Part shown: positions 1 through 64,000 of the stretch, piece after piece
Layout of the letters: the number at the start of each line of letters is the position of its first letter
How positions within the stretch are numbered: position 1 is the first letter of the stretch
Virus record (IMG/VR): IMGVR_UViG_3300042261_002385
Coordinates: 310,001 to 374,000 of that record
Strand: one strand, 5' to 3'
DNA length: 64,000 nt
The notes under the pieces: model-generated
What the model saw: only the letters and a program-made list of their open reading frames with translations
The model's database searches: none
Told to the model about the DNA's origin: nothing
Program-made: the position numbers and the translations under genes

Positions 1-815
1 CTTCTTATTAGCTTTTCTTCCCAATCTACAACATTGTCCATAAAGTCTTCATACTGTTCTTCACTACAATATCCCATAGCTGGTTCTACTACTGCTCTAT
101 TATACCAACTTCTATCAAAGAAAACAATTTCGCCAGATTTCGGTAAATGTTTTTCATATCTTTTGAACCAATTATTTTTTTCTTCTTCAGTTGGAACCCC
201 AAGAGCGACAACTCTAAAACCATTTGGATTGAGATACTCAACAAACCTTTTTATTGTCGAACCTTTACCAGCAGCATCTCTACCCTCAAAAACTATCGCT
301 ACCTTTTGACCGGTTTTTTTAACCCATTCTTGTAGTTTTAGTAATTCAACTTGTAGCTGATATTTCTCTGACTCATATTGTCTTCTACCAATTATTGATC
401 CTTCACCTTCAAATTCATCAAAGTGGTCTTCTTTCTTACCCTGTTTGTGTATCTGGTCAATTCTCACACCAATAGAAACGTAGTAATCATCAAAAGCTTC
501 TCTAACTTTTCTTTTAGTATTTCTTTTCTTTAGTTCTAAAAGTTGATTAATTTTACGAAGAAAAGCTTCAATATTCAATTCAGAGACAACTTCTTCAGTA
601 AATTCATTAGTAAGTTCTCTAATAACAACTTTGACATCAATTGAGTCGAAATTCCTATACTCAACTTTGTTTGTTTCAAAATTATATATGATATTGGCTA
701 AGATGTATGTTCTATATTCACCGAGTCTAAATATCAGATTTTGTTTCAAAGTCTCTAATGACTTCTCATCCATATCTTCAATCCAAATCTCCTCTAAAAT
801 CTTTTTATAATTCAT
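1..815 (-). CDS. ppk2: Polyphosphate kinase 2 family protein with ~140-aa N-terminal extension (runs off the left edge; absent from ORF track)
   Basis: Manual translation from ATG at 815 is open to the window edge: MNYKKILEE...LQVELLKLQEWVKKTGQKVAIVFEGRDAAGKGSTIKRF...FDRSWYNRAVVEPAMGYC. The EGRDAAGKG Walker A and DRSWY motifs are PPK2 hallmarks. Confidence 0.93.
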   Translation of the reverse strand, partial: MNYKKILEEIWIEDMDEKSLETLKQNLIFRLGEYRTYILANIIYNFETNKVEYRNFDSIDVKVVIRELTNEFTEEVVSELNIEAFLRKINQLLELKKRNTKRKVREAFDDYYVSIGVRIDQIHKQGKKEDHFDEFEGEGSIIGRRQYESEKYQLQVELLKLQEWVKKTGQKVAIVFEGRDAAGKGSTIKRFVEYLNPNGFRVVALGVPTEEEKNNWFKRYEKHLPKSGEIVFFDRSWYNRAVVEPAMGYCSEEQYEDFMDNVVDWEEKLIR

Positions 816-954
816 AAATAGATAAAAATGTTTATTTATATATTATTTTCAACAGTTGAAAAATGATAATAAAGACATTGACTTATTAATTTTCTGCTAA
901 TTAAAAATTGACCTAAACAAATTATGTCATATCCGATAAAATATAAATGAAACT

Positions 955-1407
955 TTGCGTTTCAATACTAAATTAAACAACGTAATGAACAAAGTAGATA
1001 AATTTCTAGAATTCTTCTTAGAACACATAGATGACCCAAGAATCTCAGTTTTCAAGAAAATGAAATATGGTCACAGATACTACTATATCAATTTTTATGT
1101 TGACGAAGACCCAACTTCTCAGAATAAACAAGCAGGAATTTTTCAATATAGAGACAATATGGAAATTGTCTTTGACAATAGAAATAATTGCATTGAGGTA
1201 TTCGGTGGTGAAGACAGTAACTCACTAATTATTGAGGATTTAGAATTACTTAAAAAGTGGTCTAATATATTAGAAGAAATAGTTTCTAAAAACCTGGAAG
1301 ATAGAGTAATAAATGTTTTTGAAAAAACTTTGAGCGAATGTTTTAATAAAAATCTACATAGAGAATTACAAATGAAAAAAATATTCAAACAAGATGAACG
1401 CTTATAA
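955..1407 (+). CDS. Hypothetical protein
   Basis: 150-aa ORF preceded by an AAC-N16-GATA promoter-like element; overlaps the next gene. The true start may be the ATG near 984. Confidence 0.7.
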   Translation: MRFNTKLNNVMNKVDKFLEFFLEHIDDPRISVFKKMKYGHRYYYINFYVDEDPTSQNKQAGIFQYRDNMEIVFDNRNNCIEVFGGEDSNSLIIEDLELLKKWSNILEEIVSKNLEDRVINVFEKTLSECFNKNLHRELQMKKIFKQDERL

Positions 1408-1888
1408 TCAGGAAGAAATTGATAGAATCAATAAAGTTAAAGATACTAATGATAAATTAGAAGAGTTTTTCAACGATAAAAGAGCAGAGTGGAATAAAAA
1501 TGTTGAGCCACTTTTCAAAATTATTCGTGTAGACTTGACAAATCCAACTTCTGCTAAAGACATTATGGAAGCTCAATCTTTAGCACTTTCCTATAGACAA
1601 GGTATTAACGAACAAATTAATTTCTTCTTAAATAAAAGAAGTAAAGAAACTACTAAAATTAAAAAACTAAGACAAGATAAGTTTATTTTTTACGCAACAG
1701 GATTCGGAGTCAAAACTAATTTAGGGGAAAAAGGAATTCTAATTGACGGACATTTGGCCGAAAATGACAGAAGTTTAGAACTCATCGAATCTTATATTGA
1801 ATTTCTAAGAGACACCGTTAAGAATTTAGAAAGCTTAAGTTACTCAATCAAAAATATGATTGAACTAATGAACTACTTAGGTCGTTAA
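1394..1888 (+). CDS. uvsY: UvsY-like recombination mediator protein
   Basis: Helical 164-aa protein with C-terminus IEFLRDTVKNLESLSYSIKNMIELMNYL resembling T4-like UvsY ends; T4-like replication context. Confidence 0.6.
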   Translation: MNAYNQEEIDRINKVKDTNDKLEEFFNDKRAEWNKNVEPLFKIIRVDLTNPTSAKDIMEAQSLALSYRQGINEQINFFLNKRSKETTKIKKLRQDKFIFYATGFGVKTNLGEKGILIDGHLAENDRSLELIESYIEFLRDTVKNLESLSYSIKNMIELMNYLGR

Positions 1889-3003
1889 TCAATCTTTTTA
1901 TTCCATTTAGTTTCGATTCCCATGTTTCTGAGAACTTGGTGACCACGAGAACAATCCATACATAACTGTTTATCACCATCGTAATCTTTAATAAGAATAT
2001 CACCATCACAGTCTTCACATCTTTCTCTATCACCATAAACACTATGTAAGTAGTAGCAATTTTTGTCAGATAAATTTGACAAACTATCTTTATCTTTACT
2101 TAAAAAACACATCGTATCTACATAAGGATAGTTTCTAAAATCGGCATCTAGTTTTAATTTTACTTCACCAGCGACCTCAGAACCTTTGTAAATAAAAATA
2201 ACATTTTCACCATCATGTGACGATGTTTTCTTTTTATAAAACCAACCTTCGTTATTAGCAAATTCCTTAAATCGATTTACATCTGAGTCACGATTGGTAT
2301 ATACTCTATCCATAAAATACTTAGACTCACAAGGAGACTTCTTTACTTTCCAAACCAAAGCCCTTCCGTGAATCTTATCATCACCATCTACATAAATAAG
2401 TAATTTAACTTTAGTTGGATTTTCTGTGTATATCTTAAATATTTTATTACTTTCTTCTCTCATACAAGAGCTTCCTAAAGTTCCAGTTTTACTGTAGTAT
2501 TTACCCTCATCATAATATTTTGCAATATCTTCTCCAGAAACTAGTTTAAATTGTATTGTAGAAATTTCTGAACTTGCTTTCCATGCATTTACAAAAGATT
2601 CTCTATCTGAATCAGAAATTGAAATATTTTTTAATTGACAAATGTAGTTTACAATTTTTCCGATTTTAACTTCTCCTCTTCCAGGCATAGTAAAAGGATA
2701 GTCTGGATTATCATAAACTTGATCTATTACAGTTTTGACCTTTGATTGATTAATAAAACTTACCATGTCTTCTGAATCAACTAAATCAAAGTAGTTTTGT
2801 TTTACTTTGCTATCTGAAAACCAATGTTGATTTTCAATGACATCTAAAATATGCTCAGCAATTTCAGAAACTTTACCAGATTGTTTAGTCAAAGATTTCA
2901 TCTTCATAATAAAATCAGTGGTAGCATAGATATGACCCTCTAAAAGAGAGAAGATTTCAAATTTTAATCTTTCAAGTAGAAAACCATCGTATCGAGTTAT
3001 CAT
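1885..3003 (-). CDS. Hypothetical protein, paralog of 60212..61669, with CTS-like N-terminus and two CxxC motifs
   Basis: Shares GxLGSSCM, GRALxW, DRxY and YPYxDT motifs with 60212..61669; starts MITRYDGFLLE; TAATATATA upstream. Confidence 0.8.
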   Translation of the reverse strand: MITRYDGFLLERLKFEIFSLLEGHIYATTDFIMKMKSLTKQSGKVSEIAEHILDVIENQHWFSDSKVKQNYFDLVDSEDMVSFINQSKVKTVIDQVYDNPDYPFTMPGRGEVKIGKIVNYICQLKNISISDSDRESFVNAWKASSEISTIQFKLVSGEDIAKYYDEGKYYSKTGTLGSSCMREESNKIFKIYTENPTKVKLLIYVDGDDKIHGRALVWKVKKSPCESKYFMDRVYTNRDSDVNRFKEFANNEGWFYKKKTSSHDGENVIFIYKGSEVAGEVKLKLDADFRNYPYVDTMCFLSKDKDSLSNLSDKNCYYLHSVYGDRERCEDCDGDILIKDYDGDKQLCMDCSRGHQVLRNMGIETKWNKKID

Positions 3004-3031
3004 ATAACCCTATATATTATTTTCAACAAAT

Positions 3032-3391
3032 ATGAAATTCAAATTAAAAGAGGACTGGATACACGAATCAACTTTTTTAGGTAAAACCGTAACAAAAAAG
3101 TTATATGACAAGGGACACATCTTTGAGCCAGAAAATGGAATTTATAAAATCATAGACCATACTGGAGGGATAATAGAATTAGATGAAAATCAAATGAGAA
3201 CTTTACCATCTGATAATTTTGAAGAAGTCATCGAAAAACAAGATGATTTTGAAATTATTATAGAAGAAATCCCAGATGACGATGATATTTTAGTAAGAAA
3301 CTGGAGAATTCAACTAGATGTAAAAACAACTAGAAAGAAACTAAAAGAAGTGCAAAGAATAATAGAAGAATACGTAAAACCAATTTTATAA
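3032..3391 (+). CDS. Hypothetical protein
   Basis: 119-aa ORF, 2 nt from the downstream aminotransferase (operon-like). Confidence 0.7.
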   Translation: MKFKLKEDWIHESTFLGKTVTKKLYDKGHIFEPENGIYKIIDHTGGIIELDENQMRTLPSDNFEEVIEKQDDFEIIIEEIPDDDDILVRNWRIQLDVKTTRKKLKEVQRIIEEYVKPIL

Positions 3392-3393
3392 CA

Positions 3394-4473
3394 ATGAACA
3401 TAAATTTTTCAGAAGTGACATTTTCGTCAATAGTAGAAATCGGAGAACTAGCTCAAAAACTTGAAAAAGAATCAGGTGACAAATACTTGAAACTACATAG
3501 AGGGGTCATGGACGTCACTACAATCGACTTAAATTCTTTTACCAAAGATATAGACTTTAATAGTAAATCTATTCAACAATACGGAGGCAATGACGGGGAT
3601 AACTCATTAATTGAAACGATTAAAGAAAAATTCAACCTAAATGATCACTATGTTATGACTGTTCCAGGTGGAATGGCAACTTTAGATTTAGTAATTAATT
3701 CACTGAGTGATGATACTTTTTGGGTTCCGAAATATCATTGGGGATCTTGGAATAAAATTCTTCAAACTCACAGAAAACAGATTAAAACTTTTGATGACTT
3801 CAATATCAGACAAGCAGAATGTGATGGTGGGGTAGTTATGTTGTGTTACCCTTCAAATCCAACCGGATTCAGTCCTAATTTTGAAGATTTAAAATATTTT
3901 GCTGATAAATGTAAAGAAAAAGAACAAACTTTAATCTTAGATTTACCATACTATTATCTTTTCAATGAAATGTCTGATAAAATCTATCAACTCTATTCCG
4001 ATAATGTAATCATATTATCATCTTTTTCTAAATCAGTTGGTTTGTCTGGATTAAGAATCGGATATATTGCCACTAAAAATCAAGAACTTTATAAAACCAT
4101 GAGAGTTAGGTCACTTTACAAATATAACTCTATATCCACTGTTCCTCAACAAATAATTAGTCAATTGTTTACTTCAAATAAAGGAAGAACGGCTTTTGAA
4201 AACTACAGAAGAAAAACACAAGCTCATATTAGAAAAAACATTGACTACTTAGCAAAAAGAGGTTTCCTATTTAGTGAATACACTTCAATTCCAACGGGAC
4301 CTTTTGCTATTATCAACAAAAACTTTGACGAACTTCTAAAAAACAGAATTACTAGCGTTCCACTTAATAAATTCACTTATAAAGATAGTGATGAAAATCT
4401 TAAAAACTATTCTAGAATTTCAGTATCAGTTGATAGTGATTTATTTCAAGAATATTTCGATAAACTTAAGTGA
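3394..4473 (+). CDS. PLP-dependent aminotransferase, class I/II fold
   Basis: PSNPTG, D-x-x-Y and SFSKSVGLSGLRIGY (PLP-binding lysine) motifs; C-terminal RIS. Confidence 0.88.
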   Translation: MNINFSEVTFSSIVEIGELAQKLEKESGDKYLKLHRGVMDVTTIDLNSFTKDIDFNSKSIQQYGGNDGDNSLIETIKEKFNLNDHYVMTVPGGMATLDLVINSLSDDTFWVPKYHWGSWNKILQTHRKQIKTFDDFNIRQAECDGGVVMLCYPSNPTGFSPNFEDLKYFADKCKEKEQTLILDLPYYYLFNEMSDKIYQLYSDNVIILSSFSKSVGLSGLRIGYIATKNQELYKTMRVRSLYKYNSISTVPQQIISQLFTSNKGRTAFENYRRKTQAHIRKNIDYLAKRGFLFSEYTSIPTGPFAIINKNFDELLKNRITSVPLNKFTYKDSDENLKNYSRISVSVDSDLFQEYFDKLK

Positions 4474-5178
4474 TTACTTTTTTCTCTTTTTCTTTCTAGC
4501 TTTAGCTTCTTTAGCTTTTGCCCATAGAGCAGCATCTGCTTTTCTAGCACCACCAGCACCAGTGATAAATGAATTTACTCGACCCATACCCCATTGGTGT
4601 TGAGCAACACCAGGTCTATGTCCCGCGTTCCAAGCCTGCATACCTTTAGCAAAAACTTTTCTTAGAATACCCATTGGAATTCCAGATGCTTTCGACTTTT
4701 TCTTTAATGACTTAGTTACTCCTGATTTTTTAGACTCCTCTAAAGAGTCAAGCTCAGTTGATGTAAACTGTTGATTCTTTCTAAGGCTATCTATAATTTG
4801 TCTTACCACAAAGATATCTAAATCCAACTCAATTGAAATTTGTTCTTCAGTTAGTCCCATTTCTAAAAGTTCAGATACATCTTCCATATCAGCATGTGTG
4901 AAGTCCTCAAAACTATAGTTTTCATAGTATTCATCACCTTCCTCTTCCTCTCTTGGATTATATGGACCACCTATAAAGTGCTCACCGGTTGATGATTCCC
5001 TATCTAATTCACCTTGCCATTCTTCAGTTTCTAAAGAATGATATAGTTCTTCTAACTCATCATCAGTCATTACTTCTAACTCATCTAATTCAAAAGTAGA
5101 AGTATTATAAAGAGTCTCAATCATCTCTTGTCTGTTTGATGGCTCTCTGAAGCTTTCGTATGTTCTAAGGTATTTCAT
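4474..5178 (-). CDS. Conserved viral protein (DUF5824-like C-terminal domain) with CTS-like N-terminus
   Basis: LKKKSKASGIPMGILRKVFAKGMQAWNAGHRPGVAQHQWGMGRVNSFITG matches a domain I recognise from T4-like phages and large DNA viruses; starts MKYLRTYESF. Confidence 0.65.
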   Translation of the reverse strand: MKYLRTYESFREPSNRQEMIETLYNTSTFELDELEVMTDDELEELYHSLETEEWQGELDRESSTGEHFIGGPYNPREEEEGDEYYENYSFEDFTHADMEDVSELLEMGLTEEQISIELDLDIFVVRQIIDSLRKNQQFTSTELDSLEESKKSGVTKSLKKKSKASGIPMGILRKVFAKGMQAWNAGHRPGVAQHQWGMGRVNSFITGAGGARKADAALWAKAKEAKARKKKRKK

Positions 5179-5186
5179 GTTTTAAT

Positions 5187-5738
5187 TTATTTTTCTTTGT
5201 CTCCAAACATTCTTTGGTAGGCTTTAGTAGCGGCTGATTTTTTTGTTTTTACTCTTTTACCTTGACCACCTTTACCAGATGAGTAATCAGCATCCCAATC
5301 TTTTTTATATTCCTTTTTACCTCTAAAGGTATCAATCTCTTTTTTCATCTTACCAGGATTTTTAGTTAAGTATTTTCCAGGAATTTTACGACCCTTATAT
5401 CTTTGAGCTTTGACTCTTTCAGAAATTCCTAAAATTCCTAAAATATCCTTTTCAATCATATCTAAACCTTCATCTATAGATTCAACGTTAGCTTGAAAAT
5501 CAGGGGAGTCACCGGCAAACTTGGCAATTGACATATTATCGATATCAAATTCATATCGAATTGCTAAATCACCTCTTGTAAAATTTATTACAATCTCATG
5601 GTCTGATTTATTCTCCCACTCGTAAATTAAACTGTTATCAGACATTCCATCTATTAGGTCTTTCAATTCTTGCATCTTAGCATCAATCACATTATCGTGA
5701 TTTTCTATGAACTCTCTAAATAATTTGATAATTCTCAT
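5187..5738 (-). CDS. Hypothetical protein with CTS-like N-terminus and basic C-terminal KTKKSAATKAYQRMFG motif (start reassigned to 5738)
   Basis: ATG 5738 (MRIIKLFREFIE) lies 5 nt from a TAATATATA element; the track start at 5774 is upstream of the promoter. Confidence 0.72.
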   Translation of the reverse strand: MRIIKLFREFIENHDNVIDAKMQELKDLIDGMSDNSLIYEWENKSDHEIVINFTRGDLAIRYEFDIDNMSIAKFAGDSPDFQANVESIDEGLDMIEKDILGILGISERVKAQRYKGRKIPGKYLTKNPGKMKKEIDTFRGKKEYKKDWDADYSSGKGGQGKRVKTKKSAATKAYQRMFGDKEK

Positions 5739-5802
5739 ATGGCTATATATTAAATCTAAATTGTGATAAAACAAAATTCTAATTTTGTAATATCATGAAA
5801 GT

Positions 5803-6576
5803 ATGGCTAATAAAATCAAATTTCAAATAAAACCTGATAAAATATCTCAATTTATTGAGACTTTAGAAGAATTGACCAGAATCGAAGATACAATTAAATT
5901 AAAAATTGACTCTGATAATATTCTTATGTATTCAATTTTAGGAGGAAACGTAATGTTAGCTTTCAAAAACTATCTAATCAACACCTCTGATTATTTTGTA
6001 GGCAATGAGTTCGACTTTACTCTTGATGTAATTATTGCAAATGCTAAAAAATTCGTAAAGAATTTAAACTTTTTAATGTCATCTGACAAAGTCACCATCG
6101 AATTCTCTTACAAAGAATCACCAGATGATGATGAAATTATGCATGCTCGTTCTATACAGGTTGTTGGTGGTAAACTTAAAGTCAATTGGTTAGCAGGTGA
6201 ACACTATCAACTTAGAGATATTAATAAAGTAGCACTAAAGAACAATTTGAATATTAAAAATAGAAAGTGGTCATTTAAAATTTCTCAATCAGATTTCTCA
6301 GATGTAAAAAAACTTTCAAATATTAATTCAGATAGAATTATAAATATCACTATAGATTCAGGAAAAGTCTTATTTTCTGAAAAGGCAGCTTGGGAATTGG
6401 AAATAGATTCCATAGAAGATGATAGAAATTCTAATCTAATGTTAAATAAGAAATTTTTAAGTTGTATAAGAGATGATAAAGATGTTGAATTTAGTATTTT
6501 TGACAATTTTATGTTAATTCAAGAAACTAACTCAAATTTAATGTTATCTTTTGAGCAAGATTTCTCCGATGATTAA
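5803..6576 (+). CDS. DNA polymerase sliding clamp (gp45/PCNA-like)
   Basis: 257 aa with a two-domain alternating beta/alpha pattern (F..I..L..I.DTIKLKID; F.ISQSDF..VKKL...I.ITID); located near the polymerase gene. Confidence 0.6.
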   Translation: MANKIKFQIKPDKISQFIETLEELTRIEDTIKLKIDSDNILMYSILGGNVMLAFKNYLINTSDYFVGNEFDFTLDVIIANAKKFVKNLNFLMSSDKVTIEFSYKESPDDDEIMHARSIQVVGGKLKVNWLAGEHYQLRDINKVALKNNLNIKNRKWSFKISQSDFSDVKKLSNINSDRIINITIDSGKVLFSEKAAWELEIDSIEDDRNSNLMLNKKFLSCIRDDKDVEFSIFDNFMLIQETNSNLMLSFEQDFSDD

Positions 6577-6599
6577 ATTTAAATCCATAAATTTGATGT

Positions 6600-6959
6600 A
6601 TGATAAAAAATAAAGAACGTATTCGTATTGCTAGACTTAGAAAAATGTTAGCATTTTCATTAGTGTGTTTGTTTTTTTCCCTTTATTGGGTTAGAATGAA
6701 ATATATGGATGAAGAATTTGCCGATTTTCAAGTAGAGAGTTATCATCAAGAAATAATTAATCTTGAAACAGAGAATAAGAGATTGCAATTTTTAGTAGAT
6801 TCAATCTCAAAATCAAAAGTCACAAATATTGAAAAAACAAAATCTAAAATTTTAATAAATACTAAACAAGTAGTAAAAACAACAGACACTACTTTGCCAA
6901 AAATAATTGAAGAACCTACAGATAATACTGAAGAGCCTACAGATACTCTAAATCGATAA
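6600..6959 (+). CDS. Single-pass membrane protein with coiled coil
   Basis: Hydrophobic MLAFSLVCLFFSLYWV followed by heptad EIINLETENKRLQFLVDSI; TAAATTTG 4 nt upstream. Confidence 0.65.
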   Translation: MIKNKERIRIARLRKMLAFSLVCLFFSLYWVRMKYMDEEFADFQVESYHQEIINLETENKRLQFLVDSISKSKVTNIEKTKSKILINTKQVVKTTDTTLPKIIEEPTDNTEEPTDTLNR

Positions 6960-6966
6960 CCATATA

Positions 6967-7506
6967 ATGAAGCAAAACAACTTTAGAAAAAGACCAGAAA
7001 TTAAAAGAAAACACAAAATTAATTCAGAACTTATTTTTCCAGAGGTAAGGTTAATCGGAAGAGGAGAGCCAATTGTTTTATCAATCAGAGAAGCTCAAAA
7101 AATTGCTAACGACGAAGAAAAGGATTTGATTCTTATAAACGAAAATCAAACACCACCTATTGTAAAAATAGAAAACTACAATAAGTTTTTATACGAATTA
7201 GAAAAGGCTGAAAAAGAAAAAAAGAGAAACTCTACTAAATCACAACTTAAAGAGATACAACTAAGTGTCAACATTTCTGACCATGATTTAGAAACTAAAT
7301 CAAAAAAAGGTAGAGAGTTTCTTAAAGATGGAGATAAAGTTAAAGTTGTAATATCACTCAAAGGTAGACAAAAAGCTAGTCCTGAAAGAGGAGAGCTTGT
7401 TATGTTAAAATTTGCACAATCAGTTGAAGAATTCGGAATACCAGAATCTTTACCAAAGTTAGAAAGTGGCAAATGGTTAATGATGATAAAGACTAAAAAG
7501 AAATAA
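6967..7506 (+). CDS. infC: Translation initiation factor IF-3
   Basis: INSELIFPEVRLI...PPIVKI..Y.KFLYE..K..K, KEIQL...I..HD...K.K....FL..GDKVKV...KGR: full-length IF3 N and C domains. Confidence 0.95.
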   Translation: MKQNNFRKRPEIKRKHKINSELIFPEVRLIGRGEPIVLSIREAQKIANDEEKDLILINENQTPPIVKIENYNKFLYELEKAEKEKKRNSTKSQLKEIQLSVNISDHDLETKSKKGREFLKDGDKVKVVISLKGRQKASPERGELVMLKFAQSVEEFGIPESLPKLESGKWLMMIKTKKK

Positions 7507-7508
7507 CA

Positions 7509-7536
7509 TAAACTTTTGTCATTAAAAGTCATAAAA
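7509..7536 (+). promoter_or_regulatory. Bipartite promoter (T/G/A)AAAC-N16-nATA (exemplar of 10 copies)
   Basis: TAAAC-ttttgtcattaaaagt-CATAAAA, 5 nt before the polB ATG; identical 16-nt spacing at nine other replication or metabolic loci. Confidence 0.72.
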
Positions 7537-7541
7537 TCTTT

Positions 7542-8975
7542 ATGACTAAAGAAGAAAAAATCAAAAAAGTAGAACTTCTTAAAAGAAAGGCTTCTGATTT
7601 AAAAAAAGAAGTTGATTATTACAACGCTCTTCAATTAGCGCTCAAATTAGTTCTAAATGGATCTTATGGAGCATTCGCTACCTCTTACTTTATTCTATAT
7701 AACAATCACGTTGCTGGAACCATTACCGCACAGGGTAGAGACTTAACCAGAACAATGGATAAAGTAAATGAAGACTACTGGTATAATCAATGGCACTTAG
7801 ACCACGAATTACATTTCAAACTTGGTATAAAAGATGTAACGAAAATAGGTAAAGAAGAGCCTGTATCAATATATGCAGATACCGATTCACTCTTCGTTTC
7901 ATTCAAACCCGCTATTGATCATTGTGTTTGGAAAAATCTTATTTTTGAAAAAAGTTATCTAAATTCATTAGATAAAAAATTTATTATACTTTCATCAGAA
8001 GACATTATCTGTAAAAACGATAATTGTATTGGAATAGCAAACGATATACACACATTAAAAAATCTAATCACACAAGACTACGAACTACTACTGTTTGATG
8101 GAAATTTTGTAAAAGATAGGTCACTAAATAAACTAATTGATGAAGGATTTTTTTCATCCGAGATTAGATGGAACTGGTCTAATGAACAAGACTTTATTCA
8201 CGGAGCAGACCACTTTAGATATGGACAATATTTTAAAGATTGTTTAGAAGAATATGCTAATTCTTTTGGTGTAGAAAATAAAGAAGACTTCGAGTTAGAA
8301 AGGATTTCAGAATCCATTATTAACATTGCTAAAAAGAAGTATATCTGTCATATCACATATGAAGATGGAATTCCTTTTGAAAGACTAAGTTATCTTTATC
8401 CTAAAGGAGTGGAATTGGTAAGGTCATCAACTCCAGCCTTTGCTAGAGAAAAAATTGTAAATATTGTAAAATATCTTTTTACAAATCCAGATACTTTTAA
8501 CATCAAAGATTTACTTAAACTAGTAAAACAACTTAGAAAAGAGTTTGAATTAGCAGACATTGATGATATCGCAATGCAATCATCCTGTTCAAACTATGAC
8601 GTAAAAGTCTTAAATGATAAAACACTTCCACTTCAATTTGTTTCCGGAGCACATTTTGCTGTAAAATCAGCTGCTCATTATAACTACTTACTTTCTAAAG
8701 ACAGAGAGATGCAACAAAAGTATGAGTTCATTAAATCAGGAACAAAAATAAAATACTATGTTTGTAAAGACAAATCAATAACTGATATGTTTGCCTACAT
8801 TAGAGGTTCATTTCCACACGAATTTGCACCACAGATCGATTATGATACTCAATTCGAAAAGTCTATCTTGTCTCCGATAAATTCAATTATTGAACCACTT
8901 GGTATGCCTGAGATTACAAAGAGACTATCAGTGGTTATGGATATCTTTTCTGGATTTGGAAAAGGTGGATTTTAA
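7542..8975 (+). CDS. Family-B DNA polymerase, C-terminal subunit of a split enzyme (fingers/palm/thumb)
   Basis: Motif B LALKLVLNGSYGAF, motif C YADTDS, KKKY, KGVELVRSS; no exonuclease domain or motif A; own promoter and start. Confidence 0.9.
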   Translation: MTKEEKIKKVELLKRKASDLKKEVDYYNALQLALKLVLNGSYGAFATSYFILYNNHVAGTITAQGRDLTRTMDKVNEDYWYNQWHLDHELHFKLGIKDVTKIGKEEPVSIYADTDSLFVSFKPAIDHCVWKNLIFEKSYLNSLDKKFIILSSEDIICKNDNCIGIANDIHTLKNLITQDYELLLFDGNFVKDRSLNKLIDEGFFSSEIRWNWSNEQDFIHGADHFRYGQYFKDCLEEYANSFGVENKEDFELERISESIINIAKKKYICHITYEDGIPFERLSYLYPKGVELVRSSTPAFAREKIVNIVKYLFTNPDTFNIKDLLKLVKQLRKEFELADIDDIAMQSSCSNYDVKVLNDKTLPLQFVSGAHFAVKSAAHYNYLLSKDREMQQKYEFIKSGTKIKYYVCKDKSITDMFAYIRGSFPHEFAPQIDYDTQFEKSILSPINSIIEPLGMPEITKRLSVVMDIFSGFGKGGF

Positions 8976-9758
8976 TTACTCTGAATAAAGTAAGTTAGAA
9001 CTTGGAACTATGTAGTAAGATCTACCATCTTCGTCAAATCCTGTTTTGATACCAGAACCTTTAAACACATATGACTTATCAAACAAAGTTTTTTTACCCG
9101 TATCAGTAACTAAAACTAAATAATGAGTTTTAATTTTAGTAAAGTCACCACTTATAAACACATGATAAAAATTATCAACTAAATCTATTGAATCTAAAGT
9201 TTTAATTTGAATAGTGTATGGGGTTTCTCCGACTTTAAAGTAAGCATCTACTCCAGCTATATCTTGCTCAGAGCTATCCGGTGGTAAAATTTCAACATCA
9301 AATCCTTTACTTAAAGCATATCTTTTGAATAAATCAGAACCTTCTTGTTCTCTAAGTGCACCAGATTCAGTCACTCCTCTAAGTGCATTATAAATCATAT
9401 CAAAGTAGGTTCCATCAACATCGAATAAATCATAACTATTATTTCTAATAAAATTGATTATATCATCTGGGTGATTTACTGTCATATTTAAGTCTAACAT
9501 AATATCAGCTATAACATACAGGATTTTAATGTTCTTTTGAGACTTGTTAAGTAATTCACTTGATAGAGGTCTTCCGTTTCTATTAATTGTATCACCTTTT
9601 TTAATTTCCGGATAATATTCATTAATAATAGATCTCACTAGCTTCTCTTTTTCTTCGGTTTTATCAGGATCAAAATTTATTAAGTAATTATCTGTTTTGA
9701 ACAATCTGATTGGTCTATATTCTGGTTTGAATTTGTCAAATTCTAATATTAATCTCAT
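8976..9758 (-). CDS. Putative PD-(D/E)xK nuclease with CTS-like N-terminus
   Basis: E...QDIAGVDAYF...TIQIK resembles the restriction-like catalytic signature; starts MRLILEFDKF; TAATATATA 4 nt upstream. Confidence 0.55.
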   Translation of the reverse strand: MRLILEFDKFKPEYRPIRLFKTDNYLINFDPDKTEEKEKLVRSIINEYYPEIKKGDTINRNGRPLSSELLNKSQKNIKILYVIADIMLDLNMTVNHPDDIINFIRNNSYDLFDVDGTYFDMIYNALRGVTESGALREQEGSDLFKRYALSKGFDVEILPPDSSEQDIAGVDAYFKVGETPYTIQIKTLDSIDLVDNFYHVFISGDFTKIKTHYLVLVTDTGKKTLFDKSYVFKGSGIKTGFDEDGRSYYIVPSSNLLYSE

Positions 9759-9790
9759 GGTGGTATATATTAAAAGGTGATATATAATTT

Positions 9791-10021
9791 ATGAAATTAG
9801 ATGAACTATATCCATTTTATCTCATTTTTTTGGAAATGAGATTGGAAAAGAATATAATTAATAAAGGTAAGTATTCTCTTCTTAAAATTTCCGAATCATA
9901 CTTTGAGAATTTTAAAAAGAGATGGGACTTAGAAGAAACTTTAAGAAGTGAAGTTATAGAATACAATAAATCTGAAATAAGAGATAAAAAGATAGACGAT
10001 ATATTCGATGACATTGATTGA
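9791..10021 (+). CDS. Small hypothetical protein ending IRDKKIDDIF
   Basis: 76-aa ORF, TGATATATA upstream; carries the recurrent C-terminal motif. Confidence 0.7.
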   Translation: MKLDELYPFYLIFLEMRLEKNIINKGKYSLLKISESYFENFKKRWDLEETLRSEVIEYNKSEIRDKKIDDIFDDID

Positions 10022-10400
10022 AAAAATACAAGTTGATGGAACTAATGTAAGTTTTTACAATGGTATCGATATTGATAGAGTCATAAGTCACCCTAAAGAT
10101 GGTTCATCTGGCTTTATTTTTTGTTTTATAGACAACTGGATTAAAGAAGTTAAAAAATGGGAAAGAGAGTCTAAAATAGACTCAGTATTAGTAGGAAAAA
10201 AATTCAGAAAGTTTGAAAGTAAAAATCTTGAAAACAATTACGTCGCTATTTATCAATTAGAAGGAACAGAACCAGGTAAGTTATTTGAAATTATTAAAGA
10301 CAAAGTTTTAAATAAAAATTTTCCCGAACACCCCTGGATACCGATATCAGGAATTGATAAAGGAGCTTGGAAAATAGTAAATTCAAAGGTTTCAAACTGA
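10008..10400 (+). CDS. Hypothetical protein (internal RESKIDSVL motif)
   Basis: 130-aa ORF overlapping the previous gene by 14 nt. Confidence 0.7.
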   Translation: MTLIEKIQVDGTNVSFYNGIDIDRVISHPKDGSSGFIFCFIDNWIKEVKKWERESKIDSVLVGKKFRKFESKNLENNYVAIYQLEGTEPGKLFEIIKDKVLNKNFPEHPWIPISGIDKGAWKIVNSKVSN

Positions 10401-10412
10401 ATATATAATTTA

Positions 10413-10916
10413 ATGAAAGTTATGAAACATCTAATGAGATATGAAGGCTACACATCCAAAGAAAGAGTGGATGACATCTTAGACAAAATATCTAAGTATG
10501 GAATGCAATCGCTTACTACATTAGAAAAAGACTTTCTCGACGCACACAAATCCGGTCAAGAAGAAGAATATCACGACAAACTAGCTAAATCTGAAACAGA
10601 AAACACATTCGAAGATGATAATGGATATTTTAAGTTTGAATTTGATTCTTGTGAAGATTACGGTGATGAAGTTCACTATTTAGGAACACTTTATGTTCCT
10701 GACTTAGTTTGGCCAAACGGTAAAACAATAGAGGGTAGATTAGAAGGCAGAATTGTTGTCTATTCAAACGGACAAGTGTCTCCAGATTTTTATTCAATTG
10801 AGACTGATAAAACAACGGGAGACCACTATGATGTATTTGAATTTTGTAACGGATTGGAATATGAATTAGACTCATTCATTGATTATGTAGTCTCTGAGTT
10901 GGATCAAAAAGATTAA
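10413..10916 (+). CDS. Hypothetical protein with DUF6576-like helical motif
   Basis: VDDILDKISKYGMQSLTTLEKDFLD resembles the DxILDKISxxGxxSLTxxEKxFL tail of Bacteroidota rhomboid proteins; CTS-like start MKHLMRYEGY. Confidence 0.6.
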   Translation: MKVMKHLMRYEGYTSKERVDDILDKISKYGMQSLTTLEKDFLDAHKSGQEEEYHDKLAKSETENTFEDDNGYFKFEFDSCEDYGDEVHYLGTLYVPDLVWPNGKTIEGRLEGRIVVYSNGQVSPDFYSIETDKTTGDHYDVFEFCNGLEYELDSFIDYVVSELDQKD

Positions 10917-10954
10917 TTTCAAATTTAATATATAACAAAAAATAATATTTAAAA

Positions 10955-11452
10955 ATGATTAAAAGATATAATCAATTTGTTAAAGAAAATAAAACAAATG
11001 AAGAGTATGAATACTATACAGAAGTAGATACTCCAAGTTTACCAGCTTTAGGACAAAGAGCAGAGGCGACTCCAAGTGAAGCTCCTATAATGGATGAAAT
11101 GCCAGAAGAAATGACTGGAGAAGTTGAAGAAGTAGGTGTTGATAAATATACAGATGCGCTTCAAAAGTTAGCGGACGCCGCTGGTGTTGAATATGATTCA
11201 GTAGAAAAGTCTGTAGTTATTGATGGTAAAAAAATAACATTCCCGACTGAGACTGAAAAGTATCATGTAGAAGGTGTTAAAAAACCTTTTGCTACTTTAG
11301 AAGAAGTTTTAGCATATTTTGAAAATGGAGTTTCACCACAAGCTAGACAGGAAGTTAGAGATGAAATGTCATCAATTGCTGACGAGGAAGTTTTAGATAG
11401 ACAAGAACAATTTGAATCTAAAAGTTATAAATCTAAAAGATTTAAAAAATGA
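10955..11452 (+). CDS. Acidic hypothetical protein with CTS-like N-terminus
   Basis: Starts MIKRYNQFVKE; TAATATATA upstream. Confidence 0.75.
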   Translation: MIKRYNQFVKENKTNEEYEYYTEVDTPSLPALGQRAEATPSEAPIMDEMPEEMTGEVEEVGVDKYTDALQKLADAAGVEYDSVEKSVVIDGKKITFPTETEKYHVEGVKKPFATLEEVLAYFENGVSPQARQEVRDEMSSIADEEVLDRQEQFESKSYKSKRFKK

Positions 11453-11562
11453 GACTAATTTTAATTATTATTTTAGTAGCAATTATAAGCTCTTGTAAAA
11501 CAAGTAAAGAACACTGTGATGCTTATTCACAAAACGAAATAAAAAAAGACCATCAAATTTGA
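11449..11562 (+). CDS. Small lipoprotein, 37 aa (not in ORF track)
   Basis: MRLILIIILVAIISSCKTSKEHCDAYSQNEIKKDHQI: signal peptide with ISS-C lipobox; ATGA overlap with the upstream stop. Confidence 0.65.
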   Translation: MRLILIIILVAIISSCKTSKEHCDAYSQNEIKKDHQI

Positions 11563-11574
11563 TGGTCTTTTTTG
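11541..11574. terminator. Bidirectional intrinsic terminator
   Basis: AAAAAAAGACCATC-AAATTT-GATGGTCTTTTTT between convergent genes. Confidence 0.8.
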
Positions 11575-11901
11575 TTATTCAGTTTCGTCTGTTGGAGCTT
11601 TCTCTTTTTGTATTTTATTGATGATATACCCTGACACTGCAAATTCAGCAGCTGCCCAAAGTATAAACTCACCCATTGATAAAGTCTCATACTTTTGAAG
11701 TAAGAAGAAAATCATACCCCATTGTGCGATAAGAAATGCAACTCCTGATTCAATTCTTTTCTTAGAAAAGTAAGAGGGTTTAGGAGAGTAAATTTTAATT
11801 AATTCTTTGATACCCCATTTGATATTTTCCCAACCAAAGAACCACTTTTTCTTAGTTTCTGCTTGAGTAGGAGCAGAACTTTTATTTTCTGTTTTTGACA
11901 T
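11575..11901 (-). CDS. Two-TM membrane protein, holin-like (start reassigned to 11901)
   Basis: Two hydrophobic segments (GVAFLIAQWGMIFFLL; FILWAAAEFAVSGYII) and a charged C-terminus; AAATATATA late-type element upstream. Confidence 0.5.
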   Translation of the reverse strand: MSKTENKSSAPTQAETKKKWFFGWENIKWGIKELIKIYSPKPSYFSKKRIESGVAFLIAQWGMIFFLLQKYETLSMGEFILWAAAEFAVSGYIINKIQKEKAPTDETE

Positions 11902-11961
11902 AGTGATTATTTTTCTTTTATATATTTTATTTAGGAAAACATATTTTACCAATATATAACA

Positions 11962-12429
11962 TTGATGAATATTTTCAAAGTTTTAAAATTTTTAATAACT
12001 TCTAAACATTCACATTTTATTTCAGTAGATAAACCAACTTATAAACGGTGGAAATTTTTAGTAATTTTAGCTGTTAAATTAAATAAAAACTACAAGTCAG
12101 TAGAGATTTTTAGAAAGAAATTTAAAATTTTAGAAGATTTCGTAGTTGTTGGTCTCAAATACAGTGGGAAAAATGTGAGAAGAAGAACCTCAGGTTTCGC
12201 AAAGGAATTTATTGAACAAAACAAAAATGCAAAGTGCATTTACTGTGATAGAAAACTCACTCTAGATAACGCGACTGCGGATCACATAATACCAATATCA
12301 GATGGTGGAAATAACTGCCAAGTAAATCTCGTAGTTTGTTGTAAGGATTGTAATAACGAGAGAGGAAATCTTGATTTCAGATACTATATGTCGAAAAAAA
12401 ATAGTAAAAAGTTAAAGTATTTTATTTAA
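11962..12429 (+). CDS. HNH endonuclease
   Basis: CIYC...ATADHIIPISDGGNN...NLVVCCKDCNNERG. Confidence 0.88.
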   Translation: MMNIFKVLKFLITSKHSHFISVDKPTYKRWKFLVILAVKLNKNYKSVEIFRKKFKILEDFVVVGLKYSGKNVRRRTSGFAKEFIEQNKNAKCIYCDRKLTLDNATADHIIPISDGGNNCQVNLVVCCKDCNNERGNLDFRYYMSKKNSKKLKYFI

Positions 12430-13619
12430 AGATATTTAAGACCGTCAAACTTTTTGTTATAATCAACCTCTTCAATTTTTTTCTTTTTTCTTTTAAATTT
12501 AGGTATCCATTTTATATCTAAAACGTCTTTACTAAAGAACATCGGTAATTCTAATTTTTTATACGGGTTCTCAACAAGAGTTGCTAATTTATTTATATCT
12601 TTTACTTTTGATACTCTATGTAAAAGCGCGTATGGATCACTAGAGTTTTTCTTATCCACAATAGACTCAAATAGTTTTTTCCATAGAAAAACCGACCAAC
12701 CATTTTTTAATTTCTCTTCAGATTTTTTATAACCCGCCTCATCATTATCAAAGAAATATTGTATTTGTAAATCATTGGCTTCTAAAAACCGATAGTCTGT
12801 ATTAACACCAACAAGACCAATTGAGTTGGGAAAAAATAGAGAATCTAAATAACCTTCAAATACAGTTATTGTATCTCCGAAGTCAACATTTAAAATATTA
12901 AAATAGTAAGACAATTTATTATAAATTACTAATTGATTTATATCTAACTCTTCTTCAACATCTTTACCAATACTTGTCCACTCAAGTAAGTTTTCATAAT
13001 TATAGATTTTAAACATCCGCCTTTTTCCTTCTTTTAGATTTCTAATTTGAAGACCGAGAACTTTTGTATCTCTTCTATTAAGCATAACTATAATCCATTC
13101 AGACTCATCTTCATTTTTCCAATACTTAGCTTGATAGATGTTTTTGTGAAATTCAGCAGGAATACCCCGACCAATAAGATATTTATATACACCTCCATTT
13201 ACTTGTATTGGTTTGAAATCAGATATCGGGGTTAAGTCTTGAGAAAAAACTCTTTCTAATTCAGAAAGGTCTATTAAGTCTTCAAATTTAGCATCTACAA
13301 AGTCTCCTTCATAATCAGAATAAGTCATAACACTATTTAAGTGTTCAATCATTTCTAACTTTTTATCAGGATCTATTTGTTCATTAAAGTCTTTACAGAA
13401 CTTGTCTAAAGTAGTTTTTTTATCACAGTTGAAACAAATGAAAATTAGACGATTCAAATAAAGATTACCTCTTTTTTTAAACTCTGATTTTCCATCACCA
13501 CAATATGGACAGCAAACGTTTAATCTATCAGTATATTCAATTAACTTTCTTCTTCCTTTGGAAGAAAATTCTTTATTTAACACTGATTGAATTATATTTT
13601 TTATATAGTTCTTGTCCAT
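12426..13619 (-). CDS. DNA primase, T4 gp61-like
   Basis: N-terminal zinc ribbon CPYCGD...CFNC; TOPRIM VFEGYLDSLF, FFDND, KDIN. Confidence 0.88.
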   Translation of the reverse strand: MDKNYIKNIIQSVLNKEFSSKGRRKLIEYTDRLNVCCPYCGDGKSEFKKRGNLYLNRLIFICFNCDKKTTLDKFCKDFNEQIDPDKKLEMIEHLNSVMTYSDYEGDFVDAKFEDLIDLSELERVFSQDLTPISDFKPIQVNGGVYKYLIGRGIPAEFHKNIYQAKYWKNEDESEWIIVMLNRRDTKVLGLQIRNLKEGKRRMFKIYNYENLLEWTSIGKDVEEELDINQLVIYNKLSYYFNILNVDFGDTITVFEGYLDSLFFPNSIGLVGVNTDYRFLEANDLQIQYFFDNDEAGYKKSEEKLKNGWSVFLWKKLFESIVDKKNSSDPYALLHRVSKVKDINKLATLVENPYKKLELPMFFSKDVLDIKWIPKFKRKKKKIEEVDYNKKFDGLKYL

Positions 13620-13679
13620 CTTTTATTACGCAATAAGGGCATTCAATTTTAATATATATTATAAATTCTGATTTTGTTT

Positions 13680-14585
13680 ATGAATTACTTATCATTTGAG
13701 GAAGCTAGAGAATTTGTAAGAAATCTGAAACTGAAAAATCAGAGAGAATGGTCAAATTGGATAAAAGGTAAATCCATTGGTATACCTTCAAATCCACATG
13801 TTTACTACAAAGATAAGTGGGTATCACTTTCTGATTGGATAAATTCGAAAACAGAAAGTTTTAATAACCGAGAATATCATGATTATGATTACTGTAAAAA
13901 ATTGATTAAAGAGATGAAATTCAAAAATAGAAACGAGTTTTATCTTTTCGTAAAAAATGAAAATATAGATAAAAAAATACCAAATAGACCAGATCATGTA
14001 TACAAGAGATTGAATAAGTGGGAAAATTGGCAAATATTCTTATCTATTGAAAAAACACCACCACGACAAAAATCAAAACTATTTCTTAATTATGAGGAAG
14101 CTAAAGACTTTTTAAAAGAACTTAGACTTACACATGAATCAGATTATGTAGATTACATTGAATATAATAATGTCGAGTTTTTACCAAAAAGACCAGATTA
14201 TGTTTATAAAAAAAATTGGAATGGATATTTAGATTTTTTAGGATGTGAGACAAATAGAACCTCTTTTGGTGAAAGAAAAATAAAAGAATTATTAGACCTA
14301 AATAAAATAAACTATATTAAGGAAAAAAAATTTGAAGATTGTAGAAATATAAAAGAATTACCTTTTGATTTTTATTTACCTGATCATAATATCTGTATAG
14401 AATACGACGGTGAATTACATTATAGACAATCGCAAATTTTCGGAGGAGAAAAATCATTAGAGCGAATAAAAAAACACGATAAAATTAAAGACGATTGGTG
14501 CTTAAAAAATAACATAAAACTTATAAGAATTTCTTATAGGCAAAAAAGAAAAATCACAAAAATATTAAACGAATTGATTAATTAA
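13680..14585 (+). mobile_element. Putative free-standing homing endonuclease (repeated YLSFEEA.EF units plus DUF559/Vsr-like nuclease)
   Basis: Three repeats of the Y..(F/Y)EEA.EFV..L.L...EW...P.. type, then SFGERKI...LPFDFYLPDHNICIEYDGELHY; adjacent and divergent to the primase. Confidence 0.72.
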
Positions 14586-14610
14586 TATAAAATAAGTATA
14601 TTTGTTTATT

Positions 14611-14847
14611 ATGACACTAAAAGAAATTTACGAAGCCAATATTGACATAAAAGAGTCTCAGATTCCAGAAGAGTGGAAGGAGAGTTTCTCTAAATTTATT
14701 ATGGGTTCAACTTGTTTAGCTGAGACCAATGAAGATGGAACTGTAAAAGAATTTATTTACTATGCTTGTGACTTTAGGGCTTGGTATTTTCAAAATCAAA
14801 AAGCTATTGAAAGAGATATAAAAATCAATCAAATATCTAATAAATAA
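14611..14847 (+). CDS. Small hypothetical protein ending ERDIKINQI
   Basis: ATG 14611 follows TATATTTG; recurrent C-terminal motif. Confidence 0.72.
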   Translation: MTLKEIYEANIDIKESQIPEEWKESFSKFIMGSTCLAETNEDGTVKEFIYYACDFRAWYFQNQKAIERDIKINQISNK

Positions 14848-14876
14848 AAAAGTCCTCTTATTTAGAGGACTTTTTT
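14846..14876. terminator. Bidirectional intrinsic terminator
   Basis: AAAAAAGTCCTCT-TATTT-AGAGGACTTTTTT between convergent genes. Confidence 0.8.
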
Positions 14877-15967
14877 CTTTTTTTCATATCTTTACTGATT
14901 TCTTTAGAAGTCTTTGATAGATAATCAACTTGTCTTCTAAATTGGTTATAGAAATCATCTTGTCTATTCATAGCACTTGATGGATTCAATCTACCAGTCA
15001 TGTTACCAAATTGAGTAAAAGGTAACACTGAATTTTCCAAACCTGGTGTTTGATGTGAGGTCTCACTTAATATCTCAGGAAATTCTCTTTCAGTTGTGGT
15101 TATATTTTCCGCATCTTTCGTGCCTTTAACTACAATTTTAATTATATTTTGAAAAGTTTCATGACTTAAATTTTTAATTAAGTCTACTATGTGTTTTTCA
15201 TTTTTAACATCGTCATCTGAAAAACCAATCATAGCAACCCATTTCTCACCACTTAGATCTATCAATTCGCTAATATGCGAATCAACATCGTGAATGAATT
15301 CCATCAAAGCGTCTTCTTTTGCTTTTTCGGGATTTGAAGGAGAACCTCCGCGAGATGGTGCAGAAACTCCAACAAAATGACAACTATCTAAATATTTTTC
15401 AATTAATTTATTTTGACTAGGTGTCTCTTTTAAAAGTCTTGGAAAATCCTCTCCTAAGGTTCCATATAAGTAGCTAAATTTAGCTATGTGATTATACATA
15501 CTAAACAATTGTTGTTCTGTTAGAACGTTATCAATAATCCACTCGACACCTTTTCTCATTGTCTCAGACTCGTGGCCTCTAGCTGTAATAATTGCGAATA
15601 TTGCACCGTTTGAAAGACATTCAATAAAATCATTCCATGAAGGAGCAAAACTATTGTTGGCTATCGCTTTCTTTGTATCTTCTAAAAAAATTCCGGGACC
15701 AGACGGACCATTATCTCTAAAATCAGAGTAAGCAGCACCTGGGTCACCATTTAGTAGTCTATAATTTTCTTTATCATCTCTAATTAATGCAAATTCAGCA
15801 GTTGAGACATCAACTGGAATCCAACTATCACCATCTTTTTTTTCTAAATGAATCACAGTTGGCATACTAAGAATATTATCATCCCAGTCAAAAGCATAAT
15901 ATAGCAATACGTTAGTATCTTCAGATACAGAAGATTCTTTAATGAATCGACTAAATTTTTTAATCAT
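14858..15967 (-). CDS. HAD-superfamily phosphatase-like protein with CTS-like N-terminus
   Basis: Motif I YAFDWDDN, motif II ITARG, Lys in KAKE, motif IV GFSDDD; starts MIKKFSRFIKES. Confidence 0.65.
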   Translation of the reverse strand: MIKKFSRFIKESSVSEDTNVLLYYAFDWDDNILSMPTVIHLEKKDGDSWIPVDVSTAEFALIRDDKENYRLLNGDPGAAYSDFRDNGPSGPGIFLEDTKKAIANNSFAPSWNDFIECLSNGAIFAIITARGHESETMRKGVEWIIDNVLTEQQLFSMYNHIAKFSYLYGTLGEDFPRLLKETPSQNKLIEKYLDSCHFVGVSAPSRGGSPSNPEKAKEDALMEFIHDVDSHISELIDLSGEKWVAMIGFSDDDVKNEKHIVDLIKNLSHETFQNIIKIVVKGTKDAENITTTEREFPEILSETSHQTPGLENSVLPFTQFGNMTGRLNPSSAMNRQDDFYNQFRRQVDYLSKTSKEISKDMKKRKKSSK

Positions 15968-15971
15968 TAAT

Positions 15972-16373
15972 TTATTTTCTTTTTGAAGCCGGCTTCTTAT
16001 TAATAAATGCTTGAAAAGACTCTAATGAAAGTTCATCATCGTTGTCATTATCGTCATCATCATCGTCATCGTCATCGTCATCATCGTCATCACCTTGAAT
16101 TTCATCATTCTCTGGTTCTTCATCGATTTGGTCTTGAATATCATCTTCTTCATCTCCGAAATCTTCTTCTTCATCGTAGTCACCAAAAGGTTTTACATCA
16201 CCCATTTCACCAACTTCTTCACCACCTTCTTCTGCAAATTCATCATCAGACTCTTGAACACTGATTGTAAATTCCTCAACAACCTCGTCATCTTTTGCAG
16301 CGTTAACAGAAATTACCCCATCAACTTCTTCGATAGTGATTAAATATCCACTTATTTCAACACTAGTTTTCAT
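15972..16373 (-). CDS. Highly acidic protein with poly-Asp tract
   Basis: GDDDDDDDDDDDDDNDNDDE tract and basic tail; TAATATATA upstream. Confidence 0.75.
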   Translation of the reverse strand: MKTSVEISGYLITIEEVDGVISVNAAKDDEVVEEFTISVQESDDEFAEEGGEEVGEMGDVKPFGDYDEEEDFGDEEDDIQDQIDEEPENDEIQGDDDDDDDDDDDDDDNDNDDELSLESFQAFINKKPASKRK

Positions 16374-16475
16374 ATTTTATAATATTTTTTTAGTTATATA
16401 TTAAAATCTAAAATTGCTTTTAGTTGAAACTTTTACCACATTATCACATAAAAATTGAAATTAAAAATTTTTTTT

Positions 16476-17138
16476 ATGAATAAAGACCTCAGCAAATTCT
16501 TACTAAGTCAATCAATATCCAGTACTTTTCAGTATGACTACTTCAAAAAAACACAAAGAAAAAATACTACTTCACACCTTTTGGAATCAAACGGTCTACC
16601 TGTTGATATTTTTTCAAAATTATTAGACGAAAGAATAATTTTTTTATCAGATGAAATTGATTCAGATGTTTGTAACATCATCAAAGCACAACTTCTTTAC
16701 TTAGACAGTGAGTCAAACGATGACATTTCCATCTATATTGATAGCCCGGGTGGGTCAGTTTATTCAGGAATGGGATTGTTAGATGTGATTGACTTTGTTA
16801 ATTGTGATATATCAACAGTAAATACTGGATTAGCAGCATCTATGGCAGCAGTAATTCTTTGTTCAGGTGAAAAAGGAAAAAGAAAAGCTTTAAAAAGAAG
16901 TAGAACTATGATACATCAACCTCTTACCTATGGTGGTTGGATGCAACAAGCATCTGATGTAGAAATAGAAGCTAAAGAAATGAATCATCTAAAAAGAGAA
17001 TTATACGAAATTATTTCAGACAGAACTGGACAGTTGTATGATAAAGTTTATAAAGATGGTGATAGAGACTACTGGATGTCATCTAATGATGCGAAAAAGT
17101 ATGGTATGATTGATGAGATTATTGCCAAAAGAAAATAA
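16476..17138 (+). CDS. clpP: ATP-dependent Clp protease proteolytic subunit
   Basis: DIFSKLLDERIIFL, YIDSPGGSV, AASMAA (Ser), MIHQP (His), RD.WMS (Asp); ATG 16476 preferred over the TTG start. Confidence 0.95.
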   Translation: MNKDLSKFLLSQSISSTFQYDYFKKTQRKNTTSHLLESNGLPVDIFSKLLDERIIFLSDEIDSDVCNIIKAQLLYLDSESNDDISIYIDSPGGSVYSGMGLLDVIDFVNCDISTVNTGLAASMAAVILCSGEKGKRKALKRSRTMIHQPLTYGGWMQQASDVEIEAKEMNHLKRELYEIISDRTGQLYDKVYKDGDRDYWMSSNDAKKYGMIDEIIAKRK

Positions 17139-17166
17139 AAAAACCCACTCATTGAGTGGGTTTTTC
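17138..17166. terminator. Bidirectional intrinsic terminator
   Basis: AAAAAACCCACTCA-T-TGAGTGGGTTTTT inverted repeat between convergent genes. Confidence 0.75.
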
Positions 17167-17169
17167 TTT

Positions 17170-17475
17170 TTAGTTCGTTTTTGATTTTGGCTTACGAGGC
17201 TTAGATGCCTTTTCAACCTTAGGCTCTTCTTTCTTAACTTTAGCTTTAATATCCTTCGCTGTAACCTTAGCTTCAGATTTTTCAACTTGTTTAGTTTTTG
17301 GAGCTTTTGGTTTTTTTGGAGACTGAACCTTAGGAGCTTCAGTTTTTACCGGAGCTTCTACCTTAGTCTCAGCTTTAACTTCAGCTTTTACTGGTGCCTC
17401 AGTCTTTACTTCAACCACTTCTACAGTCTCTTCTTTTTTACCAAAACCAAAAAATTTCTTAATTGATTCCCACAT
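17170..17475 (-). CDS. Lys/Ala/Pro-rich protein with amphipathic N-terminus
   Basis: MWESIKKFFGFGKK followed by EAPVK/KPKAPK low-complexity repeats. Confidence 0.7.
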   Translation of the reverse strand: MWESIKKFFGFGKKEETVEVVEVKTEAPVKAEVKAETKVEAPVKTEAPKVQSPKKPKAPKTKQVEKSEAKVTAKDIKAKVKKEEPKVEKASKPRKPKSKTN

Positions 17476-17585
17476 AATTTGAGTTTATTTTTTTTTATAT
17501 ATCAATAAGTTTTATGTCCCTTATAAAAAACCTCAAAAAAATCAAGATATTAAACCAGAACATTGATTTTATATATAAATATGAG

Positions 17586-19202
17586 ATGAAATTCCGTTAT
17601 GATAAATCAACTGAGGAAATTGTTGTCACATCTGCGACAAGAATCGAATACCACCAATTAAATTTGTGGTTGACTCGTCATGTGAAAGGTTACAGATATA
17701 TGCCAGCTTTTAAGATGGGTGTTTGGAATGGACAACAATCTTATTTTAAAAATGGCAGAATTAGTTTAGGTCTTTGGAGAGAAGCCATGAAAGGTTGTAA
17801 AGAGATAGACGCATCTTTCATTTTAGAAAATAAAGAAGATTTTCCACTCAACAGAGAAGTTACTTTAGAAAGTGTTCAAGATTTTTGCAAAGAATATTTC
17901 AAATTTCACAAGGTAAAAACTAAATCAGGAGAATGGATACCATTTATGCCTTATGACCATCAAATTGAATCAGCCTATAGAATTTTAAAAAACAGATACT
18001 GTATGGCAGAGGTTGCTACGTCAGGTGGTAAATCACTTATCATCTCAATAGTAATGTTTTATACACTCAAGCATATTCAACCCGAAGCTAAATTTCTAAT
18101 AATAGTTCCATCAATAACTCTTGTGACTCAATTCTATGATAATATAATGGAGTATAACTGGGGAATAAACAGCTTAGCCGAAATGAGGGAAAAGAAGTTA
18201 GATTCTATTCTTAATCCAGAAGCAAAATACACACCTTGTGATGTTAGGGTTGAAGAAGTTATGTCAGAAAGACCTCGTAAATATTCTGGAACACAGGACG
18301 CAAATGTCTTTATTGGAACTTATCAGTCTTTAGAAAAGTGGCCTAAGGAGTTCTTTCAACAGTTTCATACTGTAATTACAGATGAGGCTCACGGAGCTAA
18401 AGCAAAAACCATCACTACAATATTACACAAAACATTCAAACATGCTTATTCTAGATTTGGAGTATCAGGAACTTTTCCAGAAGATGATACTTGTGAAATT
18501 TTGACAATACAGGCGGTATTAGGTCCAAAGATTACGGAAGTATCAGCTAATGAATTAAAGGAAAAAGGCATTATTACACCTATGGAAATAAAAGCTGTAA
18601 TAATGAATCACAATGATAAAGAATTCGACGAAAGGATACAAATAATTAAAAAAGGTGGAAATGGGAAAGATGCTTTTGAATTAGAAAAAGCCTACATTCA
18701 TATTTCAGAGAAGAGATTGGATTTTATAAAAAAGATAGTTGAAAAGTGCAATTCGAACACACTTTTACTTTTTCACACAATTGACTATGGACAACAAATA
18801 TTTAGTAAATTACAAAAAGATTTACCAGGTAGAGACTACTATTACATAGATGGTGAAATTTCTGGAAAAAAACGAGAAGAAATAAAAAAACAAATGGAAG
18901 TGACCGATGGTAACATAAAAGTCTTAGTAGCATCATATGGAACACTTTCAACTGGAGTTTCTATTAATGCCATCTTTAATGTGATTTTTGCTGACTCTTT
19001 TAAATCAGAACAAATTATTATACAATCTATAGGTAGAGCACTTCGACTACACTCTGAAAAAGACAAGGCCACAATATTTGATTTAGTTGATGTTTTTGAT
19101 ATTGGCAACATGTCAAACATTCTATTTAGACATTTTAGAGAAAGAGAAAAGTTCTATCAAAAAAGACAATACCCATACAAAGTTATTAAGATTAATCTTT
19201 GA
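17586..19202 (+). CDS. uvsW: UvsW-like SF2 DNA helicase
   Basis: PYDHQ, ATSGGKS, TDEAH, SGT, GTLSTGVSI, QSIGRALR; start at 17586 follows a TATATA element. Confidence 0.92.
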   Translation: MKFRYDKSTEEIVVTSATRIEYHQLNLWLTRHVKGYRYMPAFKMGVWNGQQSYFKNGRISLGLWREAMKGCKEIDASFILENKEDFPLNREVTLESVQDFCKEYFKFHKVKTKSGEWIPFMPYDHQIESAYRILKNRYCMAEVATSGGKSLIISIVMFYTLKHIQPEAKFLIIVPSITLVTQFYDNIMEYNWGINSLAEMREKKLDSILNPEAKYTPCDVRVEEVMSERPRKYSGTQDANVFIGTYQSLEKWPKEFFQQFHTVITDEAHGAKAKTITTILHKTFKHAYSRFGVSGTFPEDDTCEILTIQAVLGPKITEVSANELKEKGIITPMEIKAVIMNHNDKEFDERIQIIKKGGNGKDAFELEKAYIHISEKRLDFIKKIVEKCNSNTLLLFHTIDYGQQIFSKLQKDLPGRDYYYIDGEISGKKREEIKKQMEVTDGNIKVLVASYGTLSTGVSINAIFNVIFADSFKSEQIIIQSIGRALRLHSEKDKATIFDLVDVFDIGNMSNILFRHFREREKFYQKRQYPYKVIKINL

Positions 19203-19218
19203 TGTAAAAGACACCCAT

Positions 19219-19227
19219 TAATATATA
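19219..19227 (+). promoter_or_regulatory. Late-type promoter TAATATATA (exemplar of more than 20 copies)
   Basis: Same 9-mer at 22507, 25742, 37079, 38467, 60198 and elsewhere, usually 4-6 nt before ATG of structural or CTS genes; reminiscent of T4 TATAAATA. Confidence 0.8.
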
Positions 19228-19231
19228 AATT

Positions 19232-21862
19232 ATGGGCAAATTAGAGGCTAAAGGAACTTACATCAGTAAAATGAACTCCACTCAGAAAAAAAACATGGAT
19301 ATCATTATTCAAGTTTTTAAGGATGGAGGCGTAACTAATCCAATTTTTATTGCAGCTGTGCTTGGTATTGTAAGTAAAGAAAGTGCTTTTACAATTCAAA
19401 GAGAAAACATGAACTATACTACTGTAGCTCGATTACAGGAGGTCTTTGGATTAGACAAAACAAAAGCTTCTGAAATTGTCGGTAATGAAAAAGCTATCGC
19501 CAACTGGGTTTATGGGGCCAAACCACATGGTCGAAACAAATCACCACACATAGGTAATACAGGTGCGAATGATGGTTATAATTATAGAGGAGGTGGATTT
19601 AATGGAATTACTTTTAAGGCAGGTTATGAAAAATACTCGGATATAGCTGGATTTGATATGGTGAAAGATCCAGACAAAATTAATAACGCGGTAGTCTCCG
19701 CCAAAATTCTTTTAAAATATTATAGAAATACAGTTCCTCAAGTTGGAAAATCATATGGTAGTGCAACTATGAATGACTTTAAAAATTTAGAAGATGCAGT
19801 TTTGTGTGCATACCACTGCACTGCTGGAACAGGTAAAAAAGTTTCTAAAATTAAAGCCCTTCTTCTCAATGATTCATTAGGTGGAATGACAAAAGCACAA
19901 CATCGAAAAGAGGAATTCTATGAATATGTAAAAAAATTCGCAGGTCTTAAAGAACCATTGGGTGCTGTTTTATCCTCTGGCTCAAGTGGAAATGCTACTC
20001 CTGAAGTTCAAGGGGTCACAGCTTCGGAACAAACTCAACAACCAGCTTCTTTACCAGCACCTCCACCACCACCACCTGATCCACGAGCAGATGGTTATGT
20101 CAAACTTGAGAAAGTTTCAGGTCCAGGTGAGATGATGGGTGAGGTTGAAGCAGAAGTTATTTTTGGTGAAACCATTTTTAAAGGACTTCAATTTGATAAA
20201 GAAGGTGATTACGTTGTAAAGGCATATCACACATTTGAAGGAGTTGAACCATTAGAATTTTTAGTGAAAGTCCAACTTAATGAAAATCCACCCTCAACTG
20301 AAAAACCAACTCAAGAAGAAGAAACTGGAAAAAGACCAATTATTACGCAAATAGACCCACCAACAATTGCTTTAGCTCCAATTCAGATGCCTGTGCCCCA
20401 AGATTCAAACAAACAAGCAAACGCTGAAACACTAAAACAGATAGGTTTGACACCATTTATCTGGTACAATGGTTATCAAATAAAAGAGAATGATATTTAC
20501 TATTTAGTTTTATATTATAAAGGAATAGTTCCGGCAGTAGAAGTGAATTTTATAGACTCAGCAGCCATTCTTAAAAAGGTAGGTTTTCCAGGTTCTGATT
20601 CAACTTTTGATGTATTCATGAATTCTGGAAGTGCAGTTCTTAAGTCTATACACTTAAGAATGAAGATAGATAACTTTCAAGAAAACCCAAACAAAACATA
20701 TACGATGACAGGAACTCTTGATTTGAGAGACTTTTATAAAGTTAACTATAGATCTTGGACCGGAACGTCTTTTGAAGTTTTAAGACAAATGTGTAGTGAA
20801 CTTAAAATTGGATACAACTCTAACATTGATAAAACCGATGATAGTATGAAATGGACCAATACAGGTATGACCTGGAGAGAATTTATGGGTGATGTGATAA
20901 GACATTCTTATATCGCAGATGACTCTTTTACTCTAGCATACATCGATTTTTATTACTGTTTAAACTATGTAGATTTAGAGAAAGAGTGGAGAAGAGATGT
21001 TAGTGCTGACGTTGGTATATCATCAACAGGAACTTCACAAATTGATACTAAAACACCGGATGCTGATAAACTACTACCACTTGTTTTAATGAATGAGAAG
21101 TCTCAGAATAGTGCGAACACTTATTTCTTGAACTACTCTGTTCAAAATAACGCTACTAATAAAGCTATTTCAAATGGTCAATTTACTATAAGTAAATATT
21201 ATGATACTGCGACTAAACAGTTTTTGATTTTCAATGTAGACTCTCTTACGACTCAGGATGATTCCAAAATAATTCTTAAAGGAAAACCAGCAGATTCGAC
21301 GGAATTAGAAACAAACTATACGACTGTATTTGGAGGTAGAGTAGATTTATCTAATGTTCATAAAAACTATCTTTATGCGGATGTTTTAAACAGTAGAAAC
21401 TTGACCGATTTGAGTAAAATTGTAGTCACTTTAGAACTACCTCAATTAAATTTCAACTTGTACAAATTTCAAAAAATTAGAATTCAATTTATCAATGAAG
21501 CTCCAACAATCGCTGAAGAAGATTTAAACCAAAAGAGAATCAGTGGGGAGTGGATGATAGTTGATATAAAATTTTCATGGCAGGCATCCGGAACAAAAGG
21601 AGAAACAGTTCAAACCGTAACCGCAGTTAGAAAAGAATTAGAGAAAATTCCAGAAGACGGTGCCACAACCACTACACAAGAACAAGCAATTCTTAAAGAA
21701 GAAAATGTTAATGAGCTGGCTGTTGAGACACCACCAAATAGCAAATATAAAGTAGATGAAATCTACATTGTTCAAGACAAAGAAGGTAAAACATATGAAT
21801 TTACTGTGACTGAAATTTTAGAAAATGGAGTGGAAGTTAAAGGTTGGTTATATGAAGATTAA
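19232..21862 (+). CDS. Baseplate hub-like protein with N-terminal GH19-like lysozyme domain
   Basis: N-terminal SKESAF..RENMNY...ANWVYG...GNTGANDGYNYRGGG aligns with the GH19 endolysin at 62442; Pro-rich linker; C-terminal region resembles gp27/late-control-D hubs (SGEWMIVDIKF). Confidence 0.65.
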   Translation: MGKLEAKGTYISKMNSTQKKNMDIIIQVFKDGGVTNPIFIAAVLGIVSKESAFTIQRENMNYTTVARLQEVFGLDKTKASEIVGNEKAIANWVYGAKPHGRNKSPHIGNTGANDGYNYRGGGFNGITFKAGYEKYSDIAGFDMVKDPDKINNAVVSAKILLKYYRNTVPQVGKSYGSATMNDFKNLEDAVLCAYHCTAGTGKKVSKIKALLLNDSLGGMTKAQHRKEEFYEYVKKFAGLKEPLGAVLSSGSSGNATPEVQGVTASEQTQQPASLPAPPPPPPDPRADGYVKLEKVSGPGEMMGEVEAEVIFGETIFKGLQFDKEGDYVVKAYHTFEGVEPLEFLVKVQLNENPPSTEKPTQEEETGKRPIITQIDPPTIALAPIQMPVPQDSNKQANAETLKQIGLTPFIWYNGYQIKENDIYYLVLYYKGIVPAVEVNFIDSAAILKKVGFPGSDSTFDVFMNSGSAVLKSIHLRMKIDNFQENPNKTYTMTGTLDLRDFYKVNYRSWTGTSFEVLRQMCSELKIGYNSNIDKTDDSMKWTNTGMTWREFMGDVIRHSYIADDSFTLAYIDFYYCLNYVDLEKEWRRDVSADVGISSTGTSQIDTKTPDADKLLPLVLMNEKSQNSANTYFLNYSVQNNATNKAISNGQFTISKYYDTATKQFLIFNVDSLTTQDDSKIILKGKPADSTELETNYTTVFGGRVDLSNVHKNYLYADVLNSRNLTDLSKIVVTLELPQLNFNLYKFQKIRIQFINEAPTIAEEDLNQKRISGEWMIVDIKFSWQASGTKGETVQTVTAVRKELEKIPEDGATTTTQEQAILKEENVNELAVETPPNSKYKVDEIYIVQDKEGKTYEFTVTEILENGVEVKGWLYED

Positions 21863-21876
21863 AAATAAAATGTAGT

Positions 21877-22509
21877 ATGAAAAAGATAATTTCAAATTCG
21901 TTTAAGTGTGAAATAGGTGACTATAACTGTTTGCAAAATTTAGACCAAACAAATATAGATTCAAATGCTAATATGATTTCAAAAATAAACTCAGAATTGA
22001 AAAATTATTACAAAGAGTTGAAAAAAAATCCATACGTTTCTTCACTCAGAATAACAATAGATGATTTAAATTTTATTGTTAATTGGGAAGCTACAATTGA
22101 CGAAAGTCCAGACGGAAGGGCGTATATAGGATTGGCCTGTAGAGGAGCATCTGGTAAATCAGATGGAGTGGATGGATCCATACATAGAGCATTTATTAAA
22201 ACTGATTCTAAGAAAAAAAAATTACTTAGAGAAGTTTCAAAGAAAACAGAAATTGCAGACATAGCTGATTTCAATTTTCAAACCAAAACATCAGGTTTTA
22301 GTATACGACAAATATTTGTTATTTACACTAATCCAGAAATGTATCCTTACTTACCTAAATCACAAAATAAAAATTTTGTCGTTGGTAAAGTAATTGAAGC
22401 AGATCCAGATAAAATTGACAACAACGGTGAACTAATCTCTTCTCTTCATTCAGGAGAAGCTTATTCTCAGATAATGAATTCATTATTTAGAAGAAACAAA
22501 ACACAATAA
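21877..22509 (+). CDS. Hypothetical protein, homologous to the N-terminal domain of 22521..25712
   Basis: NPYVSSLRITID..FIVNWEATIDESPDGRAYIGL versus NPCITAIKLNVI..WTVEWEVTIEESPDGNAYVGL. Confidence 0.75.
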   Translation: MKKIISNSFKCEIGDYNCLQNLDQTNIDSNANMISKINSELKNYYKELKKNPYVSSLRITIDDLNFIVNWEATIDESPDGRAYIGLACRGASGKSDGVDGSIHRAFIKTDSKKKKLLREVSKKTEIADIADFNFQTKTSGFSIRQIFVIYTNPEMYPYLPKSQNKNFVVGKVIEADPDKIDNNGELISSLHSGEAYSQIMNSLFRRNKTQ

Positions 22510-22520
22510 TATATAATTCG

Positions 22521-25500
22521 ATGTCAGTTAAAGTAATTAGTGATAAATTTGGTGGTTTAGGAACAGCTTGTCAGGGTAGTTGGGATGCAATGCACACCTT
22601 TTCTACAAGAAAAATTGGTGGAAATTTTGGTAAAGATAAGTCAGGTGCAAGTCTTGACAAAGGAGGCCGAATGCACTCAAAAGTATCAGAAGCTCTTAAA
22701 GCCTTTTATAAAGACTATGGTCTCAATCCTTGTATAACCGCCATAAAACTTAATGTTATTGCTTCAACTTGGACAGTAGAGTGGGAGGTGACGATAGAGG
22801 AATCCCCTGACGGAAATGCATATGTTGGTTTAAATTCTTGGGGAGGAGCCAGTGGTGGTTACCCGTCAAAAAAACCACCGTCAGGACACGCTTATAGTAA
22901 TTATAAAACAAAAAGAAAAGAAATAGGAGCAACACCAGGTGTTGTTATTGCAGATGTTTTAGACTTTCATTTTCCAGGAGGTTTCCGTCAAATATTCTTT
23001 CAACATACGGATCCGAAATATCCAAATAAACCAAAATCTGCTAATGCTAAGATAGGAACTGTAGGTGTTCAAGTTGGACCAAGTGGTTCACCTAAAAACT
23101 TACCAGAATATAATAATACTGTAGTATACACAACTTCAATAACACCAGGAGCTGCTACATCTACAACGGCTACGACAACAGAAACTCAGGGTTCTACACA
23201 AAGTGCTGGTGCTACAGCAAAAGTAGGAACAGTAGATGGAACGTCTGTGAACACTGGTGGTAGTTTTGACTTTGTCACTTTAAAAGAGTGTTTTATAAGT
23301 GTTCCACCGAGACGAGGAGGAAGTGTTCCTATTTTTATCTATTATCCTAAAAATGAAATTTTTGAAACAGATTTTGAAAAAACAGAAAACATTTTTAAAT
23401 TTAGTATAGGTGAGGATAATGTAAAAGGAACACACTCCGGTATTAAGATGGCAAACCGAGTAATCGGTTTTGATAATAAATTTTTTAAATTAAACGATAA
23501 TAAAGTTGATGAACAGATTCTGGCTCAAACAGAGTCTCCAGTTAAAGACTGGTTTAATAAATATGTTAATGTTTTTGCAAATAATCCATACTCTGATTTT
23601 AATAAACTTGTTCAAGAGGTAGTTCAAGAGATTGAATCAAGAGCTCTTTTGCCATCATCTCTTAACTTATTTCTTTATGGTGAGTCAACTAACTCCGATA
23701 CTCCTGTAATGCAGGAGATTCCTAATCTTACAGCTAATATTAAAACAATAACTTTAATGGAGGCGGTTCCAACAGTAGAGTTAGTTGATATTGCGACAAA
23801 AATTAAAGCAGCTGGTGGTAAAGTTTATTACACCTATAATCCAAAGTTATTCAATATTGATTTAACCGACATCACATTAGTGACTTCAAATCCAACAGCG
23901 GCCACATACTCATTTAAAAATGGAACAATTGGTCAAAGTTCGGCTATGTTTCCTAACTCATCTCTTATTGGTTTCACACCGTCAGTTGTGTCTAATCCAG
24001 TCGCGTCAAACTCTGGGTTAACAACAAGTTTCTGGGATTTGACACTTCCAATCTCAGTAAATAAAAATGGAGCAAACTGGGAACTAAACTTTGGAGGAAC
24101 AATTGAATCAAAAGCAGTTTTAGCCACTGGACCGACTGGATCAGAAAATTATTTGGTTCCATTTCTACCTGGTGGACTTTATAATGGATTTTCACCACGA
24201 GGATTAGTATGGTTAGATGGCAAAGTAATTCACAAAGGGCCTAAAGTGACAAATGACTTGTCGGTTTATAGAAATTTCTTCAGTAGTATATCATATGAAG
24301 ATAAAGAATGGATTTTCACAACAACAGCGACAGCTTCAGGAACTGGTTCAACAGCAACACCTGCCATTGAAGAGCTTGGAGTAACTTTTTCATTTAGACA
24401 TAGAGGTCTAAAAGATACCTTAGTTCCATTTACTTACACAAAATTATCTGACGATTTAATAAAAGCAGGTGCTTACGTTTACGATTTATCTAAAGATGCT
24501 GCGTATAATAGAACAAGAGCGGGTGGAACAGGATCTGGCTGGCCAGAATTAATTCAACAACCACCTACACTACAAAGTGCAACTGGATCCAGTCAATCAG
24601 GATCTACTGCGTCAGGTGCTACAGTCTCTGCTACTGCAAGTTTTTCAATAAGATATTTAAATTTACAAAGCACCGAAGCTGAACTTAATATAGAAATAAC
24701 TCCACAATTAGCTTTACAAATATTTTCTTACGATATTGAAAGCATTGTTGGAAAAAGTGCCAATCCAAGCCAAACACCTGCTCAAATACCAAAAATAAGG
24801 GGACAATTCGTGTTTGATGTGAGGTATAAAGATAAACTAATAAACGATCAACTAGGTGAGTTTACGATAATAGAAAAAGTCGAAATAGATCCGTTCATAG
24901 TCACCACATCAGATGATATATCTGGACTAGATCCATCATTTTTAGAAGAAGCGTTCTCTGGAGAAGAGGAGTCACTAGATGATGATGTTCCATCAGATGA
25001 CCTTAAAACTTTTTTAGGTGAGTTATACAATGAAGAAGAAGCACAATTAGAACAAGAGGCTACTCAACAAGTATCTGCATCAACAAGTGGTTCTTCAACC
25101 CTGAGTGCAAGCGGACCTGAACAAGACATAAATTTACCTGGTAAAATCAAAGTGAATAGAAGTGATGCTGAAATTTTCTGGAGTCAATTAGCTGGATATA
25201 ATGGTAAAACTGAAATACCATCTGGTAGTAACGCAGGTGATCCGGTAGCAAGATTCTTAAAGGATGTTGGTTTAGGTGTTGGAAATCCGTGGTGTATGGC
25301 ATTTGTTTACTCACAGTTTAAAGAATTCTGTAATAAAAAAGGTCTTAAAAATCCATTACCTAAAACAGGTGGTTGTAAATATTTCTGGTCACAAGCACCG
25401 AAAGACTTTAAAATTTTAGCATCAGCTGCAGCCGCTAATCCAAAACTAATAAAAGGAGGGCAAATTTTTATTAAGTCGAGAGACGGTGGAGGACACACTG

Positions 25501-25712
25501 GTATAGTTCTTAAAGCTGATGGACCAAGCCACTTCTTATCAATAGACGGTAACTCATCAGATAAAGTTAGACTTAATAGATATCAAACATCTAGTATGAT
25601 GGGATTCATAGACTTTTTCTCAAATCCATACTTTCAAGATGCTGTAGAAGAATTAGCCACACCTCTTTTGAAATCAAGTAAAATTGAAAAAGGTGGAGGT
25701 AAAGAAACTTAA
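22521..25712 (+). CDS. Large tail-associated protein with C-terminal CHAP/NlpC-P60-type peptidoglycan hydrolase
   Basis: GNPWCMAFV...GQIFI...GGGHTGIV...SIDGNS (Cys/His catalytic pair); Thr/Ser/Ala-rich linkers. Confidence 0.75.
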   Translation: MSVKVISDKFGGLGTACQGSWDAMHTFSTRKIGGNFGKDKSGASLDKGGRMHSKVSEALKAFYKDYGLNPCITAIKLNVIASTWTVEWEVTIEESPDGNAYVGLNSWGGASGGYPSKKPPSGHAYSNYKTKRKEIGATPGVVIADVLDFHFPGGFRQIFFQHTDPKYPNKPKSANAKIGTVGVQVGPSGSPKNLPEYNNTVVYTTSITPGAATSTTATTTETQGSTQSAGATAKVGTVDGTSVNTGGSFDFVTLKECFISVPPRRGGSVPIFIYYPKNEIFETDFEKTENIFKFSIGEDNVKGTHSGIKMANRVIGFDNKFFKLNDNKVDEQILAQTESPVKDWFNKYVNVFANNPYSDFNKLVQEVVQEIESRALLPSSLNLFLYGESTNSDTPVMQEIPNLTANIKTITLMEAVPTVELVDIATKIKAAGGKVYYTYNPKLFNIDLTDITLVTSNPTAATYSFKNGTIGQSSAMFPNSSLIGFTPSVVSNPVASNSGLTTSFWDLTLPISVNKNGANWELNFGGTIESKAVLATGPTGSENYLVPFLPGGLYNGFSPRGLVWLDGKVIHKGPKVTNDLSVYRNFFSSISYEDKEWIFTTTATASGTGSTATPAIEELGVTFSFRHRGLKDTLVPFTYTKLSDDLIKAGAYVYDLSKDAAYNRTRAGGTGSGWPELIQQPPTLQSATGSSQSGSTASGATVSATASFSIRYLNLQSTEAELNIEITPQLALQIFSYDIESIVGKSANPSQTPAQIPKIRGQFVFDVRYKDKLINDQLGEFTIIEKVEIDPFIVTTSDDISGLDPSFLEEAFSGEEESLDDDVPSDDLKTFLGELYNEEEAQLEQEATQQVSASTSGSSTLSASGPEQDINLPGKIKVNRSDAEIFWSQLAGYNGKTEIPSGSNAGDPVARFLKDVGLGVGNPWCMAFVYSQFKEFCNKKGLKNPLPKTGGCKYFWSQAPKDFKILASAAAANPKLIKGGQIFIKSRDGGGHTGIVLKADGPSHFLSIDGNSSDKVRLNRYQTSSMMGFIDFFSNPYFQDAVEELATPLLKSSKIEKGGGKET

Positions 25713-25754
25713 TAAAAGTTGAATCACAAGCAAGTTTTATTTAATATATAAATC

Positions 25755-28700
25755 ATGGCAAATGGACTTTCGGCTGAAGATATAGAAAACTTACGTAAAG
25801 AGGGAATTTCAATCACGGATGTTAATGTTAATACAAACGGATTATCATTAACAGGAACTGCATTTAGTTCTCCTTTGGAGAAACAAAAATATGCAATATA
25901 CTCTGCCAGGTTAACACAACAGCAACTACAAAAGATTATTTCTTTGAATTCCGGTTCACCTTGGCCACAAACTCAATTGAACCCGGAGTTTAGTAGCACA
26001 ACTGGATTTCTACCATCTGTACTACTTCAACCAACTTTACAATCTAACCCAGTAAGCTCGCAATTTTCAGCTGGTAGAGATGCAACAGGTGATGTTAAAG
26101 TTACACAAACATATGCTAATTATAAATTTGTAGATTGGAGAGGTCAGCAACTAAGTTTTCCACCAAAATCTTTGACAACAGAAGATAGATTTTATGCAGG
26201 TAAAGATCTACCAAGAAATAGTCCAATTCTAGTAGACAAACCATACTCTATGAGAGATGTTCCTTTGATATTTGGAGATGGTAGAATGGATTACTTTAGA
26301 CATGGCTTACAAGTAATAGGTGACGGAAAGGCTGTAAGTAATTTGACTCCGATTGACAACAACGCTCTTGGAGCATCGAACCAAAGGTTAGCAAACTTTA
26401 AAGAAACTCCATGGGAAAATGAAGATCCACCGATGTTTGGATTTGATATAATCTTTGATTCTTTTTCTTCTCCATTATTAAATGGATCTTTGACCGACTT
26501 CATAGCAAACTATTCAAATGTAAGTGAGATTGCATCAAAAAGACAAGTCTATGAGGAATTTAAAAATCAGTTTCAGAAATTCTTTAGAATAAATGGTGAA
26601 ATGAAAGTTGACTCTACTCAGATTGCTATGACTTCTTTATATAGTACAGTAGCTGGTGCTGATTCAGCATCATCTATACATAATCCACATAAAAAAAATT
26701 ATTTAGGTCATTATGTGAAAAAAATCTCTGGTCTGGATTTTTTAATTGAACAGAATAAAGGAGATACAATCAAATACACACCAGACTACAAAAAAGACTT
26801 TATAACACTTCAATTACGAGAGGATGTCTCTATGAATATGGGTGTTTTAGCACATCTTTATAAAACACTATATTGGTCAAAGCCAAATGGAAAGATGTTA
26901 ATACCTGAAAATCTACTTAGATTTAACTGTATAATTATCATTTCAGAATGTAGAAACTTTCAAAGAGTAAAGAAAGGTATCAAAAACCCAGAAAATATAA
27001 ACATCATAAAAGACAATCTCTCAAGATATGTTTACACACTCAGAGAGTGTCAATTTTATTTTGACAAATTGCCTCTAAACAATGAGGTCGATTTAGGAGA
27101 CCAAGGACCTACTATGTATGAAAGTTATGATGTAAATTTTGACTTTAAGTATTCGAGTGTAAAACTCGAAAGATTTGTTCCAAATGGGGATTGGGGAAAT
27201 TATGTCGGTATAGATGGTGGTTCAATTTGGAAAGTTGGTAATAAAGGAACAAGAAATTCTAGAGGAACAACAGGATCTCAAGAATTATCAACTCCGAGAT
27301 TTTTCACCGTAGGTCCTGATAACGAAACTTACACATATTATCCAAACTTAAAAATAAATGGTGAAGAAAAACCATACATAATGGCTGTTTATGGACCTAA
27401 AGCCGACCAACAAGATGAATTTAATTTTGCACAAAAGAAAAGCTCTGAGGGAACTATTGGTGGTAATAACGAAGGATCAGGAGGTCAAAACGTGGGACAA
27501 TTAGGAGCTGGAAATGATGGAACTAATAATCAGACTTCTTCATCAACAACTGGAACTGAAGCTTCGGGTGGAGGAACACCAGGTAGTGGATTAACAAGTC
27601 CAAATGGATCTAAGGCAAGCACTAATGAGGGTTCCGCAGCCGGTGGTTCTTTAGACGCACTTAAAAGTCAATCTCAACAAGCATCCGAAAGCTCTAAACA
27701 ACAAGCTGAAATTACAGCGGTCCAAGATGCTACAAATTCACAGAAAAAAATGGCTTTTGGTTCGGTTAATGCCGCACTAGGTGATGTATCATTAAGTAAA
27801 ATCACAAAAACTGTTGCTACACCTTTAAATCAAGTAGTTGCCAATAAAAGCATATCTTCTGATATTGTTTCAGGTAAGTTTTTTGACAAAATGGGTAGTC
27901 TAAAATTAGAGGATAGTCTTAAAGGAATAAAAACTGGAGGACTTGCCAATTTAAGTAGTTTAGGTGAAAGTCTTAGCGGTTCTCTAAGTGGTTCTCTAAG
28001 TGGTGGTCTATCCGGACTTAAAAGCGCTATTCCTTCATTAGATTCAGTAAAAACTAAATTTTCAGAGGCTAAAAGTAAGGCTACTAGTGGATTTTTTGAT
28101 ATAAGAGGAAATCTTAAATCTAGCTTAACTGATGGTGTAAACAAAGCCGGTTCACTATTTAAGGGACTAAGCTCACAAGCTGACGGTTTATTAGGTGGTC
28201 TCGGAGGCCAAGCTAGTGGTTTACTAGGTGGCTTGTCAACACAATTAAAAGGAGGGCTTCCGTCTTTAGACTCCGTCAAAACTAAGTTTTCTTTAGCTAA
28301 AACTCAAGCTACTAGTGGTTTCTTTGATATCAGGGGAAATCTCAAATCTAGTCTTACTGAAGGAGCAGCCGGTTTAAAAACAAAAGCTGGTGGATTATTT
28401 GGAAATTTAGGCGGTCAAGCAGAGGGTCTGCTTGGTGGTCTGACCGACAAGGTAAAATCCGCTGTTCCATCTTTAGATTCAGTTAAAACTAAATTCTCAG
28501 CAGCTAAATCACAAGCTACTAGTGGATTCTTTGATATCAGGGGAAATCTCAAATCAAGTCTTACTGAAGGATCTGAAAAGTTGACAGGTGGTGGATTATT
28601 CTCAGGACTTAGTAAACAAACAGACGGTCTGTTATCTGGATTGACTGACAAAGTAAAATCATCCGTTCCATCCTTAGATTCAGTTAAGACTAAATTCTCT

Positions 28701-29213
28701 GCTGCAATTTCACAACCGACATCTAGTTTCTTTGATATAAGAGGAAATCTTAAGTCAACATTAACAGAAGGGGCCAATAAAATAATGACATCATTTGATC
28801 AGGCAGTCGATGATGCAAATTCTTTAACTGATCAAGTGAGTAAAAAGAAAAATGATACAATTAATTTAGTCAAAGGTTTACTAAACCAGGAAGTAGAGGA
28901 ATCAAAGTCAAATATTGGTAAATTCATAAGTGTTGATAGTCTAAAGGAAAAGTTCACAAATGCATCTGAAATTCCAAACAGTTCATTTTTTGATATCAGA
29001 AGTCAAATATCTGGAGAAAAAGGTAATGACACAAGTTCTTTGAACTTAAGAAAGAACCTTTTAAACAACACAATAGATAAAATATATAATACTAAAAATT
29101 CTTCAACCTCACCTATAAAATCAAATACACCACCAGCGACATCATTTTTTGACTTAAAAAATCAACTTAAAGATTTCCTCGGAGGAACCTTAGGTGACAA
29201 ACTAACTGAGTAA
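25755..29213 (+). CDS. Large structural protein (tail/baseplate-like N-terminal half, repetitive Gly/Ser/Leu-rich C-terminal half)
   Basis: 1152-aa ORF in the baseplate cluster, late promoter, overlaps the gp5-like gene. Confidence 0.65.
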   Translation: MANGLSAEDIENLRKEGISITDVNVNTNGLSLTGTAFSSPLEKQKYAIYSARLTQQQLQKIISLNSGSPWPQTQLNPEFSSTTGFLPSVLLQPTLQSNPVSSQFSAGRDATGDVKVTQTYANYKFVDWRGQQLSFPPKSLTTEDRFYAGKDLPRNSPILVDKPYSMRDVPLIFGDGRMDYFRHGLQVIGDGKAVSNLTPIDNNALGASNQRLANFKETPWENEDPPMFGFDIIFDSFSSPLLNGSLTDFIANYSNVSEIASKRQVYEEFKNQFQKFFRINGEMKVDSTQIAMTSLYSTVAGADSASSIHNPHKKNYLGHYVKKISGLDFLIEQNKGDTIKYTPDYKKDFITLQLREDVSMNMGVLAHLYKTLYWSKPNGKMLIPENLLRFNCIIIISECRNFQRVKKGIKNPENINIIKDNLSRYVYTLRECQFYFDKLPLNNEVDLGDQGPTMYESYDVNFDFKYSSVKLERFVPNGDWGNYVGIDGGSIWKVGNKGTRNSRGTTGSQELSTPRFFTVGPDNETYTYYPNLKINGEEKPYIMAVYGPKADQQDEFNFAQKKSSEGTIGGNNEGSGGQNVGQLGAGNDGTNNQTSSSTTGTEASGGGTPGSGLTSPNGSKASTNEGSAAGGSLDALKSQSQQASESSKQQAEITAVQDATNSQKKMAFGSVNAALGDVSLSKITKTVATPLNQVVANKSISSDIVSGKFFDKMGSLKLEDSLKGIKTGGLANLSSLGESLSGSLSGSLSGGLSGLKSAIPSLDSVKTKFSEAKSKATSGFFDIRGNLKSSLTDGVNKAGSLFKGLSSQADGLLGGLGGQASGLLGGLSTQLKGGLPSLDSVKTKFSLAKTQATSGFFDIRGNLKSSLTEGAAGLKTKAGGLFGNLGGQAEGLLGGLTDKVKSAVPSLDSVKTKFSAAKSQATSGFFDIRGNLKSSLTEGSEKLTGGGLFSGLSKQTDGLLSGLTDKVKSSVPSLDSVKTKFSAAISQPTSSFFDIRGNLKSTLTEGANKIMTSFDQAVDDANSLTDQVSKKKNDTINLVKGLLNQEVEESKSNIGKFISVDSLKEKFTNASEIPNSSFFDIRSQISGEKGNDTSSLNLRKNLLNNTIDKIYNTKNSSTSPIKSNTPPATSFFDLKNQLKDFLGGTLGDKLTE
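28026..28770 (+). repeat. Four ~70-75-aa coding repeats with core PSLDSVKTKFSxAxxxxTSxFFDIRGNLKSxLTEG
   Basis: Units start near 28026, 28257, 28461 and 28665; degenerate FFD(I/L/K) copies near 27880, 28985 and 29145. Confidence 0.92.
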
Positions 29214-31486
29214 TGAAAGATAGGAAAGTTGAACAGGGTAAAACCTATGTAGGAGTAGTTGAGGACAATCTAGACCCTGATAAGTTAGGTAGACTCAAAA
29301 TAAGAGTAGTGGATGTTTTTGATGAAGCAAAAGTTGAAGACTTACCATGGGCTTCACCTTGGAAAGATTTAGCTGGTGGTCAAATTGGTATACCAGAAAA
29401 AGGTAAAGTCGTTATATGTGTGTTTGAACAGGGTGATGCTTACAAACCAGAATACATATCAACAGAACACTGGAATATAAATCTTGAAAACAAACTAAAA
29501 GGTCTTTCAGATACAGATTACATTTCCATGAAGTCAGTTATATTTGACCACAAAACTCAAATATATTCTAATGATAGTGAAGGTCTAAAACTAGACTACA
29601 AGTTTAATAATGTAAATATCAAAAATAACGGCATAAATTTAAACTTAAAAGATAACTCAGGTTTAGTAAACATAGGAGATTCAACAGCTAATCAACAAGC
29701 TATTTTAGGAAATCACTTTCTAAATTGGTTTGATTCTTTTGTTGATGCTCTTATGAATAATACAGCATTTTTAGGAAACGCCGGAGCTCCAGTGTTGTCA
29801 AATCCAGCATTAGTAAGAATACTCAGCCAGTATAAATCACAAAAAGATTCTACATTTTTATCACATCATGTAAATTTTGTAGACAATAACAAAGTATCAA
29901 CCGTTAAATTAGAATCCAGAGAAGAAACACCCCAATCAGGTGACACTTGGCAATCTACAAAATCTGAAAACACACTCACTACAACTTCCACTGAAACGAA
30001 TAAACCAACTGACGGAGAAAAACCACCATACGATGAAAAGCATGTCGAGCCAGCAACCGATAAACCCGGTGTGCTACCAACTGAAGTTCCACCTGCTAAA
30101 GTTGTTGAACCACTTCCAGATAAAAGCCTACCAGAATCAAATAAAAAAGTCGAAAAACTCATCTGGTTTCTGAAAAGTAAAAATTATCAGATTTATGAAG
30201 TCAATTCACAAATCAATATGGTAGCCTTTAGATCGAAGAACAAAGTCAAAGATGATGAAAATACAAATATAACTAACTTATTCGATGAAGAACTTTGTGT
30301 TTTTTTCAAAAATGAAAATAATATTTGGGAACTATTTGAATATGCGATTACTACAGTTCCTGGTTATGTCCCGGCTAAAACAGAATTACCAGATAAAGTT
30401 GGAATACTAGCTCTGGGTCAGTATATAGAAAGGTTAAAAATGATTAATTATTTAGGAAATGCCTCATATCCCGCATTATCATTTGATGAGTGCTCGTTAC
30501 ATAGAAATGATAAATTAGATAGATACAATTTTGATGCACCAATCGAAACAGGAAACTTTGCAATGACAATTCATAGGTCCTCAGATGTAAATAGTAGTGA
30601 GTTTGTGTTCAATTATTCCGAAGGAGCTCAAGTTTTCAAAAACTTGAATCAATATGAACAATTCATTAAGATATGTCAAAAACAAATCGACAAAGGTGCA
30701 AAATCTACTTTTACATACACACTCTGCTCTAAAAAAGAATTTGAAGAATATGCTAGTCCGGATGAACAAAGAGAACTAGCTAAAACTTTACCCGCTACAC
30801 TGGAAACAACAACGGTTGCACCAACTGCTTCAACAGCCGTAGCAGCCACTCAAAGTCCACCAGCGAACGAATATAAAAAAGAAATGGAGTCTTTAATAAA
30901 GAGAAGGTTTGCTTCAGAGTCAGGTAAACCTGGAATAAAAAGTTTTATAGATAGATTTACCAAAGATGGTTCTAACTCGTTTGAGGTTAGTAAGTCAATC
31001 TCTTTTGCAGAGGGCATAGGTCGCAAAAATATTGAAGAATTAAATAAAAGTATGTTAGGTTTATCTAAATCAGAAATAGGAGATAATACTATTAAATATT
31101 TGGTTTTAAAAAGAATCTATCCAAAACTGAAAAAAGAACTTCAAAATCACATCAATTATTTAATCAAAAAAGGTAAACTCGATGAAAAAGATTATTACTA
31201 TGTTACTGATGGAAAAAGGTCTATTGAGAAAGGATTATATGTCTGGAGAGTTTCATTCAAAAAAAATCCGGATCCTAAAGCTCCACCAACAACCAATCCG
31301 TTTATCTTACCAAATCTATTATCTGAAACGACTTTTATAGGATTGACTAAGACTTATACTAATTTAAGACTACCAAGTGGTCAATTGCAACCTGATAAAC
31401 CGTCAAAGAATAATAGTTGGGTTCTAGAAGACACAGATCCACCGTTATATTTTGTTGAAATAAAATTTGTTCCATTTACAAAATAA
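29213..31486 (+). CDS. gp5/Vgr-like baseplate spike (OB-fold) fused to a YkuD-like domain and an unknown C-terminal domain
   Basis: YVGVVEDNLDPDKLGRLKIRV...DLPWASP...IPEKG..V...FEQGD..KP.Y OB-fold; middle ITTVPG...GQY...TIHR...YSEGAQVF. Confidence 0.78.
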   Translation: MKDRKVEQGKTYVGVVEDNLDPDKLGRLKIRVVDVFDEAKVEDLPWASPWKDLAGGQIGIPEKGKVVICVFEQGDAYKPEYISTEHWNINLENKLKGLSDTDYISMKSVIFDHKTQIYSNDSEGLKLDYKFNNVNIKNNGINLNLKDNSGLVNIGDSTANQQAILGNHFLNWFDSFVDALMNNTAFLGNAGAPVLSNPALVRILSQYKSQKDSTFLSHHVNFVDNNKVSTVKLESREETPQSGDTWQSTKSENTLTTTSTETNKPTDGEKPPYDEKHVEPATDKPGVLPTEVPPAKVVEPLPDKSLPESNKKVEKLIWFLKSKNYQIYEVNSQINMVAFRSKNKVKDDENTNITNLFDEELCVFFKNENNIWELFEYAITTVPGYVPAKTELPDKVGILALGQYIERLKMINYLGNASYPALSFDECSLHRNDKLDRYNFDAPIETGNFAMTIHRSSDVNSSEFVFNYSEGAQVFKNLNQYEQFIKICQKQIDKGAKSTFTYTLCSKKEFEEYASPDEQRELAKTLPATLETTTVAPTASTAVAATQSPPANEYKKEMESLIKRRFASESGKPGIKSFIDRFTKDGSNSFEVSKSISFAEGIGRKNIEELNKSMLGLSKSEIGDNTIKYLVLKRIYPKLKKELQNHINYLIKKGKLDEKDYYYVTDGKRSIEKGLYVWRVSFKKNPDPKAPPTTNPFILPNLLSETTFIGLTKTYTNLRLPSGQLQPDKPSKNNSWVLEDTDPPLYFVEIKFVPFTK

Positions 31487-31528
31487 TCATTTTCACCATT
31501 TAATATATAAAAATAAAAACTAATAAAA

Positions 31529-31783
31529 ATGGATAATCCTAGATATTTAGTAAATATAGTTTATGTTCCTGCTAGACATACTGGTCAGCAGAAAATCACA
31601 GTTAATGGAGTAACTCAATCGATGCCTACCTACTCTACAGAGATGTTTGTGGCTTCTATGCCAGAGATTAGAATTGCTGCTTCTGGTTCAACTTATCAAA
31701 CAGCGTTGAGTAATTTATTATTGATAGCTACTTCTTCCACCACACCATCTAATGGTTATGGGCCTCTTGGTGGTTATAGATAA
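31529..31783 (+). CDS. Small hypothetical late protein
   Basis: 84-aa ORF with TAATATATA upstream. Confidence 0.65.
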   Translation: MDNPRYLVNIVYVPARHTGQQKITVNGVTQSMPTYSTEMFVASMPEIRIAASGSTYQTALSNLLLIATSSTTPSNGYGPLGGYR

Positions 31784-31785
31784 TT

Positions 31786-34008
31786 TTATGGCTTAAATAA
31801 ATCAGTTCCATTGTATTCCCAATGCCAAGGTTCATATCCAGCACCGGCTTTTTTAGCCCAGTTTGGATTAATCCAGCCATATTTTTTTGCATTAGCTTCC
31901 ATCCAGTCGAAATATTGATTGCCTGGACCATTTCCAAAACCACCAATATCTACTGCTTGACCCCAACCATGTTTTGATGTTCCTGGAGGAGCAGCCGCTA
32001 CACCTGTTGGTTTTTTAGCATTAAACGATCCGACTTTTCTACCTTTATTTTTAGGATCGACTTTTTTGGTATATGGATTTAATCCAGTATCATAATAGTC
32101 CCAATCAAAAATTTTGTTCTGAACGTTAAATGTTCTGTATCCATCAGTTATTTTCATGTCTTTACCAAACTGGGCTTTATAAGCTTTGTTTAGTTCATTA
32201 AGTTTCTTTACAGCATTTTTTTCTATCTTGTGACCACAGAAGTCTAATTTTGTTAACAAATTACTTGGTAAATCACCATTAAAAACTGTTCTACCTTGGA
32301 CAGTAAGTTTTTGTTGAAACCTCTTTTGTCCAGAACCACCTCCCTTAGAGGCACTGTCCGTAGCTGTTTTTGCCGACACCTCAACTTCTGGAGTTCCCGT
32401 AGACGCAGTTTCTGCTGCGACAGTAGAAGTTCCTTCAGTTGTTGTAGAACCTTCAGTCTCTTCTTCTAATCCACCAGATTCTCCGAAGGCACTTTGCTCA
32501 GCGTCATTTAAATTAAAGTCAATCTGTTCATCCTCACCGACGAAAGCTTCCTCTAAAAACTCAGGAGATAATCCAGATAAGTCATCAGCTTCATCACTGA
32601 ATATAAATCCTTCTACCGGAACGTCGGCTTCTATATCACCAACCCATATTTGAAATTGAGGAGCAGGCTCATCAGTTTTTACGATCCAATTCTCAGGAAA
32701 CACTGGATTCATTTTTATCAAAACTACCGGTTCACTTTGTGTAGCTGCAATTGCCGCTGATCCACTTCCACCAGTAGCAGGATTTGGAGTAAGAACGTTC
32801 GGATTATCTCCAACTGTTTCCCACTTGAAAGCCTTCCCAGAATCTGTAAAGGACTTTTTAGGTGAATAATCATTTATCAAATCGGTCTCTGGATATGTGT
32901 AACTAGGAACTGCTAACCTTAAGTTATAACTTTTAGCTGAAGGATATGAGGTCGCTAATGACTTAACCCAATTTTCTATTACATTATTTACTATAAATTC
33001 ATCTTTCACTTCATAGCTAAATGTGATAGACAATGGTATTGTAGAATTTGTTATACCACCGGCAAACTCTAAAACATATCTCGGATTGTATTTATCATCA
33101 AATGACCAAAATCTTTCAAACTCCTCATCACCTTCATCATCAGCAGATGGTTGCACCACTGGATTAGGAACAACATAAAAACTTTTGAAAATATAATTTG
33201 GAGTATTCACTTCTTTTAAAGATTCATCTGAATATTCGTAACCTGAAATATTTCTGGTAAAACTCGACGGCCCAGTTTTCGGTAGAGTTAAATCTACAGA
33301 CACACCGGAAACAGAAATCACATAGTCTCCTGTGCCTTGTTCAAAGCCATCATTTAGTGCACTATTTTGAGCGTGCGCTAATGCACTACTAAGTGTATAG
33401 GTATTTGAAAGTGTTACTCCATAAAACTCATCGATACTACCTGTTCCGGTAGATGTTTTATAGTTTAATTCAAAAAAATTAGGAAGTTCTACATCTATAT
33501 CAGCTGGTGATAATCCATCAAGTAAAATCGCTGTGTCAACCAGAATCTTAGTCGGATCAGAAGCTGTTCCATTTCCATAAACTTCATATGCTTCAAATTG
33601 ATAAGTTATTTCTAGATTTTTTCTCCAAGAAATATTAATATAAGCTCCATTATTTAAGTAATATGGATCCTCTCCGAATTTTCTCAACTGAGGAACGTCA
33701 TCAGCCCAAGGATTCTGAACTATTTTAAATAAGTTCGGTCCTAATTTTGAACCTATTTTATTAGCCTCGAATTCCGAATTACTACTAATATACTCTTGTA
33801 TAATTTCGTCATTAGTTTTGGTTTGATATCTCTCACCGTCGTAAATTACTTCTTGCCAATACAACTGACCACTCAGTGAAACTTTACCAACAGCTATTCT
33901 TTGTGAGTTTGACGCTGTTCCTTGTAATAGCATTACTCTTAAATCCAGAGCACCGGTGTTTGCACCTTCTACTATTTTTCTAACTCTTACTTGTTTTAAT
34001 GTATCCAT
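31786..34008 (-). CDS. Large tail-associated protein with C-terminal M15 (VanY-like) Zn D-Ala-D-Ala peptidase
   Basis: ITDGYRTF..Q...AAPPGTSKHGWGQAVDI...YGW...EPWHWEY. Confidence 0.85.
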   Translation of the reverse strand: MDTLKQVRVRKIVEGANTGALDLRVMLLQGTASNSQRIAVGKVSLSGQLYWQEVIYDGERYQTKTNDEIIQEYISSNSEFEANKIGSKLGPNLFKIVQNPWADDVPQLRKFGEDPYYLNNGAYINISWRKNLEITYQFEAYEVYGNGTASDPTKILVDTAILLDGLSPADIDVELPNFFELNYKTSTGTGSIDEFYGVTLSNTYTLSSALAHAQNSALNDGFEQGTGDYVISVSGVSVDLTLPKTGPSSFTRNISGYEYSDESLKEVNTPNYIFKSFYVVPNPVVQPSADDEGDEEFERFWSFDDKYNPRYVLEFAGGITNSTIPLSITFSYEVKDEFIVNNVIENWVKSLATSYPSAKSYNLRLAVPSYTYPETDLINDYSPKKSFTDSGKAFKWETVGDNPNVLTPNPATGGSGSAAIAATQSEPVVLIKMNPVFPENWIVKTDEPAPQFQIWVGDIEADVPVEGFIFSDEADDLSGLSPEFLEEAFVGEDEQIDFNLNDAEQSAFGESGGLEEETEGSTTTEGTSTVAAETASTGTPEVEVSAKTATDSASKGGGSGQKRFQQKLTVQGRTVFNGDLPSNLLTKLDFCGHKIEKNAVKKLNELNKAYKAQFGKDMKITDGYRTFNVQNKIFDWDYYDTGLNPYTKKVDPKNKGRKVGSFNAKKPTGVAAAPPGTSKHGWGQAVDIGGFGNGPGNQYFDWMEANAKKYGWINPNWAKKAGAGYEPWHWEYNGTDLFKP

Positions 34009-34010
34009 TT

Positions 34011-34541
34011 TTAAACTCCACCTATATTGAAATTATCATTATTTATTCTTACAGAATCTTTAGGATTACCTTTAGCCACTGGTGGTAATGCCAAACCAGT
34101 TTTGTTGTATTTAGATCTTGAACCATCGACTCTTGTCTTTTTAGATGGAACTGAGATTGCAGTAAGTGCCTTGTTTGCCTGAGATGATAAATCAGCTTCC
34201 TCTGTTATTCTATGAGCTGATAAGTCTATTATTGATGGATATTTAATAACTTGTCCTCTTTTGATATTCAACGGATTATCAATATTATTTATTGTAAGCA
34301 ACACATCAATCTCTCCATAATAGTCTTCAATACTGACATAATCAAGTTCATAAATACTTTTCAGAATTAAATCAATTCTCATTTCTTCCTCAATAGGGAC
34401 TATGTACTCGGCTAATTTTATTGTAGGAACAGAATTTAGTATGGTTGATTTAAACAAATCAACTAAAGACTCTGAATTTCCATTACGAGATAGTTGTTCA
34501 TATAACGATTTTATGTTGAAACCTTCACCTAATGACGACAT
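34011..34541 (-). CDS. Baseplate wedge protein, gp53/tail-X LysM-like
   Basis: EEMRIDLILKSIY...LLTINNIDNPLNIKRGQVIKYP. Confidence 0.65.
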   Translation of the reverse strand: MSSLGEGFNIKSLYEQLSRNGNSESLVDLFKSTILNSVPTIKLAEYIVPIEEEMRIDLILKSIYELDYVSIEDYYGEIDVLLTINNIDNPLNIKRGQVIKYPSIIDLSAHRITEEADLSSQANKALTAISVPSKKTRVDGSRSKYNKTGLALPPVAKGNPKDSVRINNDNFNIGGV

Positions 34542-34543
34542 TT

Positions 34544-36577
34544 TTATTTGTAATTTTTGATAGCATTTTGCTTAGATAACTCAGCAGCAGCTTGTTTCTG
34601 AACCTCTTTTGTAGTTCCGTTAGCAGCTGCTTCACCAACTCCAGATATTTCTTTTTTACCATTTACTAGATATGTAGCTGTTGCTCTAACTCCACCACCT
34701 TGTAAGTCTAAATAAGTTATAGAACCAACCAGCTGAGCAGTTACATTATTAGTATTTGTTTCTTCAACTACAGGGTCCGCCGAATTTGGATTAGAATTCA
34801 CACTTTGGTCACTTAGTCCTTCTTTTGATACCGCGTCATTTGTAGCACCACTTGGATTTGTTGCTGGTGTGCCACCACCTGGAGGAGTTGTGACTCCATC
34901 TGATGTTGCACCAGACTGTGTAGCATAATGATAAGCGTTTTCTGATAGAACTTCTTGAGGATTTAACATAGGACTATCTTTGACTAAATTCACTGTTCTA
35001 ATATTTCCGGTATTGAACTTTGCCATAATTTCCTGTAGACCCCAAGGTCTCGCATTTTCTAAAGTAAAGTCAATTTTTATATTAGCTGGTAAATCATTGA
35101 AAGCCAAAGTCGAACCCATCGTCAACTGAACTGATGTCGTATACATGTCACCTGAACAAAAAATTGGTCGAAGTGGATTTCCAATAGTTACGTGCCAAGG
35201 AGTTGATGGCATACCTGTAAGTGCATATACAATACCTTTTACAGCCTCTTCATATTTATTAACTGTTTTTGATAGTGCGGTGCCAATCGTTTCAAAGAAT
35301 TTTGTAAATGCATTTTGTCCCTCTGTGGCATCCTTTAAAGCTTTATCTTTTTCTTTTGCCTCTTTTTCTAACTCTGCTTTATCTGGTTCTCCTGCTTCTT
35401 CTGGATCTTCCTCACCTCCTGCAGCGAGAGCTGCGTCTGCTTCAGCTTTTGCTTTTGTGGCTTCGTCTACAAATTCCTTGAAGAAATTTATAACAGTATC
35501 TTTTACTGTTTTTATAGCCTCTTCAAGTATACTAACTACTTTTGATATGATGAGTTTAGGATTCTTAACAGCAGCAATAATTGTGGCTCCAAATCCACCG
35601 GATAAACCATAATTGTCACTCGGTGAAGTTCCAAATCTTAAAGCATTTTGTAAAATGTCCATATAAACAATTGTAGGGTCAATACCTGAAATAAACTTTT
35701 GTTCATATTCTACAGTAACTTTTATTGAAACTTTACAATCTAAACCAGAACCAGGTTCACCTTGGGCCACTGTTTTTCTTCTCTTAGCTTCTTTAATCAA
35801 GTTAGGATTTCCAGCTGGTAATCTATCACCACCAGCTGTTTGCTCATACACTCCAATTTTAGCTAAGACAATTCTAGTCAGAGTTTCTGACCAACCAGGT
35901 AAAGGAATTGCGTTAAACAATTCTCCACCAGCACCTCCTAGAGGTGACATTTTAAGAATATCTTGTCCAATACCATTAATTACATCTGTAAAGTCAGCCG
36001 CTGCTGCTTCCCATTGTTCACCAAAAGTAATATCTAAGAAGTCTTCTCCTGGTGGTCTCCAAGTTATTAAAACAACTCTTGGAGATGATTTTATACCAAA
36101 AATATTATCTATCTGTGGTCCACTAAATCTTCTACATATAATTAGCCTGTTATTTGGATAAACCCCCAAGTTTTTAAGGTAAGCAAAATCAGACGGTCTT
36201 AAAGCAGCCGCGCTGTTTGCCGTTTTTTCAACAATGTTCAAAATTGATGTGTCGTAAACGTCATTATTGTGTAGTGTTTTTCTTGTGATACCATTGTAGT
36301 TGTTATCAGTTCCTAAACCAGCGTTTTCTTCTTTACCGGTGGTTGAAATATTACCCCAAGCTTTTACAGCAGCTCCTCCTGAAAAAACAGAAAAAGCACC
36401 ATCTTTTCTACTTAGACCAGCTTTCTTCAATTTAGCTTTATCCGCTTCACGTCCAGAGTTGTAAAGGTTAACATTCAAGTTTCTGCTTTTACCACCATTA
36501 AACGTCGACATACCATCTCTTGTAGGTCCACTAGTAACACCAATTAGACCTAACGGGGAACCACCTAATATAGGCAT
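34544..36577 (-). CDS. Baseplate/tail structural protein (tube-initiator-like)
   Basis: First gene of a late operon; PWHVTIGNP..PIFCSGDM....V.L......FND.P......FTLE resembles tube/baseplate folds. Confidence 0.5.
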   Translation of the reverse strand: MPILGGSPLGLIGVTSGPTRDGMSTFNGGKSRNLNVNLYNSGREADKAKLKKAGLSRKDGAFSVFSGGAAVKAWGNISTTGKEENAGLGTDNNYNGITRKTLHNNDVYDTSILNIVEKTANSAAALRPSDFAYLKNLGVYPNNRLIICRRFSGPQIDNIFGIKSSPRVVLITWRPPGEDFLDITFGEQWEAAAADFTDVINGIGQDILKMSPLGGAGGELFNAIPLPGWSETLTRIVLAKIGVYEQTAGGDRLPAGNPNLIKEAKRRKTVAQGEPGSGLDCKVSIKVTVEYEQKFISGIDPTIVYMDILQNALRFGTSPSDNYGLSGGFGATIIAAVKNPKLIISKVVSILEEAIKTVKDTVINFFKEFVDEATKAKAEADAALAAGGEEDPEEAGEPDKAELEKEAKEKDKALKDATEGQNAFTKFFETIGTALSKTVNKYEEAVKGIVYALTGMPSTPWHVTIGNPLRPIFCSGDMYTTSVQLTMGSTLAFNDLPANIKIDFTLENARPWGLQEIMAKFNTGNIRTVNLVKDSPMLNPQEVLSENAYHYATQSGATSDGVTTPPGGGTPATNPSGATNDAVSKEGLSDQSVNSNPNSADPVVEETNTNNVTAQLVGSITYLDLQGGGVRATATYLVNGKKEISGVGEAAANGTTKEVQKQAAAELSKQNAIKNYK

Positions 36578-36611
36578 ATTTCAAATAAATTATTTTAGAT
36601 TATATATTAAA

Positions 36612-37001
36612 TTAATAGTCTCTTATGATTTGAGAATTTGAAAATTTTGACAAATTTCCTAAGACGTCGTCCATAACGTCTGGACTTTTTCTAAACTCAT
36701 TGTAGAATATCAGAACGTTAAAATTATTTTCACCAAGTATTTTTTTGAGATTTAATAGTTTTTCAATCGAAAACTCCTGGTCAAAGTCAGGAATGTAATA
36801 AATATCTTTCTTTTTGTCTATTGCTTGTTGTATTTTGTTAAAGATAATTATTTTGAGATAAGTTTTATCATTTCTAAAATCGACCTCTTCTTCGTCTATA
36901 ATCTTTTTAATATCAATTATATACTTATTCTTTATTCGATTAACTTTGATGAATTTATCAAATTTCTTCCTCGTTTTACAATAGACACAAAAGAATTCCA
37001 T
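36612..37001 (-). CDS. Hypothetical protein
   Basis: 129-aa ORF with TATATA upstream. Confidence 0.65.
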   Translation of the reverse strand: MEFFCVYCKTRKKFDKFIKVNRIKNKYIIDIKKIIDEEEVDFRNDKTYLKIIIFNKIQQAIDKKKDIYYIPDFDQEFSIEKLLNLKKILGENNFNVLIFYNEFRKSPDVMDDVLGNLSKFSNSQIIRDY

Positions 37002-37091
37002 TCATATTTTTTAATTTATGGAAATATATATAAACTAAAATATCTTTCCCTATCAAATAATAAATAGGTTTGACATTTTAATATATACCTT

Positions 37092-38465
37092 ATGAAGAAA
37101 TACTCTGATAAATTTCTAAACCAGTCTCAAAAACTTAAGAACGCAGTAGTTGGTTTTGAGTTCGAGTTCTATATGAGAGACCTTTCTTATTATAAGACTT
37201 TAGAGTTACTGAATCAAGAACTTAAACCAATAAAAGTATGGGGATTTAGACAATACCACTCAGACTTTATGCCTGATGCCGAAAACTTCAAAATAGAACC
37301 TGACCTTTCTGGTGGATCAAACATGGTAGAATTAGTTACTGGTCCGATGGATTTTTATGATGCCAAATATTTTCTAATCAAAATCATCAATTTCATACAA
37401 ACTCATGGATATACTAATGAAAAGTCATCTATTCACTTCAATATATCTTTCAAAGATAAAGATTTAAATGACCTAAATCCACTAAAACTAATCTTAAACA
37501 TTGATGAAGATGAAATTTATAGAACTTATCCATCAAGAAAGGGTAATATTTATGCAAAAACTGTAAAAAAAATAATACCTTTCAAAGAATATGATTTCTT
37601 CAATATACCAATTATGGTTGTAAAAAACAATATGAGACTACCAGCTGATAAATATTACGGTATAAACTTTCTACATGTTAACGATAATAAGGAGTCTCAA
37701 AGACTTGAGTTTAGATATATTGGAGGTAAAGACTATGAAAAAAACTCAGGTCAACTAATTTACTTCTTAGAAAGATTTATTATCGATTCTTATGATTCAA
37801 TTGACGCAGATTTTGATCACGAAGATGCTAATAAATTAGAAGAGTATCTTACCAACAACATTAAAAACTACAAAAACCTTTCAAAATATGACAATTTTAT
37901 TGTCGATTTTCCTACTATTCAAATACAAATCGACCAAAACTCACAATATGATGTAGTATCAACATACTATAGTAAAATTTACACAAGAATATTCAATTTA
38001 ATTGACTCAACACAATATTTAAAAGAGTGTATTATAAACTATGTAACTTCGACTCAGACTTTAGAAGTTGTGGATGGTTATGTAAAAACAACAACAACGA
38101 TAAAAAACTTAGACTTTGTAAATTCTAAAATCGAAGGAATATTCGAAGATTGTTTGTTCTTAGGTTGTGAAATAATCAGATCACAGTGTATTAAATCTAA
38201 ACTATTACAGTCAGATGCCGATGACTCAAAAATTCTTAATTGTAGAGTAGACCAGTCAACTTTGAGTAATTGTTACTTTATGGATGGTTATCTAAACGGT
38301 GATATGTATGGTGGTGTATTCCGTTCAGGAAAACTTGGACCATACGCAACTATGGACTCAGAAGTTAAAATTGTCACTGATAACAATAACTTCTTTGATA
38401 CTAAATACGAAGATGAAACTAAAGGAGATAAGAAAGGAGTTATCACTGGTTTTGGTAAGAAATAA
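37092..38465 (+). CDS. Putative amidoligase (COOH-NH2 ligase / glutamate-cysteine-ligase fold)
   Basis: GFEFEF, IEPDLSGG...ELVTGP, SIHFNIS, KYYGINF, RLEFRYIGG. Confidence 0.78.
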   Translation: MKKYSDKFLNQSQKLKNAVVGFEFEFYMRDLSYYKTLELLNQELKPIKVWGFRQYHSDFMPDAENFKIEPDLSGGSNMVELVTGPMDFYDAKYFLIKIINFIQTHGYTNEKSSIHFNISFKDKDLNDLNPLKLILNIDEDEIYRTYPSRKGNIYAKTVKKIIPFKEYDFFNIPIMVVKNNMRLPADKYYGINFLHVNDNKESQRLEFRYIGGKDYEKNSGQLIYFLERFIIDSYDSIDADFDHEDANKLEEYLTNNIKNYKNLSKYDNFIVDFPTIQIQIDQNSQYDVVSTYYSKIYTRIFNLIDSTQYLKECIINYVTSTQTLEVVDGYVKTTTTIKNLDFVNSKIEGIFEDCLFLGCEIIRSQCIKSKLLQSDADDSKILNCRVDQSTLSNCYFMDGYLNGDMYGGVFRSGKLGPYATMDSEVKIVTDNNNFFDTKYEDETKGDKKGVITGFGKK

Positions 38466-38479
38466 ATAATATATAAATT

Positions 38480-40705
38480 ATGAATATAATAGATTATAAA
38501 CTGTTTTCAGAACTCCAAAGAGATGAACCAATTAATGAAGAAGTTGGTTTAAGAAACCTTAAGAAGATTGCCAAAAGTTTAGATACAATCGACCAAGCAC
38601 TTGTCGGAACTAAAAGATTAGAGATAAATCCATCTTCAAAAGCGAGTATGAATGATATATCAAATGTTGTAAGTGGAAATAGAAAGTGCGAAATTTATTT
38701 TCACAAAGACTTAGACGGAGTTACATCAGCTCTTGCTATGAAGCAAGTTCTTATGAGTCAATATCAAATTGAATGTGTTGATTGTCATATAATTCAGTAT
38801 GGTGGCTTAGAATTTGCAGTTCAAAAACCTAAACCAGGAAACTTGGCAGTGTTAGTAGATTTTGCCCATTCAAAACCAATGTTTACAATTGCCACAGATC
38901 ATCACCAAGAACAAGTTGGCGCAGAAGACACATCATCAACATACTATAAACACTCAAGATCAAACGTTGAAACTATTTCTGGAGAAATTGCTAAACAAGA
39001 AATTTTTCCACAAAGAGACATTGAATTTATCCAAACAATAGATTCAGCTAACTTTTTTAAATACGGTGTTACACCAGATGAAGTTCAAAACTCAATTTTT
39101 AAATTAGATAAATCGATGCCTATCGATAAATTGAAGTTTATGATGGGATTCGTTACTAATAGATTATTATTAGCATATAAGAACAAACCAATTACTGTAA
39201 AGTCTAAAGATGGAAAAAGAAATCACATTAATAAAAATATTTTAGAATGTTTAGTTTTAGATAGTAATCCAAATCTTTACTCAATGTATAATAACCTACT
39301 TCATTATATGAATACGGCAGTGACCAGTGATAAATTAGGTAGATTAGCTACACCTGAAGAAGTCGCTCAAAACTTAGCCGATTATATTCAAACAATGAAG
39401 TCATATGATAAAAAAGAGTGGGATGATGACTATAAAATATTGAGACAATATGGTGGTGGATCGATGTTTAAACCAGGTTCATATGACAGATATGTTGTAT
39501 TCAAGAATAATCCAGAGACTGAATTTTTCGCCATCACCTGGCCTATGGGTCTAATACAAGTATCGTGTAATCCATTTGAACAGAAAAGACTACCTGATGT
39601 CAATTTAGGAGAAATAGCTAAAGAAGTTTTATCTAAATTTGAGCCAAAATTCAATAAATACTTTATCTCATTAAAGGCTATAAAAGAAGTATATGAAACT
39701 TCACAAGATTGGAAAAATCAACAAAAGATAAAAGGTGAAGAATTTTCAGGAATCGGATTCAAATTTTCAGATTTAGCGGCCTTTTACATTGATTGTATTT
39801 ATCAAAAAGATAATGTTAAGGTATCAAATATTTTGACAAAAGTGCTTGAAATAGATTTCAGAGCGAATTCTGACAATTATGAAGATATTGACGTAATTAT
39901 CGATTTTAATGGAACTAAATATCAATTTAAAACTACTGATATTGATTTAATTAAAGAATTTATTAGTATTTGTGGAGAATTCGGTTTAAATGCTGAAAAT
40001 AAACTTTTGGATTTTAAACAAAACAATCAATTTGAAGAAACTGAACCATTTATAAGTGACATTTCAAAAAAACAAATCGAAGGAGCAAAAAATAACATTA
40101 CAAACTTACTCAAATCAGATGGATTCTTAGGAAATGGAATTGTATCAAAAAGAGATAAAATTACAGTATTTGAAGGTCTACCTGATAGTAGATTAAAAGA
40201 AGCAATGGACGCAAACTATGAAGATTTAGATGAGGAACAACTTAAATATCTAAGCGGACTTAAAATTCCAGTTTGGGAACTTATTATAAGAAACTCAGGC
40301 GGTCACCCTTCTATAACAAATATATCTGGTCTTAACTTTTTAGCTTATAATAGAGCTGCTATGGAAGTTGGATACAAAACCACTAAATATACAGACATTA
40401 TGAAAATGATTGTTGATGAGTTTATTGTATCACTAAAACAAAAAATTGATTTAGCTAGAGAAGGAAAGTCAGTTACCTATGACACAAAAGGAGTTGAATT
40501 ATTAGGTCAAGATATTAATGAAAATTTTACTTACCAATTAGTTGATAAAGCTACTGGTCAAGCTAAACAAGTCACAAAAGACGAGTTTTTAAAAGCCGGT
40601 TCTGAAACAGGAATGAGAAGATCTAAAAAGAGTTCAATAGTTTATGATAATAAAAATAAAAAAGTTATTGCAAAATTTGAATCTTTTAATAATTCAAAAC
40701 TGTAA
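38480..40705 (+). CDS. DHH-family phosphoesterase, large
   Basis: YFHKDLDGVTSA, LVDFAH, ATDHH motifs; C-terminal GGH (NSGGHP) as in DHHA1. Confidence 0.78.
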   Translation: MNIIDYKLFSELQRDEPINEEVGLRNLKKIAKSLDTIDQALVGTKRLEINPSSKASMNDISNVVSGNRKCEIYFHKDLDGVTSALAMKQVLMSQYQIECVDCHIIQYGGLEFAVQKPKPGNLAVLVDFAHSKPMFTIATDHHQEQVGAEDTSSTYYKHSRSNVETISGEIAKQEIFPQRDIEFIQTIDSANFFKYGVTPDEVQNSIFKLDKSMPIDKLKFMMGFVTNRLLLAYKNKPITVKSKDGKRNHINKNILECLVLDSNPNLYSMYNNLLHYMNTAVTSDKLGRLATPEEVAQNLADYIQTMKSYDKKEWDDDYKILRQYGGGSMFKPGSYDRYVVFKNNPETEFFAITWPMGLIQVSCNPFEQKRLPDVNLGEIAKEVLSKFEPKFNKYFISLKAIKEVYETSQDWKNQQKIKGEEFSGIGFKFSDLAAFYIDCIYQKDNVKVSNILTKVLEIDFRANSDNYEDIDVIIDFNGTKYQFKTTDIDLIKEFISICGEFGLNAENKLLDFKQNNQFEETEPFISDISKKQIEGAKNNITNLLKSDGFLGNGIVSKRDKITVFEGLPDSRLKEAMDANYEDLDEEQLKYLSGLKIPVWELIIRNSGGHPSITNISGLNFLAYNRAAMEVGYKTTKYTDIMKMIVDEFIVSLKQKIDLAREGKSVTYDTKGVELLGQDINENFTYQLVDKATGQAKQVTKDEFLKAGSETGMRRSKKSSIVYDNKNKKVIAKFESFNNSKL

Positions 40706-41078
40706 TTTCGATTTCTTGTTTTAATTCATCACCATTTAAAACAGCTTCTATTCTATTATCTCTTGTAATAGACTTGTCATACTTAAGAATTATGGTATCA
40801 GACGGTGCAAATAAATCAAGATAAACTTCAATGTCATTTATTGAGCCCATATGTCTTAAAAGATTTTCTTTCATTAAATTTTCAATTTTAGAAAACTTAA
40901 AAGAATCATTTGATTCTAACAAATTATAAATAGACATAGGAACAATCATAAAGTTCTGACCTGTCTTAATTCTTTGCAAATTAATTTCTTTCATCAACTT
41001 GTTTGATTTTATTTTCAACATCTCGTAAGTAGTCTCAACAAAACCTAATCTCTCATCTTTATGTAAATCAATTATCAT
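40686..41078 (-). CDS. Hypothetical protein resembling a fragment of the gp23 major capsid protein; RDNRIEAVL motif
   Basis: GQNFMIVPMSIYNLLES...HMGSINDIEVYLDLFAPSDTIILKY parallels the gp23 GNFIxxS...GxL.GxxxVYxDxYAxxDYxxxGYK segment. Confidence 0.5.
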   Translation of the reverse strand: MIIDLHKDERLGFVETTYEMLKIKSNKLMKEINLQRIKTGQNFMIVPMSIYNLLESNDSFKFSKIENLMKENLLRHMGSINDIEVYLDLFAPSDTIILKYDKSITRDNRIEAVLNGDELKQEIEITVLNY

Positions 41079-41745
41079 TTAGTATAGAATTTATTTTGTC
41101 TTCTCTTAGCTTCTGGGTATTTACCACTCTCACTTTATAAACGTTATAGTCACAATCGTATACAGGAATTTTGATTTGATGTTCATTCATTGAAAAAGAT
41201 TTATTGATGCTATAATCAATATTCTGTAGTGACCAGACCATACTTTGAATTGGTTTATCAACAATATAAAAATGGCAATCATCTACGGTATCCTCAATAA
41301 CTGGACAGAAAAAACATGACACGTCAACTCCGAATGACATCATTTTGAATTGTCTTGTGAAGTATGTAGGTAAAAATGTGTGACCGTCTTCCGGTTCTTT
41401 GAAAATATTATTACCACCAAGATTTAAATTACTATTTGAATTATTTGAAAAGAAAAGTATTTTAGGATTAAATCCATTCACATATAATTTGTCTATAACT
41501 TGATAAGCATCTACAAAGTTATTTCTATGTATTATAATATCTTTTGATTTTTCAAACATTTTTTTTATTGACAAATTGTAAATCTCTATCATCAATTTAC
41601 TAAACAAATCAGCTGAAAAAGATGAGTGTTGTTTTTTTTCAGATAATCTTAAATTTGTTGAACTAATAATATCACCAGAGTAGATAAACTCTACCGACTG
41701 TAGATAATCTTCTAAAGATTTCTTATAATTTTCAAACTGATTCAT
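41068..41745 (-). CDS. Hypothetical protein ending LREDKINSILN
   Basis: 225-aa ORF with an AAC-N16-GATA promoter upstream. Confidence 0.72.
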   Translation of the reverse strand: MNQFENYKKSLEDYLQSVEFIYSGDIISSTNLRLSEKKQHSSFSADLFSKLMIEIYNLSIKKMFEKSKDIIIHRNNFVDAYQVIDKLYVNGFNPKILFFSNNSNSNLNLGGNNIFKEPEDGHTFLPTYFTRQFKMMSFGVDVSCFFCPVIEDTVDDCHFYIVDKPIQSMVWSLQNIDYSINKSFSMNEHQIKIPVYDCDYNVYKVRVVNTQKLREDKINSILNDN

Positions 41746-41791
41746 TTGTGTTTTTTATCTTTTTATTTTAGAGAAGTTTATATATAGAACT

Positions 41792-42370
41792 ATGAAATGG
41801 ATTAAATTATATGAAGAATTTGACCAGGAGTTAACAGATTTAATAAATCTTTTAAAGAATCATGATATACCTTGTGATTTGTGGGGAACCGGAAAATCAA
41901 AAACCATAAACCACTTACTAGATGAGATAAAAAATAATGAATGTGAGCTTACAGAAATACATGGAACTCTCACAAGATTAATTGAATTTGTAGGTATAAA
42001 AATATTTTATACAGATAAAAAAGGAGAAAAGTGGTTTCTAAAGGAAGATAGACAAGAATTCAAAGACGGTAGAATTCGTAGAAGAAATATGCCTAACTCA
42101 GTATCTGAAAAAATGGTATCAGGAGAAGATCCACTTATCGCAGCGATTAGAGGTATTAGAGAAGAACTTGGTGTAAAAGTTTACGGACATCAACTAAGAA
42201 AAAGAAGAGATTTACACTACGATGGAGGTTCTTTATCTTATCCAGGTTTAGATACAAAATACAAAGGTCATAAGTTTATATGTGAAATTGACGACACTCA
42301 ATTTGAACCAAACGGATATGTTGAAGTTCAACCAGATAAAAAAACCTTTTTTATTTGGAATAAGATATAA
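41792..42370 (+). CDS. Nudix-like hydrolase with CTS-like N-terminus
   Basis: Variant Nudix box EKMVSGEDPLIAAIRGIREELGV; starts MKWIKLYEEF. Confidence 0.65.
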   Translation: MKWIKLYEEFDQELTDLINLLKNHDIPCDLWGTGKSKTINHLLDEIKNNECELTEIHGTLTRLIEFVGIKIFYTDKKGEKWFLKEDRQEFKDGRIRRRNMPNSVSEKMVSGEDPLIAAIRGIREELGVKVYGHQLRKRRDLHYDGGSLSYPGLDTKYKGHKFICEIDDTQFEPNGYVEVQPDKKTFFIWNKI

Positions 42371-42423
42371 AAAATCAAAACAAAATTTAATCATATCACT
42401 ATAATAAAAAAATATTTATTATT

Positions 42424-42840
42424 ATGATTGAAAATGGCACAATAGTCAATGTGCATTACACTGGTAAACTGACCGACGGTAGTGTTTTTGACTCATCAGA
42501 AGGTAGAGGAACTCTACGTTTTGAAATCGGATCTGGTCAAATTATCCCAGGATTTGAAAACGCTCTTATGGGTAAAAAAGTAGGAGATAAAGTTACTGTA
42601 AATATTCAACCAGAACAAGCATACGGTCCTATTATTGAAGAACTTGTCGTTAATGTTCCTCTTGATAGACTACCTGAAAATCTTGAAATGGGTCAGGTCT
42701 TAGAAGCAACTTTAGAGAACGGACAATCTACCAATGTGACCGTAGTTAATATTTCTGAAGAACACGCAACTATCGACGGTAATCATCCACTAGCTGGTCA
42801 AGAGTTAGTGTTTGATATCGAAGTAGTTTCTTTAGGATAA
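42424..42840 (+). CDS. FKBP-type peptidyl-prolyl isomerase (SlyD-like, no His-rich tail)
   Basis: VNVHYTGKLTDGSVFDSSEGR..L.F..G.GQIIPGFE...PEQAYG...DGNHPLAGQELVFDIEVV. Confidence 0.95.
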   Translation: MIENGTIVNVHYTGKLTDGSVFDSSEGRGTLRFEIGSGQIIPGFENALMGKKVGDKVTVNIQPEQAYGPIIEELVVNVPLDRLPENLEMGQVLEATLENGQSTNVTVVNISEEHATIDGNHPLAGQELVFDIEVVSLG

Positions 42841-42987
42841 TTATCTACCCTGTCCTCTGTAAGCTTTTTTATAATTTTTAGAAAACTTACTTTTGGAGTT
42901 TTTCTTTTTAGAGTGAACACCTGGTCTTTTTTTATGAGGCCTTGCAATGTGAACTCTGACGCTTGAAGTAGTGGATTTTTTAGCCAT
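42841..42987 (-). CDS. Small basic protein, 48 aa, ending YRGQGR (not in ORF track)
   Basis: MAKKSTTSSVRVHIARPHKKRPGVHSKKKNSKSKFSKNYKKAYRGQGR; fills the gap exactly; TATATA upstream. Confidence 0.75.
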   Translation of the reverse strand: MAKKSTTSSVRVHIARPHKKRPGVHSKKKNSKSKFSKNYKKAYRGQGR

Positions 42988-43034
42988 ATTTTATTTTAAT
43001 TTTTGTTTATATATAAAATAAAAATTGAAAAAAT

Positions 43035-43742
43035 ATGATTAAGAATTCACTACTTTTTTTTGTGCTTATAAGTAATGTAGTGTTTTCTCAACAAATAAAA
43101 ACCGATAATAGTCTGACTGGATTAATCTCAAATTCTACTTCATCACAATTAGGTTTAACATTTGTAGGTGAAAACTCATTTATAAGAAAAAATTGGGATA
43201 TAGCTTCAGTTACTAATTATACTTTGACTTTCTCACCTAACATTTCTGAAAATGAATTATTACAAAGGTTTAGTTACGATTTAAAAAAGGAAAATTGGGC
43301 AAATTTTACAAACTACCAATTTAATTACTCATATGTGAGAAAAATACAAGATAACTTAATTGGAATAGGAACAGGTTATAAAAAAGAGTTTAAATACATA
43401 AAGACCTCACTATCTTATGCTTTGATATTTCACCAGTCTAATTATTTCAATGGTGAATCAGATTATCTGTTTAGACACTCAATTAGATTAAAGTTTAGAT
43501 TAGAAAAAAAGAATTGGGAAATGATTTCGGAATATTATTTTCAACCAGATGTAGTAAACATAAGTGATAATATTATCTACGGAACAACTAAAATAAGTTT
43601 TTTCCCACAAAATAAATTAAATTTTACAGTTGGTGATATTTTTAACTGGAGAAGTCAAAGTAATGTTAAGATAATTCATAATTTGACGATAGGAGTTGGT
43701 TATAAGTTTCAAACTAATTTAAACAAAAAAAGAGAGAAATAA
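43035..43742 (+). CDS. Outer-membrane beta-barrel protein (DUF481-like)
   Basis: Signal peptide MIKNSLLFFVLISNVVFSQ; alternating amphipathic strands; last strand NLTIGVGYKF. Confidence 0.65.
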   Translation: MIKNSLLFFVLISNVVFSQQIKTDNSLTGLISNSTSSQLGLTFVGENSFIRKNWDIASVTNYTLTFSPNISENELLQRFSYDLKKENWANFTNYQFNYSYVRKIQDNLIGIGTGYKKEFKYIKTSLSYALIFHQSNYFNGESDYLFRHSIRLKFRLEKKNWEMISEYYFQPDVVNISDNIIYGTTKISFFPQNKLNFTVGDIFNWRSQSNVKIIHNLTIGVGYKFQTNLNKKREK

Positions 43743-43752
43743 TTCTCTCTCT
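43729..43752. terminator. Bidirectional terminator-like hairpin
   Basis: AAAAGAGAGAA-ATAA-TTCTCTCTTT between convergent genes. Confidence 0.6.
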
Positions 43753-43755
43753 TTA

Positions 43756-44103
43756 TTAGTATCCTGTATCGGTAGTATGAGTAGCTTCAAACCCTCCATA
43801 TCTAGTCCAAGTCTCATCAACTCTTCCGGATTCATGCCAACTATCTTCAAACTTCCAAGCTGAATTTGAGAATTCTGTCCACTCTGGTGACCAAATTTTA
43901 TCTAATTCACTCTGAGTTTCTTCGTCGATTTCTTCATAAATTTCTTCTAATTCATATTGATTTTGAGAAATATAATTAAGAAAATCCTCTTCAGTTTCTC
44001 CTTCAAAAGGAACTGATAGTGTTCTAAATTTTTCTGGGTCTAAGTTAGCTACCTCTGATGCCATACAAGAAGTATACCTTTCACATTTTCTAATCTGATA
44101 CAT
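43756..44103 (-). CDS. Acidic hypothetical protein
   Basis: 115-aa ORF in an operon with 44114..44320. Confidence 0.7.
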   Translation of the reverse strand: MYQIRKCERYTSCMASEVANLDPEKFRTLSVPFEGETEEDFLNYISQNQYELEEIYEEIDEETQSELDKIWSPEWTEFSNSAWKFEDSWHESGRVDETWTRYGGFEATHTTDTGY

Positions 44104-44113
44104 AACTCTTTAT

Positions 44114-44320
44114 TTATTCTTCGGTTTCTTCAATATCAAAATCATACATATCTTCATCAGTGATTTTATCCCACTCAAGATCTTGATTTCCCTGATAGTC
44201 TACTTCTTCGAAGAATCTTTCTTCATCGTTTTCAAAAAGCTCTGCTTCTTCATCTGTCAATTCTGCTGAGTATTTACAAATCGTTGTGTAAGACTCAAAC
44301 CATACTAATTTTTTTGCCAT
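44114..44320 (-). CDS. Small acidic hypothetical protein
   Basis: 68-aa ORF. Confidence 0.65.
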   Translation of the reverse strand: MAKKLVWFESYTTICKYSAELTDEEAELFENDEERFFEEVDYQGNQDLEWDKITDEDMYDFDIEETEE

Positions 44321-44374
44321 TGTGTTTAAATTTTAAAGTTAATAACTATAATATAATAGAAAATAAAAAAGTTT

Positions 44375-44938
44375 TTATTTTCCAATAAATTTCATCGGAT
44401 AATCATGATATACATCACCTTTACTAATCTTTTCTAATTTTGATTGAAGTAGTTTTTTTCTTAGTGAAGATGCTCTATCTATCCACATTCGACCTTCTAA
44501 ATGGTCATATTCATGTTGTAGAATTCTAGCTTTTATTCCTGTGAATTCTTTTTCCTGTAAATTCCAATCTTTGTCAAAGTAAGACATAATTATTTTAGAT
44601 GGTCTTCTAATCTCCTCAGAAATTCTTGGAAGTGATAAACACGCTTCGCGAAAAGACAGTTCTTCACCAAATTCTTCTTCGATTATAGGATTGATAAAAA
44701 CCTCTCTAAATTCTTCGAGATTTTGTTCTGGAAAATCCTCAGACATTAATTTAGTATCGACAACTATAATTCTTATATTTTTTCCTATTTGCGGAGCAGC
44801 TAATCCTACTCCTTTGGCTTTATCCATAGTCTCAAACATATCAGCAATAAGTTGTTCAAGACCGGAATAGTCTTTATCTATTTCTTCAGATTCTTTTCTA
44901 AGAACCGGTGTTCCGTAAGCATAAATTGGTAAAATCAT
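44375..44938 (-). CDS. def: Peptide deformylase
   Basis: GVGLAAPQIG, EACLS, QHEYDHLEG; Bacteroidota-like start MILPIYAYGTPVLRK. Confidence 0.95.
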   Translation of the reverse strand: MILPIYAYGTPVLRKESEEIDKDYSGLEQLIADMFETMDKAKGVGLAAPQIGKNIRIIVVDTKLMSEDFPEQNLEEFREVFINPIIEEEFGEELSFREACLSLPRISEEIRRPSKIIMSYFDKDWNLQEKEFTGIKARILQHEYDHLEGRMWIDRASSLRKKLLQSKLEKISKGDVYHDYPMKFIGK

Positions 44939-44976
44939 ACAATTATATGTATGATGTATCTAAAAGTTAGAAAATA

Positions 44977-45306
44977 TTACTTATTTCTTTCTTTTTTTAT
45001 ATCATTTAAGACTTGAATCGTCAATTCAAGTTCATACTTCTCTTTAGAAGTAAGCTTTTGTGAATATTCTTTAAGGTAAAATTCCCAAGAACAAAGATGA
45101 AATAATAAAGTAATCAAATAAGCGATTAAGGTATTATTAATAAAGAAAGGAACAATCAAGAATGCTCCCATACTGAAAGACCAAAAAAAGGCATTTGATG
45201 TAAAAAAAAGTAGAAACTTATGCAATGAAATATAAACAGACAGTTTAAAATCAGAGTAGTTCTGAGTAGTCTTTGATTCTAATTCTTTAATCTTGTGATA
45301 ATTCAT
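44977..45306 (-). CDS. Small two-TM membrane protein
   Basis: Two hydrophobic segments; TATATTTG promoter upstream. Confidence 0.65.
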   Translation of the reverse strand: MNYHKIKELESKTTQNYSDFKLSVYISLHKFLLFFTSNAFFWSFSMGAFLIVPFFINNTLIAYLITLLFHLCSWEFYLKEYSQKLTSKEKYELELTIQVLNDIKKERNK

Positions 45307-45414
45307 AGTGCTTGTTTTAAAGATTTTTATATTTACAAATATAATAAACTTTTTTAAAATATCAAAAAAGGAATTTTTTATTTAATATATAAGTTATAAA
45401 AAATAAAACAATTT

Positions 45415-46005
45415 ATGAAGTATATTGCTACTTATGAAAATTTTAATTATCAGCCAACTAACGAAGAGTTTATTGGTCTATTCAGCGCAAAAACTAGAAA
45501 TCAATACATCAAACAAGGTTTTGATAACGCAACTAAACTAATTGAGAGTGATAAAAATCTTCAAGATAAAATCATGAAAGCCTATGAATCACAATCTGCA
45601 AAACCTTCAGTTGAAGAAATGAAAGATGCGGTAGACATCGTAAGTGGAAGTGACGAAGCTCAAGTTCAAAGTTTAGAAAAAGAATTAAAAGCTGATCCTG
45701 TTACAAGTGGAGAAGCCCAGAATGAATCAACTGCCGAACCAAAGACTTTCATTCAGAAAGCTTTAGGAATTGTAAGTAAAATCTGGAAATTCGGAGTTAA
45801 TGTGGTTCATTTCATGGGAGCTTTAGCAATGATTCTTTTACCATTCACTTCGAAATTAGGAGCAACTGTAATTACATCAGGTGAAGCATCTGGAAATACA
45901 TCACTTTCTTGGTATGGTGGATTATTATTAGTTGGTGGTATTCTTTCAATGATGTATTTCATCTATAGAAGAGTAGCAGCTGCAGAAGATAAAAGAAATG
46001 CGTAA
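45415..46005 (+). CDS. Membrane protein with CTS-like N-terminus
   Basis: Starts MKYIATYENF; two C-terminal TM helices. Confidence 0.72.
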   Translation: MKYIATYENFNYQPTNEEFIGLFSAKTRNQYIKQGFDNATKLIESDKNLQDKIMKAYESQSAKPSVEEMKDAVDIVSGSDEAQVQSLEKELKADPVTSGEAQNESTAEPKTFIQKALGIVSKIWKFGVNVVHFMGALAMILLPFTSKLGATVITSGEASGNTSLSWYGGLLLVGGILSMMYFIYRRVAAAEDKRNA

Positions 46006-46026
46006 AAAGTAAAAAAATTATATTCT

Positions 46027-46058
46027 TAAGGAGAGACTTTTGTTTCTCCTTTTTTTTT
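46027..46058 (+). terminator. Intrinsic terminator
   Basis: AAGGAGA-GACTTTTGTT-TCTCCTT followed by a T-run. Confidence 0.65.
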
Positions 46059-46167
46059 GAAAAAAAATTCAAAAAAAGACAAAACAAAGTTATTTTTTCC
46101 GATATATACATACAGTGTGAAATTATTTTTGAACAGATTCATTTCTGTATCAAAAAAAAAATTTCTA

Positions 46168-47004
46168 ATGAGAAACACAAAAACTTACAATGAGCTCGTT
46201 CAAAAGATGCGAGCATTTTTTTTGCAAAAAGGATTTATTGAAGTCCCAACACAATCAAGATTATCAATCTTAGCAGCATGTGAAAATCCACATTCAATTA
46301 CAACATTTAACTATTCGGGTGAAGTTTGGCCACTTCCACAAACCGGTCAAATGTGGTTAGAACACGAACTATTAAAAAATCCAGAATGGCCTGGTTGTTT
46401 CTGTATATCAACTTCTTACAGACAAGAGAAAACTCCAATTCCAGGACGACATGAGTTAATTTTTCCTATGTTTGAGTTTGAATCAAAAGGTGGTATGAAA
46501 GAACTACTTAAGTTAGAATCTGAACTATTAGAACATTTAGGATTTGACCAACCAGTTGAAGTCAACTATAATGATGTTTGTGAAGAATACGGTGGTGTAT
46601 CTATTTTAGAAGATGAACACGAAAGTAGAATGTGGAAAGAAAAAGGTTCTGTAGTGTCACTTCAAAATTTTCCAAGAAGAACAAATCCTTTCTGGAATAT
46701 GCAACACAATAATGGTGAAATCTTTAACAAAGTAGATGTTATTCTTTATGGTCAAGAAACAATCGGTTCGGCTGAAAGAAGCTGTGATGTTGATAAAATG
46801 AAAGAAATGTTTTATACAATTGAAGAAGGCAGATATTCACAAAAACTTTTTGAATTATTCGGAAAAGAAAGAGTTGAATCTGAACTAGAAGTGTTTTTAC
46901 AATATGAATTCTTTCCACGTTTTGGAGGAGGAATTGGTATGACAAGATTAGCAAGAGCTTATGAAATGATGTTACAAGAAAAGAAAGTAGAGGAGTTAGT
47001 ATAA
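46168..47004 (+). CDS. Class II aaRS (Asp/Asn/Lys) catalytic-domain protein lacking the anticodon domain; AsnRS2/asparagine-synthetase-like
   Basis: Motif 1 RAFFLQKGFIEV, motif 2 SYRQE...RH...FPMFEFE, motif 3 GGGIGMTRL; no N-terminal OB domain; start 46168. Confidence 0.75.
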   Translation: MRNTKTYNELVQKMRAFFLQKGFIEVPTQSRLSILAACENPHSITTFNYSGEVWPLPQTGQMWLEHELLKNPEWPGCFCISTSYRQEKTPIPGRHELIFPMFEFESKGGMKELLKLESELLEHLGFDQPVEVNYNDVCEEYGGVSILEDEHESRMWKEKGSVVSLQNFPRRTNPFWNMQHNNGEIFNKVDVILYGQETIGSAERSCDVDKMKEMFYTIEEGRYSQKLFELFGKERVESELEVFLQYEFFPRFGGGIGMTRLARAYEMMLQEKKVEELV

Positions 47005-47027
47005 TTGTAGATAATATAATTGTAGTT

Positions 47028-47055
47028 AAGGGAAGTTAAAAGCTTCCCTTTTTTT
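47028..47055 (+). terminator. Intrinsic terminator
   Basis: AAGGGAAG-TTAAAAG-CTTCCCTT followed by a T-run. Confidence 0.75.
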
Positions 47056-47103
47056 ATTAAACATTTTTTTTATTTTAACATAAAATAATTAAATTAATTT
47101 AAA

Positions 47104-47706
47104 GTGGTGATTATAGTCGATGGTGTAGTTGGTGCTGGAAAAAGCACTCTTTCTGAAAAAATAAGTAAAACTCTTAACATTCCTGTTTTTTATGAGTTAC
47201 AAAATCAAACTACGATGAATCTTTTAGAAGATTTCTATAGAGATAAAAGTAGATGGTCATTTGCACTTCAGATACATTTTCTAAACGAAAGATTTAGAAT
47301 GATAAAAGAAATACATAAAAACGGTAGTGGTATATTAGACCGTTCTATTTTCGGAGACAGAATTTTTGCACAAATGCTAAATGAAGATGGTTGGATGACA
47401 GACGATGAATTTGACACTTATTCAACTCTACTTAACAATATGTTGGAACACGCTAAAAAACCAGATTTACTTGTTTATATAGACTGTGATTTAGAGACCG
47501 CAATGTCCAGAATAAATAAAAGAGGTCGAGAAATGGAACAAAGAGTCGATGAAATTTACTGGAAAAGACTCAACGATAAATATACAAGTTGGTATAATTC
47601 ATATGATATATCAGACAAAATTTCTATTGATGCCACATCATACCATCCTGATGATGAATCTGAAATACAAAAAATCTGTAACAAAATTCTAGAATTCACT
47701 ACTTAA
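47104..47706 (+). CDS. Deoxynucleoside kinase (dAK/dGK family)
   Basis: DGVVGAGKST P-loop, LQIHFLNERF, DRSIFGD, RINKRGREME. Confidence 0.92.
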   Translation: MVIIVDGVVGAGKSTLSEKISKTLNIPVFYELQNQTTMNLLEDFYRDKSRWSFALQIHFLNERFRMIKEIHKNGSGILDRSIFGDRIFAQMLNEDGWMTDDEFDTYSTLLNNMLEHAKKPDLLVYIDCDLETAMSRINKRGREMEQRVDEIYWKRLNDKYTSWYNSYDISDKISIDATSYHPDDESEIQKICNKILEFTT

Positions 47707-47716
47707 TATATAATAA

Positions 47717-48370
47717 GTGAAACATCTTAGAAAATTTTTTGAATCAATAGACTACACTAAAGAAGAGATTTTAGAAAATTTTCTGTTTATATCTGATAAA
47801 TTTGGAGAACCAGAAATCCACTCCTCTAAATACGGACAATCTCAAAAATGGATAATCAATTGGGACATAAGATTAGACCTTTCTGTTTTACAAGAAGCTG
47901 AAAATTTAATAAACAAATTAAAAGATTTAGTTGAAGATATTGATGATGTTTTAGCAGCTACATCGAGATTGGAGGACTTTAATATCAATATGAGTCTAAC
48001 CAATAAACTTAGACTCGAGCTAGTTCCTAAAGACACAGGAGATACTAATTACAAATTTATTGATAGATTTGAATCAAGAGCTCTTTATGTGAGAATAAAT
48101 GAGATTGAGAGATTCTTCAACGCTAAAGGATTAAGAATAGAAAAGTGGGATAATGAAAGCTCCTATAATGAATATAATCAAACTAATGAGTTAGAGATTG
48201 TATTGAATAAAAGAGACAACGAGGTCACGCATGAATTCTATAGATTAATTATGGCAGAACTAAATGAGTTTAGAGACGACAGAGATTATCAAGTAAGGTC
48301 TCAAGGTCATAGCACCATAGTGATATATCCTGATGAAGAAAAATCTTGGATCGAAGTAACAAGTAATTAA
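47717..48370 (+). CDS. Hypothetical protein with CTS-like N-terminus
   Basis: GTG start, MKHLRKFFES; TAATATATA upstream. Confidence 0.75.
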   Translation: MKHLRKFFESIDYTKEEILENFLFISDKFGEPEIHSSKYGQSQKWIINWDIRLDLSVLQEAENLINKLKDLVEDIDDVLAATSRLEDFNINMSLTNKLRLELVPKDTGDTNYKFIDRFESRALYVRINEIERFFNAKGLRIEKWDNESSYNEYNQTNELEIVLNKRDNEVTHEFYRLIMAELNEFRDDRDYQVRSQGHSTIVIYPDEEKSWIEVTSN

Positions 48371-48565
48371 TTATCTTACTTGACTTTTTATTATTTCAAC
48401 CGTCTCATTCTGAAATCCCTCAAATAAATTTTTACGGTCTAAAGTAAATCTTGAAACACCTAAAGTATTTGCGTTGTGAAAAGAATATAACTTTCCTAAA
48501 TTGACAAAGTGTTCAATTCTTCCAGTTAATTTCCATCTTACACAAATAACAGTTTGACTTCTCAT
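48371..48565 (-). CDS. Small hypothetical protein
   Basis: 64-aa ORF filling the gap downstream of the phosphoesterase. Confidence 0.5.
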   Translation of the reverse strand: MRSQTVICVRWKLTGRIEHFVNLGKLYSFHNANTLGVSRFTLDRKNLFEGFQNETVEIIKSQVR

Positions 48566-48592
48566 TTCTTATTTTTTAAAAAGAAGAGAGAG

Positions 48593-49354
48593 TTAATCTC
48601 TCTCTTCCCATAACTCATTTACGTTCAGTAACCGATGTTTGATACCATCATAATTCATTTCATAACTTTTATGAAAATGTCCATAATAATTATGAGTGAT
48701 ATTATTGTTCATTTTTAGAATAGTAAAAGCATCAGTAACTTGCTGTCTCTCTACAAGTAAATCTGTTTTAAGTTTGGTATCACCACTTTCTCTAACAATT
48801 TTTTCAACGAAAGGACCAAAACCAAAAGTGTTATCGGGTTCGCAGTAGTGAGGAGCAGTATGAGTGACAACTATATCAATATTTCTCATTTCACCTAACT
48901 TGTCTCTATCTAAAATAAATGCTTCGTCTGGCCACCAACTTTCACGACCCAAAGTTTGATTTTCAAAAATTCCTAATTTTTGTTCTTTAGTATAACGCCA
49001 AGTTCTATCAACACTGACAGCACCTCCGATACATAGAATTCTTTTATCACAGAGTTCTAAAACTGTGTAATCAGGTATTAGGTGAATGTTACTAAAACCA
49101 AAAGGATCGTTGTCAAAGTGAGGCTTATAATCATGATTTCCACGAATAGCCCAAATATGAACATTGTTCTTTACTAATTGAGTATGATACATTTCAAGAA
49201 GTCTCTTTTCTTTTTCTAAAGTTTGAAATCCAACTCCGAAGTCACCAACTTGAATTATATGAGCATTTTCAATACCATACAACTTAAGATATTGATGTAT
49301 GATAGCAAAATGACCGTGAATATCACCGAGAAACATTAATCTCATATTTTTCAT
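48593..49354 (-). CDS. Calcineurin-like metallophosphoesterase
   Basis: GDIHG, GDFG, RGNHD, THTAP, GHFH. Confidence 0.92.
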   Translation of the reverse strand: MKNMRLMFLGDIHGHFAIIHQYLKLYGIENAHIIQVGDFGVGFQTLEKEKRLLEMYHTQLVKNNVHIWAIRGNHDYKPHFDNDPFGFSNIHLIPDYTVLELCDKRILCIGGAVSVDRTWRYTKEQKLGIFENQTLGRESWWPDEAFILDRDKLGEMRNIDIVVTHTAPHYCEPDNTFGFGPFVEKIVRESGDTKLKTDLLVERQQVTDAFTILKMNNNITHNYYGHFHKSYEMNYDGIKHRLLNVNELWEERD

Positions 49355-49482
49355 AATTACAAATTTAGTAAAAAAAATTCAGATTCGCAAAATTATTATA
49401 GTTATATCATGATGTTACATGAATTTTTGTGTTATTTCAACAATTTTGGTAAATATTATATAATTTTTTATATATAAGTTAT

Positions 49483-50049
49483 ATGAAAACCATGAAAAAC
49501 TTCCAATCCTTCAATGAAGGATTTGGCAAAATCACCAATTACCTTAAGGGATTAATTAAACGAGGAGGAGACTTTGCATCAGAAGTTTGGTTAGTTACTA
49601 AAAGAGAAAGTCAGGAAACAAAAATTGCTGTTGAAATACTCGGAAGAATGCTAAAAGGAGAAGAAGTTTCAGATTCTGAAAAAAAATTTGTAAAAAAACA
49701 ATCAGGTGACATTGTTAGAATTCTTCCATTAGTTGCTATATCTGGTCTTCCGATACCTCTTCCGATTACACCATTATTAATAATACTGGGTAAAAAATAT
49801 GGTTTTGATTTCTTACCGAGAGACCATAGAGGTATGCTAAAAAATTATGTAGAATTACCTGAAGACTTAAAATCTCAATTATTGAACTCACCAGAATCTG
49901 GCATGGGATTTCATATTGTAGATATACTTTTAAAAAACGGAAGATTTTTAAAAGAAAGGACTGTAATAAATTCAAGTCAGTTATTATTAAACGTTGATGA
50001 AGAAATCACAACTGAAGATATAGATGAAATTTTTACATCTGAGTTTTAG
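49483..50049 (+). CDS. Hypothetical two-domain protein (LETM1-like N-terminal region) with CTS-like start
   Basis: EVSDSEKKFVKKQSGDIVRILPLVAISGLPIPLPITPLL; starts MKTMKNFQSFNEG. Confidence 0.55.
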   Translation: MKTMKNFQSFNEGFGKITNYLKGLIKRGGDFASEVWLVTKRESQETKIAVEILGRMLKGEEVSDSEKKFVKKQSGDIVRILPLVAISGLPIPLPITPLLIILGKKYGFDFLPRDHRGMLKNYVELPEDLKSQLLNSPESGMGFHIVDILLKNGRFLKERTVINSSQLLLNVDEEITTEDIDEIFTSEF

Positions 50050-50057
50050 AATAGAAA

Positions 50058-50597
50058 TCAGATGTTAAGTATTTTTTGAATAACTTTCGGAAAGTATTCT
50101 TTTTCCAGTTCTTTAATTTTAATTTGAAGGCTCTCCGGTGTGTCTGAGTCACTAACATCACATTTAAACTGACTAATTATTTCACCTTTGTCGTATTCGG
50201 AATTAACCCAATGTATCGTTATACCACTTTCTGATTCTCTGGATTCAATCACCGATTTGTGAACATTTAATCCCCACATACCTTTACCACCAAATTTTGG
50301 AAGTAGTGATGGGTGTATGTTTATAGTTTTAAATTCAAGTAAGAATTCATTTGGAACTTGCTTAAGAAATCCGGCAAGAACTACTAAATCTGGTTTATAC
50401 TCTTTTACAATATTGATTAGACTTTTCCAACTAACAAAAATTGTATGGTCTATTTCATTTTCAAAAGCGACTTGACAAGCGCCACACTCTTTATCAGTAA
50501 CAATAAAACTTACTTTTACATCAGTGTCTTTAAAATAATTGATTATGTTTTGAGCATTAGTTCCTTGACCGGATGCCATTATACAGATACTAGCCAT
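50058..50597 (-). CDS. purN: Phosphoribosylglycinamide formyltransferase
   Basis: ASGQGTNAQ, LAGFLK, INIHPSLLPKFGG.G, GITIHWV...DKGEII; start 50597. Confidence 0.9.
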   Translation of the reverse strand: MASICIMASGQGTNAQNIINYFKDTDVKVSFIVTDKECGACQVAFENEIDHTIFVSWKSLINIVKEYKPDLVVLAGFLKQVPNEFLLEFKTINIHPSLLPKFGGKGMWGLNVHKSVIESRESESGITIHWVNSEYDKGEIISQFKCDVSDSDTPESLQIKIKELEKEYFPKVIQKILNI

Positions 50598-50808
50598 TAT
50601 AGACTTCAAATCGTTTTTTACCATCTACTTCTTCATTCCAAGATGTAAGTGGTCTTGCATAATAAGAACCAAAAAGAACAGACTTATAAATCACAAGAAG
50701 TTCACCACTCTCGCTATGAGGTGCCATAAATAAAAATTCATAAATACCGCCTTTATAATGTTTATAAAGGCGACCAGGTGCTGGATAATTTATCATACTT
50801 GGTTCCAT
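50590..50808 (-). CDS. DUF1653-family protein
   Basis: YKHYKGGIYE...A.HSE.GE.LVIY...YARP...W......KRF. Confidence 0.85.
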   Translation of the reverse strand: MEPSMINYPAPGRLYKHYKGGIYEFLFMAPHSESGELLVIYKSVLFGSYYARPLTSWNEEVDGKKRFEVYNG

Positions 50809-50823
50809 ATTATTTTATTTTAA

Positions 50824-51255
50824 TTATTTACTCATTAAGTATTCAACGACTTGTGACCAAGTCATAAATTTTTCATCCTTACCAAAAAAGATATGCTCTC
50901 CTTCAAATTCAGTTTGACCGTGACGGTAGTCATCATCAATAAGATAATCACCTTTAACTAAAGACTTGTCTGGACAAAGTATAAGTTTAAATAACATATC
51001 TTCACCAAAATATTTTTTAATCCATTCAGCTTTTTCAGTATAACAATGTGTGTTTTTAATTGAAGGTCTTGTAAGAATCCAAACATCATATTTTGTCATA
51101 AGAGTATTCATTCCTTCAATAGCACCTTCTATTGGTTCTAAATCTAAGAAGAAACCTACTTTAGAATGCGGATATTTTAATTTATATTCACCGGTTTTGA
51201 ATGGAGTGATAAAATCACATAGTGTATCATCCATATCTACATATACTCTTTTCAT
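50824..51255 (-). CDS. 5'(3')-deoxyribonucleotidase (NT5C, HAD)
   Basis: VYVDMDDTLCDF, EK.EWI..YF, DKSLV.GDYLIDD; start 51255. Confidence 0.9.
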   Translation of the reverse strand: MKRVYVDMDDTLCDFITPFKTGEYKLKYPHSKVGFFLDLEPIEGAIEGMNTLMTKYDVWILTRPSIKNTHCYTEKAEWIKKYFGEDMLFKLILCPDKSLVKGDYLIDDDYRHGQTEFEGEHIFFGKDEKFMTWSQVVEYLMSK

Positions 51256-51272
51256 AGTATAAATATACAAAA

Positions 51273-51476
51273 TTATTTTAAAAGTTGAGATATTTTTTCT
51301 CGTCTTTTCCCATTTATCCAATTATGAAATCTATCAACACTTACAACTTCACCTTTACCACTATCGAATTGTAAATCTATCCAGTTACTAACAATTTTAT
51401 AAGATATAACTTTTATTGATGACTTATATCTTAAATCTTCTTGTGTGAATTCGGTGAGTTTTTCTAAAGTAATCAC
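51273..51476 (-). CDS. Small hypothetical protein ending RREKISQLLK
   Basis: 67-aa ORF with GTGA overlap; recurrent C-terminal motif. Confidence 0.6.
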   Translation of the reverse strand: MITLEKLTEFTQEDLRYKSSIKVISYKIVSNWIDLQFDSGKGEVVSVDRFHNWINGKRREKISQLLK

Positions 51477-51811
51477 TTGATTATATTTTGTATTTTTTCC
51501 TCTCTATTTCTTGAAATCAATTCAGCATTAAAAGGTATCAAATTTTCATCAAAATTATACTTATAAATTTTTCCATTGTCTTGCCAAACAACATAAGAAG
51601 AAAAAGATACCTTATTTCCGAGATAATCTACTCCGGTAAATGCTTCTTTGTGAAGACTTTTTCCAAGCCCATCTCTTTTAAGTTCGATTTCCGATATTAT
51701 ACCTAAAAGTTGATCAAAATCAACATTAATTTCTATAATCTCTTCCCCTGTGGTTGATATATAATCACCCGATTTTAGAAATTTAACCTTTAATATTTTT
51801 TCTATTTCCAT
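51473..51811 (-). CDS. Hypothetical protein ending REEKIQNIIK
   Basis: 112-aa ORF directly after purA. Confidence 0.7.
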   Translation of the reverse strand: MEIEKILKVKFLKSGDYISTTGEEIIEINVDFDQLLGIISEIELKRDGLGKSLHKEAFTGVDYLGNKVSFSSYVVWQDNGKIYKYNFDENLIPFNAELISRNREEKIQNIIK

Positions 51812-51812
51812 A

Positions 51813-53099
<1,287 letters not shown>

Positions 53100-53111
53100 T
53101 TATTTAAATTT

Positions 53112-53612
53112 TTATTGATTGAAAAGTTGTTCTAGATTGTTATCTCTAATAATTCCGGATTCTTGTAAGACAGTTGATAATATATCAGTAAAATTTTCTC
53201 TGTTTATTTCAATTAGTCTTTGTTTAATAGTGTCAATTAATTCATCGAACATCTGAGTGTCTTGGTAATAAGACCTTTTATGGTAAGCATAATTAAATGA
53301 AAAACCTTCTTTATTAACAGTAATCTCTAAGTAATTATCATCGTTATAAAGAGTATTTTTCTGTCGTTTTTTAATATTTGTTATATCTGGTATAGAAATA
53401 GAAAATTCATCGTCTGTAAAAGTAATTCTCAATCCTTCATTATAACAAATTAGACTCAAAATCAACTGTTTAGTTTTTTCTGAGACTTCAGAATCATAAA
53501 GTGAGTATTCTGGTTTTTCTCTCATAACTACTTCAGATTTCTGAAGCATACTCACCTCGTTATAAATTATTTGAGCTATTTTCTGAAGTTTTTTAGTTTT
53601 CTTCTTTTTCAT
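53112..53612 (-). CDS. Hypothetical protein ending IRDNNLEQLF
   Basis: First gene of the purA operon; AAC-N16-TATA promoter. Confidence 0.7.
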   Translation of the reverse strand: MKKKKTKKLQKIAQIIYNEVSMLQKSEVVMREKPEYSLYDSEVSEKTKQLILSLICYNEGLRITFTDDEFSISIPDITNIKKRQKNTLYNDDNYLEITVNKEGFSFNYAYHKRSYYQDTQMFDELIDTIKQRLIEINRENFTDILSTVLQESGIIRDNNLEQLFNQ

Positions 53613-53683
53613 ACAAATTATTGTATAGATTATAAATTAATTTGTTTAATTAATTTTGACAACAGATTTTTATATATACTATT

Positions 53684-54694
53684 ATGATTAGTAGATATAA
53701 TGAATTCCTTTTAGAAAAAGAGTTTAATCTTATAGTAGATGATATTTTTCGTTTAGTTGAATCTGAAGGTGTTTGGACAAGTCCAAATACTATTGAATGG
53801 GATATGACTAAAAAAGAAGAACCTCAAACAAGTAAGGATTGGGTTGATAGAACAATTGAAAGGCTTTCAAAATTTGTTAAGAGTTTGAGTAAAGAAAAAG
53901 CTAGAGAGTATTTTGTAAAATTACTCAACAAACTTAAACCACTTCCTGAATTAACCAGAAGATATTTAATTACACATTATACAAGTGTCTTCTTGACAGT
54001 GGCTTCTTTAGCTTTTCTATTCAGTTATCAAGATGACACTAGTGTGTCTCAAGATCCGACTCAAACGGTTAAAGTAGAAAAGGTTGAGAAAATAGATCCT
54101 CAAATTGAACAAGAAGTAGTTGAGTTAACTAAGAAATCATCTTTTGAAGAAGCCCAGAATTCTGTTAAAGAAGTAGAGGCTGGTTTTTCAGATGACAGAG
54201 GAGATAGCGGTAACTATATTGAAGTAACTGGTGGAAAAAGATTTTTAGGAACAAATCATGGAATTTCCGCTCCGGTTTTACAAAAATGGATGCAAGACCA
54301 AGGTATAAAGAGACTTCCAACAAAAGAAGATATGATGAATCTTTCTTATAAAACAGCACTTGAAATCTATAAAAAAGACTACTGGGATGCGCAAAAACTT
54401 ACCGATTTGTGTAATCAAAATGTAGCTAATATTGTTTATGATGGGTGTGTCAACCAAGGTATTGATGCTATGAATGAAATAATCACAAATGCTCTTTCTG
54501 AACAAGGTGTCAAAGTAAAAGGGTGGTGTTTTACTAATAAAGGAATTTCTAAAATGAATTCTTGTAATCAACAACAACTTTTTGATTCTATTAAAAAGGG
54601 AAGAGAATCAAGGTATAAACAAGCTCCTACCTGGTCAAGACATGGTGAAGGTTGGATGAATAGATTAAATTCAATAGAATTTGTTCAAGCATGA
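53684..54694 (+). CDS. GH108-family muramidase with CTS-like N-terminus and internal hydrophobic segment
   Basis: EAGFSDDRGDSGN...GTNHGIS, A.EIYKKDYWD, DG.VNQG, GWMNR; starts MISRYNEFLLE. Confidence 0.8.
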   Translation: MISRYNEFLLEKEFNLIVDDIFRLVESEGVWTSPNTIEWDMTKKEEPQTSKDWVDRTIERLSKFVKSLSKEKAREYFVKLLNKLKPLPELTRRYLITHYTSVFLTVASLAFLFSYQDDTSVSQDPTQTVKVEKVEKIDPQIEQEVVELTKKSSFEEAQNSVKEVEAGFSDDRGDSGNYIEVTGGKRFLGTNHGISAPVLQKWMQDQGIKRLPTKEDMMNLSYKTALEIYKKDYWDAQKLTDLCNQNVANIVYDGCVNQGIDAMNEIITNALSEQGVKVKGWCFTNKGISKMNSCNQQQLFDSIKKGRESRYKQAPTWSRHGEGWMNRLNSIEFVQA

Positions 54695-55662
54695 AACACT
54701 TAAACTCATATAAAGTATTTGAATCAGTTGAAGAAATCAGTTCGATAGTTGATGATTATATAAAAGACTGTAAATGGGATATACAAAACTCACTCGGTAA
54801 TTGTGCATTTTTTGCTAAAGATTTTTATGAATGGTGTCAATCAAAAGAGTATGATTGCAAACTTATCTATTTAAAACAAGATGAAGATTTTATAGTAGGC
54901 GATGAAATAGAAGACCACATTGCTCCTATGATTGATGAACAACTAATAGACTTTGTTTATACTCCAATTGGTGTTTCTAAGAGAGTGAGACAAAACTCAG
55001 CAAATGCTATCAAAAGACAGTTATATCCAGAAATAACTCAAAAAAACAATATTGTTGAAAAATATGGACACTGGGGATATAACACAATTGAAGAAGTTAG
55101 TTATGAAGAAGCGTACCAGGGAAACAATCCAAAATGCACAACAATTGATTATCCAAATAGGTTAAATGAAACTATAAAAGTCCCAATTGAAGTCGGTGAT
55201 ACCGTTTTAGGTGGGAGATTTAAAAATAAAAAGATGATTGTGAAGAAAATCGGAAAGAACAAAAAAGGAGATATTACCATAAATGATAAACCACTTCTTA
55301 AATTTAGATTAGTTAAAGAAAATTTACAAGAAGAGGTTGATTACTATTTCAGACATCTAGAGGATGATAATTTTTTATTTCAAGTAGAAGTTGATTATTT
55401 TAGAATATTTAAACCAATAAATGAATCGGTATATTCATATTCAAATTGTAAACCATTTCAATGGTCCGAAATTTCTGGTGAAATATCAAGATATGTGATT
55501 GAATTGGATGATAGTGAAACCAGCGAAAAGTCGATTGATTATTCTTATGTTGTAAGAAAAATAGGCGATGTAGCTAGTAGAACACAAATACCGACACAGA
55601 TGTTATTAGATGAAAATTTTGATTGTGGTGAAATTTTGAGTTTTACAATTGGTTTTAGATAA
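54691..55662 (+). CDS. Multi-module hypothetical protein with CTS-like start and a possible Cys-His-Asp domain
   Basis: MKHLNSYKVFES; GNCAFFA...DHIAP...IDF; basic middle module; acidic last module. Confidence 0.65.
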   Translation: MKHLNSYKVFESVEEISSIVDDYIKDCKWDIQNSLGNCAFFAKDFYEWCQSKEYDCKLIYLKQDEDFIVGDEIEDHIAPMIDEQLIDFVYTPIGVSKRVRQNSANAIKRQLYPEITQKNNIVEKYGHWGYNTIEEVSYEEAYQGNNPKCTTIDYPNRLNETIKVPIEVGDTVLGGRFKNKKMIVKKIGKNKKGDITINDKPLLKFRLVKENLQEEVDYYFRHLEDDNFLFQVEVDYFRIFKPINESVYSYSNCKPFQWSEISGEISRYVIELDDSETSEKSIDYSYVVRKIGDVASRTQIPTQMLLDENFDCGEILSFTIGFR

Positions 55663-55706
55663 ACTTTTTTTTTATAAGTAAATATAATATCCAAATAAAT
55701 CAGAAT

Positions 55707-55934
55707 ATGGAAAATAGTAAACCAGTAAAAAAATCAAACAGAAGAAAAAAAAAGAAAACTGTTAAAAGAGATTGGAAGACACTTCGTTTTATGTGTTTAA
55801 ATCAAGAAGGTAAATTTGAAATTATTGAATTTCCATCAATACTTGGACAAAATTATATTGACACTTTTGGCCTTCTTAAAGTTAGAACAAAAGAAGAAGT
55901 AAAAACCTGGTTGGCTTATAACAATGTATTTTAG
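55707..55934 (+). CDS. Small basic hypothetical protein
   Basis: 75-aa ORF overlapping rpiB; AAC-N16-AATA promoter. Confidence 0.62.
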   Translation: MENSKPVKKSNRRKKKKTVKRDWKTLRFMCLNQEGKFEIIEFPSILGQNYIDTFGLLKVRTKEEVKTWLAYNNVF

Positions 55935-56373
55935 AATTTCCATAGGATCCGACCACGCAGGTTTTGAGATTAAAGAAATCATCAAATCCTATTTACAAAA
56001 TCAAACTGAACATAAAATCGATTTAAATGATTTTGGTTGCTACTCTGAAGACAGAGTTGATTATCCAGACTTCGCACATTTAGTCGCGGGTCAAATTTCT
56101 GAAAATAAAGCTGATTTAGGAATATTAGTATGTGGTTCAGGAAACGGAATCTCAATGGCTGCTAATAAATGGTCTGGTATCAGATGTGCACTTTGTTGGA
56201 ATCCGGAAATTTCTAAAATGGCACGTTTACACAACGATGCTAATATACTTTCTCTTCCTGGTAGATATATATCTGAAGAAGATGCAATTGAATGTGTCAA
56301 AGAATTCTTAAACACAAGTTTTGAAGGTGGTAGACACTCGGATAGAATACAAAAAATTTCAAAAAATTTTTAA
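55924..56373 (+). CDS. rpiB: Ribose-5-phosphate isomerase B
   Basis: IGSDHAGF, VDYPDFA, CGSGNG.SM.ANK..GIRCALCW, ARLHNDANIL, FEGGRH..RI. Confidence 0.95.
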   Translation: MYFRISIGSDHAGFEIKEIIKSYLQNQTEHKIDLNDFGCYSEDRVDYPDFAHLVAGQISENKADLGILVCGSGNGISMAANKWSGIRCALCWNPEISKMARLHNDANILSLPGRYISEEDAIECVKEFLNTSFEGGRHSDRIQKISKNF

Positions 56374-56490
56374 ATTTTTTTTTCTCTGAAACGCCTTTAT
56401 TTAAAAGAATTTATTAATTTTGTATAATAATTTGATAACTTTAACATAATTTTTACTTAATAAATAATCTACAAAAAAGAATCCGTGACT

Positions 56491-56715
56491 ATGAAAACTT
56501 GCCCTACTCTGATTAGAGAAAACGCTATTAAAAAGCTTAGAGGAAATGAACCTTGTGAAAAATCAAAACCAGTAGTAGATAAGTTTTTTTGGTATTTAGA
56601 TTGCTATTGCGCTGAGTTAAAACACACAGAAGATGATGTCCTTCTCAATGATGATCACTATGCATCAGTTTGGAGTCTTTTCTCAAATATTGTTCTTAAA
56701 GAAAAAGTTGATTAA
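56491..56715 (+). CDS. Small hypothetical protein
   Basis: About 74 aa; ATG 56491 or GTG 56485. Confidence 0.55.
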   Translation: MKTCPTLIRENAIKKLRGNEPCEKSKPVVDKFFWYLDCYCAELKHTEDDVLLNDDHYASVWSLFSNIVLKEKVD

Positions 56716-56738
56716 TTACTCTTCTTAAATTTGTATTT

Positions 56739-57365
56739 ATGTCTTACTTAAAAATGGGGTTCAACTTTCTGAAATACCTCTTAATTTCTAATCCGATTAA
56801 GTTATTGATGTTGATTACTGCTATTATTCTATTTAGTAACGCAGGAACAATACCCAGTGAATACGTTTACTATGATTTAGTATCACAATCAAAAGACGGA
56901 AATACTAATGTTTATGTTATCAGGTCTCATGAATCAAATGACGACAGCTCTTATGATATTTACTCTTCAAATAAACCTCAGAAAGTTATCAACAATCAGC
57001 TAGTACTTTGGGATTATCATGATGGAAATGTAGTGCTTTATGTGTTTTCAGCTATTCTATCTTTAGTTTTACTAATTTTGACAATTTTTGGTATTGTAAA
57101 TGATGATGATGAGATCGGATGGGACATAAAGAGTTGTTATACAAAGGCAATAACGACTCTTATTTATTGTGAATTAGAAGGAGAAATTTATTATTATATG
57201 ATTATGGGTAGATTAATTGAGAAAAGAAAAGACCAAATAAGATTTACTTCAAATTTAGCAAGAGAAATGAGAATATTTAATATGTCTGATGTATATAGAC
57301 TTCCAAAATTTTCAACAAAAACTCAAAAAAGAAACAACATTTTAAATAAATTAGGTATAAATTAA
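56739..57365 (+). CDS. Membrane protein ending KRNNILNKLGI
   Basis: Two TM segments; TAAATTTG 5 nt upstream. Confidence 0.7.
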   Translation: MSYLKMGFNFLKYLLISNPIKLLMLITAIILFSNAGTIPSEYVYYDLVSQSKDGNTNVYVIRSHESNDDSSYDIYSSNKPQKVINNQLVLWDYHDGNVVLYVFSAILSLVLLILTIFGIVNDDDEIGWDIKSCYTKAITTLIYCELEGEIYYYMIMGRLIEKRKDQIRFTSNLAREMRIFNMSDVYRLPKFSTKTQKRNNILNKLGIN

Positions 57366-57366
57366 T

Positions 57367-57612
57367 ATGTCAAGTTCAAAAAATTCAAGTTCAGGTCTAA
57401 GTTTAGCAGGTGTGTTATTCATAGTATTTTTAGTTCTTAAACTAACTGGAAACATTGATTGGTCGTGGTGGTGGGTTACTTCACCTCTTTGGATACCACT
57501 TGGACTAGCAGTTTGTTTTTTCTTTATAATTCTTTTTGTAGTAATGTTACTTCTGATATTTGGCTTTAGTCCAGATGATTTAAAGAATAAGTTTGAAAGA
57601 TATAGAAAATAA
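57367..57612 (+). CDS. Small Trp-rich phage membrane protein
   Basis: LFIVFLVLKLTGNIDWSWWWVTSPLWIP, a motif common in phage small membrane proteins. Confidence 0.8.
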   Translation: MSSSKNSSSGLSLAGVLFIVFLVLKLTGNIDWSWWWVTSPLWIPLGLAVCFFFIILFVVMLLLIFGFSPDDLKNKFERYRK

Positions 57613-57640
57613 AAAAACCAGTCTTAATGACTGGTTTTTT
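57611..57640. terminator. Bidirectional intrinsic terminator
   Basis: AAAAAAACCAGTC-TTAAT-GACTGGTTTTTTT. Confidence 0.8.
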
Positions 57641-58080
57641 TATATTTTTTCAAACTTTATAGTATTAAATATACATTTCACATTGCCTATCATTGATAGT
57701 CCTTTACCACCAACTTGAATTACCTCACCAACATTTATATCAGTAACTAAATCCATTGAATTGTCAGTACTTACAACTAACCAATTGTTTGTATTATCGT
57801 TTAATACTTTTACAGCACTTGGTGTATTTCTATGAGATTGACTTAAATCAATTTCCTTATCTTTGATTAACTTAAATGAACTAGAACTCTGGAATATTTT
57901 AACCTTTGCTAAGGGTTTTAACATCAATTCATTGTTTTCATTTCTTGCTAATAAACATTCAACTTCTAATACATCTGGTGTTCCTGGATTTATAGTAACT
58001 AAAAATCTATCTATGATTTGAACACCGTCTTGTTTATGTTGTTCGTAATTGAATTCCTCAAATATTTTTATATATCTCAT
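57640..58080 (-). CDS. Hypothetical protein with CTS-like N-terminus
   Basis: Starts MRYIKIFEEFNYE. Confidence 0.72.
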   Translation of the reverse strand: MRYIKIFEEFNYEQHKQDGVQIIDRFLVTINPGTPDVLEVECLLARNENNELMLKPLAKVKIFQSSSSFKLIKDKEIDLSQSHRNTPSAVKVLNDNTNNWLVVSTDNSMDLVTDINVGEVIQVGGKGLSMIGNVKCIFNTIKFEKI

Positions 58081-58168
58081 AATCTATTATTATTTATATT
58101 TCATTATATATTTATTCAGAAAATTGAATTTTTAATTCTTTTTTTCCAACACCACTTTAAAAAATTTT

Positions 58169-58546
58169 CTAATCTCTTGGAAAATCCTTACCTCTTTCAA
58201 CAACTTTCACTTCCCAATCTTTAGGTTGAAAAATCTCTTTAGTAAGTCTAACAGCTTTATCATAATCAAAAGGCTTACAAGAAAAAATATCTATAAAACA
58301 ATATCCTTTTTCTTCAAAAGAATGAACAGAAATATGAGATTCCGCAATTATAACAATTCCAGTAATTCCCCTATCTTCAGGAACTAAACCTTCATAAGGA
58401 AAAACATATGGTTGTGTGATTGGAGTCATTTGGATTAACTCAGGTATATTTTTTAAATAATCAAAGTGTAATTGATAATTAGATAATATATCTTTAGGAC
58501 ACCCTTTTAAGTCAAGGGTGATGTGAGGTCCAAATGCGTCTTCCAT
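58169..58546 (-). CDS. speD: S-adenosylmethionine decarboxylase proenzyme (class I, pyruvoyl)
   Basis: GPHITLDL.GC, GITGIVIIAESHISVHSF.E.GY.FIDIFSC (E/S autocleavage site). Confidence 0.88.
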   Translation of the reverse strand: MEDAFGPHITLDLKGCPKDILSNYQLHFDYLKNIPELIQMTPITQPYVFPYEGLVPEDRGITGIVIIAESHISVHSFEEKGYCFIDIFSCKPFDYDKAVRLTKEIFQPKDWEVKVVERGKDFPRD

Positions 58547-58618
58547 CGTTCATAAATTTTATTTTTTTAATTGAAGATTTATATAGTAAAAAAATTTGTT
58601 TCTTTTCTCGGAAATCCT

Positions 58619-58626
58619 TAAATTTG
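58619..58626 (+). promoter_or_regulatory. Bacteroidota-type -7 promoter element TAnnTTTG (also at 6588, 14597, 56726 on +; 45336 and 49360 on -)
   Basis: Exact TAAATTTG or TATATTTG in intergenic positions just upstream of genes; matches the established Bacteroidota primary-sigma -7 consensus. Confidence 0.65.
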
Positions 58627-58630
58627 TTAC

Positions 58631-58890
58631 AAGGTATTTAAGTTATACCGAAACCTAAATTAACAAATATCCTGTAATAAGCCAAGACGGCAATCTATGG
58701 TAAATAACAGGCTAACTTTTGCCGAGGTTAGGGGATAATAAATCTGTTGGTCCCGCAGTAGATGTCAGTATCAGTCATACCGATACGGTCGAACTAAAAG
58801 GTGTATGACAGGTGGATGAAATGTGAATTCTGAAACCATTTTGAAACCGATTAGTGTTTGATTCACACAGACACAATCGGTTTTTTTATT
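58631..58890 (+). ncRNA. Candidate structured non-coding RNA of unknown class
   Basis: ORF-free, GC-enriched relative to flanks, promoter at 58619, terminator hairpin at 58844-58887, several helices and complementary loops CGGCAA/TTGCCG. Confidence 0.65.
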
Positions 58891-59640
58891 TTAGTGTTTT
58901 AAGTTATTTTCTAAGGTGAAATGAACATTAACACTTATATTTCTTGACCACGCATAAGGCATTGCTGAACCAGCAACTTCAAAAGAAATTCTAAAACTAC
59001 CTCTTTCGTAATCTAAATTACCTAATAATTTTTGAGAAATTTCTTCAACTAAATCAAATAAACTTTGTTCAAATTTATTTAGTGATTTACCACTTCCTCT
59101 TAGTGTGGAAATATCAGTCGATATAATACCATTATCATCAAATTTACTAGTAATAGTCATATTTCCATGCCAGATATCTTGAATATTTTTATTTAAAGAA
59201 ATCCTTAATTCTTCTTGACTAAAATATCCTACTTCTTCATCATCTAAATCAACAGAATGTTTTTGTATATCATAATCCATAAAATTTAATTCAAAGTCTT
59301 GGTCATACAACTCAACTAGACAATTGTTAATCATATTTAGCGTCTCAGGATTATAAGCTGGATCACGATGTCTTAGTTCTCCTGTCTCATCAGACTCTTT
59401 AACATGAGTTACTCCTTTAGCTGGCGCTAAATCTCTTAAATCAGTTACCTCAGATGGTTTTCCTTTTTTTCTCTTACTTTTAGTTCTTAAATAAAAAGAT
59501 GGATCTCCTGAACCATCCATAGCTCCGACACCTGGTAAACTTCCAACTGTTGCTGATACTACAGGTCCAGCTCCAGCAGTTGAGGAAGCAGTTGCTACCG
59601 CATTTTCTTGAAACTTTTTATATGATTTGATATATCTCAT
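58891..59640 (-). CDS. Two-module hypothetical protein with CTS-like N-terminus
   Basis: MRYIKSYKKFQEN; Ala/Gly-rich then basic segment ending HVKE/S, followed by an acidic globular domain. Confidence 0.72.
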   Translation of the reverse strand: MRYIKSYKKFQENAVATASSTAGAGPVVSATVGSLPGVGAMDGSGDPSFYLRTKSKRKKGKPSEVTDLRDLAPAKGVTHVKESDETGELRHRDPAYNPETLNMINNCLVELYDQDFELNFMDYDIQKHSVDLDDEEVGYFSQEELRISLNKNIQDIWHGNMTITSKFDDNGIISTDISTLRGSGKSLNKFEQSLFDLVEEISQKLLGNLDYERGSFRISFEVAGSAMPYAWSRNISVNVHFTLENNLKH

Positions 59641-59658
59641 TTAGATATATATTAAATT

Positions 59659-59883
59659 ATGAAAAATAGAATTGACCTACATGGTATAAAACATGAAAAT
59701 GTCCAAAGAGAGTTAGACCAATTTTATTGGGAAATGATGCAAAAAGGTCACTCTGAAGTTGAAGTTGTAACTGGTATATCTAATAGAATGAAAGAGATAG
59801 TCAAACAGGTTTCTGAAGATTATAACTTTACGGTTTTAGAAACTACAATAAATCCTGGAGCTTTAATAGTAAGAATAAAATAA
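59659..59883 (+). CDS. Smr-domain protein
   Basis: RIDLHG...V...L..F......VEVVTG......N.GAL.V.I. Confidence 0.7.
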   Translation: MKNRIDLHGIKHENVQRELDQFYWEMMQKGHSEVEVVTGISNRMKEIVKQVSEDYNFTVLETTINPGALIVRIK

Positions 59884-60165
59884 TTAAAGATATTTTATTT
59901 CAGAATAAAGAGGTCTATTTACTCTATGTGACATATAACCTTCTATACCTCTTGAGTCTAAACCTAATTCCTTAATCAACTCTTGAGAGTATTGAACAGG
60001 ATTTTTACCCATTTCTATTTCTGACTCAATGTCTAAACGATTTATTAACTCTCTTACTTCAACCGCGCTCATATTTAACTTACCTAATTGTCTTCTTAAT
60101 TCATCAACAAATTCTTCCGGTGTGTAGTTTGATTCAAATAATTTAAAAGACTTTAAGTGCTTCAT
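59884..60165 (-). CDS. Small hypothetical protein with CTS-like N-terminus
   Basis: MKHLKSFKLFES; TAATATATA 4 nt upstream. Confidence 0.75.
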   Translation of the reverse strand: MKHLKSFKLFESNYTPEEFVDELRRQLGKLNMSAVEVRELINRLDIESEIEMGKNPVQYSQELIKELGLDSRGIEGYMSHRVNRPLYSEIKYL

Positions 60166-60211
60166 AGTTTATATATTAAATATATAATTTGTAAGATTAA
60201 TATATACTTTT

Positions 60212-61669
60212 ATGATAAGCAAATATTTAGAATTTATTAACGAGTCAAAAGAACTCATTTTAGAATCTGACGTTGTCTATTCTAAAATGTTTAGAACAGC
60301 ATTAACAAAGATTGATAGCCCAATATCAAAAATACTTTTGGATGTAGAAAATAAAGACCTACCAGTAGCTTCAAACTATTTTGATTTAGCTAGAGGAAAA
60401 AACGACACACTTTCTGTTATTCCAGATAGAAAAGCTAAAGAGATTTTAGAAGATACAAAAGAAATGGTTAGATTTACTGGCTCAGGTGGTGGTTGGTTAA
60501 AACACTCAGATGCTAACACATCTATATTCCAACAATTAGGATATGAACCAGAAGGTGAAGTTTATCAACCTAATTCAACTGCAATAGGTGAGGTAGTTTC
60601 AAAAGTAACATCACAAACATCAGGAAAAGTTTGGTGTTATGTGAAATTTCCAGACGGTAAAGGTGTTTATAATCAAGAGAAACTTAGAGTAGTTGATGAG
60701 AGACTAAAAGAAGTTTGGTCAAAAAATAGACAAGAAGTTAGAATAGGAAGAGCTATAAGAGCACTATTAACAGTAGCAGGTGAGAATGTTTTGGATAAAG
60801 ATTTAGAGGTTTTTGTAAATCTTTGGAAAGCAACAATTGATAAAATGAATGATAGATTCCAATATTTTGATGTAGTTGAAGGCCAAGATATCGGTCACTG
60901 GTATCACTACTCTAACTACAAAGAAAGAAGTGGAAGTCTTGGTTCTAGTTGTATGTCAAATGTAAATTCTAATTATTTCGATATCTATATGACAAATACA
61001 GATGTTTGTAAATTAATAATACTTAGATCTGTTGAAGATGATTCTCTAATTGTTGGAAGAGCTTTACTTTGGACACTTACCGATGGTAAAAAATTTGTTG
61101 ATAGAATTTACACAATTCAAGATTCAGATGTTCAACTTTTTAGAGACTATGCAAGAGAGAATGGTTGGTATACAAAACAATATAATTCATCTTCAGATTC
61201 TGGTAGAGCAAATGCTCCTGATGGAACACAAGTTGATTTAGGAAAAATTACCGTAGATATTAAAGCAGGAATGTATGAAGCTTATCCTTATTTAGATACT
61301 CTTAAATATTTTAAACCAAGAGAAGGAACACTTTCTAATGTGAGAACTGGTCGAGGTGATGAATATACATTAGAGGACACTTCTGGTGAACTTTGGAGAT
61401 GTGAATACTGTGGTGGATCAGGAATGCAAACTTGTGGTAACTGTGATGGGGACGGTTATTGGGATTGTCACAGATGTAGTGGATCTGGAGAAAGAGAGTG
61501 TGGTGAATGCGATGGTTCTGGAAAGGTAGAGGGAGACGAAGGTGAAGAGGAGTGTCCAGAATGTGGTGGGTCAGGAAACAATGAATGTTCATATTGTGAT
61601 GGTTCAGGAAGAGAAGATTGTGATGATTGCAACGGAAGAGGAGAACACTCTTGTTATGAATGTCAATAA
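60212..61669 (+). CDS. Hypothetical protein with C-terminal DnaJ-type CxxCxGxG zinc-finger repeats; paralog of 1885..3003
   Basis: Seven CxxCxGxG units (CEYCGGSG to CDDCNGRG) plus CYEC; GSLGSSCM, GRALLW, DRIY core; starts MISKYLEFINES. Confidence 0.82.
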   Translation: MISKYLEFINESKELILESDVVYSKMFRTALTKIDSPISKILLDVENKDLPVASNYFDLARGKNDTLSVIPDRKAKEILEDTKEMVRFTGSGGGWLKHSDANTSIFQQLGYEPEGEVYQPNSTAIGEVVSKVTSQTSGKVWCYVKFPDGKGVYNQEKLRVVDERLKEVWSKNRQEVRIGRAIRALLTVAGENVLDKDLEVFVNLWKATIDKMNDRFQYFDVVEGQDIGHWYHYSNYKERSGSLGSSCMSNVNSNYFDIYMTNTDVCKLIILRSVEDDSLIVGRALLWTLTDGKKFVDRIYTIQDSDVQLFRDYARENGWYTKQYNSSSDSGRANAPDGTQVDLGKITVDIKAGMYEAYPYLDTLKYFKPREGTLSNVRTGRGDEYTLEDTSGELWRCEYCGGSGMQTCGNCDGDGYWDCHRCSGSGERECGECDGSGKVEGDEGEEECPECGGSGNNECSYCDGSGREDCDDCNGRGEHSCYECQ

Positions 61670-61672
61670 TTT

Positions 61673-62386
61673 ATGAAGAATATAATAACCAATTTTAGGA
61701 TTTTTGAAAAAAAAGAAATTGAAAAAGAGCAAAAATTTCAGCCTTCTAGTGAAGTGCAAAAAGAAGTTGACCGATTCGAAACAAGGTGGGAAATTAAGTT
61801 AGATCCACGTTTCACTATGAAAGAGATAGAAATCATTTCAGAAGGATTAGAATATTATAATACTAAATTTATTAAAAGTAGAATTGATAGAATAATTAGA
61901 AAAGATTTAGGTGGAGTTCATGGTCGTTGGAAAAATACCGAGACAAAAAAATGGATGACACTAAATCCTAGAATCTTTAATTTTAAACGTAGATGGAAAG
62001 ATGAAGACACTGATATACCATATGCACTTTTCACAGTAGTTCATGAGATAGCACATTGTGTTGACTACTTAGAAAAAATATCGTTCTCAAAAAAGTGGCA
62101 AGCAATCTCTGGTTGGAAAAAATGTGATATCAATGATAGAATACCAGAAGGATACAAAAGATATATTGAAAAAAGACCAGGTAGAAAATTAACCGGTCAT
62201 AAAAAATCAGGATGGATTTATAAAGAAGGTTCTGACTTTTGTAGAAAATATACGTCTCGAAATCCAAGAGAAGATTTCGCTGACTGTTTGGCATTTGTAA
62301 TTTTAGGATTTGAAGAAAAACTAAAAGGAGAAGGAGGCTTGAAAAAGCTTGAAATCATTAAGCAATTACTCAAAAAGATAGATTAA
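61673..62386 (+). CDS. Zincin-like metallopeptidase
   Basis: HEIAH followed by Y..RNPREDFAD (downstream Glu ligand). Confidence 0.68.
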   Translation: MKNIITNFRIFEKKEIEKEQKFQPSSEVQKEVDRFETRWEIKLDPRFTMKEIEIISEGLEYYNTKFIKSRIDRIIRKDLGGVHGRWKNTETKKWMTLNPRIFNFKRRWKDEDTDIPYALFTVVHEIAHCVDYLEKISFSKKWQAISGWKKCDINDRIPEGYKRYIEKRPGRKLTGHKKSGWIYKEGSDFCRKYTSRNPREDFADCLAFVILGFEEKLKGEGGLKKLEIIKQLLKKID

Positions 62387-62441
62387 TTTGAAATTTTAAG
62401 TGTTTTTTACTTTATATATAACTTAAAAATAAATTTAAGAT

Positions 62442-63272
62442 ATGTTATTAAAAGTAGGAAGTAAGGGAGATGATGTAAAAAAACTCCAAACAAAATTAGG
62501 ATTGACATCAGATGGTTCTTTCGGACCTGGAACTGAAAAAGCAGTTAAGGCTTGGCAAACAGCAAATGGACTAAAAGCGGATGGTATAGTAGGTGATGGA
62601 ACCTGGTCTAAACTATTCGGAGAATCAGCTCCAGTAGCTGCAGCAAAACCAGCAGTTGTAATACCACCATCCGATTTCAAATTGGAAGCACTAAAAGGAC
62701 ATATTCCAGATGCGGTTATAGCTCAAATACCGGATACAGCAGCAAAATTTAATATCACAAATCCATTGAGATTGGCTCATTTTTTAGCACAATGTGGTCA
62801 CGAAAGTGGTGGATTTAAAGCAGTTTCAGAAAATCTAAACTATTCAGCCAAAGGATTACTTGGAACTTTTCCAAAATACTTTAACGCTACAACAGCTGCT
62901 CAATATGAAAGAAAACCAGAAATGATTGCTTCAAGAGTTTATGGTGGAAGAATGGGCAACGGAGATGAATCTACAAAAGAAGGATTTAAGTTTAGAGGAA
63001 GAGGATATATTCAATTAACTGGAAAATCAAACTACACTAATTTTACGAAATTTATTGGAGAAGATTGTATTGCAAATCCAGATTTAATTGCTACAAAATA
63101 TCCTTTAGCTTCAGCAGCTTTCTTCTTTGATTCAAATAAACTTTGGTCAATATGTGATTTAGGTTCATCTGATGATGTTGTAACTAAAGTTACTAAGAGA
63201 GTTAATGGGGGAACTATTGGATTAGCTGATAGAATTAAACACTTTAAAGAATATTATGCTCTATTAAAATAA
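62442..63272 (+). CDS. Endolysin: peptidoglycan-binding domain plus GH19
   Basis: LKVGSKGDDVKKLQ..L....DG.FG..T..AV..WQ...GL.ADGIVG; FLAQCGHESGGF, FRGRGYIQLTG, VTKRVNGG.IGL.DR. Confidence 0.95.
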   Translation: MLLKVGSKGDDVKKLQTKLGLTSDGSFGPGTEKAVKAWQTANGLKADGIVGDGTWSKLFGESAPVAAAKPAVVIPPSDFKLEALKGHIPDAVIAQIPDTAAKFNITNPLRLAHFLAQCGHESGGFKAVSENLNYSAKGLLGTFPKYFNATTAAQYERKPEMIASRVYGGRMGNGDESTKEGFKFRGRGYIQLTGKSNYTNFTKFIGEDCIANPDLIATKYPLASAAFFFDSNKLWSICDLGSSDDVVTKVTKRVNGGTIGLADRIKHFKEYYALLK

Positions 63273-63326
63273 AAATCAAAAAAATGATTTTAGAAAATAA
63301 TATATAAAAAAAATAATTTTACTAAA

Positions 63327-63665
63327 ATGAAACATGTTAAAACTTTTGAAGGTTTCTTTTCAAGATTATTCGGAGGAGACAAAATCGGAGACTGTGACAA
63401 AATGACTACTAATAGAGATGGTGATGGTATTGAAGGTATGGGTACTGATTATGTAATATTTGGTGGTAGAAAATTCGAAGAAGATGATATCGTTTATGCT
63501 GATGCAAAAGACCCAAAAAACAACGGATTTGAGAATAAATCAGGTATCTTACCAAGAATTGGTTACAGAGAGAAAGATTCAAAAAACGACGGAAAACTTA
63601 TTATCCCAGGTGGTGATATGTTGAAAAAATGGTTGAAATCTAGAGGACTCGGAAGTAGAATATAA
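63327..63665 (+). CDS. Hypothetical protein with CTS-like N-terminus
   Basis: MKHVKTFEGFFS; TAATATATA upstream. Confidence 0.72.
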   Translation: MKHVKTFEGFFSRLFGGDKIGDCDKMTTNRDGDGIEGMGTDYVIFGGRKFEEDDIVYADAKDPKNNGFENKSGILPRIGYREKDSKNDGKLIIPGGDMLKKWLKSRGLGSRI

Positions 63666-63669
63666 CTAT

Positions 63670-63700
63670 TAAAAACCACTCAATATTGAGTGGTTTTTTT
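63670..63700. terminator. Bidirectional intrinsic terminator
   Basis: AAAAACCACTCAA-TA-TTGAGTGGTTTTTTT. Confidence 0.8.
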
Positions 63701-64000
63701 AATTTAATACTTCTTCTAATTTTATTTCTCTAATTACAGATTTATAAATATCAGGACTAGTTGAATTTAATATTTCTAAAACTTTTTTTCTATTAAAAAA
63801 ACCTTTATAATATGTTTTTTTATTTTCAATGAAATCACCATACTCAGCAGTTAAGTTTATGAAAAGATTAGGTTTGATTCTTAGTATACATTTATAAAGT
63901 ATACCACCAGTCTCATCATCATAAACACTTAATGTAAATGATTGCTCAAATTCAGAACCAACGTTAGAAAGCCCTGGTTTAAATCCTAATTTTTGAAACC
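63699..64000 (-). CDS. Partial hypothetical protein (5' end beyond the window) ending IREIKLEEVLN
   Basis: Manual translation is open from the right edge to TAA at 63699-63701. Confidence 0.7.
   Translation of the reverse strand, partial: FQKLGFKPGLSNVGSEFEQSFTLSVYDDETGGILYKCILRIKPNLFINLTAEYGDFIENKKTYYKGFFNRKKVLEILNSTSPDIYKSVIREIKLEEVLN

What the first reader, a model, noticed from the sequence alone, without database searches (positions are those of the whole stretch)
7542..8975. Split family-B DNA polymerase: only the fingers-palm-thumb half is here, with an ~80-aa palm insertion
Seen: the gene starts about 30 residues before motif B, has its own promoter, and is preceded by infC rather than by an exonuclease/motif-A half. 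There is an extra segment (CVWKNL...IRWNW) after YADTDS. Established: gp43 is split in the fingers (gp43A/B) in some Aeromonas T4-like phages. Inference: a heterodimeric polymerase with unlinked subunit genes.
Basis: partly seen in the sequence, partly recalled or inferred. Interest (0 to 1): 0.6.

Follow-up and report, generated by a model that had tools for sequence, protein, structure and literature searches.

The report
Split phage DNA polymerase, C-terminal subunit
This gene encodes the fingers-palm-thumb half of a family-B DNA polymerase in a huge marine phage. The exonuclease/motif-A half lies 112 kb away in the same genome, so the replicase is most likely a two-subunit enzyme of an already known kind.

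Summary
Window 7542-8975 (+) encodes a 477-aa protein that begins 34 residues before motif B. It carries motif B (KLVLNGSYG), motif C (YADTDS), KKKY and the thumb. A phage IF3 gene precedes it.

The missing half exists. A 508-aa ORF with Exo I-III and motif A lies 112,495 bp away on the other strand of the same 436-kb virus record. I found no intact PolB, PolA or PolIII-alpha.

The break sits at the tip of the fingers, as in T4-like 43A/43B phages, with no intein. A complex model supports binding (ipSAE 0.80; best control 0.00).

The same unlinked layout recurs in four IMG/VR relatives and in GenBank huge phages, with the halves 7-280 kb apart. Core dN/dS is 0.02-0.07.

The extra segment is exactly 78 aa (residues 133-210). 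It folds as a small alpha/beta domain of generic flavodoxin-like shape, and four relatives lack it. "Own promoter" is not shown.

Verdict: a real split replicase and a new variant of a known kind.

Side lead: in 24 of 35 distinct relative sequences, but not here, a 36-48-nt stop-plus-hairpin insert interrupts motif B. It resembles the T4 gene-60 translational bypass.

The parts
7542..8975 (+). PolB C-terminal subunit gene (477 aa): second fingers helix, rest of the palm, thumb, C-terminal tail
   Evidence: Pfam DNA_pol_B 3.5e-20, profile 137-237 and 265-452. At least 120 protein clusters at 82-100% identity, all 441-478 aa. Core dN/dS about 0.02-0.07 with saturated dS.
7542..7643 (+). Residues 1-34: lysine-rich N-terminal helix, the second fingers helix up to motif B. 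Predicted to pack antiparallel against the C-terminal helix of the N-half.
   Evidence: Aligns with the fingers of the intact 994-aa PolB of phage MaF61, with no added extension. Interface residues C 3-50 contact N 473-508. AF2 models a helix at 3-41.
7644..7670 (+). Motif B, KLVLNGSYG (residues 35-43)
   Evidence: Read directly from the sequence; conserved in all 29 aligned relatives. Uninterrupted here, but cut by a hairpin insert in many relatives.
7872..7889 (+). Motif C, YADTDS (residues 111-116), with the catalytic aspartates
   Evidence: D113, T114, D115 and S116 are invariant. Residues 117-122 are predicted to pair with the motif-A strand of the N-half, residues 401-410.
7938..8171 (+). 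78-aa palm insertion (residues 133-210): compact alpha/beta domain, order beta-beta-alpha-beta-alpha-beta
   Evidence: Absent from L062-L065, LR756504, LR756501 and pT24. AF2 pLDDT is 87-94 inside the whole-subunit model; modelled alone, mean pLDDT is 81 and pTM 0.73. Only generic CheY/flavodoxin-like matches, Z 6.0-6.5, and no Foldseek hit. None of its residues is in the predicted interface with the N-half. Its dN is 3-5 times that of the core.
8331..8342 (+). KKKY (residues 264-267), counterpart of the KKRY primer-binding motif
   Evidence: Invariant K264, K265, K266 and Y267. Residues 252-261 contact the N-half motif-A strand in the model.
8922..8972 (+). C-terminal tail (RLSVVMDIF..GF), a possible sliding-clamp-binding tail
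   Evidence: Conserved L462, V464 and F469. The clamp-binding role is inferred from the known role of the gp43 C-terminal tail and was not tested.
7507..7541 (+). 35-nt spacer between infC and the C-half gene, with AAACTTTT and ATAAAAT boxes
   Evidence: The boxes recur in relatives whether or not IF3 is upstream. No sigma-70 consensus site above chance. Function not shown.
6967..7506 (+). Phage-encoded translation initiation factor IF3 (179 aa)
   Evidence: Pfam IF3_N 5.3e-17 and IF3_C 2.5e-25. Found upstream of the C-half gene, directly or within about 2 kb, in many relatives, e.g. L014, L019, L021, L022, L026, L029, L047.
5803..6576 (+). 257-aa ORF, possible gp45-like sliding clamp (a lead only)
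   Evidence: No Pfam, PHROG or PDB sequence hit. The protein-atlas feature search reaches a cluster with PF09116 gp45-slide_C at score 0.94. A homologue sits directly upstream of the C-half in L044.
12426..13619 (-). DNA primase (397 aa), replication-gene context
   Evidence: PHROG 47, DNA primase, 3.6e-19.

Best explanation
Window 7542-8975 encodes the C-terminal subunit of an obligate two-subunit family-B replicative DNA polymerase of a huge marine phage (record at least 436 kb). The N-terminal subunit is 508 aa. It carries the N-domain, the 3'-5' exonuclease, motif A and the first fingers helix, and is encoded 112.5 kb away on the opposite strand. The polypeptide chain is cut at the tip of the fingers hairpin.

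Inferred mechanism: the two long fingers helices, one from each subunit, pack antiparallel. The motif-A strand of the N-half inserts between the motif-C and KKKY strands of the C-half. This rebuilds one palm active site with its catalytic aspartates on two chains. No protein or RNA splicing is involved.

The 78-aa alpha/beta domain after motif C is a lineage-specific surface addition to the palm. It faces away from the N-half, and its role is unknown; a docking site for another replisome protein is a guess. The C-terminal tail probably tethers the enzyme to a sliding clamp.

Shown here: gene content, motifs, break position, conservation and purifying selection. Inferred: assembly of the subunits (model only), enzymatic activity, clamp binding and independent transcription.
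For: C-half: Pfam DNA_pol_B on profile positions 137-452 only.

N-half: Pfam exo1 and DNA_pol_B on profile positions 18-151. phmmer aligns it to RB69 gp43 residues 109-493 at 5e-24. It lies at G000:C1:203521-205047 (-).

No other PolB piece, PolA or PolIII-alpha Pfam match in the record, which is 95% complete.

Alignment with the intact 994-aa PolB of phage MaF61 puts the break between the two fingers helices, with no extra residues.

Complex prediction gives ipSAE 0.80, 0.80 and 0.81 against a best control of 0.00, with 375-381 contacts. The partner's pLDDT is at least 78 and the runs share at least 93% of their contacts. In calibration this mark was reached by 51 of 78 solved complexes and 2 of 108 mismatched pairs. 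The contacts are those expected of a rebuilt palm and fingers.

The C-half modelled alone has pLDDT below 50 exactly in the motif B, motif C and KKKY core, which fits a need for the partner, though a shallow alignment could also cause this.

Conservation: at least 120 clusters at 82-100% identity, all 441-478 aa, and 54 IMG/VR loci. The halves are also apart in relatives: about 95, 132, 170 and 42 kb in four IMG/VR genomes, and about 7-280 kb in the GenBank huge phages LR745206, LR756500-LR756504 and the Lak phages.

Core dN/dS is 0.02-0.07.

Precedent: phage 25 gp43A and gp43B co-purify and are active (PMC2988022). Pfu PolB split at the finger tip keeps full activity (PMC3061061).
Against: There is no biochemical evidence for this protein pair. 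The complex score may partly reflect the model's memory of single-chain PolB structures, so it shows likeness rather than affinity (caveat stated). Co-expression of the two genes is not shown, and I found no convincing shared promoter motif. The record is 95% complete, so a further polymerase gene in the missing part cannot be excluded. An identical C-half protein also occurs on a 522-kb contig. The function of the insertion is unknown.
Confidence: 0.87

Rival explanations
1. The two chains are joined after translation, or the two RNAs are joined, into one polypeptide, as in split-intein PolB genes.
For: Split inteins do occur in this very gene family. L044 and L056 carry one at DTD|S and L053 at D|TDS; Pfam Intein_splicing scores 1.5e-10 on the L044 piece. 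LR756500 carries intein-like blocks, read by eye.
Against: At the finger-tip break there are no intein residues. The N-half ends and the C-half begins inside the fingers helices, with no spare length compared with intact MaF61. There is no Intein hit in either half. The genes lie on opposite strands 112 kb apart.
Confidence: 0.03
2. The ORF is a relic. It would be a decaying fragment of a polymerase gene that is no longer used, with replication done by another enzyme.
For: Only half a polymerase is present at this locus. Huge phage genomes carry many fragmented genes (PMC12880540).
Against: All catalytic motifs are intact. Core dN/dS is 0.02-0.07 with saturated synonymous sites. The length is kept at 441-478 aa in at least 120 clusters. 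The matching N-half is intact in every relative searched that has it. No other polymerase family was detected.
Confidence: 0.02
3. The split is an assembly or binning artefact: a chimeric contig that separated the two parts of one gene.
For: The record is a metagenome-derived virus contig.
Against: The same ORF boundaries, including the start at MTKEEK and the stop of the N-half, appear in dozens of independent assemblies and in finished GenBank genomes. Each half has its own start and stop codon.
Confidence: 0.01
4. The halves work apart. The N-half would be a stand-alone proofreading exonuclease, and the C-half would pair with another protein or have another role.
For: The genes are unlinked, on opposite strands, and show no common upstream motif.
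Against: Motif A (on the N-half) and motif C (on the C-half) each supply one catalytic aspartate, so neither half can polymerise alone; this follows from established family-B polymerase chemistry. The predicted interface is large and specific. The two halves co-occur in four of the five relatives searched; the fifth, with no N-half match, may be a fragment.
Confidence: 0.05

Closest known systems
Bicistronic (43A/43B) gp43 of T4-related phages: Aeromonas 25, 31, 44RR and 65, and Acinetobacter 133 (Petrov et al. 2006 and 2010, as cited in PMC2988022 and PMC3061061)
   Same: A family-B replicase of a myovirus-type phage, cut in the finger tip into an exo/motif-A subunit and a motif-B/C/thumb subunit. 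The subunits co-purify and are active. The N-half here is closest to RB69 and T4 gp43 among solved structures.
   Different: There the two genes are 2 bp to 3 kb apart and in the same orientation. Here they are 112 kb apart on opposite strands (7-280 kb in relatives). The 78-aa domain after motif C is not described there. The hosts and phage clade differ: huge marine phages related to LR7565xx and the Lak phages.
Methanothermobacter thermautotrophicus split PolB (Kelman et al. 1999, as cited in PMC3061061)
   Same: Two unlinked genes (85 kb apart) encode one family-B polymerase.
   Different: It is archaeal, and the cut lies in the palm, about 83 residues C-terminal to the finger tip.
PhiKZ DNAP-N/DNAP-C, gp82 plus gp50 (PMC13648687)
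   Same: A jumbo-phage family-B polymerase made of two separately encoded subunits that form a 1:1 interdigitated complex. It also has large palm insertions.
   Different: The cut lies inside a large helical palm-insertion domain after motif A, not in the fingers. It belongs to a divergent PolB clade and has an Rhc partner. Its insertion precedes motif C and is helical, whereas this one follows motif C and is alpha/beta.
Engineered finger-tip split of Pfu PolB (PMC3061061)
   Same: It shows by experiment that a family-B polymerase cut at the finger tip reassembles and keeps full activity.
   Different: It is artificial and bicistronic with translational coupling.
T4 topoisomerase genes 39 and 60 with the MobA cassette and 50-nt bypass (bioRxiv 10.1101/2022.08.31.505936)
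   Same: This applies to the relatives only. The C-terminal piece of a split essential gene carries, 34-42 codons after its start, a short non-coding insert made of a stop codon plus a hairpin. Most sites have a duplicated take-off/landing codon.
   Different: A different gene (polB rather than topoisomerase II), with no sequence likeness. No homing endonuclease lies next to the break in these genomes. The window's own copy has no insert. Bypass has not been demonstrated.

Membership tests
Family-B (T4 gp43-like) DNA polymerase | Polymerase motifs B (KxxxNSxYG), C (DTDS) and KKRY in the C-terminal part | tested here: met
   KLVLNGSYG (35-43), YADTDS (111-116) and KKKY (264-267), conserved in 29 sequences. 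Pfam DNA_pol_B scores 72.7 bits against a cut-off of 23.
Family-B (T4 gp43-like) DNA polymerase | Exonuclease motifs Exo I-III and motif A (DxxSLYPS) in the N-terminal part | tested here: met
   These lie on the separate 508-aa ORF outside the window: FIDIE, YDWLY, YYNAVD and DFASLYPT. Pfam exo1 scores 27.6 bits and DNA_pol_B 35.2 bits, both above the cut-off of 23. RB69 gp43 residues 109-493 match at 5e-24.
Finger-tip split (bicistronic 43A/43B type) PolB | The break lies between the two long fingers helices, and each piece is a complete ORF | tested here: met
   N-half residue 491 aligns with RB69 residue 493, and the chain ends 17 residues later. The C-half starts 34 residues before the motif-B lysine. 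Alignment with intact MaF61 shows no missing or added segment.
Finger-tip split (bicistronic 43A/43B type) PolB | The two genes are adjacent (2 bp to 3 kb apart, same strand) | tested here: not met
   They are 112,495 bp apart on opposite strands. Relatives are likewise apart. Tenacibaculum phage pT24 keeps the adjacent form, with two intervening ORFs.
Finger-tip split (bicistronic 43A/43B type) PolB | The subunits associate and the complex polymerises DNA | tested here: inconclusive
   In silico only: ipSAE 0.80 against a best control of 0.00, a mark reached by 51 of 78 solved pairs and 2 of 108 mismatched pairs. Activity cannot be tested with these tools.
Split-intein (trans-spliced) PolB | Intein N- and C-terminal blocks flank the break | tested here: not met
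   No Intein_splicing hit in either half and no spare residues at the break. Relatives do have split inteins, but at motif C and not at the finger tip.
Gene-60-type translational bypass cassette | A non-coding insert (stop codon plus stem-loop) inside the ORF, with the reading frame resuming downstream | tested here: not met
   The window's ORF is continuous through motif B. The whole 436-kb genome contains no C4-5...G4-5 hairpin with a stem of 7 bp or more. The feature is present in 24 of 35 distinct relative sequences.

The most novel reading that the evidence does not exclude
The finger-tip break and the motif-B coding gap may be two marks left by gene-60-like mobile cassettes that colonised the polB of this clade of huge marine phages. 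On this reading, most relatives can make the C-subunit only if ribosomes bypass a 36-48-nt stop-plus-hairpin insert. That would be the first such recoding outside topoisomerase genes, and it would sit in the replicase itself. The window's copy would be the cassette-free allele of the same split gene. The enzyme in relatives would then be built from two to three separately encoded pieces, using three different tricks: subunit assembly, split inteins and ribosomal bypass.
Probability: 0.4. Interest if true: 0.8.

Novelty: new variant of a known kind. Interest (0 to 1): 0.42.

Why it matters
It settles the annotation: two unlinked 'partial polymerase' ORFs in this phage and its huge-phage relatives are the two subunits of the only recognisable replicase, not fragments or errors. 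It extends the finger-tip split known from T4-like phages to a clade where the subunit genes have drifted 7-280 kb apart. This means that subunit stoichiometry cannot rest on translational coupling. The clade also offers natural variants for studying how modular a family-B polymerase is: with and without a 78-aa palm domain, with split inteins at motif C, and with a hairpin gap in motif B. If the gap in relatives is crossed by ribosomal bypass, a phenomenon so far tied to one gene family becomes testable in a second, independent system.

Tried and rejected
**Promoter**
- The sigma-70 scan found nothing above chance near the start.
- A motif shared by the two halves (GTCATA..AAAAT) turned out not to be identical or enriched.
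- The genome-wide upstream motif TAATATATA (ATATATA in 148 of 425 crude gene calls) is not in front of the C-half here.

**Insertion**
- It gives no separate Pfam match.
- Foldseek against the PDB gave no match at E <= 0.001.
- VIA-align gave only generic receiver/flavodoxin-like matches at Z 6.0-6.5, within the range common for unrelated folds. No function is assigned.
- An origin as an intein remnant is rejected. The site differs (17 residues after DTDS, whereas the inteins sit at D|TDS or DTD|S) and so does the fold class.

**Whole C-half model**
- The AF2 model has mean pLDDT 62 and a poor core. Its PDB search gave only weak RB69 matches, so no residue-level structural alignment of the C-half to RB69 is given.

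**RNA test of the hairpin gap in relatives**
- No RNA contig spans the hairpin of the L038 type.
- One metatranscriptome contig has an uninterrupted junction, but its upstream 30 letters share only 23 of 30 positions with L038 and it has 4 mismatches in the 50 aligned bases. It therefore comes from another strain that lacks the insert.
- The test is inconclusive.

**Other negatives**
- Rfam has no family for the hairpin.
- Sliding-clamp identity of ORF 5803-6576: no Pfam, PHROG or PDB sequence hit and only an atlas lead.
- The intervening ORFs of pT24 have no PHROG hit.
- The large representative-protein search was not used because the family was not in doubt.
Full report
**What is at the coordinates**

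The window is bases 310001-374000 of a 436,265-bp virus record with about 30% G+C, rated 95% complete. ORF 7542-8975 (+) encodes 477 aa.

Pfam DNA_pol_B matches at 3.5e-20, but only over profile positions 137-237 and 265-452. Nothing matches the first part of the polymerase profile or the exonuclease domain.

Read directly, the protein starts 34 residues before motif B (KLVLNGSYG, residues 35-43). It continues through motif C (YADTDS, 111-116) and KKKY (264-267), then the thumb. It ends in a conserved hydrophobic tail.

The ATG is the first possible start after an in-frame TAA, and relatives begin with the same MTKEEK. The preceding ORF, 6967-7506, is a full-length IF3, with IF3_N at 5.3e-17 and IF3_C at 2.5e-25.

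**The other half**

A search of the whole record with Pfam DNA_pol_B_exo1 and DNA_pol_B finds one further locus, at G000:C1:203521-205047 on the minus strand. It encodes a 508-aa ORF with Exo I (FIDIE), Exo II, Exo III (YYNAVD) and motif A (DFASLYPT).

This ORF aligns to RB69 gp43 residues 109-493 at 5e-24 and ends 17 residues after that alignment. Its Pfam polymerase match covers profile positions 18-151, complementary to the C-half.

The two genes are 112,495 bp apart on opposite strands. The record holds no complete PolB and no Pfam match to PolA or PolIII-alpha.

**Where the chain is cut**

Flavobacterium phage MaF61 has an intact 994-aa PolB. Aligned to it, the N-half ends in the first long fingers helix and the C-half begins in the second. 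No residues are missing and none are added. Neither end has intein blocks.

This is the finger-tip split described for T4-related phages 25, 31, 44RR, 65 and 133. In those phages the genes are 2 bp to 3 kb apart, and the phage 25 subunits co-purify and are active (PMC2988022, PMC3061061). An engineered finger-tip split of Pfu PolB keeps full activity (PMC3061061).

Two other split family-B polymerases have unlinked genes but are cut elsewhere. The Methanothermobacter PolB is cut in the palm, with genes 85 kb apart (PMC3061061). PhiKZ DNAP-N/C is cut inside a palm-insertion domain (PMC13648687).

**Do the halves fit together?**

Complex prediction on the two full chains (985 residues) gave ipSAE 0.80, 0.80 and 0.81 against a best control of 0.00. 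It found 375-381 contacts. The partner's pLDDT was at least 78, and the runs agreed on at least 93% of their contacts. In the tool's calibration this mark was reached by 51 of 78 solved complexes and 2 of 108 mismatched pairs.

The contacts are those of a rebuilt polymerase:
- N-half residues 401-410, just upstream of motif A, pair with C-half residues 117-122 and 252-261, next to motif C and KKKY.
- N-half helix 473-508 lies against C-half helix 3-50.

The tool warns that likeness to solved single-chain polymerases can raise the score. The result supports a fit and does not measure binding.

Modelled alone, the C-half has pLDDT below 50 exactly in the motif B, motif C and KKKY core. That fits a need for the partner but could also come from the shallow alignment.

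**Is it real and in use?**

The word search returned at least 120 protein clusters at 82-100% identity, all 441-478 aa. IMG/VR holds 54 related loci.

The distance between the halves in relatives was as follows.

| Genome | Distance between halves |
|---|---|
| IMG/VR G001 (483 kb, 98% complete) | about 95 kb |
| IMG/VR G002 (465 kb, 98% complete) | about 132 kb |
| IMG/VR G006 (271 kb) | about 170 kb |
| IMG/VR G007 (191-kb fragment) | about 42 kb |
| GenBank LR745206, LR756500-LR756504 and Lak phages | about 7-280 kb |

Tenacibaculum phage pT24 keeps the halves adjacent, with two small ORFs between them.

Between the window and eight relatives, synonymous sites are saturated while core dN is 0.07-0.18. 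This gives dN/dS of about 0.02-0.07 wherever dS can be estimated. A relic and an assembly error are both excluded.

The nearest cultured relatives infect Bacteroidota (Flavobacterium, Chryseobacterium, Tenacibaculum, Prevotella). The runs that hold a close relative are marine.

**The insertion**

Four relatives (L062-L065) are 72-75% identical elsewhere but go straight from ..CEWKH to a short linker. Against them the window has exactly 78 extra residues, 133-210. LR756504, LR756501 and pT24 also lack the segment. LR756501 instead has an insert of about 100 aa before motif C.

AlphaFold gives the segment pLDDT 87-94 even inside the otherwise poor whole-subunit model. Modelled alone (residues 120-232) it has mean pLDDT 81 and pTM 0.73, with the order beta-beta-alpha-beta-alpha-beta.

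Foldseek finds nothing at E <= 0.001. VIA-align gives CheY/flavodoxin-like receiver domains at Z 6.0-6.5, with rmsd 2.6-2.8 A over about 80 residues. The tool's own note says this level is common for unrelated small alpha/beta folds.

None of the segment's residues is in the predicted interface with the N-half. Its dN is 3-5 times that of the core, but its conserved positions (F, N.NC.G, DG, WNW) are kept. I take it to be a lineage-specific surface domain of the palm. Its role is open; a docking site for another replisome protein is a guess.

**The promoter claim**

This is not shown. The consensus scan finds no site above chance in the 35-nt spacer.

An A/T box (ATAAAAT or TATAAT) lies 4-9 nt before the ATG in nearly all relatives. 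AAACTTTT lies about 30 nt upstream in about half of them, whether or not IF3 is the upstream gene. That fits an own start signal, but equally an SD-less initiation region.

I found no convincing motif shared with the N-half gene.

**Side lead in relatives, not in the window**

In 24 of 35 distinct relative sequences, the C-half coding sequence is interrupted 33-42 codons after its ATG. The interruption is just before or inside motif B and is an insert of 36-48 nt. The insert lengths fall in all three classes modulo 3.

Each insert usually starts with a stop codon 0-1 codon after the last homologous codon; four lineages (L029, L048, L063, L065) lack this early stop. A perfect G+C-rich stem of 9-19 bp follows, mostly CCCCC...GGGGG. 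More than 20 different stem sequences occur, so the structure covaries. The reading frame resumes in whatever frame results. In many cases this is directly after an in-frame stop and without any start codon (L034, L032, L046).

At three of the four insertion sites, the last codon before the gap is repeated just before the resumption:

| Pair | Loci |
|---|---|
| CTT...CTA | 11 lineages (CTG and CTC upstream in two more) |
| GCT...GCA | L023 |
| GCT...GCT | L062 |
| GTT...GTA | L043 |
| GTT...GTT | L056 |

At the fourth site, after NGSY, there is no repeat.

Several further observations bear on it:
- The hairpin is the only C5...G5 hairpin in the whole 483-kb G001, and one of two in the 465-kb G002.
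- In both of those 98%-complete genomes the interrupted gene is the only C-half copy.
- The 33 codons upstream of the gap are under purifying selection in the interrupted genes, with pN/pS 0.23.
- The window's genome has no such hairpin anywhere.

This anatomy matches the T4 gene-60 bypass cassette: a split essential gene with a stop plus stem-loop about 45 codons into the downstream piece and paired take-off and landing codons. The only survey I found in the library searched reports such cassettes solely in topoisomerase genes (bioRxiv 10.1101/2022.08.31.505936).

I rate ribosomal bypass as the leading reading, at roughly 0.5-0.6. The rivals are RNA-level excision and a further split into a 34-42-aa peptide plus a chain that re-initiates.

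The one RNA test I could run was inconclusive. No RNA contig spans the hairpin allele.

**Other fragmentation in relatives**

- L044 and L056 carry a split intein at DTD|S, with a Vsr-like ORF between the pieces. Intein_splicing scores 1.5e-10 on the L044 piece.
- L053 carries a split intein at D|TDS, with its halves 27 nt apart.
- LR756500 has a similar three-piece gene, judged from intein-like blocks read by eye.
- Fragmentation of polymerase genes by endonucleases has been noted in other huge phages (PMC12880540).

**Verdict**

It is a finger-tip-split family-B replicase, a known kind. Two features differ from the described cases: the subunit genes are dispersed by about 100 kb, and a 78-aa palm domain has been added. 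I did not find this layout described for this clade in the library searched.

Interest is moderate for the window itself. The hairpin gap in relatives deserves its own follow-up.

Noticed in passing
L034:4100-4142; also L023, L024-L027, L029, L032, L040-L046, L048-L050, L052-L056, L058-L060, L062-L066 (same gene, 33-42 codons after the ATG): A 36-48-nt insert interrupts motif B of the C-half gene in 24 of 35 distinct relative sequences. It usually begins with a stop codon, followed by a covarying 9-19-bp G+C hairpin, and the frame resumes without a start codon. At most sites the last codon before the gap is repeated after it (CTT/CTA, GCT/GCA, GTT/GTT). It is the only C5...G5 hairpin in a 483-kb genome. 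It resembles the T4 gene-60 translational bypass. The window has none.
   Followed up: partly
L044:2128-5095, L056:2077-5077, L053:4136-6060, L011:2784-6184 (LR756500): In some relatives the C-half is cut again by split inteins at motif C (DTD|S or D|TDS). L044 and L056 have a Vsr/REase-like ORF between the intein halves. In L053 the halves are 27 nt apart. The polymerase is then encoded in three pieces.
   Followed up: partly
window 6967-7506 (+): A phage-encoded, full-length translation initiation factor IF3 lies directly upstream of the polymerase C-half. This neighbourhood is kept in many relatives (L014, L019, L021, L022, L026, L029, L047).
   Followed up: partly
window 5803-6576 (+): A 257-aa ORF with no Pfam, PHROG or PDB sequence match. 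The protein-atlas feature search points to clusters carrying gp45-slide_C (score 0.94). A homologue sits right before the C-half in L044. It may be the sliding clamp that the polymerase tail binds.
   Followed up: partly
whole genome G000; upstream 60 nt of crude gene calls: ATATATA (core of TAATATATA) occurs upstream of 148 of 425 crude gene calls, about 16-fold over expectation. It is probably a phage promoter class. It is absent before the C-half in the window but present about 45 nt upstream of it in L023, L034, L043 and L062.
   Followed up: partly
L009:2285-3985 (LR756501): The 735-kb phage's C-half is 566 aa. It has an insert of about 100 aa before motif C, plus N- and C-terminal extensions, but lacks the 78-aa insert after motif C. 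The palm loops on both sides of motif C are therefore insertion hot spots.
   Followed up: no
window 11962-12429 (+) and 12426-13619 (-): An HNH endonuclease gene (HNH_5, 7.5e-12) abuts the 3' end of the DNA primase gene (PHROG 47, 3.6e-19) and overlaps it by 4 nt.
   Followed up: no
L038:3700-5460, runs X17-X20: Marine metatranscriptome assemblies hold contigs 90-100% alike to parts of the C-half gene of a relative. One contig carries an uninterrupted motif-B junction from a strain without the hairpin. Whether these are transcripts or carried-over DNA is not known.
   Followed up: partly
L023-L065, codons 10-14 of the interrupted genes: Most hairpin-bearing alleles encode ..IESLK.. (nucleotides GAGTCATTAAAAA) where uninterrupted alleles have ..ELLK or ..EELK. 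This co-variation between an upstream element and the presence of the gap is unexplained.
   Followed up: no
protein P0001 (identical to the window's C-half): The identical protein is recorded on a second contig of 522,324 bp. The phage genome may therefore be larger than the 436-kb record, which IMG/VR labels a provirus.
   Followed up: no

Follow-up and report, generated by a model that had tools for sequence, protein, structure and literature searches.

An A/T-only promoter box fused to start codons suggests leaderless mRNAs in a 436-kb phage

A 436-kb phage genome (G+C 31%), whose host is probably a member of the Bacteroidota, carries about 130-150 copies of a putative promoter box, AATATATA (extended form TTTAATATATA). 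At about 60 genes this box lies almost directly against the start codon, and our best reading is that a sigma-read promoter at these genes gives leaderless mRNAs. We analysed a window of 64,000 nt (positions 310,001 to 374,000 of IMG/VR record IMGVR_UViG_3300042261_002385) together with the rest of the genome. An earlier note on the window had reported the motif 4-5 nt before the ATG at eight sites. All eight are real (4 nt at 19232, 25755, 37092 and 38480; 5 nt at 22521, 60212, 9758(-) and 5738(-)), and seven further sites of this kind were found in the window, at 3003(-), 10413, 47717 (GTG), 49483, 53684, 59640(-) and 60165(-). The original observation is confirmed and is stronger than first stated, and the interpretation that accompanied it is partly supported.

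Enrichment and placement of the box

The window contains 21 copies of TAATATATA against 2.18 expected, a count that was reached in none of 100 dinucleotide-preserving shuffles. Across the whole 436-kb genome, 128 of the 169 AATATATA sites are located within 60 nt 5' of a gene, on the sense strand. Similarly, 97 of the 113 genomic copies of TAATATATA lie in sense orientation no more than 60 nt upstream of a start codon, the other 16 being the number expected by chance. With a position-weight matrix built from the motif sites and a cut-off of at least 13 bits, 86% of the sites fell within 32 nt upstream of a start.

The motif is a mark of genes that head transcription units and is mostly missing from internal ones. 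A divergent upstream neighbour was present for 42-51% of the motif genes versus 18% of the motif-less genes, for which the median distance to a co-directional gene upstream is 5 nt. An excess that is almost all sense and upstream of genes, the position at the head of units and the conservation in relatives support a role of the motif as a promoter. No -35-like conservation was seen upstream of the motif sites. At two genes with the box 4-7 nt from the start codon (class A, below), an intrinsic terminator directly abuts the promoter, so that terminator, box and ATG follow in series with nothing but the box between terminator and ATG; terminators 5' of a box are uncommon (7/127).

The structural genes that carry the box include the T4-type portal, terminase and sheath genes and the baseplate-hub operon, and the gp23-like capsid gene carries a variant box. 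The motif also precedes non-structural genes, namely the amidoligase-like gene, the gene for the RNR large subunit and a GATase gene. Thus, the label 'late' given to these promoters in the earlier note is only partly right, agreeing with the structural genes but not with enzyme genes such as the amidoligase-like and RNR ones.

Spacing classes and shared cores

The box-to-start distance is bimodal, with about 60-70 genes at 4-7 nt (class A), about 60-70 at 17-25 nt (class B) and offsets 9-15 nearly empty; no gene start is nearer than 4 nt to the box. In a whole-genome count of ATGs after AATATATA, made independently of the gene calls, offsets of 0, 1, 2 and 3 nt gave 2, 2, 2 and 1 ATGs (about 2.7 expected by chance), nearly all of them in short ORFs. 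Offsets of 4, 5, 6 and 7 nt gave 28, 17, 10 and 6, with ORFs of up to 1152 codons. GTG starts occurred at offset 4 only, and TTG starts never. Counting from the box, the fifth base downstream is an A at 87% of the class B sites; where class A sites have offset 4, it coincides with the first letter (A or G) of the start codon. The class A geometry supports a predicted mRNA 5' end at the AUG or 0-3 nt before it, and a large share of the phage mRNAs would begin at the AUG. Fifteen of the class A genes lie in the window, behind the following boxes:

3011..3018, - strand, box 7 nt before ATG 3003(-); 372 aa
5744..5751, - strand, box 5 nt before ATG 5738(-); 183 aa
9764..9771, - strand, box 5 nt before ATG 9758(-); 260 aa
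10400..10407, + strand, box GAATATATA 5 nt before ATG 10413; 167 aa
19220..19227, + strand, AATATATA box 4 nt before ATG 19232; 876 aa, endolysin-like N-terminus; predicted leaderless
22508..22515, + strand, box 5 nt before ATG 22521; 1063 aa, weak CHAP match
25743..25750, + strand, box 4 nt before ATG 25755; 1152 aa
37080..37087, + strand, box 4 nt before ATG 37092; 457 aa, amidoligase-like
38468..38475, + strand, box 4 nt before ATG 38480; 741 aa
47705..47712, + strand, box 4 nt before GTG start 47717; 217 aa
49469..49476, + strand, variant box TATATATA 6 nt before ATG 49483; 188 aa
53671..53678, + strand, variant box TATATATA 5 nt before ATG 53684; 336 aa, GH108 lysozyme-like
59646..59653, - strand, box 5 nt before ATG 59640(-)
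60170..60177, - strand, box 4 nt before ATG 60165(-)
60199..60206, + strand, box 5 nt before ATG 60212

The box at 25743..25750 heads an operon with the baseplate-hub gene 29213-31486 (Phage_base_V domain), and the TAA of TAATATATA at 22507-22509 doubles as the stop codon of the upstream gene 21877-22509.

Class B, about half of the motif promoters, is predicted to have a 12-20 nt A-rich leader without a Shine-Dalgarno (SD) sequence. Consequently, the near-leaderless layout proposed in the earlier note would apply to class A, where the geometry fits a start at or near the AUG, but not to this other half. The A-tract found about 30 nt upstream of the predicted start is somewhat stronger in class B than in class A. 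Class B boxes in the window include:

10927..10934, + strand, 20 nt before ATG 10955; A-rich spacer
16395..16402, - strand, 21 nt before ATG 16373(-)
31502..31509, + strand, 19 nt before ATG 31529
36601..36608, - strand, 23 nt before ATG 36577(-); heads the operon 34544-36577, 34011-34541, 31786-34008 (the last with a VanY peptidase domain)
45384..45391, + strand, 23 nt before ATG 45415
63299..63306, + strand, 20 nt before ATG 63327

At the amidoligase-like locus (37092), the box precedes the orthologous ATG by 4-7 nt in 36 of 38 related contigs (protein identity 56-81%), in flanks that vary. Confirmation of the start codon comes from codons 2-4, which are conserved and show synonymous changes. 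Pooled over related loci, the offsets were 4 nt in 47 cases, 5 nt in 18, 6 nt in 7 and 7 nt in 5, with none at 0-2.

The phage also carries the class of Bacteroidota sigma-A promoters (-33 TTTG, -7 TAnnTTTG), which is distinct from the AATATATA motif, and a 274-aa sigma 50-53% identical to Bacteroidota primary sigmas. Full host-type promoters (TTG, 17-21 nt, TAnnTTTG) number 18 against 1.5 expected. They are often fused to the ATG at an offset of 4-5: ATGs after TAnnTTTG number 13, 9 and 5 at offsets 4, 5 and 6, versus 1-3 at offsets 0-3. In Flavobacterium psychrophilum, TAnnTTTG occupies -12..-5 of experimentally mapped starts (PMC9723704), so offset 4 would put +1 on the A of the ATG. Since this box is fused to the ATG at the same offset as AATATATA, the leaderless design would be a trait of the genome and not of one promoter class, and the idea that ATG fusion belongs to late promoters alone has to be abandoned. 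Host-type boxes in the window include:

6588..6595, + strand, -7 box TAAATTTG 4 nt before ATG 6600; the gene is directly upstream of the IF3 gene
49360..49367, - strand, -7 box TAAATTTG with upstream TTG, 5 nt before ATG 49354(-); 253 aa
56726..56733, + strand, -7 box with upstream TTG, 5 nt before ATG 56739; 208 aa

Single TATATA cores between divergent genes had been noted near 43008 and 59647, with the suggestion that some promoters fire both ways. Both cores exist (43006-43017 and 59646-59653), and further elements lie in other divergent spacers:

43006..43017, perfect palindrome TTTATATATAAA, 19-20 nt from ATG 43035(+) and from ATG 42987(-), the latter of a 48-codon ORF
13650..13661, perfect palindrome TAATATATATTA between divergent genes, 21 nt to ATG 13680(+) and 33 nt to ATG 13619(-)
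60179-60186, + strand, third box in the 46-nt spacer 60165(-)/60212(+), 25 nt from ATG 60212

The palindrome at 43006..43017 is a candidate for a leadered promoter that works both ways. The TATATA core of the minus-strand box at 59646..59653 is common to a plus-strand reading, GATATATA, 7 nt before ATG 59659(+); as the divergent spacer 59640(-)/59659(+) is only 18 nt long, the shared core is likewise a candidate two-way promoter. The 46-nt spacer holds back-to-back boxes at 60170-60177(-) and 60199-60206(+). Each of the start-codon-to-start-codon spacers of 15, 17, 18 and 21 nt contains one TATATA, and a few such shared cores may plausibly fire both ways. Bacterial promoters that work both ways through -10 symmetry (PMC10268837, PMC12825309) also have a palindromic A/T core between divergent genes. 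In contrast to two-way sigma-70 promoters, where 18 bp is typical, the phage start sites are predicted to lie about 14-21 bp apart, and in two of the four shortest phage spacers the key A at box position 2 is missing in the second orientation.

Candidate sigma factors and rival readings

The genome has three sigma genes versus two recognisable promoter motifs. A gp55 homolog, which the earlier note had proposed to locate, was found outside the window and is the best candidate for the phage sigma that reads the box. The two proteins that matter here are:

G000:256599-256964, outside the window, gp55 homolog, 121 aa; phrog_234 match (E 3.9e-7)
G000:82057-82656, - strand, sigma-70-family protein, 199 aa; kept in 5/5 relatives tested

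When compared with T4 gp55 using hhalign, the homolog gave 78% probability and E 1.7e-5 over the sigma-R2 domain, and it retains N13, Y97 and T99, residues of the A-binding pocket (PMC7892883 for the pocket). Residue H95 is replaced by F in TATATA-box and TAAATA-box phages alike, so H95F offers no explanation for the change in specificity. The top upstream 7-mer is ATAAATA in both Lak-C1 and pT24, which also have gp55 homologs.

The late promoters of T4, where gp55 together with gp33 and the gp45 clamp reads TATAAATA at -13..-6, share with the phage promoters an 8-bp A/T-only box, a -10 position and no -35. The phage box is identical to TATAAATA at 6/8 positions and to the natural A(-13) variant of T4, AATAAATA, at 7/8 (PMC2988020), the one different base being a T at T4 position -9, where T4 has A. 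As in T4, the box stands 5' of portal, terminase, sheath and baseplate genes, and a T4-type portal, terminase and gp23-like capsid are present. Unlike T4 late promoters, it also stands 5' of enzyme genes; about half of the phage boxes are 4-7 nt from a start codon, whereas T4 has 0 matches to ATAWATA-N4-ATG. The phage homolog is without the C-terminal third of T4 gp55, and a search of the phage for a gp45 C-terminal domain or gp45-type clamp domain found none. T4 numbering would put +1 on the T of the ATG at offset 4, which implies a start one base closer than in T4, or a flexible one. Pfam models detected no RNA polymerase genes in the phage, with PF00940 silent in control genomes too. Divergent jumbo-phage RNA polymerases can escape Pfam models.

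Taken as a whole, we consider it probable that AATATATA serves as the -10-like element in a promoter class that is the phage's own, lacking a -35 and read by a phage sigma, most likely with the host RNA polymerase core; the 121-aa gp55 homolog would be the best candidate. The start, which we infer to be about 5 nt past the box, would place the box at -12..-5, one base off the T4 position. In class A, a start codon 4-7 nt past the box would set the mRNA 5' end at the A of the AUG or 1-3 nt earlier; in class B, the box would be followed by the SD-less leader, of the type used by Bacteroidota ribosomes. The host-type sigma-A promoters of the phage share the class A offset.

A less likely alternative keeps the promoter and start and assigns them to the 199-aa sigma-70-family protein, or lets two sigmas divide classes A and B. 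The surplus of sigma genes over motifs and the conservation of this protein in all relatives tested agree with it, and the stronger class B A-tract could be a weak sigma region 4 contact. However, a defined -35 element was not seen, the box is nearly that of T4 gp55, and TATA-type upstream motifs are common to the phages that carry gp55 homologs, Lak through pT24. ECF-like sigmas, moreover, normally read GC-containing -35 and -10 elements. The A/T-rich 9-mer also resembles the promoters of phage-type polymerases. A single-subunit or other phage RNA polymerase starting inside or upstream of the box, with a class A leader of 5-15 nt including the box, might have gone unseen by Pfam, given the silent PF00940 control. 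We regard this as improbable, because Pfam models detected no polymerase gene while three sigma genes are present, and because it leaves unexplained the hard 4-nt floor, the purine at the fifth base past the box and the identical offset profile of TAnnTTTG, whose start site is known.

It is very unlikely that the motif acts in the RNA, as a non-SD ribosome-binding element or a translational regulator site in the 5' UTR. Bacteroidota have A/U-rich non-SD signals near the start codon (PMC6028130), and class A boxes are very near it. Against this, a ribosome-binding signal should show one mode of offsets instead of two (4-7 and 17-25 nt) and should not be confined mostly to the first genes of units. 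The divergent spacers of 15-21 nt have no room for another promoter, terminator, box and ATG stand directly in series at two genes, and the motif is akin to the T4 late box in a genome with a gp55 homolog. Finally, a compositional artefact of an AT-rich genome, as 31% G+C might suggest, is already refuted by the shuffles and by an excess that is strand-specific, 5' of genes, offset-locked and conserved across relatives.

Translation, relatives and IF3

SD-like GGAG, GAGG or AGGA at -20..-4 was found in 11 of 483 genes, versus 45 and 33 in control windows. Genes throughout the genome lack SD, in keeping with a Bacteroidota host; this had been correctly noted at the eight sites but is not specific to them. 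Leaderless genes of the GeneMarkS-2 'group C' (Actinobacteria, Deinococcus) and phage lambda cI resemble class A in that a -10 box lies at a constant, short distance from the start codon of first operon genes, SD is absent and the predicted 5' end is AUG or GUG. Unlike 'group C', the inferred host phylum belongs to 'group B' (non-SD, leadered), and unlike both 'group C' and lambda cI, the phage fusion involves two unrelated promoter types. Leaderless mRNAs make up about 5.5% in F. psychrophilum, whereas about 40-50% of the recognisable phage promoters are fused to a start codon.

Among published genomes, LR745206, LR756502 and LR756504, of the Mahaphage clade that includes Lak (Al-Shayeb et al. 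2020, PMC7162821), are the closest. In LR745206 and LR756502 the amidoligase-like protein is 68-74% and gp55 90-93% identical; in LR756504 the values are 43% and 60%. A predicted Bacteroidota host and the presence of IF3 and other translation genes are features shared with the clade. Neither the promoters nor a leaderless design is described in that paper or in the related literature that we searched. AATATATA-N4-ATG occurs 55 times in LR745206 (control 5) and 29 times in LR756504 (control 2), and within the Mahaphage comparison the fusion is restricted to the subclade around the phage genome.

The earlier note had also proposed that the phage IF3 possibly tunes near-leaderless translation. 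One feature of the window bears on this:

6967..7506, + strand, IF3 gene, 179 aa, full length; just upstream of the co-directional family-B DNA polymerase gene 7542-8975

Leaderless translation in E. coli is inhibited when IF3 is raised (PMC9031893). The window gene belongs to a cluster headed by host-type boxes, beside the DNA polymerase B gene, which speaks against the proposal. IF3 is missing from LR745206, where the fusion signal is strongest, and occurs in LR756501 and LR756500, both without that signal. Because IF3 presence does not track the fused layout among relatives, tuning by IF3 is unsupported.

Promoter boxes and their placement

The genome record (G000) comprises 436,265 bp at 31% G+C, of which the window covers bases 310001-374000, and it is labelled 'provirus' in IMG/VR, with a CheckV completeness of 95%. 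Its genes include those for a T4-type portal, large terminase and gp23-like capsid protein, together with a sheath and a baseplate-hub protein. Among published genomes, the 'Mahaphage' genomes LR745206 and LR756500-504 (634-735 kb) are nearest, with the Lak phages next (PMC7162821). A megablast search of window positions 19000-41000 against phage records gave no match, and the window carries no tRNA genes.

The T4-late-like box of this phage is AATATATA, with TAATATATA as its extended form. The eight sites before ATG that the earlier note had listed were all correct, and the window holds seven further sites of the same kind. In total, TAATATATA is present 21 times in the window versus 2.2 expected, a number reached by none of the shuffles. 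Genome-wide, 97 of the 113 copies of TAATATATA lie in sense no more than 60 nt ahead of a called start, the rest being at chance level, and 128 of the 169 copies of AATATATA are placed in the same way. A position weight matrix built from the motif sites identified about 150 sites in the genome, and 86% of the sites with a score of 13 bits or more lie no further than 32 nt from a start codon. Moreover, 42-51% of the genes with a box have a divergent upstream neighbour, versus 18% of the genes without one, the latter following a co-directional gene at a median distance of 5 nt. Thus, AATATATA behaves as a promoter and not as a ribosome signal.

Some of these promoters overlap the end of the preceding gene: at window 22507-22509 and seven other sites in G000 (8 of 113), the TAA of TAATATATA also serves as that gene's stop codon. 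In two genes a terminator, the box and the ATG directly follow one another; terminators just upstream of the box are rare (7/127 sites), and are therefore useful for single cases only, not as general proof of new transcription units. The profiles of the two spacing classes described below (59 class A and 63 class B sites) revealed no conserved -35-like element, only an A/T-tract bias upstream of TTTAATATATA.

An identical 17-mer, AATATATAAAAGAAAAA, consisting of the box plus the start of the leader, is present at seven promoters, one of them directly 3' of the capsid gene. These may represent a high-expression subclass, and are located as follows:

Window 11919-11926 (-)
G000 63363, 267347, 385752, 389187, 396147 and 401831

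The genome also carries a second promoter class. In upstream regions lacking the phage box, TAnnTTTG, the -7 box of Bacteroidota sigma-A, occurs 50 times versus 10.9 expected, and the full promoter TTG-N17-21-TAnnTTTG 18 times versus 1.5 expected. The latter is the Bacteroidota sigma-A promoter, a class separate from AATATATA, and the genes behind it encode mostly enzymes (ligases, CoaE, peptidases), and also an ABC transporter. Because the phage carries these promoters and encodes a sigma-A-like protein, its sequence points to a Bacteroidota host, in agreement with the prediction for the clade (PMC7162821). The earlier note had remarked that genes behind the phage motif lack a Shine-Dalgarno (SD) sequence. 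While this is true, it is not specific to them: across the whole genome, an SD core at -20 to -4 was found in only 11 of 483 genes, below the control windows. The absence of SD is thus a genome-wide background trait (PMC6028130), not one peculiar to the boxed genes.

Box-to-start spacing and the predicted RNA 5' end

We counted, genome-wide and independently of gene calls, the ATGs at each offset after the box, the offset being the number of nucleotides between the box end and the start codon. Offsets 0-3 held 2, 2, 2 and 1 ATGs versus 2.7 by chance, nearly all opening short ORFs. At offsets 4, 5, 6 and 7, the counts were 28, 17, 10 and 6, and the ORFs opened there reached up to 1152 codons. 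Offsets 9-15 were nearly empty, and a second mode was observed at 17-25 nt. We refer to genes in the near mode (4-7 nt) as class A, predicted to be leaderless, and to those in the far mode as class B, with an A-rich leader. At offset 4, the start codons were 27 ATG and 5 GTG; the GTG starts were confined to this offset, and no TTG start followed the box at any offset. None of the 59 class A genes carries an SD sequence. In the far mode, A occupies the fifth, sixth and seventh base after the box in 87%, 76% and 84% of the sites, respectively, while for starts at offset 4 this fifth position coincides with the first letter (A or G) of the start codon. Consequently, both designs share one candidate transcription start, a purine five bases past the box.

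In class A, the start codon follows the -10 box at a short, fixed interval (mode 4-5 nt after the 8-mer), with an enrichment at genes having a divergent upstream neighbour. A fixed short distance between the -10 box and the start codon of the first gene in an operon is the criterion for group C of GeneMarkS-2, the bacterial leaderless class (PMC6028130). Class A shares with bacterial leaderless mRNAs both this distance and the lack of SD, with AUG or rarely GUG as the predicted 5'-terminal codon.

The host-type box behaves similarly. After TAnnTTTG, ORF-opening ATGs numbered 13, 9 and 5 at offsets 4, 5 and 6, versus 1-3 at offsets 0-3; for the full host-type promoters, the counts at offsets 4, 5 and 6 were 7, 3 and 2. 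In Flavobacterium psychrophilum, TAnnTTTG occupies positions -12 to -5 of mapped transcription starts, although leaderless mRNAs make up only 5.5% (PMC9723704). This position would place +1 on the A of an ATG at offset 4. A floor and a mode common to two unrelated boxes are hard to explain unless the start codon is also the RNA 5' end; from this geometry, the 5' end of class A messages is predicted to lie at, or a few nucleotides from, the start codon. Three host-type boxes fused in this way, 4-6 nt from an ATG, are located in the window:

Window 6588-6595, host-type box fused to an ATG
Window 49360-49367 (-), host-type box fused to an ATG
Window 56726-56733, host-type box fused to an ATG

Similar arrangements occur throughout G000, often with a TTG 17-21 nt upstream; the predicted leaderless design is thus not exclusive to 'late' promoters. 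They predict leaderless early mRNAs, for example that of the NAD-dependent DNA ligase (G000:83597-85417(-)).

The spacing is conserved among relatives. Of 38 related IMG/VR contigs with an ortholog of the protein encoded at window 37092-38465 (56-81% identity), 36 have the box 4-7 nt ahead of the ortholog's ATG, while the spacer and the upstream flank vary freely. Since codons 2-4 are conserved with synonymous changes, the start codon is fixed. Pooled over the 38 related loci, 47 offsets were of 4 nt, 18 of 5, 7 of 6 and 5 of 7, with none at 0-2 and a second mode at 18-22; the offsets of host-type boxes in the same loci had no peak, the sites being too few in those regions. AATATATA-N4-ATG occurs 55 times in LR745206 (control 5) and 29 times in LR756504 (control 2), and is not enriched in LR756501, LR756500, Lak-C1, pT24 or T4. 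As the TATA-type boxes of the distant phages (ATATATA or T4-like ATAAATA) lie almost only 15-30 nt from the ATG, the leadered design looks ancestral, and fusion to the ATG would be a gain in the subclade around this genome.

The earlier note had proposed that leaderless translation is possibly tuned by the phage IF3, for which we found no support. Raised IF3 inhibits leaderless translation in E. coli (PMC9031893), and IF3 does not track the fused design among relatives: both are present in this genome and in LR756504, LR745206 has the design without IF3, LR756501 and LR756500 have IF3 without the design, and Lak-C1 lacks IF3 and shows the design faintly, if at all. IF3 was thus rejected as a correlate of the ATG-fused promoters. 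The IF3 gene itself (window 6967-7506) is full length, is preceded by host-type boxes and clusters with a gene for a family-B DNA polymerase. It is directly 5' of a gene encoding a 477-aa protein (both within window 6967-8975 (+)), which matches the profile of family-B DNA polymerases only over positions 137-237 of 453; a split polymerase is possible, as in phage pT24 with its two 'DNA polymerase' genes.

Tentatively, and with considerable doubt, we propose a broader reading: a Mahaphage-like subclade would have rebuilt about 40-50% of its recognisable units to start the mRNA at the AUG, using both gp55-type AATATATA and host-type boxes, against an inferred host phylum that is largely leadered (only about 5% leaderless mRNAs) and initiates without SD sequences. 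Two groups of phage messages would result, those with a 5'-terminal AUG and those with an A-rich leader of about 15 nt, while lengths of about 5-11 nt would be nearly absent. Such a split could route phage mRNAs into a separate initiation pathway (70S or 5'-end dependent), which the phage could favour over host mRNAs. To our knowledge, the Mahaphage/Lak group is uncultured, and nothing has been published on its transcription or on mRNA translation in its SD-less hosts; no description of a promoter or leaderless design in these phages was found in the literature searched. The analysis supplies a promoter code made up of two types of box at about 200 sites, with three sigma genes on the phage, a single-base prediction of transcription starts that can be tested, and sequence-level evidence suggesting that one subclade is far more leaderless in design than its host phylum. 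If borne out by RNA mapping, this would provide a natural system for leaderless, 5'-end-dependent initiation in Bacteroidota, aid gene-start annotation of these genomes, and broaden the T4 gp55 model to include a shorter sigma whose box is altered.

Candidate readers of the box

Three sigma genes are encoded in G000:

G000:414577-415401 (-), 274-aa sigma, 50-53% identical to Bacteroidota primary sigma
G000:82057-82656 (-), 199-aa sigma-70-family protein, without an assigned promoter motif
G000:256599-256964 (+), outside the window, gp55-like protein of 121 aa matching phrog_234

The last is the gp55 homolog that the earlier note had proposed to locate. It matches phrog_234 with an E value of 3.9e-7, has a weak Sigma70_r2 match, and aligns with residues 7-107 of T4 gp55 (hhalign E 1.7e-5); a phmmer search against PDB sequences returned nothing meaningful. 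Residues N13, Y97 and T99 of T4 gp55, whose pockets accommodate A(-9), A(-12) and A(-8) in that order (PMC7892883), are all kept in the alignment. The T4 late box TATAAATA lies at -13 to -6 and has a natural variant with A at -13 (PMC2988020). T4 late transcription begins about 6 nt past the box and is coupled to replication. AATATATA matches TATAAATA at 6 of 8 positions and this variant at 7 of 8, differing from it only at -9 (A to T), and keeps the A's at -12 and -8 that T4 gp55 buries in deep pockets. It is, by this comparison, a sequence variant rather than the consensus. As in T4, the phage sites lack a conserved -35 and the phage encodes a gp55-family sigma.

Since the pocket residues are kept and the box departs from the T4 variant only at -9, we favour the gp55 homolog as the probable reader. 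Less probably, the box is read by the 199-aa sigma, which is present in every relative tested, a distribution that does not discriminate. Nor was covariation between gp55 residues and the box informative, H95 being replaced by F in both TATATA-type and TAAATA-type phages. A phage RNA polymerase was rejected as reader on weak negative evidence, as Pfam PF00562, PF00623 and PF00940 found neither RNA polymerase subunits nor a T7-like polymerase in the genome. An archaeal-type TATA box at -26, considered for class B, is ruled out by the peptidoglycan hydrolases, sigma factors and Bacteroidota-type promoters in the genome.

In T4, late promoters are activated by way of the co-activator gp33 and the sliding clamp gp45. 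A conserved hydrophobic C-terminus is common to the gp55 homologs and could bind a clamp; a search of the genome with PF09116 (gp45-slide_C) gave no match, although a divergent clamp might escape this model. Upstream of the gp55-like gene, at a distance of 53 nt, is a TTAATATATA box placed immediately after an intrinsic terminator, and an ATG 2 nt after this box opens a 13-codon mini-ORF. This arrangement could serve auto-activation or be a regulatory leader.

Timing, shared cores and neighbouring genes

The 'late' label of the earlier note is only partly right. The genes behind the box include those for the portal, terminase and sheath, the baseplate-hub operon, a GH108 lysozyme-like gene and, with a variant box, the capsid gene, but also genes for the large subunit of RNR, a GATase and an amidoligase-like enzyme. 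On this gene content, 'phage-specific, middle to late' appears to fit better, although the functional split is coarse, since most motif-driven genes had no Pfam or PHROG hit.

The suggestion that some promoters fire both ways is plausible for a few shared cores. The window has two single cores of this shared kind (59640/59659 and 43006-43017), and others, in spacers of 15, 17 and 21 nt, lie outside it; divergent pairs with 15-, 17-, 18- and 21-nt spacers hold nothing but one TATATA core. Two-way promoters arising from -10 symmetry are documented in bacteria. Good boxes in both orientations were limited to three places, G000 158213/158235, window 59640/59659 and the palindrome at 43006-43017, and the A at box position 2 is missing from the second orientation in two of the four shortest cases. 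Facing gene 43035 across the palindromic box is a 48-codon ORF (window 42841-42987 (-)), a candidate gene that had no Pfam match and encodes a very basic, K/R-rich peptide ending in GQGR.

Elsewhere in the genome, G000:280001-300000 forms a 20-kb stretch at 40% G+C versus 31% elsewhere, and includes a 3055-codon ORF (291033-300200(-)). Two adjoining proteins of 909 and 543 aa (G000:138102-142479 (-)) carry long collagen triple-helix repeats and are probably fibres. The window also carries auxiliary genes:

Window 51813-53099 (-), adenylosuccinate synthetase (E 7e-172)
Window 42424-42840 (+), FKBP-type prolyl isomerase
Window 37092-38465 (+), highly conserved amidoligase-like protein

What the first reader, a model, noticed from the sequence alone, without database searches (positions are those of the whole stretch)
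19232..34008. Baseplate cluster in which four large proteins each carry a different peptidoglycan-active domain
Seen: GH19-like on the hub (both Glu of the endolysin's HES and SEN positions kept as KES and REN), CHAP on the 1063-aa protein, YkuD-like on the gp5-like spike, and M15 peptidase on the 740-aa protein. A CTS-tagged GH108 and a GH19 endolysin lie elsewhere. T4 has one tail lysozyme, on gp5. Inference: a multi-enzyme drilling apparatus that cuts both glycan and peptide bonds.
Basis: partly seen in the sequence, partly recalled or inferred. Interest (0 to 1): 0.6.

Follow-up and report, generated by a model that had tools for sequence, protein, structure and literature searches.

The report
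Megaphage baseplate with tethered wall enzymes
An uncultured 436-kb freshwater phage encodes, next to its tail-tip hub and spike, three probably active cell-wall-cutting domains and a fourth that has lost its catalytic cysteine; this is an elaborate variant of the known "tail lysin" theme, not a new kind of machine.

Summary
The 876-aa protein is a true gp27-type baseplate hub by fold (Z 21.5). Its N-terminus carries a GH19-like lysozyme domain that keeps both catalytic Glu (E50, E58). The 757-aa protein is a gp5/gpV-type spike. The 1063-aa protein ends in a CHAP-type Cys-His domain (C925, H992). The 740-aa protein ends in a VanY/M15 zinc peptidase with every motif intact.

The spike's middle domain does have the YkuD fold: the top 20 structural matches are all YkuD-fold enzymes. 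It reads H454-x14-S-E-G-A472 where the family has Cys. That Cys was lost once, in a clade of 15 relatives where the His also decays. It is most likely a pseudoenzyme. So three enzymes are probable, not four.

New here: the 1063-aa and 740-aa proteins share a conserved acidic junction motif (...SGL-P-F-LEE-F-GEEE) just before the enzyme. In relatives, eight different wall-hydrolase families sit behind that motif, which indicates cassette exchange.

Only gene position and one domain fusion suggest that these two carriers sit in the virion. A multi-enzyme hub is already known from cyanophage A-1(L). Verdict: real, partly as interpreted, a new variant of a known kind.

The parts
19232..21862 (+). 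Baseplate hub protein, 876 aa (P0001). Layout: N-terminal GH19-like domain, Pro-rich tether, small beta domain, gp27-like hub core, small C-terminal beta domain.
19283..19831 (+). GH19-like lysozyme domain of the hub (aa ~18-200). It has catalytic Glu E50 (KES) and E58 (REN) and the motif YRGGGFNGITF, which keeps the Thr but has Gly for the canonical Gln.
20429..21640 (+). gp27/gpD/Mu gp44-like hub core (aa ~400-803).
   Evidence: AF2 model pLDDT 73. VIA Z 21.5 to the phage P1 hub, 16.3 to Mu gp44, 16.0 to the pyocin R2 hub. Foldseek to T4 gp27 E about 1e-11.
21877..22509 (+). 210-aa protein (P0282), a paralogue of the N-terminal domain of the 1063-aa protein. Function unknown.
   Evidence: BLASTP 36% identity over 140 aa, E 1e-24
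22521..25712 (+). 1063-aa carrier protein (P0002). Layout: N-domain X (aa 1-217), unknown middle region, junction motif, Ser/Thr-rich tether, CHAP domain.
24879..24980 (+). Conserved acidic junction motif (aa 787-820: ...DDISGLDPSFLEEAFSGEEE...).
25278..25553 (+). CHAP / TIGR02594-like Cys-His peptidase-amidase domain (aa 920-1011). C925, H992 and N1011 are invariant.
25755..29213 (+). 1152-aa protein (P0005). It has a conserved N-terminal part (aa ~66-543) and a conserved C-terminus. The internal region holds about six diverged ~33-aa repeats that are absent from the 584-638-aa orthologues. Role unknown; it lies directly upstream of the spike.
29213..31486 (+). Central spike protein, 757 aa (P0003). 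Layout: gp5/gpV OB domain with short spike (aa 1-240), Thr/Pro tether, YkuD-fold domain, and a C-terminal extension (aa 530-757) of unknown function.
30134..30772 (+). YkuD-fold domain of the spike (aa ~308-520). It has H454 (nt 30572-30574) but Ala472 (nt 30626-30628) at the nucleophile Cys position. Probable pseudoenzyme.
31529..31783 (+). 84-aa protein that always follows the spike gene in relatives. Function unknown.
31786..34008 (-). 740-aa carrier protein (P0004). Layout: unknown N-terminal region, junction motif, acidic/Thr-rich tether, VanY (M15B) domain.
32518..32622 (-). Junction motif of the 740-aa protein (aa 463-497: ...DDLSGLSPEFLEEAFVGEDE...).
31807..32232 (-). VanY / M15B zinc peptidase domain (aa 593-734). 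Residues H680, D687, E726, H729.
34011..37001 (-). Three conserved neighbours (176, 677 and 129 aa). In LR756502 they lie directly upstream of the hub gene on the same strand. Functions unknown. They are part of the conserved tail-tip module by synteny only.
53684..54694 (+). 336-aa GH108 protein with a hydrophobic segment at aa ~94-113. Outside the cluster.
62442..63272 (+). Canonical endolysin: PG_binding_1 + GH19 (HES...SEN).

Best explanation
This is the central tail-tip (hub and spike) gene cluster of an uncultured freshwater megaphage with a contractile tail.

The trimeric gp27-like hub carries a GH19-like muramidase or chitinase-type domain on a roughly 90-residue Pro-rich tether. The gp5/gpV-like spike carries, on a Thr/Pro tether, a YkuD-fold module that has lost its catalytic Cys. 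That module most likely now binds peptidoglycan stem peptides or has a structural role rather than cutting.

Two accessory proteins (1063 and 740 aa) each consist of a carrier part, a conserved acidic junction motif, a low-complexity tether and a terminal peptidoglycan peptidase or amidase (CHAP-type Cys-His; VanY/M15 zinc).

On tail contraction the hub-spike complex crosses the outer membrane. The tethered enzymes then open the wall locally: the glycan strands by the GH19-like domain, and the stem peptides or amide bonds by the CHAP and M15 domains. This lets the tube reach the inner membrane.

The enzyme modules are exchangeable cassettes, and the junction motif marks the swap point.

Shown: domain identities, catalytic residues, hub and spike folds, loss of the Cys, cassette diversity. 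Inferred: enzymatic activity, bond specificity, virion location of the two carriers, and the role of the motif.
For: Hub fold: VIA Z 21.5 (P1 hub), 19.5, 18-19 (PVC/AFP/AlgoCIS), 16.3 (Mu gp44); Foldseek to T4 gp27 E about 1e-11.

Spike: Phage_base_V 1.6e-7 and PHROG 430.

GH19-like domain. Both Glu are invariant across 30 hub homologues.

CHAP. C, H and N are invariant, and the domain (78-98% identity) is more conserved than the carrier (66-83%).

VanY: 1e-20 with all Zn and catalytic motifs.

YkuD fold: top 20 structural matches. The family consensus is HRA-x-WSAGCQVF. Cys is present in 122 of 148 family representatives, and in 111 of 121 that are not fused to a spike. P0003 has Ala. The loss is a single change on the tree, in a clade of 15 with SH-aLRT 98.

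Modularity. Hub homologues carry GH19, SLT or nothing. In LR756502 the GH19-like domain sits at the hub's C-terminus, and in LR745206 it is absent. Close relatives of the 1063-aa protein carry CHAP, Peptidase_C39_2 or VanY. A 40%-identical relative of the 740-aa protein carries GH24. Of 30 motif-bearing or positionally equivalent proteins, 21 hit GH19, VanY, SLT, CHAP, C39_2, Phage_lysozyme2 or DUF1287, and the motif residues are the only near-invariant columns. P0321 (1063-aa family) has the motif and downstream sequence of a subclade of the 740-aa family.

The N-domain of the 1063-aa protein is fused to the hub in other phages at 53% identity.

Precedent: the hub of cyanophage A-1(L) has lysozyme, endoglucanase and peptidase domains, two of them active in assays (PMC10966104).
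Against: There is no proteomic or structural evidence that the 1063-aa and 740-aa proteins are in the virion. Their carrier regions match no known family.

CHAP sits only at Pfam's threshold, and a narrow profile found no solved CHAP structure.

The hub's GH19-like domain is below Pfam's GH19 threshold. In this phage it has Gly where canonical GH19 has the substrate-binding Gln.

No activity was measured.

The neighbouring conserved genes (176, 677, 129, 84 and 1152 aa) could not be assigned to baseplate parts.
Confidence: 0.6

Rival explanations
1. The 1063-aa and 740-aa proteins are not baseplate-bound. They would be ejected cargo stored in the tail lumen or capsid, or soluble late proteins that act in lysis. 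The junction motif would be a proteolytic maturation site that frees the enzyme.
For: The motif contains L-E-E followed by A or S. From my own knowledge of phage maturation proteases, this resembles (L/I)-x-E cleavage sites. A ClpP-type protease gene lies two genes upstream of the hub. The carrier regions have no recognisable structural fold. LR756502 has the conserved hub-spike module without these two genes in the cluster.
Against: A separate canonical endolysin (PG_binding_1 + GH19) and a GH108 protein already exist for lysis. The genes are embedded in the hub-spike module in several relatives. The N-domain of the 1063-aa protein occurs fused to hubs. Neither protein has the N-terminal tag seen on the GH108 protein.
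Confidence: 0.2
2. One reading: all four domains, including the YkuD-like one, are active enzymes that together form a four-enzyme drill.
For: The fold is YkuD. H454 is retained, and the domain is conserved at 40-65% identity within the clade. In some relatives Ser replaces Cys and could in principle act as a nucleophile.
Against: P0003 has Ala at the nucleophile position. Within the same clade the position drifts among S, A, T, N and D, and the His is replaced in 8 of the 27 spike-fused representatives (7 of them in this Cys-less clade). This is the pattern of relaxed constraint on catalysis. Family members that are not fused to a spike keep Cys in 111 of 121 cases.
Confidence: 0.07
3. The enzyme-like domains serve mainly as peptidoglycan-binding or adhesion modules, or are dispensable passengers that are gained and lost neutrally. 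They would not be required wall-cutting activities.
For: Presence and type of the domains vary freely between related phages. The LR745206 hub has none. From my own knowledge, tail lysins are often conditionally dispensable in laboratory infections.
Against: Catalytic residues of the GH19-like, CHAP and VanY domains are strictly conserved across diverged homologues, while the surrounding sequence varies. In the one case where catalysis was lost (YkuD-like), the residues visibly decay, which shows what relaxation looks like in this system.
Confidence: 0.08

Closest known systems
Cyanophage A-1(L) baseplate hub gp15 (PDB 8kea; PMC10966104)
   Same: A gp27-like hub barrel decorated with several cell-wall hydrolase domains (lysozyme, endoglucanase, peptidase). 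The hub core of the present protein matches 8kea_A at Z 18.1.
   Different: In A-1(L) all the domains sit in one hub polypeptide. Here they are spread over the hub, the spike and two separate carrier proteins. The enzyme families differ (GH19-like, CHAP, VanY), and a conserved junction motif marks exchangeable cassettes.
T4 gp27-gp5 cell-puncturing device
   Same: A hub (gp27 fold) plus a spike with an N-terminal OB domain and a wall-directed domain inserted after it.
   Different: T4 gp5 carries an active GH24 lysozyme. Here the spike's domain has the YkuD fold and lacks its Cys, and GH24 is absent from the genome. The glycosidase is on the hub instead.
Virion-associated peptidoglycan hydrolases of Gram-positive phages (TP901-1/Tuc2009 Tal, phage K/phi812 tail lysins, phi29 gp13) - from my own knowledge
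   Same: Tail-tip structural proteins that end in CHAP, M23 or lysozyme domains. They are modular, and some are proteolytically processed at a linker.
   Different: Those phages infect thick-walled hosts. Here the predicted host group is Gram-negative, probably Bacteroidota (inferred from relatives only). The number of separate carriers and the shared junction motif are not described for those phages.
Evolved VgrG spikes and cargo effectors of type VI secretion (e.g. V. cholerae VgrG-3) - from my own knowledge
   Same: A gp27/gp5-like spike with a C-terminal peptidoglycan-directed extension, plus separately encoded exchangeable effectors. The hub model matches VgrG structures.
   Different: This is a phage, not a secretion system. 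No adaptor or PAAR logic was shown here. Whether the motif is a loading signal is unknown.
YkuD-fold L,D-transpeptidases and L,D-carboxypeptidases (Csd6, Pgp2, LdtMt2, Tlde1)
   Same: The fold matches (Z 5.4-8.5), and so does the signature spacing H-x14-[S]-x-G-[C].
   Different: Sequence similarity is below Pfam detection. The phage family (consensus HRA...WSAGCQVF...FTYTL) is a separate, mostly viral lineage. Some members are fused to PG_binding_1 or annotated 'lysin'. This member has Ala for Cys.

Membership tests
GH19 (chitinase / phage endolysin family) | Significant match to the family model (Pfam PF00182 gathering score) | tested here: not met
   There is no PF00182 hit on the 876-aa protein. 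Homology is only transitive: PHROG 181 at 4e-20, solved GH19 endolysins at 1e-4 to 1e-3, and the window's own GH19 endolysin at 9e-9. So the domain is 'GH19-like', not a certified member.
GH19 (chitinase / phage endolysin family) | General acid and general base Glu pair (HES...xEN in phage enzymes) | tested here: met
   E50 (KES) and E58 (REN) are invariant in 30 hub homologues and align with the Glu pair of 4ok7 and 9ms6.
GH19 (chitinase / phage endolysin family) | GRG-x-IQ(L/I)(S/T) substrate and water-positioning motif | tested here: inconclusive
   The motif reads YRGGGFNGITF. The Thr is kept, the second Arg is Gly, and Gln is Gly in this phage, although most hub homologues have NQLT.
CHAP (PF05257) / NlpC-P60 superfamily | Match at Pfam gathering score (26 bits) | tested here: inconclusive
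   The six-frame scan gives 26.0 bits. Protein scans give 21.4 and 24.5 bits. TIGR02594 gives 1.9e-5. Relatives have precomputed PF05257. A narrow profile found no solved CHAP structure.
CHAP (PF05257) / NlpC-P60 superfamily | Catalytic Cys and His (plus a polar third residue) | tested here: met
   C925 (PWCMAFV), H992 (GGGHTGIV) and N1011 (DGNSS) are invariant in 9 relatives.
YkuD / L,D-transpeptidase fold | YkuD beta-sandwich catalytic fold | tested here: met
   AF2 pLDDT is 90.4. The VIA wide search has ranks 1-20 all YkuD-fold (Z 8.5-5.4), and the next row is at Z 2.8. The Foldseek top hit is 8qzg, E 3e-3.
YkuD / L,D-transpeptidase fold | Catalytic motif H-x14-17-[S/T]-x-G-C with a nucleophilic Cys | tested here: not met
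   The motif reads H454-x14-S469-E-G-A472, so Cys is replaced by Ala. The loss is shared by a clade of 15.
YkuD / L,D-transpeptidase fold | Match to Pfam PF03734 | tested here: not met
   There is no hit in the whole genome at E<=10. Only 1 of 60 family members reaches 0.0045.
Peptidase M15B (VanY, PF02557) | Match above the gathering score | tested here: met
   74.3-78.5 bits against a cut-off of 25. Solved VanY-type carboxypeptidases match at 2e-10.
Peptidase M15B (VanY, PF02557) | Zn ligands H-x6-D and H, and catalytic Glu (SxHxxGxAxD, ExxH) | tested here: met
   S678-K-H680-GWGQAV-D687 and E726-PW-H729 align with 5hnm and 6a6a.
gp27 / gpD / Mu gp44 baseplate hub | Hub fold (tandem tube-like beta-barrel domains) | tested here: met
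   Z is 21.5 to the P1 hub, 16.3 to Mu gp44 and 16.0 to the pyocin R2 hub. T4 gp27 matches at Foldseek E about 1e-11. The match covers about 400 residues.
gp27 / gpD / Mu gp44 baseplate hub | Forms a trimer that seats the spike | not testable with these tools
   This needs cryo-EM or biochemistry.
gp5 / gpV central spike | N-terminal OB domain (Phage_base_V) | tested here: met
   PF04717 at 1.6e-7, 32 bits against a cut-off of 23.8. PHROG 430 at 1.6e-14.
gp5 / gpV central spike | T4-type GH24 lysozyme domain | tested here: not met
   PF00959 is absent from the genome. The inserted domain has the YkuD fold.

The most novel reading that the evidence does not exclude
The conserved acidic junction motif (F-x-F-x-D-D-...-S-G-L-x-P-E/S-F-L-E-E-x-F-x-G-E-E-E) would be a dedicated docking or processing signal. 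It would define a previously undescribed cargo system of megaphage baseplates. Any of at least eight muralytic enzyme families could then be plugged behind it and delivered at the tail tip, as happens with exchangeable T6SS or eCIS effectors. The Cys-less YkuD module on the spike would have been repurposed as a peptidoglycan-stem-peptide anchor.
Probability: 0.2. Interest if true: 0.65.

Novelty: new variant of a known kind. Interest (0 to 1): 0.42.

Why it matters
The result extends virion-associated wall hydrolases to uncultured megaphages of freshwater, whose hosts are probably Bacteroidota.

It defines a mostly viral YkuD-fold lysin family that Pfam does not cover. That family is repeatedly fused to gp5-like spikes, and a sizeable share of the spike fusions (roughly four in ten to six in ten in the two samples examined) have lost the catalytic Cys.

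It also identifies a short conserved junction motif behind which GH19, SLT, GH24, Phage_lysozyme2, VanY, M15_4, CHAP and C39-like domains are exchanged.

The motif is a practical handle for mining tail lysins from metagenomes and for engineering chimeric lysins. The dead YkuD module is a clean natural example of an enzyme turning into a non-catalytic virion part.

It does not overturn current views of how contractile tails cross the wall.

Tried and rejected
(a) Nucleotide search of the region against GenBank phages found no match. Only protein-level relatives exist.

(b) Sequence-only searches of the spike's middle domain against PDB, Pfam and NCBIfam were blank. The fold had to be predicted.

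(c) A sequence profile of the hub core against PDB was blank; the fold search solved it. A narrow CHAP profile against PDB was blank.

(d) Searches of the spike's C-terminal extension and of the 1063-aa protein's N-domain against PDB found nothing. The Atlas model of the 210-aa paralogue is too poor to use (pLDDT 0.33).

(e) Hypothesis: loss of the spike's Cys is compensated by gaining motif-linked peptidases. Rejected, because loci L023, L032 and L039 have a Cys-bearing spike together with two motif proteins, and many Cys-less loci show no motif hit. The motif HMM is weak for distant loci.

(f) look-up of encoding contigs for four spike relatives returned only 2.7-6.4-kb contigs, useless for synteny. 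It was replaced by 80 IMG/VR loci.

(g) The 'CTS tag' on the GH108 protein: the N-terminal Y-N-E-F-L-L-E motif recurs only once more in the genome, weakly. It is not treated as a targeting signal. The protein has a hydrophobic segment instead.

(h) complex prediction of the hub core with the spike N-terminus gave no verdict (score 0.04). It is not used as evidence either way.

(i) Tandem Repeats Finder sees no DNA-level array in the 1152-aa gene. The protein repeats are diverged.

(j) No alternative genetic code was needed.
Full report
CONTEXT

The window is bases 310001-374000 of a 436,265-bp IMG/VR virus record with about 30% G+C. Its nearest named relatives, at protein level only, are the 634-735-kb uncultured 'huge phage' assemblies LR745206, LR756502, LR756501/3 and LR756504. 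Near-identical DNA occurs in lake, river and drinking-water metagenomes from at least 14 studies. All ORFs discussed are intact under table 11, so no other code was invoked.

OBSERVATION

The four ORFs are at the stated coordinates.

(i) The 876-aa protein (P0001, 19232-21862+).
- Residues ~18-200 match PHROG 181 'endolysin' (4e-20).
- They also match solved GH19 phage endolysins and a GH19 chitinase (9ms6 1e-4, 4ok7 1e-3, 2cjl 0.26), and the window's own Pfam-positive GH19 endolysin (9e-9).
- Pfam's GH19 model itself does not reach the domain.
They are invariant in 30 diverged hub homologues.
- The downstream GH19 motif reads YRGGGFNGITF. The Thr is kept, and Gly replaces the canonical Gln.

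(ii) The 1063-aa protein (P0002, 22521-25712+).
- It ends in a CHAP/TIGR02594-like domain that scores exactly at Pfam's threshold.
- C925, H992 and N1011 are invariant. The domain is more conserved (78-98% identity) than its carrier (66-83%).

(iii) The 740-aa protein (P0004, 31786-34008-).
- It ends in a clear VanY/M15B domain (1e-20).
- It has S-x-H680-x6-D687 and E726-x2-H729.

(iv) The 757-aa protein (P0003, 29213-31486+).
- It has the gp5/gpV OB domain.
- Its middle domain (aa ~308-520) matched nothing in Pfam, NCBIfam or PDB by sequence.

THE SPIKE'S MIDDLE DOMAIN

An exhaustive search found 533 relatives. Most are ~200-aa stand-alone viral proteins, and others are C-terminal fusions. 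The family consensus is ...GINIHRA-x(8-10)-WSAGCQVF...FTYTL.

An AlphaFold model built on that alignment has pLDDT 90.4. In a Foldseek-independent search of 48,161 chains, ranks 1-20 are all YkuD-fold enzymes: Pgp2 Z 8.5, Csd6 8.4, a 1,3-L,D-transpeptidase 8.1, Bd1075, several Ldt enzymes, DpaA, and Tlde1a at 5.7. The next row is at Z 2.8. Foldseek agrees weakly. So 'YkuD-like' is right as a fold.

Some family members carry PG_binding_1 or are annotated 'lysin'. This fits a lysin family that Pfam does not cover.

P0003 reads H454-x14-S469-E-G-A472, which is the YkuD signature spacing with Ala in place of the nucleophilic Cys.
- Among 148 family representatives, 122 have Cys.
- Among members not fused to a spike, 111 of 121 have Cys.
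- Among 27 spike-fused representatives, the position is C in 11, S in 9, A in 3, T in 2, N in 1 and D in 1. The His is replaced in 8.
- On a maximum-likelihood tree the loss is a single change. It defines a clade of 15 (SH-aLRT 98) that contains P0003, and the sister lineages keep His and Cys.
- LR756502's spike keeps both residues. LR745206's has lost both.

This is the pattern of a domain retained for a non-catalytic role.

IS IT A BASEPLATE CLUSTER?

Yes, for the hub and the spike. A model of P0001 aa 290-876 (pLDDT 73) matches gp27-type hubs over about 400 residues:
- phage P1 hub, Z 21.5
- Klebsiella phage KP1, Z 19.5
- PVC, AFP and AlgoCIS spike-hubs, Z 18-19
- cyanophage A-1(L), Z 18.1
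- Mu gp44, Z 16.3
- pyocin R2 hub, Z 16.0
- T4 gp27, Foldseek E about 1e-11

In LR756502 the conserved module runs 129 aa, 624 aa, 152 aa, hub, 584 aa, spike, 89 aa on one strand. In this phage and in LR745206, the part with the 740-aa gene's family plus the 176/677/129-aa genes is inverted downstream of the spike. The 84-, 129-, 176-, 677- and 1152-aa proteins could not be assigned.

THE TWO CARRIER PROTEINS AND THE JUNCTION MOTIF

P0002 and P0004 are otherwise unrelated. They share a 35-residue stretch (54% identity) immediately upstream of the low-complexity tether that precedes the enzyme domain. It occurs nowhere else in the genome.

The motif is conserved in the following:
- most listed relatives of both families, including every motif-containing relative of the 740-aa protein at 70% identity or more
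- a 40%-identical relative whose cargo is GH24 lysozyme
- LR745206's two positional equivalents, which carry a Cys-His amidase-like domain and a Peptidase_M15_4 domain

In a forced alignment of 30 such proteins from IMG/VR loci, the motif residues are the only invariant or near-invariant columns apart from the start Met. Of those 30 proteins, 21 hit wall-hydrolase families: GH19 in 8, VanY in 3, SLT in 3, CHAP in 3, Peptidase_C39_2 in 2, Phage_lysozyme2 in 1 and DUF1287 in 1.

Close relatives of P0002 (66-83% identical carriers) end in CHAP, C39_2 or VanY. One of them, P0321, has the motif and downstream sequence typical of a subclade of the other family. This indicates cassette exchange at the motif.

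The hub behaves in the same way. Its homologues carry GH19, SLT, both an N-terminal GH19-like and a C-terminal canonical GH19 domain, or nothing. In LR756502 the GH19-like domain sits at the C-terminus.

The N-terminal domain of P0002 (aa 1-217) is 53% identical to the N-terminal domain of some hubs. It has a stand-alone paralogue next door, the 210-aa protein. This fusion is the only evidence, beyond gene position, that links P0002 physically to the hub.

MECHANISM: SHOWN VERSUS INFERRED

Shown:
- a gp27-like hub and a gp5/gpV-like spike
- three hydrolase domains with intact and conserved catalytic residues
- one YkuD-fold domain without its nucleophile
- a low-complexity tether of 40-90 residues before every one of these domains
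- exchangeable cassettes

Inferred: after contraction, the hub-spike complex brings tethered enzymes into the periplasm. There a glycosidase (GH19-like) and two peptidases or amidases (CHAP, M15) open the wall locally, while the Cys-less YkuD module binds stem peptides or acts structurally.

Bond specificities cannot be read from family membership. From my own knowledge, VanY-type domains in phage lysins are often L-Ala-D-Glu endopeptidases rather than D,D-carboxypeptidases.

The role of the motif (docking, processing or merely a recombination joint) is open. The virion location of the two carriers is unproven.

COMPARISON AND NOVELTY

Tail-tip lysins are well known, and T4 is not the right yardstick. 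The A-1(L) hub has lysozyme, endoglucanase and peptidase domains, two of which are active in assays (PMC10966104). Myophages of Gram-positive hosts carry several tail lysins (my own knowledge).

YkuD-type domains are rare among catalogued phage lytic proteins: 10 entries in PhaLP's table (PMC8310338).

New here:
- the spread of the domains over four proteins in a megaphage
- the junction motif with eight or more cargo families
- the viral YkuD-fold family and its catalytic death on the spike

This makes it a new variant of a known kind.

REPERTOIRE

In the 436-kb genome the only VanY and CHAP hits lie in this cluster. SLT, GH24, M23 and Pfam YkuD are absent. The canonical endolysin (GH19 + PG_binding_1) and a GH108 protein lie 20-30 kb downstream.

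LIMITS

- Nothing was assayed.
- The motif HMM is insensitive for distant loci.
- A complex prediction for hub plus spike gave no verdict and is not used.

Noticed in passing
window 25755-29213 (+): The 1152-aa protein holds about six diverged repeats of a ~33-aa unit (SLDSVKTKFS-AKS-ATSGFFDIRGNLKSSLTEG) between conserved N- and C-terminal parts. Orthologues in LR756502 and LR745206 are only 584 and 638 aa and lack the repeat block. No DNA-level tandem repeat remains. It could be a length-determining or tube-lumen protein.
   Followed up: partly
window 21877-22509 (+), 22521-23171 (+): A domain of unknown function (signature W-E-x-T-I-E/D-E-S-P-D-G-x-A-Y-x-G-L) occurs three ways. It stands alone as the 210-aa protein, it forms the N-terminus of the 1063-aa protein, and in other phages it forms the N-terminus of the hub, where this phage has the GH19-like domain. 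It may be another wall-directed module.
   Followed up: partly
window 36612-37001 (-): The 129-aa protein is 88-89% identical to its orthologues in LR756502 and LR745206, whereas neighbouring structural genes are 40-55% identical. It matches no family. The reason for this unusual conservation is unexplained.
   Followed up: no
window 53684-54694 (+): The GH108 protein has a 160-aa N-terminal extension. The N-terminal motif recurs only once more in the genome, weakly.
   Followed up: partly
window 16455-17138 (+) and 17514-19202 (+): A ClpP-family protease (PF00574, 1e-64; PHROG 'head maturation protease') and a UvsW-like DEAD-box helicase lie directly upstream of the hub gene. The arrangement is conserved in both megaphage relatives.
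   Followed up: no
window 13674-14585 (+): An HNH/homing-endonuclease-like gene (PHROG 559, 7e-36) lies close to the structural cluster.
   Followed up: no
window 31786-37001 versus L003 (LR756502 90393-121898): The block of 176/677/129-aa genes is inverted relative to LR756502, where it lies upstream of the hub on the same strand. The 740-aa gene sits at the inversion boundary.
   Followed up: partly
hub homologues P0174, P0176, P0178, P0182, P0185: Some hub homologues (~1070 aa) carry two glycosidase domains at once: the N-terminal GH19-like type and a C-terminal canonical GH19. Others carry SLT (PF01464).
   Followed up: partly
whole record G000: IMG/VR labels this 436-kb, 95%-complete record a 'provirus'. 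Nothing in the window suggests integration, and the record's ends were not examined.
   Followed up: no
window 29213-31486, aa 530-757: The spike has a 230-aa C-terminal extension that is absent from the 504-508-aa orthologues of LR756502 and LR745206 but present, with variable length, in closer relatives (695-857 aa). It matches no family or solved structure.
   Followed up: partly
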